Of a stretch of DNA of 32,000 nt, positions 1 through 32,000 are shown one piece after another. How positions within the stretch are numbered: position 1 is the stretch's first letter; each line of letters starts with the position of its first letter. Under the pieces are notes generated by a model. It was not told the origin of the DNA. It was given only the letters and a program-made list of their open reading frames with translations, and ran no database searches. Made by a program: the position numbers and the translations under genes. The DNA comes from an uncultured Chloroflexia bacterium (lineage in GTDB: Bacteria > Chloroflexota > Anaerolineae > Anaerolineales > Anaerolineaceae): contig OY969938.1 in NCBI GenBank assembly GCA_963704755.1, positions 3,210,001 through 3,242,000 of the forward strand, read 5' to 3'.

Positions 1-1637
1 AGCACCACCACCAACGGCTTACCGGTAGCGATGATCGCTTTGGCCAGCTCCTCCTGCACGCCCGGCAGGCGCAGGTCCACACTGTCGCGCGTTTCACCGG
101 TGCTGCTGTCCAGGGTCAGGCCCGAGCGATCGCCCAGCACCAGCACGACCGCGTCGGCTTGCTCGGCTGCCCGGATCGCCTTGGGAAAGCCACCGGCATC
201 CCCGTCCAGGACGTCACAGCCGCGGGCGTAGAGCAGCTCGGTATCCGCCGAAACCGCGGCGCGAATCCCATCCAGGATGGTGATCACCTGCACGTCGTGC
301 CCATCCAGGACGGCGGCGGTGTCCAGGTCCTTGAATTCGGGCACCCTGTGGCGCATGTGATCGATCATAGAGGTGTAAGAATAGTCCCCTAATTGGTTAC
401 GTCCCGACTGTGCGTTTGGCCCGATCACGGCCAGGCGCTTGATCGTCTTGTGAAGCGGCAGCACGCCGTCGTTTTGCAGCAGCACCAGGCTCTTGCTGGC
501 CAGCTCGCGGGCCAGGGAGCGCTGGGACGGGGTCTCGAAGACCTCGCAGACATGCTCCTCGTCTACATAGGGATTATCGAACAGCCCGGCCTCGTATTTC
601 TTGCGCAGATGGCGCACCACCGCGGTATCGATCCACTCCAGGCTGACCTCGCCCGCTTCCAGGGCGGCCCGCAGCGGACTGCCGTAGCAGACCGTCTGGG
701 GCAGTTCGACGTCGATGCCGGCGTAAAGGGCCATACTGGCCGCGGATGATTTATCCGCCGCGGCGCGGTGATAGTCATGGATCATTTCCACGGCCTGGTA
801 ATCCGAGACCACCAGACCCTCAAAGCCGAGTTCTCCGCGCAGCAGGTCGGTCATGATCCGCCGGGATGCGGCCACTACATCCCCGTCCAATTCAGGGTAA
901 GCGCACATGATGGTCGCCAGGCCGGCATCGCGGATCACAGCCTGGAATGGCGCCAGGTAAATATCCCACAGGTCGCGCGGCCCCATGTGGACCGGGCCGC
1001 AGTTCAGCCCGCCCTGCGACAGGCTGTGTCCGACGAAGTGCTTGCCGGTGGCCATGATGCCCTCGGCCAGGCTGTTTCCCTGCAAGCCGCGTACGTAGGC
1101 CATCCCAAATTGCGCCACCAGGGTCGGATCCTCGCCAAACGTCTCTTCTACGCGCCCCCAGCGCGGATCCCGCGCGATGTCCAGCACCGGAGCCAGGCCC
1201 TGGTGTCCCCCGATTGCGCGCAACTGCACGCGGATGTTTTCTGCCATTTGGGCGGCCAGTTCGGGCTGGAATGTGCTGGCCATGCCGATCATCTGTGGGA
1301 ACATTGTGCCGCCCAATACCATTGCCCCCTGGCAGCATTCTTCGTGGAGGATGGCCGGGATGCCCAGGCGTGTTTTTTCAACCAGAAAGCGCTGGATGAT
1401 ATTCGCCGATTTAGCCACGGACCCTGGTTCGAGGGTCGAGCCCCCGCCTAAACGGGTAAGCTGGCCGAGGCCATTGGTGAGCCAAAGGCTTAGTTTGTCA
1501 GGGTCGATTTGGGCACCGGTTTGCAATTCATGAAACCAGACCGATCCAAGCTGGGCCAGTTTCTCGTCTAAAGTCATTTGCTCGAGCAAGCCGGAAATTG
1601 TTTTGGTTAAGGAACGGGTCGAAGGTGAGATCGTCAT
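1..1637 (-). CDS. Glycoside hydrolase family 3 (beta-glucosidase/beta-xylosidase-like), N-terminal ~545 aa; the 3' end lies beyond the window start
   Basis: Absent from the ORF track because there is no in-window stop. My hand translation of the minus strand from ATG (complement of 1635-1637) stays open to position 1: MTISPSTRSLTKTISGLLEQMTLDEKLAQLGSVW... It carries GH3 hallmarks LDIARDPRWGRVEETFGEDP, KHFVGHS and GFEGLVVSDY (nucleophile Asp region). The plus-strand ORFs here (768-1451 etc.) are antisense artefacts. Confidence 0.85.
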   Translation of the reverse strand, partial: MTISPSTRSLTKTISGLLEQMTLDEKLAQLGSVWFHELQTGAQIDPDKLSLWLTNGLGQLTRLGGGSTLEPGSVAKSANIIQRFLVEKTRLGIPAILHEECCQGAMVLGGTMFPQMIGMASTFQPELAAQMAENIRVQLRAIGGHQGLAPVLDIARDPRWGRVEETFGEDPTLVAQFGMAYVRGLQGNSLAEGIMATGKHFVGHSLSQGGLNCGPVHMGPRDLWDIYLAPFQAVIRDAGLATIMCAYPELDGDVVAASRRIMTDLLRGELGFEGLVVSDYQAVEMIHDYHRAAADKSSAASMALYAGIDVELPQTVCYGSPLRAALEAGEVSLEWIDTAVVRHLRKKYEAGLFDNPYVDEEHVCEVFETPSQRSLARELASKSLVLLQNDGVLPLHKTIKRLAVIGPNAQSGRNQLGDYSYTSMIDHMRHRVPEFKDLDTAAVLDGHDVQVITILDGIRAAVSADTELLYARGCDVLDGDAGGFPKAIRAAEQADAVVLVLGDRSGLTLDSSTGETRDSVDLRLPGVQEELAKAIIATGKPLVVV

Positions 1638-1688
1638 AATTTTATCTATTCTATAAACAGGTGATTTCTGGATAGGATGGTGGACATT

Positions 1689-2558
1689 TCATCCCTTGAT
1701 GGAGCCGGCGGTGAGCCCGGATACGATTTGCCTTTCGGCGAAAAGGTAAAAAATGATCGTTGGAATTGCAGAAAGGGCCACAAAGGCAGAGACAAGCGCC
1801 AGGTCCTGGCCGTATTGGCCCTGGAACTGCATGGTCCCGAGCGGCAGCGTCCAGAGGTTGTTGCTGTTGAGCACGACCAGCGGGACCAGCAGATCATTCC
1901 AACTGGCGATCATGACCAGCGAGGCCACGGCCGATAAGGCCGGCTTGACCAATGGCAGCATAATACGCCAGAAGAAATCGAAATTCGTGCATCCGTCGAT
2001 ATAAGCCGCATCCTGAAGTTCGGTGGGTACGGCGGTAAAAAATCCCCGCAAGATCATAATGTTGCCCGAAAGTTGGAAGGCAATTTGGACCATAATGACC
2101 CCCATCAGACTGTCGATCATATGGATGCCGAATTGTTCCAATTGTCGTAAGACAAAATAAACCGGCAAGATGGCCACATTGATAGGAAACATCAATCCAA
2201 GCGAGAACAGGTTGAAAATAAAATTCTTCCCGCGGAACTCCATCCGGGCCAGGACGAATGAAACCAGCGAACAGACAAAAACAGTCCCGGCGGTAACCAC
2301 AACCATCACCAGCAAACTGTTTTTCATCATCGTCCAAAAACTGGGCGTGCTTAGGATTCCGATGATATTCGTCCAGTTGGGCGGGTTGGGGATCGTATAG
2401 GGATGCGAATACATTTGGCCGGTGGTTTTGACGCTGCCAAAAAGAAGAATGACGATTGGGACAAAAATCAGTATCGTGGCGATGGTCAAGATCAGATACT
2501 GAAAGAATCTGGGGATGCTTTTCCTTAGCCAGTGGGGAGCAGGTATGACCCTTTGCAT
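1689..2558 (-). CDS. Carbohydrate ABC transporter permease (MalG/BPD_transp_1 type)
   Basis: 289-aa ORF with six predicted TM-like hydrophobic segments and an EAA-like loop (AAYIDGCTNFDFFWRIMLPLVKP). RBS AAAGGAA upstream. 13-nt gap to the upstream permease. Confidence 0.9.
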   Translation of the reverse strand: MQRVIPAPHWLRKSIPRFFQYLILTIATILIFVPIVILLFGSVKTTGQMYSHPYTIPNPPNWTNIIGILSTPSFWTMMKNSLLVMVVVTAGTVFVCSLVSFVLARMEFRGKNFIFNLFSLGLMFPINVAILPVYFVLRQLEQFGIHMIDSLMGVIMVQIAFQLSGNIMILRGFFTAVPTELQDAAYIDGCTNFDFFWRIMLPLVKPALSAVASLVMIASWNDLLVPLVVLNSNNLWTLPLGTMQFQGQYGQDLALVSAFVALSAIPTIIFYLFAERQIVSGLTAGSIKG

Positions 2559-2571
2559 GGGAATTTCCTTT

Positions 2572-3516
2572 CTAGAGACCAGTAAGATAATCTGGCTTTC
2601 GAGTTAAGGCCTGATACATCAACGAGAAGATCACACACAAGATGAACATGATGATGGCAACTGCAGATCCGTAGCCGAGCTGAAAGCGCACGAAGCCAAA
2701 CCGGTACATGTAGGTGGCCATCACTTCACTGGCATTGACCGGCCCGCCTTTGGTCATAATCCAGACCAGGATGAATTGTTGGATGGACCCCAGGACAGAT
2801 AAATAAACCGAGGTTTTGATCGTGCTGCTCAAAAGCGGAAAGGTGATGTAAAAAAAGTTCTGAATGGAATTGGCGCCATCGATACGGGCCGCTTCTTCTA
2901 TTTCGGTGGGAATGTTTTGAAGGCCCGCCAGGTATAGCAGCATATGAAAGCCGAAATATTTCCAGGTCAGGGTTATGAAAACGGCGATCAGAACAACATT
3001 CATATCCCCCAGCCAGGCAACCGGCTGGAGCCCTACGGCTACGAAGACCGCGTTCAGAAACCCGCGTTCCGGGTCGGCGTTATAAAGCAACATCCACATG
3101 ATGGCCACGTTGACTTCAGAAAGAACAAAGGGGAGGAAAAAGATCGTCCGAAACAACGCCCGCCCTGGTAAGTTCCTTCCGACCATCACGGCCAACAATA
3201 ACGCCACCGGCAGTTGTATTCCTAAAGACAGTACGATGATAATCAGAACATTTTTAATCGCTTTCAGAAATACTGCATCCGTCAAGATTTTTTCATAATT
3301 TCCCAGGCCGATATTTTTTACCGCCGGGCCTAACCCGTTCCAATCGAACATGCTGAAATAAATCGATCGGAAAATAGGGTACACGACAAAAAGAAGGAAA
3401 AAAATGAGAGCAGGCAGGATAAATAAAAAAATAACCAACTTGTCTCGGAATCGATGATTAAGCAGAGAATTGCTGGTCGAGTTATGGTCTTCTACCGCGG
3501 CAGGAAGCGATTGCAT
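2572..3516 (-). CDS. Carbohydrate ABC transporter permease (MalF/UgpA type)
   Basis: 314-aa ORF with the EAA motif EEAARIDGANSIQNFFYITFPLL, typical of sugar ABC membrane components. Confidence 0.9.
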   Translation of the reverse strand: MQSLPAAVEDHNSTSNSLLNHRFRDKLVIFLFILPALIFFLLFVVYPIFRSIYFSMFDWNGLGPAVKNIGLGNYEKILTDAVFLKAIKNVLIIIVLSLGIQLPVALLLAVMVGRNLPGRALFRTIFFLPFVLSEVNVAIMWMLLYNADPERGFLNAVFVAVGLQPVAWLGDMNVVLIAVFITLTWKYFGFHMLLYLAGLQNIPTEIEEAARIDGANSIQNFFYITFPLLSSTIKTSVYLSVLGSIQQFILVWIMTKGGPVNASEVMATYMYRFGFVRFQLGYGSAVAIIMFILCVIFSLMYQALTRKPDYLTGL

Positions 3517-3701
3517 AATGATCTCTTTCCGTATTCAATAATTGGTGCGGTTATTGAGCAATATTGGGAAGGGTATCTGCTCAGATGCAGGTATCGAAGT
3601 TCAGGGCTATGACCCATCCGGCCGAGCAGAAACTGGAAGGCAATATTTACGGGGCGGATTTTCGAATGAGAACAATCCCGTCAGGGACGTCGCTCCCGCT
3701 G

Positions 3702-3744
3702 GACAGGTGCGGGATAGCCCACCGGGACCATCCGCGCACCTGTC
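3702..3744 (-). other. Intercistronic stem-loop between the binding-protein and permease genes (possible mRNA stabiliser/attenuator)
   Basis: GACAGGTGCG (3702-3711) pairs with CGCACCTGTC (3735-3744), a 10-bp stem. It lies in the 250-nt gap after the SBP stop. No adjacent U-tract. Confidence 0.3.
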
Positions 3745-3766
3745 ATGAGTAGACCGGTAGATCGGG

Positions 3767-5149
3767 TTACTTCATTTGATCTTTGGCGCCGGCTTCGATC
3801 TCGGCCGCGACCTGTTCGGGGGTAGCGGTTCCGGCGTACAGTTTTTGTACTGCATCGTTGATGATTCCGCCCATGGCGGACGGCAGAACTTGATCGTAGT
3901 AAAGCTGGAAGTACTTGGCGTTCGCGAAACTCTGTTGAACCAGGAGCATGTTCGGGTCGGTCAGGGCTACTTCAGCGCCCTTGACGGTGGGAATGCCTAT
4001 GCCGTCGGCCGCAATGATCTTCTGGTTATCGACACTGGTCAGGTACTTGACGAATTCGATGGCTTCCGGTGGGGCGTCTTTGCCGATGGCAAAGCCGTTG
4101 CCGCCGCCGATGACATCGGTCACGTCGCCAACGCCGCCCTCGACGGTTGGGAAGTTGAACATCCCCAGGTTCTTGACGCCTACGCCGTCAGCGCTGTTGG
4201 CCGATTCCACTGAAGGAGCCCACTGTCCGGAGAGTTCCATGGCAGCTTTGCCATTGCCAAAAGTGGCTTGCATTTCATCGTGGGTCGCGCCCAGGTAGCC
4301 GCTCTGGAATGGTTTCATGTCGATCAATTTCTTGAGTTCGACACCTGCCTGGACAAAGGCGGGGTCTTCGAAGGAGCCAGAGCGATCGGCTGCGGCAGTG
4401 AAGGCTGCCTCGCCGCCGATACGGGTGGCTAAATACGACCAGATGTGCATGCCGGTCCAACTGTCGCCCTCACCCAGGGAAATCGGGGTGATTCCGGCGG
4501 CTTTTAGTTTCTGGACGTCATCGAGGAACTCGCTCCAGGTGGTGGGGGTCGTTTCGATCCCGGCCTGGGCGAACAGGTCTTTGTTGTACCAGAACCCGAC
4601 CATGCCCATATCCCAGGGAACGCCGTAATTCTTGCCCGCATCGCCGAAAACGGCCAACGCACCCGGTGCAAAAGTATCCCGCCATGCACCACCATCGGCG
4701 TCCAGGTCGGCCGTGATATCTTTCAAAAGGCCGGCATCGATTTGTTCCTTCAGGGTTCCCCCTCCCCAGCTTTGGAAGATATCAGGAACTTCACCGGACT
4801 GCATGACGGTGGTGAGTTTGGTCTTGAAAGCCTCGTTCTCAAGAACGGTGATCTCGATGGTGACGTTCGGATGGGCAGCCATGAAATCGTCTGCCATCTT
4901 CTGCCAATCGGATAGGGCCGGGTCCTTGGTCGAAATATGCCACCAGGTAATGGTGACCGGTGCGGCGGTCGGGACGGCAGTCGCGACGGGGGCCGTTGTA
5001 TCGGTTGGCGCCGCGGTCGCGGCAGGGGCCATGGTTGCAGCTGGAGGTTGGGTATCTGCCGGCGCCTGGGTGGCCGTCGAAGCGCAGCCTGCCAATGCAA
5101 ATGAAGCAATGAGCACAAAGCTCATTAAGATGTATAACTTGCGTGCCAT
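3767..5149 (-). CDS. ABC transporter extracellular solute-binding lipoprotein (family 1, sugar-binding)
   Basis: The ORF track gives 3767-5176. I prefer ATG at 5149 (MARKLYILMSF...) because AAGGAG lies 6 nt upstream. Lipobox LAGC is followed by an Ala/Thr/Pro-rich linker, then an SBP_bac_1-like body. Confidence 0.9.
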   Translation of the reverse strand: MARKLYILMSFVLIASFALAGCASTATQAPADTQPPAATMAPAATAAPTDTTAPVATAVPTAAPVTITWWHISTKDPALSDWQKMADDFMAAHPNVTIEITVLENEAFKTKLTTVMQSGEVPDIFQSWGGGTLKEQIDAGLLKDITADLDADGGAWRDTFAPGALAVFGDAGKNYGVPWDMGMVGFWYNKDLFAQAGIETTPTTWSEFLDDVQKLKAAGITPISLGEGDSWTGMHIWSYLATRIGGEAAFTAAADRSGSFEDPAFVQAGVELKKLIDMKPFQSGYLGATHDEMQATFGNGKAAMELSGQWAPSVESANSADGVGVKNLGMFNFPTVEGGVGDVTDVIGGGNGFAIGKDAPPEAIEFVKYLTSVDNQKIIAADGIGIPTVKGAEVALTDPNMLLVQQSFANAKYFQLYYDQVLPSAMGGIINDAVQKLYAGTATPEQVAAEIEAGAKDQMK

Positions 5150-5301
5150 TTTCTTCTCCTTTAGTCGAATGAACAAATCGGATATCGAACCGCTGTTAAA
5201 AATAAAGGTGGAAAACTGGCGTATAATTTAATTGTGATGGCGCTCCTTTCTCTTGCTAAGGTCCCCTCACTCAGTTGACAGGGCTGGTGCGACCTAGACA
5301 G

Positions 5302-6339
5302 TTAGCCAGCCTTGTCCTTGGGGGGGTTAGTTGAACCACGCACGACCAGTTCCGTAGGCAGTTCGACCCGGCCGATCTCTTTTTCGGGATATTTGAGTTG
5401 GTCAACCAGCACCTGGGTGGCAAGCCGTCCCATTTGCTCGAGCGGTTGGCGGACTGTGGTCAGCGCTGGGCGTACCATGGCTGCCTGGGGAATATCGTCA
5501 AAACCAAGGATCGAGATATCTTCCGGAACGCGTAAGCCACGGCTGCGGACCGCATCCATGGCCCCCATGGCCATCACGTCGTTGGATGCGAATATTGCCG
5601 TGGGCGGGTCGTCTATGTCCAACAGGGCGCTGGCTCCGGCATAACCATCCGGCTGAAAAAAAGTCCCTTCGTAAACCAGCCGGGGGTCCTCGGCAATGTG
5701 ATGGATACGCAGCGCCGATTGATAACCCTCTAATCGATCGATTGCGGCGCCCAGGTCCATCGAGCCAGTGATAAAGCCAATTCGAGTATGCCCAATTTTG
5801 ATCAGGTATTCGGTGGCGTTGTAGCCGCCCTGCCAGTTGGTGGCGCCAACCGCGGGGCATAGCTGGCCGGTACCCTGATGGTCAATGAGTACAAAGGGGA
5901 AATTTGCCTGGGAGAGCGTGTGGATGTAATCGGTGGGGTTGCGCGGCAGCACCAGCAGCAGGCCATCCACCATGCCCTGGACCAGGTTGGCCACGTAGTT
6001 GGCCTCTTTACTGGCCGTCCGGTGGGTGGTGAACAGCATAATATCCAACTGGTGCAGAGCCAGTTCGGTGTCGATGCCGTGAATGATTTCCCCGATATAC
6101 CCGGTCCCCAGGTCCGGCACCAGCATCCCAATGACGTTGGTTTTACTGCCCTTCAAGCTGCGCGCCTGGCGGTTGGCCACGTAATTCATCTCGCGCATTA
6201 CTGCTGAAACGCGTTCACGTGTTTCGGGCGCAACGTGGACGTCGTTGTTGATTACACGCGAAACCGTACCGAGCGATACCCCGGCTTTTTCCGCAACTTC
6301 TACGATGGTTACTCTTGAAACGGTGTTTTGTTTGCTCAT
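5302..6339 (-). CDS. LacI-family transcriptional regulator
   Basis: N-terminal HTH VTIVEVAEKAGVSLGTVSRVINN, then a periplasmic-binding-protein-like sugar-binding core. 345 aa. Confidence 0.93.
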   Translation of the reverse strand: MSKQNTVSRVTIVEVAEKAGVSLGTVSRVINNDVHVAPETRERVSAVMREMNYVANRQARSLKGSKTNVIGMLVPDLGTGYIGEIIHGIDTELALHQLDIMLFTTHRTASKEANYVANLVQGMVDGLLLVLPRNPTDYIHTLSQANFPFVLIDHQGTGQLCPAVGATNWQGGYNATEYLIKIGHTRIGFITGSMDLGAAIDRLEGYQSALRIHHIAEDPRLVYEGTFFQPDGYAGASALLDIDDPPTAIFASNDVMAMGAMDAVRSRGLRVPEDISILGFDDIPQAAMVRPALTTVRQPLEQMGRLATQVLVDQLKYPEKEIGRVELPTELVVRGSTNPPKDKAG

Positions 6340-6343
6340 ATCG

Positions 6344-6357
6344 TGGAAACGTTACCA
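6344..6357. promoter_or_regulatory. Imperfect LacI-type operator abutting the lacI start codon
   Basis: TGGAAACGTTACCA is palindromic at 12 of 14 positions, has a central CG, and lies 5 nt upstream of the ATG at 6339. Confidence 0.45.
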
Positions 6358-6489
6358 AGAAATTTTGGAAAATTGTATGACATTGCGAATTTCTTGCTCA
6401 ATTGAGGGAAATTCGAGCACAACCTCGGCGGGTTTATAACGGTTTTGGGAGTAATCGGCTGACAAACAAGGGGATCTGGCGAAAAACGC

Positions 6490-6505
6490 ATGGAAACGTT
6501 TCCAT
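6490..6505. promoter_or_regulatory. Perfect 16-bp LacI-family operator
   Basis: ATGGAAACGTTTCCAT is a perfect palindrome with the TGnAAnCGnTTnCA architecture of LacI/CcpA-type sites. It lies immediately downstream of the predicted -10. Confidence 0.7.
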
Positions 6506-6506
6506 A

Positions 6507-6535
6507 ATAGTAGCAAAGTTTATCAACGGAGTCAA
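6507..6535 (-). promoter_or_regulatory. Sigma-70-type promoter for lacI (and probably the downstream ABC/GH3 genes)
   Basis: Minus strand reads TTGACT (comp. 6530-6535), a 17-nt spacer, then TACTAT (comp. 6507-6512). The operator follows directly. Confidence 0.6.
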
Positions 6536-6603
6536 GTAGTTGGGAGAAAATTTAACAAAGGAATATGGGTTTTGGTGGAATGGTTTTATGCAAACGCGAA
6601 CGA

Positions 6604-6842
6604 CCAGGGTCGTGGGTAGCTTTGGACGTTTGGATTGGGTAGCTCGGGTTTCCAAACCCGAGAAAACGCCGGACGGGCATATTCTCGGCTGTGCAATCGA
6701 GCCTTGCCAAAAGAGAGACCCACGCAGGTGGGTCTTTGTGCTTTCGTAGGTGCAGCTTTAGCTGCCGCCGGTCAGGTGACAAGCCTGGTTTTCGATCGCA
6801 GCGATGCGTAAACCAAACGTTTCCCCGGCTTCGAAAGCCGGG
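6604..6842. repeat. Tandem structured repeat, unit A (~239 nt)
   Basis: Shares about 85-90% identity by eye with units B and C. Contains hairpins CTCGGGTTT-CC-AAACCCGAG, AGACCCAC-GCAG-GTGGGTCT (6716-6735, followed by TTTGTGCTTT), GCAGC-TTTA-GCTGC and CCCGGC-TTCGAAA-GCCGGG. Confidence 0.9.
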
Positions 6843-6995
6843 TTCCTGACCCGATTTGCCGGTCTTCAGGCCAATTTAAGAATCCCCCACCCCCCTTGGG
6901 AAGGGGGCAAGAAACGGCGATCTATTCCGTAAGGGGTCGGGGTGATTCTTTGCGCTGGCCAGAGTGCAGCTTCGAAAGCCTGGCTACAGGAGAGA
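6843..6995. repeat. Spacer containing a decayed fourth repeat unit
   Basis: GCAGCTTCGAAAGCCTGGCTAC (6966-6987) is a degenerate copy of the unit-terminal CCCGGCTTCGAAAGCCGGGCTAC. The spacer also has a CCCCCTT-GGG-AAGGGGG hairpin. Confidence 0.5.
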
Positions 6996-7234
6996 CCAGG
7001 GTCGCGGGTAGCTTCAGGCGTTTGGAACGGGTAGCTCGGGTTTCCAAACCCGAGAAAACGCCGGCCGGGCATATTCTCGGCTATGAAATCGGCTCTCGCC
7101 AAAAGAGAGACCCACCTGCGTGGGTCTTTGTGCTTTCGTAGGTGCAGCTTTGGCTGCCGCCGGTCAGGTGACAAGCCTGGTTTTCAACCGCGGAGATGCA
7201 TAAACCAAACGCATTCCCGGCTTCGAAAGCCGGG
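6996..7234. repeat. Tandem structured repeat, unit B (~239 nt)
   Basis: Same architecture as unit A. The loop of the second hairpin is the reverse complement of A and C (ACCCAC-CTGC-GTGGGT, 7108-7127). Confidence 0.9.
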
Positions 7235-7245
7235 CTACGGGGGAT

Positions 7246-7483
7246 CAAGGTCTCAGGTAGCTTTAGCCGTTTGGATTGGGTAGCTCGGGTTTCCAAACCC
7301 GAGAAAACGCCGGATGGGCATCATCTTGGCTGAGCAATCGGCCCTTGCCAAAAGAGAGACCCACGCAGGTGGGTCTTTGTGCTTTCGCAGGTGCAGCTTT
7401 AGCTGCCGCCGGTCAGGTGACAAGCCTGGTTTTCAACCGCAGCGATGCATAAACCAAACGTTCTCCCGGCTTCGAAAGCCGGG
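7246..7483. repeat. Tandem structured repeat, unit C (~238 nt)
   Basis: Same architecture, with a 1-nt deletion near the 5' end relative to A and B. It ends 24 nt before the GH2 stop codon. Confidence 0.9.
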
Positions 7484-7506
7484 CTACGAGTTGCCTGCCA
7501 CGCGAC

Positions 7507-10041
7507 CTACCGGGCTAATCGCAGCATCAAACGGTTGATCACGTTGTGGAGTCGGGCGGCGTAGCCGAAATGGACCAGCCAATCCGCGAACAGCGAACCG
7601 GCCGGCTGAACGTCGGCCAGAGAGCGCACTTGTAACGCCTGCCGGGCCTGCTCCAGGGTCCAGCCCTGCGGCAGCGGGCAGGTGACCGTCTTCTGCCGGC
7701 CGCCCGGCAGATCGAAATAATTATCGCTGAAAATGATCCCCATATCGGGAAAAGCCAGCCGCACGAAGCGCGCCAGGTTTTGGGTCGTGAGAGTTACGGT
7801 AAGAGTTTGGCCGCTGGCGGCCAGGTCCACTTTCAGGCCCGGCTCGGGCAGTTCGAGCCGCTTTTCAGGCGCGAACTGCAATGCTTGCCGTGCGACCAAT
7901 TCGCCGGCCTGCCATAATTCGGCCACGAAAGCCAGGTCGCTGGCGCCGTGCGAGCGCACCTGCCGGCCAAAATCGAATTCGCGCACCTGCGTAGCGACCA
8001 GCCCGGCCGCGTCCAAAGGATCGATGCCCATTTCGATCACCTCGCCCGCGAAGGTTTCCAGCGACCAGCGCAGCTCGCCTTGCCAGGGCTCGGGCAGGTC
8101 GTTGCAGACGAAGACGCCCACCCGGCTGCCGATATCCTCCAGCGAAAGAGACAGCGGTGCATAAAAGCGCCGGGCGGCGTATTGCAGCGCTTTCCACTGG
8201 CCGGTGTAATCGATGCCGGCCCAGGAGGAGACCGGCCAGCAGTCGTTGAGCTGCCAGTATAGGGCGCCGCCGCAGCGCGGGCGGTTGCGCCGCCAGTGCT
8301 CCACCCCCATGCGGATGCACTCGGCCTGGGATACCTGGGTGAGGTACACCAGGTCGGAGAAGTCGGCCGGCAGGCGGAAGCGCTCGCTCAGGTAGAAGAG
8401 CATGCGCGCGTTCCCTTCCAGCGAACGCTGGTGGTGCAGCATCACTTTGGAGGAAATGCTGAACTCTTCCGGTTTGGCGAAAGTCGCGATGGCTTCTAGC
8501 GAAGGCAGCGATTCCATCCCAAATTCGCTGCAAAAGCGGGTCGGACGGGTGCGGTAGTAGGTGAAAGGCTCCAGCCGGTGCCACACTTCCCACAGGTGGG
8601 TGTCGCCGCGCGTATCGCCGTTGGTATCGTCCATGAAGTCGCCCGAGGAAGGTGAACTGGGCCAGTAGGCGTGGTCGGGATCTTCGGCGGCTACCCACTC
8701 CGGCAGGCGCTTATGGAAAAAATCGACGTAAGCCGCGGTCAGCGCTGAATGGTCCTTCCAACGGTCCCACATCGATTCGATCTCGTTGTTCCCGCACCAC
8801 AGCGCCAGGCTGGCGTGGTGGCGCAGGCGGCGCACGTTCTCGACCACTTCGGCGTGGACGTTTTCGCGGTAGTCCTCATCCCCCAGGGGATAGGGTGCGC
8901 AGGCAAAGCCAAAGTCCTGCCAGACCAGGATGCCGTAATGGTCGCACAAATCGTAGAAGGCGTCGCTTTCGTAATAGCCGCCGCCCCACACGCGCAGCAT
9001 GTTCATGTTAGCCTCCGCGCTGGAGCGGATCAGGTGTTCCAGTCGCTCCGGCGTGAGGCGGGTGATGATCGAGTTGGCCGGGATCCAGTTAGCGCCTTTG
9101 GCAAAGATCGGCACGTCATTGACCACGAAGGTGAAGGATTCGCCCCATTCGTCCGGCCGGCGGCGCAACTCCAGCGTGCGCAGGCCGGCTGTGTAGCTGC
9201 GCCGGTCGAGGATCTCACCCCGGCTGACCAGGCTGACCGCGACGGTATACAACGGCTGGGTGCCCAGGCCGTTAGGCCACCACAATTGGGGCTGTCGAAT
9301 TTGGCCGGCGACTCGGCCATGCCGGCCGGCGACCGCGGCCGCCTGGTGGAAAACAGCCCCGTCGGGGGCTGTGACGGCCAGGTCCAGGGTCAGCGGGCTT
9401 TCGCTGAAGGCCTCGCAATCGACTTCGGCAGCCAGGGTCACCTCGCCGGAAGCGTGGGTCTGCTCCAGGCGCACGTCCAGCAGGCGCGCCTGCGAAAAGG
9501 CCTGGATGGAGATCTCCTTCCAGATGCCCGCGCCGGGCAAGACCGGACCCCAATCCCAGCCGAAGTGGCTCTGCACCTTGCGGATGTGGGCCGCCTTGGA
9601 ATGGACCCCGGGCGGCAGGTTGCGCACTCCCTGTTGAGCGGCGATATAGCCGGTAGGCGATTTGAGCCGCACGGTCAGGCGGTTGCCGGCCGGCTTGAGC
9701 CAGGATTTTACGTCCAGGCGGTAGCTGCGGAAGATGTTCTGCGTGCTGCCGATGGCCTGGCCGTTCAATTCGACCTCGGCAATCGTATCCAGCCCCGCGC
9801 AGACCAGTTCGATGCAATCCTCGCCTAACAGGGCCGGATCGACGTCGAAGGTGCGCTGGTATTCCCAATCCACATCCGAAACCCAGCCGACCAACTTTTC
9901 GTTTTCGCCGTAGAACGGGTCGGGGATCAGGCCCTGGGCCAACAGGTCGCTGAACACCGATCCAGGCACGGTCGCGCTGAACCAATCCTTTTTACCGGCC
10001 TGGCGGAACTGCCAGGGGCCGTTCAGGCTGCATGTTTTCAT
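7507..10041 (-). CDS. Beta-mannosidase, glycoside hydrolase family 2
   Basis: 844 aa. The N-terminus LNGPWQFRQ...VPGSVFSDLLAQGLIPDPFYGENE is typical of GH2 beta-mannosidases. Acid/base region WCGNNE and nucleophile region FCSEFGMES are present. RBS AGGTGAT upstream. Confidence 0.9.
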   Translation of the reverse strand: MKTCSLNGPWQFRQAGKKDWFSATVPGSVFSDLLAQGLIPDPFYGENEKLVGWVSDVDWEYQRTFDVDPALLGEDCIELVCAGLDTIAEVELNGQAIGSTQNIFRSYRLDVKSWLKPAGNRLTVRLKSPTGYIAAQQGVRNLPPGVHSKAAHIRKVQSHFGWDWGPVLPGAGIWKEISIQAFSQARLLDVRLEQTHASGEVTLAAEVDCEAFSESPLTLDLAVTAPDGAVFHQAAAVAGRHGRVAGQIRQPQLWWPNGLGTQPLYTVAVSLVSRGEILDRRSYTAGLRTLELRRRPDEWGESFTFVVNDVPIFAKGANWIPANSIITRLTPERLEHLIRSSAEANMNMLRVWGGGYYESDAFYDLCDHYGILVWQDFGFACAPYPLGDEDYRENVHAEVVENVRRLRHHASLALWCGNNEIESMWDRWKDHSALTAAYVDFFHKRLPEWVAAEDPDHAYWPSSPSSGDFMDDTNGDTRGDTHLWEVWHRLEPFTYYRTRPTRFCSEFGMESLPSLEAIATFAKPEEFSISSKVMLHHQRSLEGNARMLFYLSERFRLPADFSDLVYLTQVSQAECIRMGVEHWRRNRPRCGGALYWQLNDCWPVSSWAGIDYTGQWKALQYAARRFYAPLSLSLEDIGSRVGVFVCNDLPEPWQGELRWSLETFAGEVIEMGIDPLDAAGLVATQVREFDFGRQVRSHGASDLAFVAELWQAGELVARQALQFAPEKRLELPEPGLKVDLAASGQTLTVTLTTQNLARFVRLAFPDMGIIFSDNYFDLPGGRQKTVTCPLPQGWTLEQARQALQVRSLADVQPAGSLFADWLVHFGYAARLHNVINRLMLRLAR

Positions 10042-10051
10042 GGATCACCTG

Positions 10052-10069
10052 TTGAAAATTGTTTTTCAA
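10052..10069. promoter_or_regulatory. AT-rich palindrome just upstream of the GH2 RBS (candidate operator)
   Basis: TTGAAAA-TTGT-TTTTCAA. It lacks the central CG of the 6490 LacI site. Confidence 0.3.
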
Positions 10070-10090
10070 TACAATACAGATGTAACTATA

Positions 10091-10147
10091 TCCGGAAAAT
10101 GAGGTGTTGGTGCTGGCAAAGCCAGCACCAACACCTCATTTTCCGGA
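10091..10147. repeat. Long perfect palindrome H1 (27-bp stem, AAA loop)
   Basis: TCCGGAAAATGAGGTGTTGGTGCTGGC-AAA-GCCAGCACCAACACCTCATTTTCCGGA, with no mismatches. Confidence 0.95.
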
Positions 10148-10159
10148 TCAGTCACTCCC

Positions 10160-10168
10160 TGCTATAAT
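10160..10168 (+). promoter_or_regulatory. Extended -10 promoter (TGCTATAAT) placing the TSS on the mntA ATG (leaderless)
   Basis: TGnTATAAT at 10160-10168 and ATG at 10175, 6 nt after the -10. There is no room for an SD. Confidence 0.55.
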
Positions 10169-10174
10169 TTATCT

Positions 10175-10660
10175 ATGGACGCAGCGGAATTGAGCGCAAA
10201 GTTGGAAGTTATCCTGGCGGATTTCCCGGAAATTGGCCTGGTTTACCTGTTCGGGTCGCGGGTCAGCGGGCAGGTAGGGCCGCTCAGCGATTATGATTTT
10301 GCCATCCTGACTGAAAACCCGCAAGACGAACTGGACCTGCAAGCCCGCTTCCAGTATGCCCTGGTGCGCATCTTGAATACCGACCGGGTGGATGTGGTGC
10401 TCCTGCAGCGAGCCCCGATCGAACTGGCCTACCGCATTATTGCCGATGGGAAATTACTCTATCAGAGGGATGTGTATACCCGGGTTGAATTCGAGGCGGA
10501 TACCCTCAGCCGATATGGGGATTATCTTCCGGTACTGCGTTCCCAACGGGAACAAATCCTGCGAGGAGACACGAATGACCGACGAATTCAGCGGTATAGA
10601 GAGGCGCTTGGACGAACTCGACGAACGCTTGGCCAGGATAAACTCCCTAAAAGGTCATAG
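10175..10660 (+). CDS. mntA: Nucleotidyltransferase-domain antitoxin (MNT, MntA-like)
   Basis: The minimal NTase motif LFGSRVSGQVGPLSDYDFAI matches GSxxxG...DxD. 161 aa. It overlaps the downstream HEPN gene by 86 nt. Confidence 0.8.
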   Translation: MDAAELSAKLEVILADFPEIGLVYLFGSRVSGQVGPLSDYDFAILTENPQDELDLQARFQYALVRILNTDRVDVVLLQRAPIELAYRIIADGKLLYQRDVYTRVEFEADTLSRYGDYLPVLRSQREQILRGDTNDRRIQRYREALGRTRRTLGQDKLPKRS

Positions 10661-11000
10661 CCAGGAAGAATTCCAGGATGATCCTTTTCTGCGTGATATT
10701 GTCGAACGCAATTTGGAAATCGCGGCCCAATGTTGTATCGATATCAGCCATCGACTGATACTGCTCGAAAACGCGCGAAAACCGGCAAATTATTACGAAG
10801 CTTTCTTGATCATGGGGGAAATTGGAGTGCTGCCGGCCGACTTCGCTCGCCGGATCGCGCCAATTGCCGGGCTGCGGAACATCTTGACTCACGAATACCT
10901 GGGCATCGATTGGGACCACGTTTATCGAAACCTGGAAAATATCGATGATCTGGCTACCTTTGCGGGTTATGTCCGCCAATGGCATTCAAAGGAGCCATAA
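10575..11000 (+). CDS. hepT: HEPN-domain toxin (DUF86, HepT-like RNase)
   Basis: The ORF track starts at 10392. I call ATG 10575 (MTDEFSGIERRL...) because GAGGAG lies at 10564-10569. The Rx4-6H motif is present as RNILTHEY. Confidence 0.8.
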   Translation: MTDEFSGIERRLDELDERLARINSLKGHSQEEFQDDPFLRDIVERNLEIAAQCCIDISHRLILLENARKPANYYEAFLIMGEIGVLPADFARRIAPIAGLRNILTHEYLGIDWDHVYRNLENIDDLATFAGYVRQWHSKEP

Positions 11001-11024
11001 AAAGCTTTCACCTGATGATTTTGA

Positions 11025-11081
11025 TCCCGAAAATGAGGTGTTGGTGCTGCCTTTGTCAACACCAACACCTCATTTTCGGGA
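11025..11081. repeat. Palindrome H2, a diverged paralogue of H1 (21-bp outer stem, imperfect apex)
   Basis: TCCCGAAAATGAGGTGTTGGTG...CACCAACACCTCATTTTCGGGA. The outer CCGG/CCGG of H1 is replaced by CCCG/CGGG, a compensatory pair. Confidence 0.9.
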
Positions 11082-11093
11082 TCAGTCACTCCC

Positions 11094-11102
11094 TGCTATA
11101 AT
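11094..11102 (+). promoter_or_regulatory. Second copy of the extended -10 promoter (TGCTATAAT), leaderless for fpg
   Basis: Same 28-nt ATCAGTCACTCCCTGCTATAAT context as at 10148-10168. The ATG at 11109 lies 6 nt after the -10. Confidence 0.55.
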
Positions 11103-11108
11103 CTATTT

Positions 11109-11945
11109 ATGCCAGAGCTACCTGAGCTCGAAGTGGTTCGTGAGGTGTTGCAGCGCCGGGTGATCGGGGATACGATTACGGCCGTGGAAGTCATCCCACC
11201 GGGCGGGCCGATCGTGATCCGCGACCTCACCCAGGTTGGTTTCGTTCCGGCCCTGGTTGGGGGGACCATTCAGGAGATATCGCGGCGGGGAAAATTCCTG
11301 ATCTTTGGCATGCAAGCTGAGACGGCGCCGCTTTACCTGGTGCTCAACCCTAAGTTGACCGGCCGCTTGCAGTTGGCAAGCGCAGGCGAAAAGCGGCGTG
11401 GCAAGACCCACGTGGTTTTTGGCCTGAGCAGCGGCAAACAGTTGCGCTACATCGATCAAAAGCAGATGGGCCAGCTTTATCTCACCCGCGACCTGGAGAT
11501 CGTGCCCGGGTTTGCCGGGATGGGCCCCGAGCCGCTGGATATCTCACTGGAAGAGTTCCGTGCGCGCTTGAAGCCCTTCCGCGGCGAGATCAAGGGGGTG
11601 CTCACCCGCGGGGAGTTTGTGGCCGGGATAGGCAACGCCTATGCCGATGAGATCCTGTGGGAGGCGCGCTTGCATCCCTATCGCAAGCGCACCCAGTTGA
11701 GCGCCGAGGAAGTCGCCCACCTGTACGAGGGCATGCGCACCACCTTGCTGAACGCGGTCGAGCAGGTGCGGGTGGAGATGGGCGAGAACATCCACCTCAA
11801 GCCGCGCGATTTTCTGGCCGTGCATATGAAGACCGGCGAGCCCTGCCCGCGCTGCGGTACGCCGATTTCGCTGGTGGGGGCTAACCAGCGCATCACCAAT
11901 TTTTGCCGCACCTGCCAGCCGGGCGGGTTGATCAAGGGGATGTGA
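11109..11945 (+). CDS. mutM: Formamidopyrimidine-DNA glycosylase (Fpg/MutM)
   Basis: N-terminal MPELPELEVV (catalytic Pro2/Glu3), H2TH region, and C-terminal zinc finger CPRCGTPISLVGANQRITNFCRTCQ. Confidence 0.93.
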   Translation: MPELPELEVVREVLQRRVIGDTITAVEVIPPGGPIVIRDLTQVGFVPALVGGTIQEISRRGKFLIFGMQAETAPLYLVLNPKLTGRLQLASAGEKRRGKTHVVFGLSSGKQLRYIDQKQMGQLYLTRDLEIVPGFAGMGPEPLDISLEEFRARLKPFRGEIKGVLTRGEFVAGIGNAYADEILWEARLHPYRKRTQLSAEEVAHLYEGMRTTLLNAVEQVRVEMGENIHLKPRDFLAVHMKTGEPCPRCGTPISLVGANQRITNFCRTCQPGGLIKGM

Positions 11946-12309
11946 AGGGGGGCTCGTTTTTGCAGAACGTGGTACCTTCGGCACCGGTTGTTAGGACAGG
12001 AACCCTGGTGTGCAGTATGCTCCTTGGGTAAAAAGCAGCAGGTCTTGCAATGGCGACCAGGAGTGGCCTTATGGCCGGCGTTGAAGAGCGGCCTCAGCCA
12101 AGGGATGTGGGGGACCGGGCCGATCTGCTTGATTTCCATTTGTGTTTCTTAAGCGAGCGCCGTACTGGTGCGTTCCGGGCACGCCTGGGTAAGCCTGTTA
12201 TCTGGCCATTCAACCAAGGTTGGAATGTCAGCCCTCAAACGCACCCTACGACGATGCTCTTTAAAAATCTTCTCCGCGCGCTCTGAGTGTGGTTAATTTC
12301 TTCCTTCTT

Positions 12310-12333
12310 CTCCGTGACCTCCGTGCCTCCGTG
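12310..12333. repeat. Three tandem octamers (CTCCGTGA CCTCCGTG CCTCCGTG)
   Basis: Read directly in the 3' region of the corrinoid-protein gene. Confidence 0.7.
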
Positions 12334-12373
12334 GTTTTTATTCCTCTGCGTCTCTGCGGTGATTTTCTTTGTC

Positions 12374-13042
12374 CTATGGGTTGGTACCCCTGGCCCAGTT
12401 CTGGCAATAGCGCACGCCGTCCATGGCGTCCATGGCCCAATAGTCGGCGCTGACGTACTGGCATACGTCGTTATTGACCTGGCCGCCGATAATGATGGGC
12501 GTTTTAGCGAACTGTGGGTCATCGCGCAGCAGGGTGATCGTCCTTTTCATCGCGCCGTATGCGCCGATGATCAGGCAGGACAGGCCGATGATATCCGGCT
12601 TCAATTCCTGGGCCTTCTCCAGGAATTGCTCGGCCGGCACGTTCACTCCCAGGTCGTTGACATTGAACCCGTGCACGTTCAGCATGATCTGGAACAGGTC
12701 CTTGCCGGCATCGTGGATATCCCCCTCGACGGTGCCAAGCAGCACCGATCCGAGCGATTTACCGAAATATTTCTTTTCGGTCATGGGCTGCAGGATTTCC
12801 ATCACCTCGCGCAGAATTTCACCGGCCAGGATGAGCCCGGCCAGGTAATAGTGGCGCTGTTCGTAGTGCTGTCCCACCAGGATCATCCCCTGGCGGCAGT
12901 CCTCGACGATGTCCATCGGGTCATCCCCGCCGGCGACTCGCTGCTGGACCAGCTCGAGCACTTTTTCTTCCTGTAATTCTTCCACGCTGTGGATCAATTC
13001 GAATGAGCGGTCGCCGTCTGTTGAACTCATCTCTGCTCCCAT
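12374..13042 (-). CDS. Corrinoid (B12-binding domain) protein, copy 1
   Basis: The ORF-track start (13123) overlaps the gntR gene. I prefer ATG 13042 or 13030 (MGAEMSSTDG...). It has a B12-binding_2 cap followed by a Rossmann B12 domain with the DxHxxG motif GDIHDAGK. Confidence 0.85.
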   Translation of the reverse strand: MGAEMSSTDGDRSFELIHSVEELQEEKVLELVQQRVAGGDDPMDIVEDCRQGMILVGQHYEQRHYYLAGLILAGEILREVMEILQPMTEKKYFGKSLGSVLLGTVEGDIHDAGKDLFQIMLNVHGFNVNDLGVNVPAEQFLEKAQELKPDIIGLSCLIIGAYGAMKRTITLLRDDPQFAKTPIIIGGQVNNDVCQYVSADYWAMDAMDGVRYCQNWARGTNP

Positions 13043-13068
13043 GAATCCTGTGCCCTCTGACTGAAACG

Positions 13069-13824
13069 CTAAACGCCTACACTGGTTTTGAACCGCAAAC
13101 AGTCGCCCCGGCAGATGAACCACCCCCAGCTTACTGCCTGGTCAGAAAAGTCGTAAAAGATATGTTCGATGCGAAAGGCCGGTGCGCCGGCCGGGGATTG
13201 TAATTCCTCGGATTCGTCCTCGGTCAGAACGGTCGCATCGATGCCCAATTCGCCCCGTTTGAGCATGGTTTCCCCCGTGCCGGTGAACAGCCCTTCCAGC
13301 GAAGTGACCCCTAATTCGGCTTCGACGGTGGGGTGGGTAGGATCCAGGATCATGTATTCCCGGTGGTACATGATCGGCCGGTTTTCTTGCAGCAGCAAGC
13401 GGCGGATATAGATTACACGGGTACCCGGTTTGATAGCCAGTTTGGTGGCCACCCGCTGGTTGGCGCTGGTCGCCGAGGCGCCTAGAATGCGCACCGATGT
13501 GCGGCTATCCGAAAAGATTTCCTGCAGGCCACGCAGGTCGAAGGTGGCGTTGGTCAGCGCCAGCGGCTTTAAATAGGTGCCCTGGCCTTTGCGGGTTACC
13601 GCGATATCCTGCTCGACCAGGATCTTGGTGGCGCGCCGGGCTGTGATCGAGCTGACCTGGTATTGCTCGCATAATTCGGCCTCTGAGGGCAGCCGTTCGC
13701 CCGGCCGGTATTCTCCGGCCGCAATCTTCCGCCGCAGGATATTCACCAACTGGTTGTAGGCGGGCTCGAAAGAATCGCGGTCGATTTCTTCTGGCAGGGT
13801 CAACGATCGGTTATCTCGGTTCAT
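13069..13824 (-). CDS. GntR-family (HutC subfamily, UTRA effector domain) transcriptional regulator
   Basis: The wHTH LPSEAELCEQYQVSSITARRATKILVEQDIAVTRKGQGTYL is followed by a UTRA-like C-terminus. 251 aa. Confidence 0.88.
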   Translation of the reverse strand: MNRDNRSLTLPEEIDRDSFEPAYNQLVNILRRKIAAGEYRPGERLPSEAELCEQYQVSSITARRATKILVEQDIAVTRKGQGTYLKPLALTNATFDLRGLQEIFSDSRTSVRILGASATSANQRVATKLAIKPGTRVIYIRRLLLQENRPIMYHREYMILDPTHPTVEAELGVTSLEGLFTGTGETMLKRGELGIDATVLTEDESEELQSPAGAPAFRIEHIFYDFSDQAVSWGWFICRGDCLRFKTSVGV

Positions 13825-14000
13825 GCAAGCGTAAATTCTTTCCCGTGGATCGAAGCGAGAGCAGTGATGCTGATTTGTAACAGCCCGGCCTGGTACCTGG
13901 AAAAACCAACTTTGAGCCGTTGGAATATGCCAAGCTGGAGCGGTTACGCCGATTATAAGGATTATAGGTCAGATATCACAGGGTGGACATGTAAACCTAC

Positions 14001-14031
14001 TTGACTTTACTTATTATACTAATATAATAAG
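14001..14031 (+). promoter_or_regulatory. Near-consensus promoter TTGACT-16-TATAAT overlapped by a 9-bp inverted repeat (candidate GntR operator)
   Basis: TTGACT at 14001-14006 and TATAAT at 14023-14028. The palindrome CTTATTATA-CTAA-TATAATAAG at 14010-14031 covers the -10. A GATTATAAG/GATTATAGG direct repeat lies at 13951-13968. Confidence 0.6.
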
Positions 14032-14071
14032 TTTGAATGTTTTTTACAACAATCCCATTTCGGAGCAACAA

Positions 14072-14881
14072 ATGAAAATTATTGGGGAGAAGATCAACGG
14101 CACCCGCAAGTTGGTGGGCAAGGCCATTGCCGAGCAAAATGCTGCCTTTATCCAAAACCTGGCCGTCAGGCAGGTCGAAGGCGGCGCCAACTGGTTGGAC
14201 GTCAATGCTGGCACTGCTCCTGAGCGCGAGGCCGATGATATGGTCTGGCTGGTGAAGCTTGTCCAGGAGGTCACCGACGTTCCTTTATGCCTGGACAGCG
14301 CCAATCCCACGGCGTTACGCCTGGCGATGAAGGAAGTCAAGCAAACACCGATGATCAACTCGATCAGCGGTGAGCCCAGCCGCCTGGAAGGCATTTTGCC
14401 GATCGTGGCCGAATTCCATTGCCCGGTCATTGCCCTGTGTATGGATGAAAATGGCATTCCGGTGACCACCGAGAAACGGCTGGAAGTCATCCGCAGCGTG
14501 ATTGCCAAAACCCGGGCAGCCAACATTCCCGATGAAATGGTCTATGTCGATCCGTTAGCCATGACGATCGCCACCAATACCAACGCCGGCCGGGTGATCT
14601 TCGATACCATCCGCGAAATTCGCCGGGAGTTCCCCGAGGCGCACATTAGCTGCGGCCTGAGCAACGTTTCGTTTGGCCTGCCGCTGCGGTCGCTGATCAA
14701 CCGCTCTTTCCTGGTGTTGGCCCTGGAGGCCGGCCTGGATACGGCCATCATCGACCCGAACGACCGGGATTTGCAGGCGGCGATGTACGCGGCCGAGATG
14801 CTGTTGGGCAAAGACCGCCATTGTTTGAACTACACCCGTGCTTATCGCGCCGGCCGGTTAGAGCACCCAGAACAAAAATAG
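14072..14881 (+). CDS. Methyltetrahydrofolate:corrinoid methyltransferase (pterin-binding domain, MT II/AcsE/MetH-module-like)
   Basis: The ORF-track start 14033 (TTG) lies upstream of the predicted TSS. ATG 14072 has GGAG 6 nt upstream. Motifs DSANP, MINSISGE and GLSNVSFG are typical of the pterin-binding TIM barrel. Confidence 0.85.
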   Translation: MKIIGEKINGTRKLVGKAIAEQNAAFIQNLAVRQVEGGANWLDVNAGTAPEREADDMVWLVKLVQEVTDVPLCLDSANPTALRLAMKEVKQTPMINSISGEPSRLEGILPIVAEFHCPVIALCMDENGIPVTTEKRLEVIRSVIAKTRAANIPDEMVYVDPLAMTIATNTNAGRVIFDTIREIRREFPEAHISCGLSNVSFGLPLRSLINRSFLVLALEAGLDTAIIDPNDRDLQAAMYAAEMLLGKDRHCLNYTRAYRAGRLEHPEQK

Positions 14882-14972
14882 CGCGGCGATTTAATCCCGC
14901 AATACTTCTGTACCATCGATGAAATAAAACCCTCTCGTATCCACATTTATGTTCGCGAATAAGGAGAAAAAC

Positions 14973-15605
14973 ATGTCGGAAAAGCTTGTAAATGCAATTG
15001 CCGAGATGGACGATGAGCAGGCGATAAACCTGGCCAAAGAACTGCTCGCCCAAGGCACCGATCCCATGGAAGTTCTGGCGGACTGCCGGAAGGCCATGGA
15101 AATTGTTGGCAAGCGTTTTGAGAACGGCGAATATTTCATCTCCGAGCTAATCCTGGCCGGCGAAATGCTCAAATCCATTTCAGCAGAAGTCAAACCCCTC
15201 GTCAAGCAGGAAGAAGAGGCCAAAACCGGGGGCAAGGTTTTGATTGGCACCGTCAAGGGTGACATTCACGATATTGCTAAAGATATCGTCGTGTTTATGC
15301 TGGACGTCAATGGCTTTGGGGTCAAAGACCTGGGAATTGATGTCTCCCCAGAGACCTTCGTCGAGGAAACAAAAAGCTACCAGCCGGATATCGTTGCGCT
15401 CAGCGGTTTCCTGACGCTGGCATATACCTCCATGAAAGAGACCGTAGACGCCCTTACGGCGGCCGGGCTGCGCGATAAAGTGAAGATCATGGTCGGCGGG
15501 GGTACGGTGGATGCCCAGGTTTGTGCTTTTGCAAATGCCGATGGTTGGGGCACGGATGCCATGACGGCTGTGAGTTTAGCCAAGCAGTGGACAGGAGCGA
15601 ACTGA
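14973..15605 (+). CDS. Corrinoid (B12-binding domain) protein, copy 2
   Basis: ATG 14973 is preceded by AAGGAG. DxHxxG is present as GDIHDIAK. It is about half identical by eye to copy 1 across the Rossmann domain. Confidence 0.88.
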   Translation: MSEKLVNAIAEMDDEQAINLAKELLAQGTDPMEVLADCRKAMEIVGKRFENGEYFISELILAGEMLKSISAEVKPLVKQEEEAKTGGKVLIGTVKGDIHDIAKDIVVFMLDVNGFGVKDLGIDVSPETFVEETKSYQPDIVALSGFLTLAYTSMKETVDALTAAGLRDKVKIMVGGGTVDAQVCAFANADGWGTDAMTAVSLAKQWTGAN

Positions 15606-15606
15606 G

Positions 15607-16896
15607 ATGACCGAGATGAGTTCAACAGTGGCAACGATTGATGCGGGCAAGAGCCCAGAGCAGTTGTTAAACGAGCGCATGGCGCGTTTTATGGCCGCAT
15701 TGCAGCTCAAAGAGCCCGATCGTGTTCCGATTATGTTGGGTATGGGCTATCTGCTGGCCGAATACGGTGGAATCACCCGCCAGGAACTGCAGGATAACCC
15801 GGAAAAGGCCCAGGAAGTACTCGAAAAAGCCGCCAAAGAATTTCAACCGGATATGGCGTTCGGTGTATTTGGCCTGGGGCCAAAGGCCAGCCTGGCCGTT
15901 GGCGATCAGATGACTAAATGGCCTGGCTACGGATTGGGCCCGAACGGCTCCTTCCAGTTCAATGAGCAGGAATTCATGAAAGGCGAAGATTACGATGCCT
16001 TTTTGGAAGATCCTTCGGACTGGGCTATTCGCACTTACCTGCCACGGGCCTTTAGTAAAATGGGCGGACTGGCACAGATCCCTCCGATGGGAATGTTCCT
16101 GTTCGGCTTCTACCACCTGGCGAACTTTGCTGCCTACGCTGCGCCTCAGGTGGTAGAAGCATTGAAAGCGTTGGGCGAGGCCGTCCAGGTGACCGCGGAA
16201 GGGTTGGGTCTCCTGATCAAATCGACCAACAGCCTGGCCGCCCTGGGCTTTGCCCCGCCTTTCTTTATGTCAGGCGCCTTGATCGAAGCACCTTTCGACT
16301 TTATGTCCGACACCCTGCGCGGTATGCGCGGCATCTTCCTGGATATGCACCGCCGCCCGGAGAAATTGATCGCAGCGCAGGAAAAGGTACTCAAATTCCA
16401 GGTGGAGTTTGCGATCAATCAGGCCAAAGCGACCAACATCCCCTACGCATTCATCCCGCTGCACCGTGGCTCAGACGGTTTCATGTCGCTGCCGCAGTTC
16501 GAGAAGTTTTACTGGCCGGGCCTGAAATCCATGATGGTGCAATTGATCGAGAACGGCATCACCCCGGCCGTGTTCTACGAAGGGGTATGGGATCAGCGCT
16601 TGAAATACCTGGCCGAACTGCCGGCGGGCAAATCGGTGGGCTGGTTCCAGAGCAGCGATATCTTCAAGGTCAAAGAGGTTCTGGGAGATACCCTGTGCAT
16701 CATGGGCGGCATGCCCAACTCGCTGCTGCAAGGCGGTACGGCCGAGCAGGTGCGCGAACGCACCCGTGAGCTGTGCGAGAAGGTCGGCAAGGGTGGCGGC
16801 TTCATCATGAGCACGGGCATCGGCGAACTGGAAGGCTGCGATCCGAAGCTGGTCAAAGTTTGGATGGACGCGACCAAAGAGTTCGGCGTATATTGA
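15607..16896 (+). CDS. URO-D-family methyltransferase (substrate:corrinoid methyltransferase, MT I-like)
   Basis: 429 aa, with the start overlapping the stop region of the corrinoid protein (AGGAG 8 nt upstream). It has uroporphyrinogen-decarboxylase-like TIM barrel features. It lacks the H-x-C zinc motif of MtaA/MtbA-type CoM methylases (the equivalent region reads IPLHRGSDG). Confidence 0.7.
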   Translation: MTEMSSTVATIDAGKSPEQLLNERMARFMAALQLKEPDRVPIMLGMGYLLAEYGGITRQELQDNPEKAQEVLEKAAKEFQPDMAFGVFGLGPKASLAVGDQMTKWPGYGLGPNGSFQFNEQEFMKGEDYDAFLEDPSDWAIRTYLPRAFSKMGGLAQIPPMGMFLFGFYHLANFAAYAAPQVVEALKALGEAVQVTAEGLGLLIKSTNSLAALGFAPPFFMSGALIEAPFDFMSDTLRGMRGIFLDMHRRPEKLIAAQEKVLKFQVEFAINQAKATNIPYAFIPLHRGSDGFMSLPQFEKFYWPGLKSMMVQLIENGITPAVFYEGVWDQRLKYLAELPAGKSVGWFQSSDIFKVKEVLGDTLCIMGGMPNSLLQGGTAEQVRERTRELCEKVGKGGGFIMSTGIGELEGCDPKLVKVWMDATKEFGVY

Positions 16897-16939
16897 TCTT
16901 TAAGAGCTGGCCTTTCCTTTTACCAGGCCAGCAATTGCT

Positions 16940-16980
16940 ACGTGCGGTCCTTTTTAGGGGAGGACCGCACGTTTGTTTTC
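16940..16980 (+). terminator. Intrinsic terminator after the MT I gene
   Basis: ACGTGCGGTCCT-(9 nt)-AGGACCGCACGT is followed by TTGTTTTC. It is preceded by a second hairpin, GCTGGCCT...AGGCCAGC (16906-16932). Confidence 0.6.
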
Positions 16981-17030
16981 CGCGAAGGTATTGAAAATGC
17001 CGCGATTCAACACGCTCTCTTCTATTCCGC

Positions 17031-17059
17031 TTGACAGCCGGCTTGCGGCGATCTACACT
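17031..17059 (+). promoter_or_regulatory. Promoter TTGACA-17-TACACT upstream of the activator gene
   Basis: TTGACA at 17031-17036 and TACACT at 17054-17059, read directly. Confidence 0.5.
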
Positions 17060-17106
17060 TCCTTGTAGTTTGTTCCCGGTTTAAGTCCCAAAGGATATGA
17101 CCCTGG

Positions 17107-18966
17107 ATGACCGACAAACCTTCAACGACAAAATTCACAGTAGATTTTGAGCCGCTGGGTAAGCGGGTGACCGTGCCACAGGGGGCGACGCTGCTGGATG
17201 CGGCCCGCCAGGCCGGGCTACCCCTGACCTCCGACTGCGGCGGAGCGGGAACCTGTGGCCAGTGCCTGGTTATTGCCCGTGAAGGGAGCAATGCCCTCAG
17301 TGCAGCTAACCTGGTCGAACAGGCTGTGCTCACCGCAGAGCAGCTTGGGGCGGGTTACCGCCAGGCCTGCCAGGCCGAGGTGCTGGGTGACGTAAAAATC
17401 GATGTGCCGGTGGCCTCGGTGATCACTGCCCAGCGTTTGCAGGTCGAATCGCGAGCTGCCGAGCCGGCTGTGCCCGGTACCTTCGACGACCTGGTCGTGC
17501 AGCCTTACCGGGTCAGCCTGGTGCCGGCCACCCTGGCCGACCTGCGCGGCGACCTGGAGCGGGTGTTGGATGCCCTGGCAGAGGAGTACCAGCTCAGCGG
17601 CTTGACGGCCGGACCGGCCGCGCTGCGGGCCCTTTCGCCCCTGCTGCGCCAACAGGATTGGCAGGTTTTGGTATTAGTCCGCGGGCGGGAGATCGTGGGC
17701 TTCCTGGCCCCGGGTGCGCGGCCGCTGGGCCTGGCGGTGGACCTGGGGACGACCAAGGTGGCTGCTTACCTGGTGGACCTGGTGAGCGGGGAAACCCTGG
17801 CCGCCGAAGGCCGGCCCAACCCGCAGATCGGTTACGGCGAAGACTTGATCAGCCGCCTGGCCTATGCCATCCGCAAGACGGACGGCGAAAGCACCCTGTC
17901 CGGGGCGGTCTACACCACCCTGGGCGAACTGGCTCGGGAGCTGGCCGGGCGGGCCGGCGAACCGGTGGAGCATATCGCTGAAGCCTGTATTGTGGGCAAC
18001 ACCGCCATGACCCATTTGCTATTGAATTTGCCCATATACCAGTTAGCCCTGGCGCCCTACATCCCAGCCACGGCCATGCCGCAGGAAGTCCGCACGGCGG
18101 AGATGGGCCTGAATTTCGTCAGCGACGCGCGCGTGCACGTGCCGGCCTGCGTGGCCGGTTTCGTCGGGGCCGACCACGTGGCTATGGTCCTGGCCAGTGA
18201 TATCGACCGCGAGAACCGCACGGTATTGGGGATCGACATTGGCACCAACACCGAGATCGTCCTTTCCCGTGCAGGGACTTCCCGTTTGGTCTCGCTTTCC
18301 TGCGCGTCCGGGCCGGCCTTCGAAGGCGCGCACATTCACGCCGGGATGCGCGCCGCAGCCGGGGCCATCGAGCGGGTCTGGCTGGATGGCGGCAGCCCGA
18401 CCGTGCAGACGATCGACCATGCGCCGGCTGTGGGCATTTGCGGTTCGGGTATCATCGATACGGTGGCCGAGCTGCACCGCCTGGGTATCATCAACATGCG
18501 CGGGCGGTTTCAAGCTGGGGCGGCCGGCGTGCGGCCGGGCCACGGCGAACTGGAATATTTGCTGGTCCCGGCTGAACAAAGCGGCAGCGGCGAGGACATC
18601 ACCATCACCCAGCACGACGTGGACGAAATCCAGTTGGCCAAAGGCGCCATCATGGCCGGCATCCGCGTGCTGCTGGAGGTGTGTGGGCTGACCGTCGAGG
18701 ACCTGGACGAGGTTATCCTGGCCGGGGCTTTTGGCACTTACCTGAATCTGGAGACGTCCATTGCCATCGGGCTCTTACCGGATCTGCCCCTGGAGCGTTA
18801 CCGCCAGGTGGGCAATGCCGCCGGAGATGGCGCGCGCCAGATCTTAGTCTCGCGGGCCGCGCGCGAACGGGCGGTCGAAATTGCCCGGCGGATCGAATAT
18901 GTGGAGCTGACGATTTACCCGGGCTTTGCCCGTATTTATGCTAAATCCATGTTACTTAACGGTTGA
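17107..18966 (+). CDS. Reductive activator of corrinoid-dependent enzymes (RACE/RACo-like: 2Fe-2S ferredoxin + ASKHA ATPase, COG3894)
   Basis: The N-terminal plant-type ferredoxin motif is CGGAGTCGQC. The remainder (LAVDLGTTKV..., GIDIGTNTE...) has the actin-like ATPase fold (DUF4445). Confidence 0.85.
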   Translation: MTDKPSTTKFTVDFEPLGKRVTVPQGATLLDAARQAGLPLTSDCGGAGTCGQCLVIAREGSNALSAANLVEQAVLTAEQLGAGYRQACQAEVLGDVKIDVPVASVITAQRLQVESRAAEPAVPGTFDDLVVQPYRVSLVPATLADLRGDLERVLDALAEEYQLSGLTAGPAALRALSPLLRQQDWQVLVLVRGREIVGFLAPGARPLGLAVDLGTTKVAAYLVDLVSGETLAAEGRPNPQIGYGEDLISRLAYAIRKTDGESTLSGAVYTTLGELARELAGRAGEPVEHIAEACIVGNTAMTHLLLNLPIYQLALAPYIPATAMPQEVRTAEMGLNFVSDARVHVPACVAGFVGADHVAMVLASDIDRENRTVLGIDIGTNTEIVLSRAGTSRLVSLSCASGPAFEGAHIHAGMRAAAGAIERVWLDGGSPTVQTIDHAPAVGICGSGIIDTVAELHRLGIINMRGRFQAGAAGVRPGHGELEYLLVPAEQSGSGEDITITQHDVDEIQLAKGAIMAGIRVLLEVCGLTVEDLDEVILAGAFGTYLNLETSIAIGLLPDLPLERYRQVGNAAGDGARQILVSRAARERAVEIARRIEYVELTIYPGFARIYAKSMLLNG

Positions 18967-18986
18967 ATTGATCCTAGAGGAATTTT

Positions 18987-19655
18987 ATGGATTACACGCG
19001 AACATTGGTGCTGGCCTGCGCAACGGTCATCGAAGAAATGGAACCGCTCATGCCGCCCGGCATGCCGCACGAGGTCTTCGACTTCGGGCTGCATGTCAAT
19101 CCCGGTGAGCTGCGCAGTACCTTACAGGAAGCCATCAATCGGGTGGGGGACGAGATCGACACGATCATCCTGGGGTATGGGTTGTGTTCCATGGCGGTGA
19201 TCGGGATCAAAGCGGAGCGCCAAACCCTGGTCGTTCCGCGGGTGGATGATTGTATCTCTATTTTCCTCGGCTCTCGCGGGGCATACCAGCAGCAAGCTCA
19301 TGCGGAACCGGGTACGTATTACCTGACCAAGGGCTGGATCGAAGTAGGCGACACGCCTTTTTCGGATTACGAGCACATGGTGGAGCGCTACGGCCCGCAG
19401 CGAGCCGAGCGCATCATGAAGATTATGCTGGCCAATTACACCCGCGTAGCGCTGATCGATACCGGCCAATATGCGTTGGACTATTACCGTGATTATGCCC
19501 GCCGCACGGCAGCCCGTTTCAACCTGCGCTTCGAGGAGATCCCCGGCTCGAACGATCTGGTGCGCAAAATGATTTTCGGCCCCTGGGACGACGCGTTTGT
19601 GGTGGCGCCACCGGGCGAGATGATTAGTTACGGTATGTTCTTTCCGGGGGAGTAA
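18987..19655 (+). CDS. DUF1638-domain protein (function unknown, corrinoid-cluster associated)
   Basis: 222 aa, with RBS AGAGGA. I recognise the sequence as resembling the DUF1638 family. Three Cys lie in conserved-looking contexts (LACATV, GLCSMA, VDDCIS). Confidence 0.6.
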   Translation: MDYTRTLVLACATVIEEMEPLMPPGMPHEVFDFGLHVNPGELRSTLQEAINRVGDEIDTIILGYGLCSMAVIGIKAERQTLVVPRVDDCISIFLGSRGAYQQQAHAEPGTYYLTKGWIEVGDTPFSDYEHMVERYGPQRAERIMKIMLANYTRVALIDTGQYALDYYRDYARRTAARFNLRFEEIPGSNDLVRKMIFGPWDDAFVVAPPGEMISYGMFFPGE

Positions 19656-19658
19656 GAT

Positions 19659-19711
19659 GAGGTTTCGTGTGTTTTTGTGCCACTTTGTGGCACAAAAACA
19701 CACGAAACCTC
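19659..19711. repeat. Long perfect palindrome H3 (25-bp stem, TTT loop)
   Basis: GAGGTTTCGTGTGTTTTTGTGCCAC-TTT-GTGGCACAAAAACACACGAAACCTC, starting 4 nt after the DUF1638 stop. Confidence 0.95.
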
Positions 19712-19735
19712 CAGGGGGTGAGGTAAACAGGTGAA

Positions 19736-19760
19736 AACCTGTGCAGCCAGGTTGTTTTTT
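19736..19760 (+). terminator. Canonical intrinsic terminator of the methyltransferase operon
   Basis: AACCTG-TGCAGC-CAGGTT is followed by GTTTTTT. It overlaps an alternative ACAGGT-GAAA-ACCTGT hairpin (19727-19742). Confidence 0.55.
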
Positions 19761-19894
19761 AATATAAAGAAAATCTAGAGAATCTATAATAGATTGTATA
19801 GAATTTTTCGACCTGTTTTATAGTAAAGTTACTTTCAGGGGGGATGATGCGATCACCTTATTTTCACAGCAGGGAGAACACAGGAGCGCCGAGG

Positions 19895-21150
19895 ATGCGT
19901 GATGACCCGGGCACACGGATGCAATCAACGATCAATGCGGTTTATCAGTCCGACTCGCGGCGAGTTCCTGGCGGCTTTGGTACGCCTGCTGGGCGACCTG
20001 GACCTGGCCGAAGAAGCCCTCGACGATGCTTTCTGTGTGGCGGGCGAGCGCTGGCCGGTCGAAGGCTTACCGGCCAATCCGTGTACCTGGTTGGTCGAGC
20101 TGGGATATCGCCAGGCGCTCGACCGATTACGCCAGCAGGCTCGCTTCGACGCTTCGGTGAGGATCCGGGCCAATGGCCTTTTACGGGCAGGGGAGCACCC
20201 GGTCGATACGGTGGACGAGGATATTGCGGATGAGCGCTTGAGTTCTTATTTTTCTGTGCTGCCACCCGGTCCTGGCGCCTGAAGGACAGATTGCGTTGAC
20301 TCTGCGAATTGTCAGCGGCCTGGCCAGCGATGTCATTGCGCAGGGAATGCAAACGCGCCCGCTGGCCATCGACCAGCGCATCTTACGCGCCAAAGGCAAG
20401 ATCCGTGAAGCGCACATTCCGTATGAGATTCCATCGCGGGTTGATATGCCGCACCGGCTGGATTCGGTGCTGAACGTCATTTCCTTGATTTTTGACGAAG
20501 GCTATACGGTCGCGGCCAGTGAAGCGCCGGCCCGGGCCAGGCTTTCGAGCGAGGCCATTCGCCTGGGGCGGATGCTGGTCGAGCTGCTGCCCGAGCCCGA
20601 GGCGATCAGCCTTTTGGCGCTCATGCTGCTGCGAGAATCGCGCCGCACGGCCCGCACCTCCTCTTTGGGTGAGTTTATCCCCTTGACCGATCAGGACCGC
20701 AATCTCTGGAACCGCGACCTGATCCTGGAGGGAGTAATCTTAGTCGATCAGGCGCTGCTTTCCCATCGTTTTGGGCCTTATACCCTCCAGGCCGCCATCG
20801 AGACGCTGCACGCCGAGGCGCCCAGCTCAACCGCTACCGACTGGCCCCAGGTGGTTGGCCTGTACGATGTGCTGCTGCGCGCCGATCCTTCGCCGCAGGT
20901 CGAGCGCGACCGGGCCGCGGCGGTGGCGCTGCGGGACGGTCCCGCAGCCGGGTTGGCTTTGATCGATGCCATCCTGGACCGTGGTGACCTGGAAGAGGAT
21001 CACCTGGTCTACTGGGTGCGGGCCGACCTGTGCCGGCGGCTGGGTAGAACGGTGGAGGCGCGGGTGGCCTATTTACAGGCGCTTTCGCTCACCCATCAGG
21101 ATGCGGAACGGCGCTACCTCGAGCGGCGAGTCAACGAACTTCCTATCTAA
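19895..21150 (+). pseudogene. COG4941-type ECF-like sigma factor with C-terminal TPR-like extension, disrupted by two +1 frameshifts
   Basis: The family-typical sequence is split across three frames. Frame 2 carries INAVYQSDSRRV up to ~19966. Frame 0 carries LAALVRLLGDLDLAEEALDDAF...DERLS up to ~20243. Frame 1 carries LIFLCCHPVLAPEGQIALTLR...RILRAKGKIREAHIPYEIPS... through the stop at 21150. Confidence 0.8.
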
Positions 21151-21171
21151 CGTCAGTTCGGGATAAGGGTT

Positions 21172-21228
21172 TTTGAGTGTGTTTTTATTCGTGGCGGCGC
21201 AGCCGCCACGAATAAAAACACACTCAAA
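21172..21228. repeat. Long perfect palindrome H4 (27-bp stem, GCA loop)
   Basis: TTTGAGTGTGTTTTTATTCGTGGCGGC-GCA-GCCGCCACGAATAAAAACACACTCAAA. It shares the GTGTGTTTTT core with H3 and is nested inside the 10-bp inverted repeat TTCGGGATAA (21157-21166) / TTATCCCGAA (21246-21255). Confidence 0.95.
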
Positions 21229-21272
21229 TTACTTCTCTTTTCTTTTATCCCGAATTTATGTTATTTAATAAA

Positions 21273-21313
21273 GGGATATATTTGTGCTGGCAAAGCCAGC
21301 ACAAATATATCCC
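21273..21313. repeat. Perfect palindrome H5 (19-bp stem, AAA loop)
   Basis: GGGATATATTTGTGCTGGC-AAA-GCCAGCACAAATATATCCC. The apex GTGCTGGCAAAGCCAGCAC is identical to the apex of H1. Confidence 0.95.
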
Positions 21314-21330
21314 CATCGTTTTTCCAGGCC

Positions 21331-24300
21331 TTAACTGAACAGCACCTTTACGTCATCGCGGGTCAGTGACTTAAAGAAGCTGCCTTCGGAAGAGATCAAC
21401 TGCTGCACCAGTTCTTTCTTGCGGTTTTGCAGTTCCAGGATCTTCTCTTCCACGGTTTCGCGGGCGATGATTTTATAGATGAAAACCGGCTTATCCTGGC
21501 CGATGCGGTGAGCCCGGTCGGCGGCCTGCATTTCCACGGCCGGGTTCCACCACGGGTCGAGGTGGATGACGTAATCGGCGGCGGTCAGGTTCAGGCCAAC
21601 CCCGCCGGCTTTCAGGCTGATGAGAAAGCAGGCCAGGTCGGGTTCATTCTGGAAACGGTCGACGCACTCCTGGCGGTTTTTAGTCTTGCCGTCCAGGTAG
21701 GTGTAGGACAGGCCGATCTTGTGCAGTTCAGTTTCGAGCAGGTGCAGCGATTGCACAAATTGCGAAAAGACCAGGGTCTTATGACCTTCGGACTGGAGAG
21801 TTGCCAGTGTTTCGAGCAAGACTTCGAATTTGGCGGATGATTTGTTGTACCCCGGCTCGACCAGCGCCGGGTGGATGCAGATCTGGCGCAGGCGCAGCAG
21901 CCCCTCCAAAATCTTCATGCGGGTGTTGTCGAGGCCCTCTTTATCGATCATACCGAGCAACTGGGCCCGGTAATAGTCACGGGTGTGGTTGTAAAGTTTG
22001 CGTTGAGCCGGCTCCAGGTCGGTGTAAATTACCCGCTCGGTGCGCGGCGGCAGCTCGGGAGCAACCTGGGCCTTGGTCCGGCGCAGGATAAAGGGGTAAA
22101 CCATGCGCTTGAGCAGGCCGGCCGTCTGGTCGTCCTGGCGGCTTTCGATCGGTGTGGCGAACTCGCGCCGGAAATAGTCCATGCCGCCCAACAGGCCGGG
22201 ATTGATGAAGGCGAACTGCGACCACAGTTCGAAGGTGTTGTTTTCGACCGGTGTGCCGGTCATTGCCAGGCGGTGCGCGGCGTTGATCAGCCGGATCGCC
22301 TTGGCCGACTGCGCCAGGGGGTTCTTGATGGCCTGCGATTCATCCAGGATGACGTAGTCGAAGCGGTACTTACGCAGGAGCTCGATATCGCGCAGCATGG
22401 TGCCGTAAGTGGTCAAAACGATGTCGTAATCATCGAAGCTCTCGGGGTCTTTGTTACGGAAATTGCCCATGTATTCCAGAATGCGCAGGCCGGGGGTAAA
22501 GCGGGCCGATTCACGCTGCCAGTTGGTCAGCAGGCTCTTGGGGACGATTAGCAAGGAGGCAGCCTGCCGTTTGGATTGTTCGCAAAGCGATTGCAGGAAG
22601 GCCAGCACCTGGATTGTTTTGCCCAGGCCCATATCATCCGCCAGGATGCCGCCGAAGTTGTATTCGCGCAGGAAGTGCAGCCAGTCCAGGCCGGCCTTTT
22701 GATAGGGGCGCAGCTCGCCGGTGAAGTTTTGCGGCACGGGCTGGGGCCGGATGTTTTCGAAGCTCTGCAGGCGCTGGCGTTTTTGCTCGTATTCGGCCGT
22801 TTTATTGACCTGGCTGGCATCCTCGAGCAGTTCGTCTACCAGGGGGAGCTGCAATTCATTGATACGCAAGCCGCCCTCGGTCTCCTCGGCCAGGTTGAAG
22901 AGGTGTTTGTAGCGCTCCAGCCAGGTTTCAGGGATCTGTCCAACCGAGCCATCGGCCAGTTTGATGTAACTCTGGCCTTTTTTGATTGCCTTGCGGATTT
23001 CGTTGAGCTTAATTTCCTGGTCGCCATACAGTACCACGGCTTCCAATTCGAACCAATCGATGCCGCTGGTGATGTTGACCCGCAAGGTGGGCAGGTTGCG
23101 GTTGACCTTGCCGAGCGATTCTTTATCGCCGTAAATTTCGAAGCCGGCCTGGGTCAGGGCCGGGATGCAGTTCATTAAAAAGTCGTACGGGTGGGTGTGG
23201 GCGCGAATCTCGAAGGTGCCATAGGGATAGTTGCTGTTCGCACGCTTGAGGCCGTACCTGGTATCGGTCAACACCTGGTAAAAGTGCTGTTCCTGTTCGA
23301 GCTGACGGAAAACGCGGGTCATTGTCCAGGAAGTGGGCTCGTCCACCATCAGGGGCGAAACGGGGGCGCGGCCCGGCAGGACTTCGTACTCATCGTAGCC
23401 AAAGCGCAAGTCGGCGCGCAGAACCCCTTCGTCATTGTGCAGGTACAGGCGCGGGATGGCGTTCACAGTGATGTCGTCCCATTGAACCAGGTCACTTTGG
23501 ACCGGCACGTGTTCGATGATGCGGCGGAAATACCTGGAGCGAAAAGTTTCTTCATCGCTGGCAGGAATTTCGAGCGGCAGGATCGAAAGCAGGTCGAAGC
23601 TTTCCGGGTTGGCTACCGGCGCCAGGGTATTGCCGAACAGCACCCAGGCCGGTTCATGTGAGACGACGCGCAGGCTTTCTTTGGCCGAGGAGAAGATCTG
23701 CCCCTCCCGTTCGATGCCGGCTTGCAGGGAGAGGTGATCGCTATCCCGGGCCAGGGCCGCTTTGATTTCCACGGCCTGTTCCAATACTTGCAGGCGGCCC
23801 TTGAATTGCCGATTCCCGTCCATAAAAAAGATGGGCACATCCAAATGCTCCAGCAGCGCCAGGTAAGGCCCAAACCCGGCAAACCGGCCAAAATAATGCA
23901 CCTGTTGGTTAATAAACTCGAAGGCTGCGATGCCATCGATGGACAGGTTGAGACAACCGGCCGGGTTCAATCCCTGGAACTGGTTGTCGATGAGCTTTGT
24001 CCAGGAAGTGTCTTCTTCCAGCAATTTATTGACCGCGGCCGGGTTGCCCGGTGGGTAATCTTGCAGCCTGTCCCAGACCTTGGCTTTGACGACATAGGTT
24101 GTCAGGTTATACGAGTAATTCGCGTAATATTCATTTTCGTATAATATCAAAACCATAGCGTAGTGTTGGAAATGGACAATACTTTTATGTTGAGGCGCAC
24201 TCTCCAGGGCGATACCCAGGCGGTATTGCCAGTTCGATTGGCCCGCCGGGGTTCTGAGAAAATTGCTGAAGGCCATTGCGGCGGCGACAATATGTTTACA

Positions 24301-24540
24301 AATTGGATCTATGGCTGCCTGGGGACAGGTGCAGGTTGCCTTGAGCTGGTTTTGGGAGTTGGTAGAGAATGCCACCCGGTAATCGTCATTTTTGCCTTCG
24401 ACCCGACAAACTGCGTGTTCCGCGTGATATTGCAGGTCAGTGACCCGCCCATCGCGATAATACTGTATCCCGCGTTGGATCGTTTTATAGTCGGTGCGGT
24501 TGTTAAAGGGAAAGGCATCCAGTTGATTGGCAGTGATCAT
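21331..24540 (-). CDS. SWIM zinc-finger + SNF2-family helicase/ATPase
   Basis: 1069 aa. SWIM CxCx(n)CxH is present as [14 protein letters not shown]. SNF2_N motifs include [11 protein letters not shown] and [13 protein letters not shown]. The Helicase_C motif is [33 protein letters not shown]. Confidence 0.9.
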   Translation of the reverse strand: [1069 protein letters not shown]

Positions 24541-24830
24541 AACTTTCCTTGGAATTTAATGCTAAAAGAGTGCCTCTGGCGTCCAGGCCACCGAACAGGT
24601 GTAGTTGAGCTCTGGATAAATTATAAATTCTTATCAGGGGGAAATCAGGAGAATTTTGGGCTTTCTTTAAAGGAGTTAGGGGAGGCGCGGCAGGCCGGTA
24701 AGGGCCTGGATTGGCCGGTGTAGACTCTCTCGCCGGGCCATCGGTTTTGGCGGGTGCGTTGGTACGCGCCAGAGGCGCCGGCGATTCGAAGTTTCCGGTG
24801 CCAAAGCGATGCAGATTAAATTCTTTCTGC

Positions 24831-24882
24831 AATCTGTAGATCAAAAAAGATGCCGGATGGCATCTTTTTTGATCTACAGATT
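24831..24882. repeat. Long perfect palindrome H6 (24-bp stem, GGAT loop); the apex doubles as a bidirectional terminator
   Basis: AATCTGTAGATCAAAAAAGATGCC-GGAT-GGCATCTTTTTTGATCTACAGATT. The inner GATGCC/GGCATC stem is flanked by A6/T6 tracts. Confidence 0.9.
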
Positions 24883-24900
24883 TAATCGATCCATATTAGG

Positions 24901-25317
24901 CTAGTATTTTTTAGTGTAATACGTCGCGAAGCCTACATAGAGGATTGCTTCGATAACCAGCAGCGCGGCCAGGGTCAAGGCGATATCGCGGTTGCCGAAG
25001 ATATCGGCGACGAGTGCGCCGGCGCTGACCAGCATGAGGGTCACAAAATAGACCGATGAGTGGATTTTTTGGCGCAGGAATTGGGTGCGTTCTTCAGTCT
25101 TGGCGATCTCGACCTGCTCGGCTTTCTGCGGGTTACGCATCAGGCGGGCGCTCAGGACGATCCCGCCAACGCCCGTGACCGAGAAGCCGGCTACAATCCC
25201 GGTGATGATGCCTTCCCGCTGGCCGGCCGGCGACCACAAAAGGGCCGCGGTAAGCAGCAGCCCACCTACGACCAGGTACAGGATAAAGAAAACCAGCAGT
25301 CTTTTTGCGTATTTCAT
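24901..25317 (-). CDS. Small integral membrane protein (4 predicted TM segments), partner of the XRE regulator
   Basis: 138 aa with hydrophobic segments [56 protein letters not shown] and [18 protein letters not shown]. It overlaps the upstream gene by 4 nt (ATGA). Confidence 0.7.
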
Positions 25318-25517
25318 TGTTCTTCCTCCCCAAAGATAAATACTTGCTCAATGGTCCGCCCGAAAACTTTGGCGATGTTGTAGGCCAGGAATATGGACGG
25401 GTTATATTTGCCGTTTTCCAGGGAGATGATGGTCTGGCGGGTAACGCGGCAGCGCTCGGCCAGCTCTTCCTGGGTCAGGCGGTTTTCCTTGCGAAGCTCT
25501 TGAATATGGTTTTTCAT
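25314..25517 (-). CDS. XRE-family helix-turn-helix transcriptional regulator (67 aa)
   Basis: HTH_3 signature [36 protein letters not shown] upstream. Confidence 0.88.
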
Positions 25518-25530
25518 GGCCTGCCTCCGA

Positions 25531-25582
25531 TGTAAAGGTTACTTTACAAAATAAGTATAGTTTGCTTTACATTTTTTGTCAA
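25531..25582 (-). promoter_or_regulatory. Consensus promoter TTGACA-17-TATACT with a palindromic operator in the 5' UTR of the XRE gene
   Basis: Minus strand has TTGACA (comp. 25577-25582) and TATACT (comp. 25554-25559). The palindrome TGTAAAG-GTTA-CTTTACA lies at 25531-25548, and an extra CTTTACA half-site sits in the spacer. Confidence 0.65.
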
Positions 25583-25629
25583 TAGAGGAGTTTGGCCACA
25601 GATGGGCACGAATGGACACAGATAAATTT

Positions 25630-25676
25630 AAAATAGGGTGTATGCCGGGGCTTTGCCCCGGCATACACCCTATTTT
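25630..25676. repeat. Perfect palindrome H7 (22-bp stem, TTT loop), terminator-compatible at the end of the cob operon
   Basis: AAAATAGGGTGTATGCCGGGGC-TTT-GCCCCGGCATACACCCTATTTT, 20 nt downstream of the cobU stop. Confidence 0.9.
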
Positions 25677-25695
25677 CGAGTTGTTTTAAATAAAC

Positions 25696-26271
25696 CTATT
25701 TAAACTGCATGGGCAGGCCGGCGACCAGGAAATAGACTTCGTCCGCCTGGCGGGCCAGCTCCTGGTTGGCGCGGCCGATCAGGTCGCGATAGGCGCGACC
25801 CAGGTCGTAGGCCGGGACCAGCCCCAGGCCGACCTCGTTGGAAACCACCAGGATGGTCACGTCCTGGCTGCGGACGTACTCGACCAGGGCGGCGATATCG
25901 GCGCGGACGGCTGCTTCGATGGCTTCGTCGAACGGGTCCGCGGAAGGCGGGCCGAAGGGATCGTCCAGCGGGGCGGAGGCTTCCATCAGGTAATTCGAGA
26001 TCAACACCGTCAGGCATTCCAGCAAGATGACGTCCACATCCGCGTCGAGTGCGCGGATGGCCTGGGCTACCCGGCGCGGCGCTTCGAGCGTCTGCCAGGA
26101 CGCCGGGCGGGATGCCCGGTGATTTTGGATGCGCAGGCGCATCTCGTCGTCTTTTGCTTCGGACGTGGCGACGTACAGCACCCGCTCACCGCCCCATTCG
26201 CGGGCTTTTTGCTCGGCGAAATTGCTCTTGCCGCTGCGCGCACCGCCCAAAATCAAAACCAGTTTTCCCAC
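25696..26271 (-). CDS. cobU: Bifunctional adenosylcobinamide kinase / adenosylcobinamide-phosphate guanylyltransferase
   Basis: GTG start with GAGGTG upstream. P-loop GGARSGKS. Length (191 aa) and sequence are typical of CobU/CobP. Confidence 0.9.
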   Translation of the reverse strand: MGKLVLILGGARSGKSNFAEQKAREWGGERVLYVATSEAKDDEMRLRIQNHRASRPASWQTLEAPRRVAQAIRALDADVDVILLECLTVLISNYLMEASAPLDDPFGPPSADPFDEAIEAAVRADIAALVEYVRSQDVTILVVSNEVGLGLVPAYDLGRAYRDLIGRANQELARQADEVYFLVAGLPMQFK

Positions 26272-26331
26272 GCTTCACTCACCTCAATTTCAGGAATTAT
26301 TGTAACTGCTCAGCCCAGCGGGGATGAAACC

Positions 26332-26385
26332 CGAATTTGATGTACGTGCGGGGGCTGCTCTGCCCCCGCACGTACATCAAATTCG
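26332..26385. repeat. Perfect palindrome H8 (24-bp stem, 6-nt loop)
   Basis: CGAATTTGATGTACGTGCGGGGGC-TGCTCT-GCCCCCGCACGTACATCAAATTCG. Confidence 0.95.
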
Positions 26386-26481
26386 AGAACTTATTAACAG
26401 GAGCCTGAGTAGTTACGAATTATTTATCAGAGCCAGAAAAGATTATAAGCTACAGATGGCACGGATAAACACAGATTATGC

Positions 26482-26538
26482 CCTCGAATTATGGTTGGAT
26501 GAAGGCGCAACGCGCCTTCATCCAACCATAATTCGAGG
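26482..26538. repeat. Perfect palindrome H9 (27-bp stem, AAC loop)
   Basis: CCTCGAATTATGGTTGGATGAAGGCGC-AAC-GCGCCTTCATCCAACCATAATTCGAGG, 7 nt from the cobS stop. Confidence 0.95.
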
Positions 26539-26544
26539 TGCTCA

Positions 26545-27273
26545 TCAATGGATCGTAAACACAATTAAAACCAGCACTTCGGTCAGCTCGCAGATGGCGC
26601 CGTAGCTGTCGCCGGTCAGGCCGGGGAGTAGGTGCATCATGTAGCCGGCAAAGGCGAACAGCACCACTGCGGCCAGGATCATGGCCAGCCCGCCCAGCCA
26701 GCCGGCCACCAGCATGGCCACAACCAGCGAGAAGAGCGTGCCGAAGATCACCTGGGTCCAGCCGGTCTTGTCTTTCATGTCGCGGGCCAGGCCTTTTTCG
26801 CGGGCATAAGGGAAGAAGAAGATTGCCAGCGCAATGGCCCAGCGCCCCAGCATAGGCGCCAGCAGGAATGCGGCCAGGCGGTTGTCCAGGCTGCTGATGG
26901 CAAACAGTTTGGTGAACAACAGCAAAATGCCGGCGGCCAAGCCAAAGGCGCCTACCCGTGAATCCTTCATGATCTCCAGGCGCCGCTCGGGGGTAAAGCC
27001 GCCGAACAGGCTGTCGAAGATATCCAGGAAGCCGTCGAAGTGCAGCGCACGGGTGAGGATCAGCCAGGCGGTGACCACCAGAACGGCGCACAGATAGACA
27101 GGCAGAAACAGGCGCAAGACGCTGTGCAAGCCGTATAACACCCCGCCCAGCACCAGGCCGACCAGGGGGTAAAAGGCCACCGAACGGCCCATTTCTTCGG
27201 GGCTAAAGCGCCGGCGAACGACCGAGGGGAAAACGGTCAGGAATTGAAAAGCGGCCAGGAGTGAAATCATCAT
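26545..27273 (-). CDS. cobS: Adenosylcobinamide-GDP ribazoletransferase (cobalamin synthase)
   Basis: The ORF track extends to 27591, overlapping cobT. The real start is ATGATG at 27273/27270 (MMISLLAAFQFLTVFP...). The protein is polytopic membrane with CobS-typical FHFDGFLD-like (LHFDGFLD) and DSYG motifs. Confidence 0.88.
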   Translation of the reverse strand: MMISLLAAFQFLTVFPSVVRRRFSPEEMGRSVAFYPLVGLVLGGVLYGLHSVLRLFLPVYLCAVLVVTAWLILTRALHFDGFLDIFDSLFGGFTPERRLEIMKDSRVGAFGLAAGILLLFTKLFAISSLDNRLAAFLLAPMLGRWAIALAIFFFPYAREKGLARDMKDKTGWTQVIFGTLFSLVVAMLVAGWLGGLAMILAAVVLFAFAGYMMHLLPGLTGDSYGAICELTEVLVLIVFTIH

Positions 27274-27308
27274 CGGTCCGATGGGCTCAAATCTAATGGT
27301 GAGCGGCA

Positions 27309-27339
27309 GGCCATCTTTGCGCGAAGCGCAAAGATGGCC
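27309..27339. repeat. Perfect palindrome H11 (14-bp stem, GAA loop) between cobT and cobS
   Basis: GGCCATCTTTGCGC-GAA-GCGCAAAGATGGCC. Confidence 0.9.
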
Positions 27340-27358
27340 TAAACTTAGCCGGCCGGGA

Positions 27359-28405
27359 TCAGTTCTCGGAAACGCCGGCTTCGTCGAATGTGGCCATTTC
27401 GGCCAGAACTTTGCAGGCAACTTCGGCCAGACTGATGCCGATAGCAGCTCCGGTGCCCTCGCCCAGGCGCATGCGCATGTCCACCAGCGGCTCCAGACCG
27501 AGCCAGGCGACCATGGCGGAGTGGCCGTATTCCTGCGAGCGGTGGGCCGAGATGAGGTACGGCCGCACGGCCGGGGCAATCGCCACGGCAATCATGGCGG
27601 CGGCAGTCGAGATGAAGCCATCCACCATGACCGGTTTGTGCTGGGCGGCCGCGCCGAGCATTACGCCGGCCAGCCCGCCGATCTCGAACCCGCCGACTTT
27701 GGCGAGGATGTCCAGCCCGTCTTGCGGATTGGGTTGGTTAACTTCCAGGGCTTTTTCGATCACGCTGATTTTGTGTTGTAAACCTTCGTCGTTCAAACCG
27801 GTACCGCGGCCGGCAATGCGGGCCGCGGTTTCGCCGGTCAGCACGCAGGCGATGGCGGCCGACGGGGTGGTGTTGCCGATACCCATATCACCGGTGCCGA
27901 CGATGTCCAGCCCGTGGGCGATTTCATCTTCCACCACGCTGATCCCGGCTTCGACCGCCTGGATGGCCTGTTCGCGGGTCATGGCCGGGCCGCGTGAAAT
28001 GCTCTGGGTGCCATAGGCCACTTTCTTGATGATCAAACCTTCATGGGCAGGCATATCTACCGCCACGCCCATATCGACGACCACCACGCGGGCGCCAATG
28101 TGGCGGGCCAGGGCGTTGATGGCTGCGCCGCCGTGCAAGAAGTTGGCGACCATCTGGGGAGTCACTTCCTGCGGGTAAGCGCTGACTCCGTCGGCGACGA
28201 CGCCGTGGTCACCGGCCATAGTAATGATGACCTTGTCGTGGATAGCCGGGATATTTTTTCCGGTGATGCCGGCGATCTGGATCGAGAGGTCTTCCAGGCG
28301 GCCCAGGCTGCCGGCCGGTTTGGTGAGCGAATCCTGGCGGGCACGGGCAGCCGCCATAGCGTTTTCATCTAATGGACTGATGCGGGCAACGAGCGAGTTG
28401 ATCAT
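27359..28405 (-). CDS. cobT: Nicotinate-nucleotide--dimethylbenzimidazole phosphoribosyltransferase
   Basis: The ORF track starts at a TTG (28426). ATG 28405 (MINSLVARISPLDE...) has AAGGAG 5 nt upstream. CobT-typical LTKPAGSLGRLE and GDMGIGNTT are present. Confidence 0.9.
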   Translation of the reverse strand: MINSLVARISPLDENAMAAARARQDSLTKPAGSLGRLEDLSIQIAGITGKNIPAIHDKVIITMAGDHGVVADGVSAYPQEVTPQMVANFLHGGAAINALARHIGARVVVVDMGVAVDMPAHEGLIIKKVAYGTQSISRGPAMTREQAIQAVEAGISVVEDEIAHGLDIVGTGDMGIGNTTPSAAIACVLTGETAARIAGRGTGLNDEGLQHKISVIEKALEVNQPNPQDGLDILAKVGGFEIGGLAGVMLGAAAQHKPVMVDGFISTAAAMIAVAIAPAVRPYLISAHRSQEYGHSAMVAWLGLEPLVDMRMRLGEGTGAAIGISLAEVACKVLAEMATFDEAGVSEN

Positions 28406-28465
28406 GGTACTCCTTTTCGATAACAATAGTTTGGGGATGGGGAACTATAGGAATGGGTAATTTTT

Positions 28466-28501
28466 AATCTGCGGTGCCTGCATTTGCAGGCACCGCAGAT
28501 T
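28466..28501. repeat. Perfect palindrome H10 (16-17-bp stem) between btuD and cobT
   Basis: AATCTGCGGTGCCTGCA-TT-TGCAGGCACCGCAGATT. It shares the outer AATCTG...CAGATT with H6. Confidence 0.9.
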
Positions 28502-28511
28502 GTTCGACTTT

Positions 28512-29375
28512 CTATATCAGGCCGTTTATTTTGGGGTTTTTCGCGGGCTCGCCTTCCGCTATGAACATGGGATATTTGGAAGGGGTGGCGGCCGGTGAGG
28601 CCGAAAGGCCATCCGGTACGACCAGGGGGGTGCCGTACACCGGGTGAGGGACCACGATAGTGGGGATGTGATAGACCGCGGCCAGGTTTTCGCTGGTGAG
28701 TACGTCGCCGGGGTTACCAAGCGCGTATACGCTCCCCTCGGAAAGCAACGCGATCCGGTCGGCATACAGGCCGGCCTGGTTGAGATCGTGGATCACCATC
28801 AGCACGGCCCGGTTGGTCTCGACCGCCAGGTTGCGGACCAGGTTCAAAATTCGTGACTGGTGTTCGATATCCAGGTAGGAGGTTGGCTCGTCCAACAGCA
28901 GAACCGGTGTATCCTGGGCCAGCGCGCGGGCTAAAAGCACGAGCTGCTGTTCCCCGCCAGAAAGCTGGCCAATTCTGCGCTCGGCCAGGTCAGCGATGCC
29001 GACCTGTTCCAAAGCGGCGCGGACACATTTATGGTCCAGCGCGCTGGATTGGCCCAGCCAACTGAGATAGGGTGTCCGGCCCAGCAAGACGGTCTGGTAC
29101 ACAGTAAAGGTATCGGGAAGCGCATGCGCCTGGGGCACCACAGCCATAAAACGCGCCCGCTGGCGGAAATCCATGACGGTGAGGTCCTGGCCATTGACCA
29201 GGACCGTGCCCGAGCACGGTTTGAGAACCCCGCTGGTCGTCCGGATCAGGGTGGATTTTCCCGTCCCGTTCGGGCCAACGACCGCCAGCACTTGCCCGGG
29301 GAGAATGTCCAGGTTGAGGTCGTGTAAGACCAGGCGATCGTTATACCCTACGGAAAGCGATTGGATTTGAAGCAT
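28512..29375 (-). CDS. btuD: ABC transporter ATP-binding protein (FepC/BtuD type)
   Basis: Walker A GPNGTGKST, signature LSGGEQQ and Walker B LLLDEPTS. The cobalamin assignment rests on the riboswitch and cob context. Confidence 0.8.
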   Translation of the reverse strand: MLQIQSLSVGYNDRLVLHDLNLDILPGQVLAVVGPNGTGKSTLIRTTSGVLKPCSGTVLVNGQDLTVMDFRQRARFMAVVPQAHALPDTFTVYQTVLLGRTPYLSWLGQSSALDHKCVRAALEQVGIADLAERRIGQLSGGEQQLVLLARALAQDTPVLLLDEPTSYLDIEHQSRILNLVRNLAVETNRAVLMVIHDLNQAGLYADRIALLSEGSVYALGNPGDVLTSENLAAVYHIPTIVVPHPVYGTPLVVPDGLSASPAATPSKYPMFIAEGEPAKNPKINGLI

Positions 29376-29400
29376 AGCAAGGTTCCTTTTTCAGAACAAC

Positions 29401-30432
29401 TCAGTGGACACCAGAACCGGTCCGGCGCAGTACCCATAGAAAGAACGGCGCGCCGGCCAGGGCAGTCACAATGCCGACCGGTAATACCTGCGGCGAAAGA
29501 ACAACCCGCGCCAGAATATCGGCGAGTAATAGGGCGATAGCGCCTCCCAGGATCGAAAAGGGGATCAGCGAACGGTAGTCCGGGCCATGGATCATGCGGA
29601 CCACGTGTGGCACGATCAGGCCGATAAAGCCGATCAAGCCGGAAAAGGCCACGGCCGATGCGGCGGTCAGGGATGCGGCCAGAATCAGGATGAACTTGGC
29701 CCGTTCCACATGGATACCCAACTGCTGGGTTTGCTCTTCACCGAACTGCAAGACATTGAGGATGTGCCCGGAAAGGGTCAGCAGCACCAATCCCAGGGCC
29801 ACGTACGGCAGCATGGCGACCACTGGGTCCCAGCCCCCCTGGGTCGTGCCGCCGCCCAGCAGCCAGGAAAGCGCATGCTGCAGGTCGTTTTGCGAGCGCA
29901 GCATGAGGAACGAGGTCAAAGCAGAGGCGAAAGAGCTGATCGCCACACCTGCCAGGATCAGAGCGGTGGTGGGGAGGGCGTTGCCGACCCGGGCCAGTTG
30001 ATAAACCAGGAAGACCGTGAGCAGAGCCCCCAGGAAGGCCGCGGCCGGGATGGTATACATTCCCAGGACAGAATCGGACCAGTGCAGGGCGATGGCGAGC
30101 ACCGCGCCCAGCCCGGCCCCGGAGGCCACGCCGATCAAATAGGGATCGGCCAGGGGGTTACGGAACACGCCTTGATAAACTGCCCCGCTGCCCGCCAGGG
30201 CAGCCCCGGTCAGTGCGATCAGGAAGGCGTGCGGTAAGCGGATTTGGTAGATGATCGCCGAGAAAGTGGATGGCCAGTCCTGGTGAACAATGCCCCCGAG
30301 GCCCGCAAAGAGGATGCGAACCGAAGTTGCGGGAGGAATGAAGACGCTGCCGATGCCGACGCTAAGGATCAGCGCCAGCACCAGCAGGGCAATCATCAGG
30401 ATCAAAGACCGGACATGAAAGGATCTGGTCAT
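29401..30432 (-). CDS. btuC: FecCD-family ABC permease (BtuC type)
   Basis: The ORF-track start (30588) overlaps the binding-protein gene. ATG 30432 (MTRSFHVRSLILMIALL...) lies 13 nt after the btuF stop. Polytopic, FecCD-like. Confidence 0.8.
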   Translation of the reverse strand: MTRSFHVRSLILMIALLVLALILSVGIGSVFIPPATSVRILFAGLGGIVHQDWPSTFSAIIYQIRLPHAFLIALTGAALAGSGAVYQGVFRNPLADPYLIGVASGAGLGAVLAIALHWSDSVLGMYTIPAAAFLGALLTVFLVYQLARVGNALPTTALILAGVAISSFASALTSFLMLRSQNDLQHALSWLLGGGTTQGGWDPVVAMLPYVALGLVLLTLSGHILNVLQFGEEQTQQLGIHVERAKFILILAASLTAASAVAFSGLIGFIGLIVPHVVRMIHGPDYRSLIPFSILGGAIALLLADILARVVLSPQVLPVGIVTALAGAPFFLWVLRRTGSGVH

Positions 30433-30445
30433 CGGTTGGGGTCGA

Positions 30446-31471
30446 TTATTTGAACAAATCCGGGTGGAGTAGTTTGGCCATGGCTTCCAGGCCATCGACC
30501 AGGCGAGGCCCAGGCCGGCTGACCAGGTTGTCGTCGAAGGTGTACACCTGGTTCTGCTTGACGGCGGTAATGCCATCCCAACCGGCACGGGAGGTCACCA
30601 TCTCGGGGGTCATGGCCCCCCAGGTGGCATCGCCGAGCAGGATAATGTCGGGGTTCTCGACGATCAGGTCTTCGGTGCTGATCTGGGCCCAATCACCCGA
30701 GAGGGATGCGCCCGCGTTACGGCCGCCGGCCATGTTGATGACCGTATCGACGAACGAGCCCGGGCCGGCCGTCCAGGGCGCGGTCGGGTCGGTGCCATCC
30801 AATTCGTAGAAGACCAGGGGTTTCTGGTCATCGCTGAGCGAAGCCAGGGTCGTTTCGACGGCGTCCACACGGGCTTTGTAGCCAGCGACCAGCGCCTGGA
30901 CGGTGTTGGTGTGGCCGGTCAACTGGGCCACCAGGTCCAAATCATCGTACAGGCCGTTGAAGTCGGTCGGGTTGGGCACGACGAAAATGGTCAGGCCCAG
31001 GTCTTGGACAGCCTTGATCTGGTCGGCGGAGGTCAATTCGGCCGCCAGCACCAGGTCGGGCTGCAAGGCCAGGATGGCTTCCGTGTTCAAATCACTGTAA
31101 CCGCCGCCAATATCGGTGGCTGCGGCGGCTGCATCCGGGTAGTCCGAATACAAATCGCGGCCAACAACCTGGTCACCGGCGCCTACCGCAAAGAGGATTT
31201 CGGTCACGGACGGGGCTAACGAGACGATCCGCTGGGGCGCAGTGTCGAGGGTGACCTGCCGGCCGGCGGCATCCGTAGCGGTAAAAGGCCAGGCGGGTGT
31301 TTCAGTGGGACTGGGCAGTTCGGTGGGGGAGGCAGCGACGGTGGGTTCAGCCGTGGGCGCCGTTGTGGCTGCCGGTTCTATGGCGACTGTGGGGGCCGGG
31401 GTGGCCTGAGTGGCGCAGGCAGAGAGCAGAACGATCAGGATCAGGCCGGTAATGACGAATTTCTTGAACAA
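30446..31471 (-). CDS. btuF: Periplasmic-binding-protein family 8 lipoprotein (BtuF-like cobalamin/corrinoid binding)
   Basis: TTG start with GGAGG 9 nt upstream. Lipobox LLSAC plus an Ala/Thr/Pro linker. PBP type-2 (Peripla_BP_2) features include RIVSLAPSVTEILFAVGAG. Confidence 0.8.
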   Translation of the reverse strand: MFKKFVITGLILIVLLSACATQATPAPTVAIEPAATTAPTAEPTVAASPTELPSPTETPAWPFTATDAAGRQVTLDTAPQRIVSLAPSVTEILFAVGAGDQVVGRDLYSDYPDAAAAATDIGGGYSDLNTEAILALQPDLVLAAELTSADQIKAVQDLGLTIFVVPNPTDFNGLYDDLDLVAQLTGHTNTVQALVAGYKARVDAVETTLASLSDDQKPLVFYELDGTDPTAPWTAGPGSFVDTVINMAGGRNAGASLSGDWAQISTEDLIVENPDIILLGDATWGAMTPEMVTSRAGWDGITAVKQNQVYTFDDNLVSRPGPRLVDGLEAMAKLLHPDLFK

Positions 31472-31540
31472 TGGTGCGTTCCTCCAGAATAGGGTTGAGT
31501 TAGGTGGTTTTTGTATCTACTCAAGCTTGTGCAAAAAGTT

Positions 31541-31595
31541 CCCGAATTTGAGGTGTCTGTGGGGACGAAGTCCCCATAGACACCTCAAATTCGGG
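31541..31595. repeat. Long palindrome H12 (26-bp stem with one G:T/A:C position, GAA loop) in the operon leader
   Basis: CCCGAATTTGAGGTGTCTGTGGGGAC-GAA-GTCCCCATAGACACCTCAAATTCGGG. It lies between the riboswitch terminator and the btuF RBS. Confidence 0.9.
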
Positions 31596-31618
31596 TATCT
31601 TAGCAGTTCCGGTAGTTT

Positions 31619-31644
31619 AAACAAAAAACCTGCCACGCGGCAGG
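31619..31644 (-). terminator. Riboswitch expression-platform terminator
   Basis: Minus strand reads CCTGCC-GCGT-GGCAGG followed by TTTTTTGTTT. Confidence 0.7.
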
Positions 31645-31709
31645 AGGAACGACTTTCCTTAAAACAGGATACCGTTCCCAATTACCTTTCCGCGAGGCTG
31701 TGGGAACAT

Positions 31710-31857
31710 CGGTAGGGCGGGCGACCTGGCTCGTTTAATCGTATAAAACGATTAAACCTACAGTTGCGGGACAGCGTCGGACTTCGCCCAGTATTCACTG
31801 AGCGGCACCGACATCGCCATTAAACTTTCTCATCCGGGAGTAGAAGTACCCTGACCG
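31710..31857 (-). promoter_or_regulatory. Cobalamin (B12) riboswitch aptamer
   Basis: The minus strand contains the conserved core GCTGTCCCGCAACTGTAGG and a B12-box-like AGCCAGGTCGCCCGCC (12/16 to rAGYCMGgAgaCCkGCc). P1 closes as CGGT(C)AGGG/CCCTACCG. Position upstream of btuFCD-cobTSU fits. Confidence 0.75.
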
Positions 31858-32000
31858 AAGTTTCGATTTGTAACGATCAACTTTCAAGATATGACAATTG
31901 CTTACTTGCTTTGGGCAGGCGTGTAACACCTACAAACTTACTATACAGCAATCTGGCAGGAGAGTCTATCAGGAGAAATGCACATTTTTGTAAGGGTTTC

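Follow-up and report, generated by a model that had tools for sequence, protein, structure and literature searches.

A tandem array of hairpin-rich, non-coding repeat units between a GH2 gene and a lacI promoter in a Chloroflexota genome

What is the role of the hairpin-rich DNA that separates a gene for a GH2 beta-mannosidase-like enzyme from a gene for a LacI-family regulator in this Chloroflexota genome? Both genes lie on the minus strand of the window (the whole 32-kb stretch of DNA that was analysed), and 76% of the 1167 nt between them is occupied by three units of 249 nt and a truncated fourth. The array, which is composed of three and a half copies of a hairpin-rich non-coding unit, begins 15 nt past the GH2 stop codon on the same strand and lies, as first described, between the GH2 gene and the lacI promoter. 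The reading we favor, with a probability of roughly 0.4, is that it constitutes a lineage-specific array of sibling small RNAs (sRNAs) or 3′-UTR terminator cassettes on the minus strand. The genes and units are arranged as follows.

7507-10041, minus strand: GH2 beta-mannosidase-like gene, upstream of the array in the direction of its own transcription
7243-7491 (249 nt), no strand assigned: repeat unit C, whose end lies 15 nt from the GH2 stop codon
6994-7242 (249 nt), no strand assigned: repeat unit B, in which the loop of hairpin 2 is inverted
6940-6993, no strand assigned: truncated fourth unit, in which unit columns ~126-157 are joined to columns 226-249
6851-6939, no strand assigned: spacer unrelated to the unit, with a small C/G-rich hairpin inside; its local alignment to the unit is no better than that of shuffles
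6602-6850 (249 nt), no strand assigned: repeat unit A, which aligns without gaps to B and C at 88-90% identity
5302-6339, minus strand: LacI-family regulator gene, downstream of the array when read on this strand

A direct-repeat search returns three 241-nt copies (6602-6842, 6994-7234 and 7243-7483) with 89-92% identity, TRF reports a period of 249 across 6969-7488, and MAFFT aligns 6602-6850, 6994-7242 and 7243-7491 over 249 columns with zero gaps. The three tandem units of the initial annotation are thus real, whereas their bounds and their length of ~239 nt required correction to 249 nt. The same alignment eliminates a 1-nt deletion that had been ascribed to copy C, whose start had been set 1 nt too late. 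The in-frame stop reported for that copy is indeed present as a TGA made by a T>A change at column 91. Also recovered is the decayed fourth unit between A and B, where 6969-6993 match the unit 3′ end at 22 of 25 positions and 6940-6971 match columns 126-157 weakly (22 of 32). Its deletion is bounded by two GCTT microhomologies, and the resulting junction lies at GCTT, between the hairpin 3 and hairpin 4 loops. We rejected the possibility that the unit is a fragment of a MITE or IS element, because its ends share only a 5-nt complement (GTAGC/GCTAC) and neither its translation nor its nucleotide sequence matches anything known.

Four hairpins had been described for each unit, and each hairpin string is found exactly three times, at the positions listed here.

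6643-6662, 7035-7054 and 7284-7303, no strand assigned: hairpin 1, CTCGGGTTT-CC-AAACCCGAG, within a 36-nt invariant block (columns 36-71)
6716-6735, 7108-7127 and 7357-7376, no strand assigned: hairpin 2, AGACCCAC-GCAG/CTGC-GTGGGTCT, flanked on both sides by an A-tract and a T-tract
6752-6765, 7144-7157 and 7393-7406, no strand assigned: hairpin 3, GCAGC-TTTA/TTTG-GCTGC
6824-6842, 7216-7234 and 7465-7483, no strand assigned: hairpin 4, CCCGGCTT-CGA-AAGCCGGG, 8 bp with a 3-nt loop

The folding energies of the units fall below those of shuffled sequences on both strands (z = -2.65 to -4.04). Hairpin 1 is predicted on the plus strand with a probability of 0.70-0.96, and on the minus strand it forms only when the RNA starts near column 73. 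Hairpin 4 had been likened to a 7-nt tRNA T-loop, but it folds better as 8 bp closed by the 3-nt loop CGA. A tRNA-like element is likewise rejected, as ARAGORN reports no tRNA or tmRNA and the match to tRNA-Sec scores 16.4 bits against a gathering threshold of 47. The proposed long-range pairing of CGTTTGG with CCAAACG is available in all copies; however, it does not exceed chance, given that ~70% of shuffled units hold a long-range 7-mer complement, and the helix is not formed in the predicted fold of unit B.

Hairpin 2 has the sequence features of a bidirectional intrinsic-terminator-like site, in agreement with the original description of it as terminator-like on either strand. Specifically, minus-strand terminator-like calls are made at this hairpin in all three units, each with the tail CTCTTTTGGC, and its flanks are invariant (columns 105-145). 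The loop is GCAG in units A and C and the reverse complement CTGC in unit B, a one-step hairpin flip that is neutral for terminator function. The suggestion that the unit is a structured 3′-UTR element fits its position, 15 nt after the GH2 stop codon, with a hairpin and U-tail on that strand in each unit. When the putative GH2 3′-UTR (7509 to 7345) is folded, hairpins 4, 3 and 2 are formed (z = -3.05).

The pattern of substitution among the copies points to constraint. None of the 37 variable columns falls within the 62 stem columns (hypergeometric P ~6e-6), which bears out the claim that stems are invariant among copies. The substitutions are clustered (permutation P 0.002-0.007) in three segments with 29-36% variable columns, while elsewhere only ~0-2% of columns vary, and there are no indels. 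This strong clustering and the lack of indels argue for constraint on the units. Moreover, ~75 nt of non-palindromic sequence are also invariant beside segments that differ by 17-30%, which exceeds what a passive hairpin needs.

A second source of evidence is another locus in the same 4.87-Mb genome, which was found by comparing the translated repeat with protein collections. The match, P0127, is annotated as a 198-aa "hypothetical protein", and by its sequence it is a spurious ORF lying over a diverged, also tandem, second locus of the unit family. As read from this protein, the second locus keeps hairpin 4 with CGTTTGG as well as hairpins 3 and 2. Hairpin 4 and the adjacent CCAAACG form the best-kept block (P0127 segment VARLSKPGKRLV), and hairpin 2 with its tail is retained, such that VSLLAR corresponds to VSLSAK. 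The blocks conserved across both loci are GTAGCCCGGCTTTCGAAGCCGGG...CGTTTGG, GCAGCTAAAGCTGCACCT and AAAGACCCACNNNNGTGGGTCTCTCT. An extra hairpin-4-like module is present, and the position of hairpin 1 appears to hold a different palindrome, where GPKAFGP in P0127 implies GGNCCNAARGCNTTYGGNCC. On this evidence the units represent a small repeat family, so far seen in this genome only, with two known loci, and the earlier proposal of a new repeat class is strengthened.

As for promoter and operator sequences, the following sites are found on the minus strand within the units and between the array and lacI.

7323-7351, minus strand: promoter-like site of unit C, TTGGCA-17-CAAGAT (8 of 12), with an altered -10
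7073-7102, minus strand: promoter-like site of unit B, TTGGCG-18-GAGAAT (8 of 12)
6681-6710, minus strand: promoter-like site of unit A, TTGGCA-18-GAGAAT (9 of 12), immediately past the hairpin 2 U-tail
6507-6535, minus strand: likely promoter of lacI (TTGACT-17-TACTAT, with a TG), 67 nt past the array
6491-6504 and 6344-6357: perfect palindromes that follow the lacI promoter and are likely LacI-family operators

The weak sigma-70-like site has 8-9 of 12 consensus positions, and no other promoter-like sequence is repeated in every unit. Its predicted start, near column 73, coincides with the beginning of the invariant block that runs from column 71 to 36. The spacer, -10 and start region overlap the variable segment at columns 72-104, and the site seems not to be conserved in the second locus, as judged from P0127. 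Neither the units nor the sequence upstream of unit A contain a plus-strand promoter, and no ECF-type promoters are apparent by eye. A sigma-54 promoter was rejected because the GG-GC spacing is 14 rather than 12. Similarly, the units do not carry LacI operators, as only the two sites near lacI match. Besides the array, there is no other terminator between GH2 and the lacI promoter.

These observations bear on whether the array has any role as RNA. One view is that the units are a neutral, now functionless relic left when the region of the GH2 terminator was duplicated in tandem, or act at the DNA level as an array of palindromic sites for a protein. Each palindrome is ~20 bp, the size of a dimeric operator, with fully invariant arms, and the units lack homologues outside this genome, covariation and a strong promoter. 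We nevertheless regard this view as very improbable. A neutral origin sits poorly with a rate heterogeneity of more than ten-fold, with the lack of indels, and with the persistence of copies until their variable segments had diverged by 17-30%, and the diverged second locus retains the same blocks. For protein binding, no candidate protein is known, and four different palindromes per unit would need several.

The copies, only three in number and therefore without power for covariation, contain 1 compensatory pair, which was equalled in 178 of 500 shuffles, and 40 of the 44 pairs never vary; a check for covariation thus lends the units no support. Of the one-sided changes, three located in two minor hairpins leave G-U pairs in plus-strand RNA but A-C mismatches in minus-strand RNA. 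RNAalifold retains 8 one-sided substitutions for the plus strand and 1 for the minus strand, and paired cells amount to 99.2% and 97.0%, respectively. Such data could indicate that each unit yields a unit-length structured RNA from the plus strand, which would run opposite to GH2 and lacI and terminate at hairpin 2; hairpin 1 and the long-range helix are predicted for it in two to three of the three copies. However, few changes are involved and the columns concerned are also compatible with other readings, the long-range helix fails to form in unit B, and the plus strand lacks a promoter. We judge a plus-strand RNA of this kind to be the least probable of the readings weighed here.

The plus strand could instead be translated. 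In general, the sequence indicates that the units are not a protein-coding gene or a pseudogene fragment, as had been concluded for the repeat ORFs: each frame is interrupted by stops in two copies or more, and third positions show no excess of changes over the unit. A six-frame translation of B and C has no match among 5.8 billion proteins, the array ORFs match nothing in Pfam or NCBIfam, and an exact look-up of ten array ORFs reveals that none has ever been annotated. Two longer candidates were rejected. The 58-aa plus-strand ORF is interrupted by a stop in B and is altered non-conservatively in its N-terminal part, and a minus-strand ORF of 33 aa, read from the opposite arm of hairpin 2, has at least 8 radical changes in 12 codons. 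A single ORF of at least 15 codons retains its start and stop in all three units.

6728-6811, 7120-7203 and 7369-7452, plus strand: 27-aa ORF, GTG...TAA, (M)GLCAFVGAALAAAGQVTSLVF(N/D)R(S/G)DA, the ORF with conserved start and stop

This ORF is a doubtful candidate for a small hydrophobic peptide, with a GRAVY of ~+1.0, 12 of 15 hydrophobic residues and the polar C-end NRSDA. Heuristics for type I toxins in tandem repeats call for an ORF of <60 aa with at least 10 of 15 residues from I, V, L, F, C, M and A and a polar C-end, repeated in one intergenic region (Fozo et al., 2010; PMC2887945), and the ORF in the three units has all of these properties. Each unit might be a type I toxin-antitoxin-like module that was amplified in tandem and to a second locus, like ibs/sib and ldr/rdl of Escherichia coli. 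The plus strand would encode a membrane peptide of 27 aa, with the GTG and a purine-rich tract buried in hairpin 2 and the mRNA closed by 5′-3′ pairing of CGUUUGG with CCAAACG, and an antisense RNA read from the minus strand and terminated at hairpin 2 would keep the peptide repressed. Four of the seven variable ORF columns are third positions, and the amino acid changes are V/A, D/N and S/G. The G-U-compatible changes and the long-range helix also favor the plus strand, the element is both tandem and dispersed, and of 499 random small ORFs from the window only 5-8% do as well.

Several features nonetheless make this toxin-antitoxin reading improbable. The codon-usage score of the ORF is -0.09 to -0.14 per codon versus +0.46 ± 0.24 for window genes, and its GC3 is 0.44 versus 0.72. 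In the hydrophobic part the synonymous sites are invariant as well, so the conservation of the ORF can be explained without coding. Hairpin 2 and its U-tract would stop a plus-strand RNA ahead of the ORF, which has only a weak Shine-Dalgarno match and again no promoter. The C-terminal half of the ORF seems not to be conserved in the second locus, as judged from P0127, and no toxin family in Pfam or NCBIfam matches it.

We therefore return to the minus strand, where the array could be a short tandem amplification of a structured-RNA cassette read in the same direction as GH2 and lacI. Each 249-nt period would comprise an intrinsic terminator, formed by hairpin 2 and the tail UCUCUUUUGG; a weak sigma-70-like promoter overlapping the terminator tail (TTGGCA, 17-18 nt, GAGAAT); and a transcribed region that runs through hairpin 1, CCAAACG, hairpin 4, CGUUUGG, a 28-nt unpaired block and hairpin 3 to the next terminator. 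The GH2-proximal unit would end and protect the GH2 mRNA, internal promoters might give rise to one or two sibling sRNAs of ~220-360 nt, and the terminator stack would shield the autoregulated lacI promoter from read-through. The repeat, the hairpins, the terminator- and promoter-like sequences, the block-wise conservation and the second locus are observed features. From these we infer the transcription of the units, its strand, the RNA ends, the targets and a regulatory role. A tandem sRNA gene array, which was among the initial suggestions, is a plausible candidate reading.

This minus-strand interpretation is favored by the position of the array just past GH2, by the invariant flanks of hairpin 2 and the retention of the terminator in the second, also tandem locus, by the recurring promoter-like site with an invariant block at its predicted start and the variable segment over its spacer and -10, by the block-wise constraint, and by the fold of the GH2 3′-UTR. 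Other findings weigh against it. A minus-strand RNA that spans the junction between units is only modestly better than shuffles (z = -1.8), and hairpin 4 is absent from its best fold. The promoter is weak, is altered at the -10 in C and seems not to be kept in the second locus, and, instead of meeting a terminator, transcription from that of unit A would enter the lacI region. Furthermore, no homologue is found outside this genome, and thus nothing independent shows function.

In the search for such homologues, Rfam was applied with E ≤ 10 to the array region and with gathering thresholds to the whole window, where the only match is a cobalamin riboswitch elsewhere. The unit belongs to no Rfam family, since the best match in the array, to c4-a1b1 (RF03163), reaches 21.6 bits against a gathering threshold of 46.7. 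Minus-strand hairpin 1 resembles the short GGGUUUGG...CCCG hairpin of that model, but at 13.8-21.6 bits we reject membership and consider this a chance-level match to one small hairpin. Searching plasmids and phages with blastn in distant mode gives no match to the units. The 20-mer of hairpin 1 occurs exactly in none of 185,579 species genomes and in no viral contigs, and its one metagenome match, inside an ftsA gene, is due to chance. The 19-mer of block 3 has 3 exact matches in the same species genomes and 2 in viral contigs, none of them in Chloroflexota; these are also taken as chance, and nhmmer on one of them (L004) aligned the seed alone. Seeds from hairpins 2 and 4 have 0 matches in viral contigs. 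A 267-nt-period tandem array in a JGI metagenome (P0125/L012, protein E = 2.7e-6) was rejected because it has no nucleotide similarity beyond 11-mers and the wrong relative orientation, and P0126 and P0128 are unrelated repeat proteins.

Within the 32-kb window there is no further copy of the unit, and the other intergenic gaps, ~ten in number, hold palindromes of another family. A palindromic hairpin lies just 3′ of the stop codon in most of the remaining window genes. The five nearest GH2 homologues, which are 57-60% identical and come from Chloroflexota metagenome contigs, have no LacI neighbor and have short 3′ spacers.

A less likely alternative is that the units form a passive mosaic of the REP/BIME kind, made of low-copy, genome-specific extragenic palindromes that lack a promoter of their own and have been amplified locally by slippage or recombination. 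The hairpins would then act only in read-through RNA as 3′-end stabilizers or terminators, or have no role. Such a mosaic would account for an extragenic position at a gene 3′ end, several palindromes in fixed order, tandem and dispersed copies, modules that look shuffled between two loci, and the lack of a convincing promoter. The loop flip of hairpin 2 and the microhomology deletion are the marks of DNA-level hairpin dynamics, and REP325 of E. coli serves as a dual terminator and stabilizer in a 3′-UTR (bioRxiv 10.64898/2026.03.23.713779). Less easily accommodated are the lack of any further copy in the ~ten other gaps, the lack of a true match to the two invariant 19-20-mers in 185,579 species genomes, and the far from uniform divergence, with invariant non-palindromic sequence beside variable segments. 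Moreover, no RAYT or IS200/605-type gene is present among the larger window ORFs scanned against Pfam.

Tandem sibling sRNA arrays are known in other bacteria, including LhrC1-4 in Listeria, PrrF1/PrrF2 in Pseudomonas, NsiR1 in Nostoc, and AbcR1/2. Like the units described here, these are arranged head-to-tail with lengths of ~100-250 nt, carry an intrinsic terminator that abuts the next promoter, as predicted here, have conserved blocks between variable linkers, and can have extra copies elsewhere in the genome. In contrast, the present units have no sequence or Rfam relation to them, have a weak and poorly conserved candidate promoter, and the predicted RNAs (~220 nt or more) are longer than most sibling sRNAs.

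With REP/BIME elements and REPINs (PMC3333891, PMC3337134; for REP325, bioRxiv 10.64898/2026.03.23.713779) the units share a mosaic of extragenic palindromes located at gene 3′ ends in tandem clusters, the variation of modules between loci, and the roles of terminator and mRNA stabilizer that are predicted here. Unlike pairs of 35-40-nt REPs, however, each unit has 249 nt with four unrelated hairpins, is known from two loci rather than hundreds, has no RAYT in view, and is conserved block-wise rather than uniformly. The ibs/sib, ldr/rdl and zor/orz loci (PMC2887945, PMC3919570) resemble the array as repeats of 200-500 nt that are duplicated in one intergenic region and elsewhere, with a short ORF that is hydrophobic and ends in polar residues, a start codon buried in a hairpin, and a structured antisense RNA with a terminator, which is predicted here. 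The units differ from these type I loci in having no homology to toxin families, no plus-strand promoter and atypical codon usage.

If transcribed as proposed, the units would represent a new lineage-specific family of sibling sRNAs or terminator/insulator cassettes in Anaerolineae-like Chloroflexota. To our knowledge, regulatory RNAs in these organisms are almost unstudied. The arrangement would, if true, give a sugar-utilization locus in which a reiterated terminator stack separates an enzyme gene from an autoregulated repressor operon. We know of no type I toxin-antitoxin system described in Chloroflexota, such that the toxin-antitoxin reading, if true, would be the first reported. Practical value is limited by the occurrence of the family in one genome, with no relative close enough to compare, given that the nearest GH2 homologues are 60% identical.

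The way in which the second locus came to light also makes a point of method. Both genome seed scans used blocks that are not conserved in this locus, and hairpin 4 with CGTTTGG, or hairpins 3-2, would make better seeds. Translating a non-coding repeat and then searching with the resulting spurious ORFs revealed a paralogous locus that exact-seed DNA scans had missed.

The 1167-nt gap between the GH2 and lacI genes carries three copies of a hairpin-rich repeat unit, which MAFFT aligns over 249 columns without a gap. A direct-repeat search recovers three copies of 241 nt at 89-92% identity, and TRF reports a period of 249 at 6969-7488. The units and their borders are as follows.

5302-6339, minus strand: LacI-family gene, one border of the gap
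6602-6850: unit A
6994-7242: unit B
7243-7491: unit C
6716-6735 (A), 7108-7127 (B), 7357-7376 (C): hairpin 2, its 4-nt loop exactly reverse-complemented in B
7507-10041, minus strand: GH2 beta-mannosidase-like gene, the other border

Because the alignment contains zero gaps, the 1-nt deletion that the initial annotation described in unit C is not real, and the three units differ by no indels at all. Its claim of a decayed fourth unit is borne out. Specifically, the 143 nt separating A from B end, before unit B, in 25 nt of which 22 are identical to the unit 3′ end, and the preceding 32 nt match columns 126-157 at 22 positions. These pieces join at a GCTT microhomology that lies between the hairpin 3 and hairpin 4 loops (hairpins are numbered in column order), and the remnant is a truncated fourth unit; positions 6851-6939 have no relation to the unit.

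As previously proposed, the unit is non-coding: in each reading frame at least two of the copies contain stops, and the variable columns of the whole unit show no third-position excess. Six-frame translation gave no match among 5.8 billion protein clusters, and plasmid and phage collections hold no match to the unit. The suggested Rfam comparison of the units reaches no family, yielding at E <= 10 only sub-threshold matches, each to a single hairpin (best c4-a1b1, 21.6 bits vs 46.7). Both the observation and its reading as an unknown non-coding structured repeat stand. The array is not new in kind; its sequence family is new, so far in one genome only.

The 37 variable columns within columns 1-241 are clustered (permutation P 0.002-0.007), as listed here.

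Columns 1-35: 10 variable
Columns 36-71: 0 variable
Columns 72-104: 12 variable
Columns 105-192: 6 variable, 4 of them a single flip of the hairpin 2 loop
Columns 193-222: 9 variable
Columns 223-241: 0 variable

The 62 columns that form the stems of hairpins 1-4 contain none of them (P about 6e-6), which agrees with the earlier claim of invariant stems, and non-palindromic sequence totalling about 75 nt does not vary either. Transitions number 12 versus 11, without strand bias. In the variable segments the copies differ by 17-30%, so the duplication is old and over half of every unit appears to be under constraint. A less economical alternative to constraint is block-wise gene conversion that recurred, and we consider it improbable that the array is a neutral relic or an array of DNA-binding sites.

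Each of the four hairpins reported initially is found exactly three times, but the loop of hairpin 2 and the fold of hairpin 4 need correcting. The former is GCAG in A and C and the reverse complement CTGC in B, with both arms unchanged, a difference that is one DNA-level inversion event and the signature of a hairpin flip through template switching. Hairpin 4 is predicted to form an 8-bp stem capped by a 3-nt loop, and ARAGORN finds no tRNA in the array, so its description as a 7-nt tRNA T-loop fails. The proposed CGTTTGG/CCAAACG pairing is indeed complementary in all copies, but about 70% of shuffled units hold some long-range 7-mer complement. Neither the T-loop nor the long-range-pairing argument stands. 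On either strand, the predicted folds of the units are more stable than those of dinucleotide shuffles (z = -2.65 to -4.04). Three copies leave covariation uninformative: 40 of the 44 pairs tested show no variation, and 178 of 500 shuffles also attain the one compensatory pair seen (columns 25/219).

Our preferred but tentative reading, with a probability of about 0.4, is a minus-strand terminator or sRNA cassette. This is the most economical mechanism, uniting a terminator, a weak promoter and a conserved structured RNA. Both GH2 and lacI lie on the minus strand, and 15 nt separate the GH2 stop from the array, a stretch that holds no other terminator. In each unit, hairpin 2 and its tail CTCTTTTGGC receive a terminator-like call on this strand, which also carries the sole promoter-like site recurring in all three units (TTGGCA/TTGGCG, 17-18 nt, GAGAAT or CAAGAT; 9, 8 and 8 matches out of 12). 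The -35 of this site overlaps the terminator U-tail, its spacer and -10 lie within variable segment 72-104, and its predicted start is near column 73, where the invariant block running from 71 to 36 opens. The predicted fold of the GH2 3′-UTR, taken as far as the first terminator, keeps hairpins 4, 3 and 2 (z = -3.05), whereas the junction-spanning RNA is less convincing (z = -1.8). Such a cassette would terminate and protect the GH2 transcript, would insulate the autoregulated lacI promoter and could possibly give sibling sRNAs. E. coli REP325, a palindromic 3′-UTR element that terminates and stabilises, offers a precedent (bioRxiv 10.64898/2026.03.23.713779). That the array is instead a passive REP/BIME-like mosaic is doubtful, though a serious possibility. 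An RNA made from the plus strand is very unlikely, even though two minor hairpins carry three one-sided changes that read as G-U there and as A-C on the minus strand, RNAalifold retains 8 one-sided changes on the plus strand versus 1 on the minus strand, and predictions place hairpin 1 and the long-range helix mainly on the plus strand. Any remaining reading is highly unlikely.

Beyond the array lie the predicted control elements of lacI.

6535-6507, minus strand: predicted lacI promoter, TTGACT-17-TACTAT
6491-6504: perfect 14-bp palindrome TGGAAACGTTTCCA, directly downstream of the predicted -10
6344-6357: copy of TGGAAACGTTTCCA with one mismatch, 5-18 nt ahead of the lacI start codon at 6337-6339

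The two palindromes are likely lacI auto-operators; the window holds no further TGGAAACGTTTCCA copy with up to 3 mismatches. Upstream of GH2, the palindrome TTGAAAA-TTG-TTTTCAA (10052-10069) may serve a different regulator as its operator.

Just one ORF with 15 or more codons keeps its start and stop in all units (plus strand, columns 127-210), encoding GTG-GLCAFVGAALAAAGQVTSLVF(N/D)R(S/G)DA-TAA. The peptide is hydrophobic (GRAVY about +1.0, 12 of 15 residues hydrophobic) with a polar C-end, a character matched by only 5-8% of 499 random small window ORFs, and the ORF satisfies the tandem-repeat criteria used by Fozo et al. for finding type I toxins (PMC2887945). Moreover, 4 of its 7 variable columns are third positions, and the replacements are conservative. 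However, its codon-usage score (-0.09 to -0.14) and GC3 (0.44) differ from those of window genes (+0.46 +/- 0.24 and 0.72), synonymous sites are mostly invariant as well, no plus-strand promoter was found for it, and toxin families give no match. We keep a type I toxin-antitoxin-like module as a minority reading that is rather unlikely.

A profile built from the array's three spurious minus-strand ORFs, searched against 1.84 billion protein representatives, found P0127, an unnamed 198-aa protein of the same genome. By tblastn it aligns with the minus strand of each of the three units (E = 3e-10). Its segment VARLSKPGKRLV translates hairpin 4 and AAACGTTTGGTT, and RQLKLHL..HKDPP.WVSL translates hairpin 3, hairpin 2 and the hairpin 2 tail; the two share one frame owing to a 1-nt spacing difference. 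These correspondences mark P0127 as a spurious ORF that overlies a diverged paralogue of the unit. As judged from amino acids only, this second locus would comprise several units with a period near 300 nt (internal repeat RSGRSPDRARSST.VWHLH, spaced 100 aa), a different perfect palindrome at the position of hairpin 1 (GPKAFGP = GGNCCNAARGCNTTYGGNCC) and an additional hairpin-4-like module. The 28-nt block that A, B and C share unchanged is not conserved at this locus; the blocks that are kept strengthen the case for constraint.

Relatives outside the genome are distant. Window proteins are singletons at 90% identity (source record 4,871,623 bp), and the closest GH2 homologues, where a source is named from Chloroflexota (Anaerolineae/Anaerolineales) metagenome-assembled genomes, reach at most 60% identity. 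Five of the closest show no LacI synteny and have short 3′ spacers, and therefore offer no orthologous intergenic region to compare. Exact-seed scans of species-genome, metagenome and viral collections with two invariant blocks gave few matches; the two examined, L001 and L004, agree with the seed itself only, and the remainder come from unrelated lineages, for which reasons all are taken as chance. A weak protein-level match in the ORF profile search, contig L012 (JGI Ga0610559_086857), is almost entirely a tandem array (96-1536, period 267 nt, more than 5 copies, 76% matches) with one frame open over at least two units, two of which its protein P0125 spans. Lacking nucleotide similarity to the unit, this metagenome array was rejected as a homologue.

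Nearly all intergenic gaps of the window contain a long palindrome, perfect or nearly so, with arms of 15-28 bp and an apex of 3-7 nt, most directly 3′ of stop codons.

10090-10148, 11022-11084, 16940-16972, 19659-19711, 21172-21228: long gap palindromes
21273-21313, 25630-25676, 26326-26385, 26482-26538, 31541-31595: further long gap palindromes

Several have common outer arms (CCCGAATTTGAGGTGT / CCCGAATTTGATGTAC / CCGGAAAATGAGGTGT) and a variable GC-rich apex, and they look like a genome-wide REP-like or terminator family distinct from the array hairpins. An 88-nt cassette occurs twice (10090-10177 and 11024-11111, 89% identity), comprising a long palindrome, CTGCTATAAT and, 7-8 nt on, an ATG. 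A nucleotidyltransferase gene (10175) and fpg (11109) start at these ATGs, so both genes look leaderless and appear to share one promoter module. A cobalamin riboswitch (31700-31868, minus strand; 44.7 bits, above the gathering score) precedes a periplasmic-binding-protein / FecCD / ABC-ATPase operon (28512-31471); the window also encodes CobU (25696-26271) and a corrinoid methyltransferase cluster (14033-19655) with pterin-binding MtrH-like, URO-D-like, RACo corrinoid activator and DUF1638 members.

Follow-up and report, generated by a model that had tools for sequence, protein, structure and literature searches.

What are the long, mostly perfect palindromes that lie between the genes of this stretch of Anaerolineaceae DNA (the window, 32,000 nucleotides in full), and how do their two arms stay complementary? 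An earlier note took them for a dispersed, modular family akin to REP/BIME elements. We consider it likely that they are largely the copies and remnants of a non-autonomous MITE family in the intergenic DNA of Anaerolineae (Chloroflexota), and at least one third can be identified as copies of a small, non-coding MITE related to IS66/ISBst12 insertion sequences.

Palindromes of the window

All 12 palindromes of the earlier note were located in the whole window to within 1-3 nt (Table 1), with stems of 15-28 bp, loops of 2-7 nt and folding energies of -27 to -54 kcal/mol for the hairpin alone. Ten have zero mismatches, as had been claimed, and H2 and H12 have one each. They also lie beyond chance: in 30 dinucleotide-preserving shuffles of the window perfect stems never reached 12 bp, and those of 10-11 bp numbered one at most, against ten perfect stems of ≥15 bp in the unshuffled window. 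The sharing of modules was borne out for the outer arm common to several palindromes (CCSGAAWWTGAKGTG, 10 matches against 0.96 expected, a count equalled in 0 of 100 shuffles), the core shared by H3 and H4 (GTGTGTTTTT, 4 against 0.04) and the identical 19-nt apex of H1 and H5 (GTGCTGGCAAAGCCAGCAC, 2 against 0). The supposed outer arm AATCTGYRG of H6 and H10 did not hold up: its 4 matches against 1.0 expected, equalled in 2 of 100 shuffles, are not significant because each palindrome counts twice. The description as a dispersed modular family stands, and a set of independent terminators is not supported. The left 10 kb, described as free of such elements, is indeed without perfect palindromes, but at 3573-3633 it holds what may be a pair of decayed terminal repeats from a transposon of this type. 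Likewise in agreement with the earlier note, the window ORFs scanned against Pfam include no transposase and no RAYT/Y1 transposase.

Table 1. Palindromes and neighboring features of the window. R1 is the covariance model whose bit score serves as the family score.
Feature	Coordinates	Strand	Structure	Setting	R1 (bits)
H1, truncated MITE copy	10082-10155	.	perfect 28-bp palindrome 10090-10148; terminal-repeat stubs GTAACTAT (10082-10089) and CAGTCAC (10149-10155)	between divergent genes: GH2 start 10041 (-), MNT start 10175 (+)	55
88-nt direct repeat	10090-10177	+	hairpin, TCAGTCACTCCCTGCTATAAT, 6-7 nt, ATG; second copy 11024-11111, 89% identity		
H2, truncated MITE copy; copy of H1	11022-11089	.	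28-bp stem, 1 mismatch; right-hand terminal-repeat stub only (GTCAC)	begins 22 nt past HepT stop, ends 25 nt before fpg start	52
Canonical terminator	16940-16979	+	12-bp stem, then TTTGTTTT	past URO-D-like gene	
H3	19659-19711	.	perfect 25-bp palindrome; within the stem, T-tract on 5' side, A-tract on 3' side	4 nt past DUF1638 stop	29 (generic-hairpin range)
Canonical terminator	19736-19760	+	AACCTGTGCAGCCAGGTT + GTTTTTT	25 nt past H3	
H4 element	21155-21256	.	perfect 27-bp palindrome 21172-21228 nested in outer inverted repeat CAGTTCGGGATAAGG...TTATCCCGAA; T-tract on 5' side	22 nt past stop of sigma-factor-like gene	44, full length (borderline)
H5	21273-21313	.	perfect 19-bp palindrome	18 nt past SNF2 stop (gene -)	25 (generic range)
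H6	24831-24882	.	perfect 24-bp palindrome	19 nt past 138-aa ORF stop	18
28-nt motif, first copy	25596-25623	gene strand		follows H7	
H7	25630-25676	.	perfect 22-bp palindrome; AAAA...TTTT	20 nt past cobU stop	39 (borderline)
H8, complete 115-bp MITE	26302-26416	.	core palindrome 26332-26385; terminal repeats GTAACTGCTCAGCC and GCCTGAGTAGTTAC; perfect 8-bp target-site duplication GAATTATT at 26294-26301 and 26417-26424	between cobS 3' end and cobU start	95 (E = 6e-22)
28-nt motif, second copy	26450-26476			follows H9	
H9	26482-26538	.	perfect 27-bp palindrome; arm CCTCGAATTATGGTTG similar to family arm	7 nt past cobS stop	46 (borderline)
H11	27308-27340	.	perfect 15-bp palindrome	19 nt past cobT stop	14
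H10	28466-28501	.	perfect 17-bp palindrome	11 nt past ABC ATPase gene stop	24
H12, MITE copy	31513-31610	-	right terminal repeat GCTTGAGTAGATAC intact; left decayed (GGAACTGCTAAG), left subterminal segment deleted	5' UTR, past riboswitch terminator, ahead of btuF-like gene	76
Canonical short intrinsic terminator	31619-31644	-	CCTGCCGCGTGGCAGG + TTTTTTGTTT; expression platform of cobalamin riboswitch (31700-31868)	just upstream of H12	

The MITE family and its ends

The core of a ~111-bp MITE (range 108-131) is the shared arm CCCGAAWWTGAGGTG. A full element has terminal inverted repeats of 14 bp (GTRACTRCTCAGSC); these enclose short subterminal segments and a central 26-bp perfect hairpin formed by CCCGAATTTGAGGTG, a variable 11 bp, a 3-nt loop and the complement. 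Its target-site duplications measure 8 bp and come from an A/T-rich target. Judged by sequence, H8 is a complete copy, H12 a nearly complete one, and H1 and H2 are truncated; they are read as this MITE because they score 95, 76, 55 and 52 bits, respectively, under R1, as opposed to 17-43 bits for unrelated long palindromes. Within the window only H8 has a clean target-site duplication: none is present at H1 or H2, and that of H12 is ambiguous (AAACTACC versus AAACCACC, with a 2-nt offset). The hairpins of H1 and H2 lie within the two copies of the 88-nt direct repeat, whose layout carries a -10-like box up to the start codons of the unrelated MNT and fpg genes.

H4, H7 and H9 are probably diverged relatives of the family, borderline by model score. 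A 20-mer of H4 (AACGTCAGTTCGGGATAAGG) recurs in two Anaerolineales MAG loci (L064 and L037), and the core of H7 is 94% identical over 33 nt to the MITE cores of loci L185 and L159. For H3 and H5, shared segments, such as H4 and H7 also have, are the sole link to the family. H6, H10 and H11 are unassigned and may represent further subfamilies, decayed copies or hairpins of the host; at H6, neither terminal repeats nor a target-site duplication were found. H3, H5, H6, H10 and H11 are without homologues in the fetched loci, and their R1 scores are at the level of generic hairpins.

Beyond the window, a metagenome scan with the palindromic pattern recovered at least 112 distinct copies with at least 73 distinct cores on at least 120 contigs. 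Among the matches listed, 19 of the 38 unique full-length copies are bounded by a perfect 8-bp duplication and a further eight by one with a single mismatch; in the offset control on the same 38 copies, none had a duplication with ≤2 mismatches. Mobility is further documented by two filled/empty pairs of loci. In the first, L187 contains a 131-nt copy that is absent from the 92% identical L202; the site of insertion is a junction of overlapping stop and start codons, both of which the duplicated CATRAAAA preserves. In the second, L184 has a copy with the duplication AAACGAGG, and L120 has none. Insertion duplicates an A/T-rich 8-bp target, as is directly seen, and because of this an element can enter a tight gene junction with the upstream stop and the downstream start kept, exactly as in the first pair. 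As for the host, the one long MITE-bearing contig tested looks Anaerolineae-like, and the best named hits of the L187 protein and of the homologues of the window SNF2 and RACo proteins are to Anaerolineae or Chloroflexota.

The terminal repeats point to a source of the transposase. In ISDge4, a member of the ISBst12 group (IS66 family), the terminal repeats are GTGACTACTCAGCA and GTAACTGCTCAGCA, with a direct repeat of 8 bp (PMC12898284). The ISGka4-family copy on the Geobacillus plasmid pHTA426, which encodes a PF03050 transposase, ends in GTATCTATTCAGCC and GTAACTATTCAGCC with a perfect 8-bp duplication (GACGAGTT), and the ends of environmental ISBst12-like elements are exactly GTAACTGCTCAGCC...GGCTGAGCAGTTAC. 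ISBst12, ISDge4 and the pHTA426 copy share with the MITE the length of the target duplication, and the ends of the group, which start GTAACT/GTGACT and read GTRACTRYTCAGC(A/C), are identical to those of the MITE at 13-14 of 14 positions. In contrast to these insertion sequences, the window elements are ~111 bp long and without a transposase gene, and the similarity does not extend beyond the ~14-16 nt of the ends. Given the matching terminal repeats and the equal duplication length, we infer that a DDE transposase of the ISBst12 type (Pfam PF03050), encoded elsewhere, mobilizes the MITE in trans. The window yielded no transposase, and neither did the ~1.8 Mb of other Anaerolineae and metagenome DNA fetched; since MITEs are mobilized in trans, its absence from the window is no puzzle.

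Elements of this kind are already known, but we found no description of a MITE in Anaerolineae in the literature searched. Like the Correia/NEMIS elements of Neisseria, RUP of Streptococcus pneumoniae, ERIC and MITEAba12, the Anaerolineae elements are non-coding, ~100 bp long, multi-copy and intergenic, with terminal inverted repeats shared with an autonomous insertion-sequence family, a target-site duplication of fixed length, presence/absence polymorphism and a predicted long hairpin if transcribed. Unlike in those MITEs, the interior is not the remnant of a deleted insertion sequence but a perfect hairpin of 26 bp; its central 11 bp differ from copy to copy yet stay Watson-Crick paired, and its loop is found in both orientations. 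The host lineage, too, is a different one.

Gene-end signals and other readings of the hairpins

A stop codon lies 4-22 nt ahead of nine of the 12 hairpins, a closer spacing than random intergenic insertion predicts, and if transcribed each element would place a hairpin of the stability given above directly behind the stop. This raises the possibility that they are the lineage's own gene-end signals—hairpin-only or bidirectional terminators, or 3'-end stabilizers—selected in place, which the MITE family merely resembles or carries. Between convergent genes, H4 and H5 provide each gene with a hairpin of its own; H7 is shaped like a textbook bidirectional terminator, and it and H5 are the only ones to pass a hairpin-plus-U-tract scan. 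Anaerolineae relatives also have many perfect 14-17-bp hairpins with an A-tract, GC stem and T-tract. As in bidirectional intrinsic terminators, the apex is GC-rich and A- and T-tracts extend the stem (H7, and the inner parts of H1, H2 and H6). However, ten of the 12 are without a U-tract, in H3 and H4 the T-tract is found 5', and the stems are two to four times longer than in such terminators, in line with the earlier remark that they exceed what termination requires. H12 is situated within a 5' UTR, past a riboswitch terminator, H1 between divergent genes, and H8 ends in terminal repeats flanked by a target-site duplication; copies of the family, moreover, are found in divergent regions as often as in convergent ones (divergent 20, tandem 32 and convergent 9 among the matches listed). 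The earlier note had named ordinary short terminators in relatives as grounds for doubt, and at the orthologous DUF1638 3' end relatives have a short imperfect terminator or nothing. Since canonical short terminators adjoin the palindromes, one of them directly after H3, and relatives are without the palindromes at the orthologous site, the palindromes are not the ordinary terminators of the host. We regard an origin as gene-end signals as rather unlikely, and favor MITE copies, which may secondarily stop transcription or protect 3' ends.

The resemblance to REP/BIME elements that had been proposed, and with it single-strand mobilization of REP/REPIN elements by a RAYT (an IS200/IS605-like tyrosine transposase) encoded elsewhere, now appears very improbable. 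These elements, too, are intergenic, palindromic, multi-copy and mosaic, found mainly downstream of genes (PMC3733652), and REPINs likewise form long hairpins; many right-hand terminal repeats of the MITE contain GTAG (GAGTAGTTAC). However, GTAG is unconserved, with GAGCAGTTAC equally common, and does not stand at the head of the palindrome. REPs are imperfect, 20-40 bp long, tagged by GTAG or CGTC and without terminal inverted repeats, unlike the elements here with their much longer perfect stems. Terminal inverted repeats and target-site duplications are hallmarks of DDE-transposon MITEs, not of RAYT-mobilized REPs, and we know of no target-site duplication made by RAYT/IS200-type elements. 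The 14-bp terminal inverted repeats, identical to those of a DDE insertion-sequence group, and the 8-bp duplications contradict the REP/BIME reading, which we replace with that of a MITE; nor does the window hold a Y1 transposase.

No better placed is the idea that the palindromes are operators bound by dimeric regulators or serve as some other host signal at the DNA level, for instance as a recombination or nucleoid-protein site. Their perfect two-fold symmetry, the overlap of H1 and H2 with the -35 region of a TATAAT promoter and the 28-nt motif repeated beside H7 and H9 would fit it, but stems of 50-60 bp far exceed operators, a variable core with conserved structure speaks for pairing rather than sequence recognition, and insertion polymorphism and target-site duplications exist. 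Finally, assembly or library artefacts such as fold-back chimeras, which the earlier note had considered, can practically be dismissed: they could yield perfect stems, and many metagenome copies sit at contig ends (among the matches listed), a placement that a multi-copy repeat would itself give, but the same element recurs with differing flanks on at least 120 contigs, from JGI and ENA assemblies made independently, as well as in a 4.87-Mb contig, with copies bounded by target-site duplications and lying between intact genes.

Perfection of the arms

The proposal that some process keeps the arms complementary is upheld by the cores of the MITE copies. At core positions 16-26, the change affects both sides in 66 cells and a single side in 10, and 20 cells are unpaired, with 98.6% of the cells paired overall and the observed covariation matched in none of 500 shuffles (among the matches listed); the counts are of cells, not events, and would be inflated if a few perfect master copies had been amplified. 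In each arm, the search pattern fixed the outer 15 bp, which are hence invariant by construction. The loop, set against the asymmetric flanks, reads GAA eight times and TTC five times among the matches listed.

Template switching is known to homogenize arms and invert spacers (PMC8604942; PMC7202029). Given that the core changes are almost all double-sided and that the loop occurs in both orientations, the best-supported mechanism appears to be template switching between the arms during replication, which would homogenize the inverted-repeat arms, invert the spacer and thereby render the hairpin perfect; selection for an intact hairpin may contribute beside it. This resembles quasipalindrome correction (the Ripley model, studied in E. 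coli and yeast), which predicts exactly both signatures: mismatched arms become fully complementary, and the spacer is inverted (PMC8604942; PMC7202029). That process is known from single mutational hotspots and scattered genomic inverted repeats, whereas here, to go by sequence patterns only, it would be recurrent across a whole transposon family. Within the window, the loop of H2 is roughly inverted relative to that of H1.

The palindromes and the element around their core

All twelve long palindromes (H1-H12) that the earlier note had placed in intergenic gaps were found at their places by an inverted-repeat scan. They have stems of 15-28 bp, loops of 2-7 nt and folding energies, for the hairpin alone, of -27 to -54 kcal/mol; ten are perfect, and the stems of H2 and H12 contain one mismatch each. 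Ten perfect stems of at least 15 bp are seen in the window, and none of even 12 bp or more arises in 30 dinucleotide-preserving shuffles of it. The note's proposal that the palindromes share modules holds far above chance for three of its four modules: CCSGAAWWTGAKGTG has 10 matches in the window versus 0.96 expected from shuffles, GTGTGTTTTT (the 10-mer common to H3 and H4) has 4 versus 0.04, and the 19-nt apex common to H1 and H5 has 2 versus 0. The fourth, AATCTGYRG in H6 and H10, is not significant (4 versus 1.0 expected, with 2 of 100 shuffles reaching 4). In H1-H5, H8 and H12 the 5' arm is rich in G+T (0.60-0.81) and the 3' arm in A+C, which applies to both strands because the sequences are palindromic; a similar TTTG(A/T)G-GTGT-TTTG-CGG theme is seen in palindromes of the Anaerolineae loci L025, L029 and L081.

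A metagenome scan with the pattern CCCGAAWWTGAGGTG, 8-38 nt, CACCTCAWWTTCGGG matched at least 120 contigs, with at least 112 distinct copies and at least 73 distinct cores. The commonest form, 51 of 121 among the matches listed, is a palindrome of 55 nt whose perfect stem of 26 bp closes a 3-nt loop. Once the flanks were aligned, this palindrome proved to form just the core of a longer unit, GTRACTRCTCAGSC - ~14 nt - core - ~14 nt - GSCTGAGYAGTYAC, which is 108-131 bp long (mostly 108-117 bp) and contains no ORF. Terminal inverted repeats of 14 bp, GTRACTRCTCAGSC and its complement, bound H8 and 38 unique full-length metagenome copies among the matches listed; the 8-bp target-site flanks of the latter are identical in 19 and differ by one mismatch in 8, and a control with a 3-nt offset gave 0 of 38 with two or fewer mismatches. 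The duplicated targets are A/T-rich. Going by their sequence, these elements have the structure that defines a MITE, a short non-coding and non-autonomous transposon of DDE type, with ends of the ISBst12 group. Small additional hairpins (CCCCCACACTTCGGGGG) occur in some copies, the copy at L112 2485-2554 has no core at all, and a second subfamily combines the same terminal repeats with another core, CCGCAAAAAAGGTGTGYATGTGGGGC.

Filled and empty sites document the mobility of the family. The metagenome loci L202 and L187 are 92% identical over ~3.4 kb, and a 131-nt element in L187 is absent from L202. At the empty site, CATCATTCATGACCATGCAG, the upstream TGA overlaps the downstream ATG; at the filled site, CATCATTCATAAAAA[element]CATGAAAATGCAA, the duplicated CATRAAAA supplies the upstream gene with a stop codon and the downstream gene with an ATG. 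Owing to target-site duplication, a transposon can insert where stop and start codons overlap and inactivate neither gene, and this may explain the closeness of the window's elements to gene ends. In a second pair, L184 is filled, with the duplication AAACGAGG, and L120 is empty. The relatives of a protein encoded by the MITE-bearing L187 are 70-72% identical and named Anaerolineae, Anaerolineaceae or Chloroflexi.

The palindromes are real and their explanation is largely ordinary: a MITE family, with several probable subfamilies and remnants crowding the intergenic gaps. We consider it probable that this accounts for the family and for most of the palindrome set. Less ordinary are the strictly perfect core with its co-varying arms and flipping loop, and the insertion at stop/start junctions that spares both genes. 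Literature searches returned no description of these elements, or of MITEs or long palindromes in Anaerolineae, and the plasmid, phage and viral-contig collections contained no MITE copy.

Two subfamilies with common terminal repeats and different cores occupy the same two intergenic regions of L130 (1-98, 1695-1845) and L176 (90-201, 1772-1890), genomes that are 87.5% identical, with insertion points ~25 nt apart; insertion seems to have hit these regions repeatedly. For this pair, a swap of cores at one fixed site was considered and rejected: the insertions, either ~25 nt apart or next to flanks that do not align, are independent. Other short elements, bounded by GTAACTGC...GCAGTTAC and with unrelated interiors, occur in Anaerolineae MAGs (L019 22459-22620; L020 32-212; L051 16428-16482 and 1887-2646), and L051 also has a cluster of hairpin repeats.

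The ISBst12 group and the perfection of the stems

ISDge4 of Deinococcus geothermalis, a member of the ISBst12 group of the IS66 family with a single 449-aa transposase, has the terminal repeats GTGACTACTCAGCA and GTAACTGCTCAGCA and an 8-bp direct repeat (PMC12898284). On the Geobacillus plasmid pHTA426, an ISBst12-group copy with the ends GTATCTATTCAGCC and GGCTGAATAGTTAC (terminal repeat GTAACTATTCAGCC) lies within a perfect 8-bp duplication, GACGAGTT, and codes for a transposase with PF03050, PF13005 and PF20042. Environmental homologs of this transposase reside in ~1.6-kb elements with ends of exactly GTAACTGCTCAGCC...GGCTGAGCAGTTAC, in which the stop codon TGA of the transposase lies inside the right-hand repeat GGCTGAGCAGTTAC (L208, L210, L212-L216; these short-read contigs join the flanks of different copies, making target-site duplications unreadable there). 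In its terminal repeats and its 8-bp duplication, the MITE therefore agrees with the ISBst12 group. From this we infer an ISBst12-type transposase as its partner in the same genome. In the window and 205 other Anaerolineae and metagenome loci, a tblastn search with the pHTA426 transposase gave no significant match (best E = 0.24). A scan of the same sequences for the IS66 motif also gave no match, and is uninformative for the ISBst12 group because the pHTA426 transposase itself lacks the motif. Nor did the search for an autonomous element as a long-range terminal-repeat pair with a duplication give anything significant in the window or the Anaerolineae and metagenome loci compared.

To describe the perfection of the stems, we compared 55 distinct 55-nt cores, among the metagenome matches listed, and H12; the outer 15 bp are fixed by the search pattern and hence uninformative, leaving 11 free base pairs. 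Across these, 66 cells carry a change in each arm and 10 in a single arm (G-U), while 20 are unpaired. There are at least 22 extra Watson-Crick pair types, many of which need transversions on both arms. None of 500 shuffles reaches the observed covariation, and sliding the partner lowers pairing to 21-47%. Relative to the asymmetric flanks, the loop reads GAA in 8 and TTC in 5 cores, and GCA in 2 and TGC in 1, among the matches listed; between H1 and H2, too, a G/C swap is compensated and the loop is roughly inverted. At inverted repeats, replication template switching is documented to leave just this signature, homogenized arms along with inverted spacers (PMC8604942; PMC7202029), and we therefore propose it, from sequence comparison, as the probable mechanism behind the perfect arms. 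Selection for the hairpin probably plays a part as well, as does amplification of perfect master copies; the same data do not separate these causes. With at least 112 copies, at least 73 cores and loops in either orientation, the family is a replicated data set in which concerted arm evolution and spacer inversion can be followed. So far, these processes have mostly been studied at single hotspots.

Membership of the window hairpins

A covariance model of the MITE, R1, was built from 24 metagenome copies plus H8 and H12, and the window was scored with filters off. Unrelated long palindromes in relatives score 17-43 bits, so that only H8, H12, H1 and H2 are secure by score, with H8 and H12 themselves part of the training alignment; the window has four clear MITE copies. 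H8 has a perfect 8-bp target-site duplication, GAATTATT, the only convincing one, as the other eleven hairpins have either none or an ambiguous one; the match at H10 runs into coding sequence, and 21% of random positions match likewise. In H12 the right terminal repeat is intact, the left decayed and the duplication ambiguous. H1 is an internally shortened copy with the stubs GTAACTAT and CAGTCAC, the terminal repeats of H1 and H2 being reduced to stubs of 5-8 nt. H2 duplicates H1, as part of an 88-nt repeat whose TATAAT box ends at the ATG of two unrelated genes. Beyond the hairpin (10149-10177 and 11085-11111), this repeat consists of TCAGTCACTCCCTGCTATAAT and 6-7 nt and ends exactly at the MNT and fpg ATG; its sequence suggests a duplicated promoter with leaderless transcripts.

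Beyond the score, the H7 core aligns with MITE cores of L185 and L159 at 94% identity over 33 nt, H5 is tied to H1 by their common apex, and H3 to H4 by the 10-mer. H4 lies inside a second inverted-repeat shell, a 20-mer of which recurs in two other Anaerolineales MAG loci, and this points to a second inverted-repeat element family. The 20-mer, AACGTCAGTTCGGGATAAGG (21149-21168), is identical at L064 13421-13440, where it is also downstream of a SNF2 gene, and near-identical at L037 21328-21347. BLAST against the comparison loci found no homologs of H3, H5, H6, H9, H10 and H11, and H6, H10 and H11 have no link to the MITE family by score or common segment.

Two possible decayed terminal-repeat pairs of the MITE's transposon type, without a core, were also observed: GTATCTGCTCAGAT...GGCCGAGCAGAAAC at 3573-3633 (flanks TGGGAAGG/TGGAAGG), inside the supposedly hairpin-free sugar locus, and GTAACAGCCC...GAGCGGTTAC at 13877-13947 (flanks GCTGATTT/GCCGATTA). 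On the gene strand, H7 and H9 are each followed by a 28-nt motif, ATCTGTGTyyATyCGTGCC(c)ATCTGTrG (25596-25623 and 26450-26476, both minus), just upstream of promoter-like sequences. It has only these two copies in the window, is absent from the other loci compared and could be either a tail specific to a subfamily or a site for a regulator.

Features of the window, with R1 scores of the hairpins
Feature	Position	Strand	R1 (bits)	Remark
H1			55
H2			52
H3			29
H4	21155-21256		44	score over this span
H5			25
H6			18
H7			39
H8	26302-26416		95	complete 115-bp copy
H9			46
H10			24
H11			14
H12			76
Canonical short terminator	16940-16979			U-tract
Canonical short terminator	19736-19760			directly after H3
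Canonical short terminator	31619-31644			cobalamin riboswitch's expression platform
Sugar-uptake and GH2 locus	up to 10041	minus		Pfam scan
MNT/HepT	10175-11000			Pfam scan
fpg	11109-11945			Pfam scan
Corrinoid methyltransferase cluster with RACo and DUF1638	14033-19655			Pfam scan
Sigma-factor-like gene	end at 21150			Pfam scan
SNF2 helicase	21331-24540	minus		Pfam scan
cobU, cobS, cobT and btuFCD-like transporter	25696-31471	minus		Pfam scan
Cobalamin riboswitch	31700-31868			Rfam; precedes cobU-cobS-cobT/btuFCD-like genes

Gene ends, other readings and genomic setting

Nine of the 12 hairpins lie 4-22 nt past a stop codon, and the tight proximity of those not assigned to the MITE family, again less ordinary, leaves room for a secondary gene-boundary role. 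In its strongest form, the core would be a palindrome module that perfects itself, is periodically flipped by template switching and has been co-opted by Anaerolineae as a movable gene-boundary insulator working in either orientation, to terminate transcripts or protect 3' ends. We regard this as unlikely, even if it would account for the hairpins of several unrelated sequences that follow nearly all stop codons of the right-hand 22 kb at 4-22 nt, for their presence even within cobT-cobS-cobU, normally one operon, and for the outward -10 box of H1/H2 that ends at the next gene's ATG. If the hairpins do also terminate or stabilize transcripts, operon structure would be rewired in an abundant, hard-to-culture group.

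That the hairpins are simply the cell's ordinary terminators is what their position behind stop codons at first sight suggests. Against this, the window has three canonical short U-tract terminators, all of which pass a hairpin-plus-U-tract scan, while among the palindromes only H7 (both strands) and H5 (plus strand) pass and the other ten have no U-tract. Moreover, H1 is located between divergent genes. In relatives with a RACo ~70% identical, the 3' end of the DUF1638 gene has a short imperfect terminator in L203 and nothing in L204 and L205, three loci in whose 31 kb no perfect palindrome reaches 12 bp; in L081 there is a different 16-bp palindrome, 126 nt away. By rough ORF calls, 61 copies among the metagenome matches listed fall into 20 divergent, 32 tandem and 9 convergent intergenic regions, a pattern that suggests an intergenic colonist rather than a terminator. 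As for H12, which is in a 5' UTR, a role as the riboswitch terminator is rejected, since the riboswitch owns a canonical one and H12 comes downstream of it.

REP and REPIN elements are not known to make a target-site duplication and are associated with a Y1 (HUH) transposase. The earlier note's REP/BIME-like reading of the palindromes is contradicted by the 8-bp duplications and the want of a conserved GTAG tag, and a Pfam scan of the window's ORFs detected no Y1 transposase domain. REPs are defined as imperfect palindromes of 20-40 bp that carry GTAG (or CGTC) as a tag at one end (PMC3733652), whereas the window palindromes start with CCCGAA, GAGGTT, AATCTG and so on, and GTAG occurs only variably in the MITE terminal repeat, where GAGTAG and GAGCAG alternate. 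Integron attC sites are dismissed on inspection: there are no RYYYAAC/GTTRRRY ends, core metabolic genes lie on both strands and there is no integrase. At gathering score, Rfam 15 matched only the cobalamin riboswitch in the window, and when matches up to E = 1 were allowed, the hairpins resembled only microRNA precursors, below threshold. Long perfect palindromes of Anaerolineae genomes and MAGs are better annotated as mobile-element copies than as terminators or regulatory RNAs, and the habit of the copies to sit at contig ends suggests that they may also cause fragmented assemblies.

The window organism belongs to the Anaerolineae (Chloroflexota): its SNF2 protein shares no more than 65% identity with proteins from Anaerolineae and Chloroflexota MAGs, and the RACo homologs are likewise named Anaerolineae or Chloroflexota. 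Around SNF2 homologs in 81 Anaerolineae loci (1.28 Mb), no family copies were found, pattern and R1 searches staying within the range of generic hairpins. Between the lacI-like and GH2 mannosidase genes, 6602-7483 holds three tandem repeats of ~241-250 nt that are 89-92% identical; they match no Rfam family, and none of the frames gives a consistent ORF. Between H7 and a 138-aa ORF lies a small gene of the XRE-family HTH type (~66 aa; 25320-25517, minus), which is missing from the list of ORFs of 80 aa and has a strong TTGACA-17-TATACT promoter.
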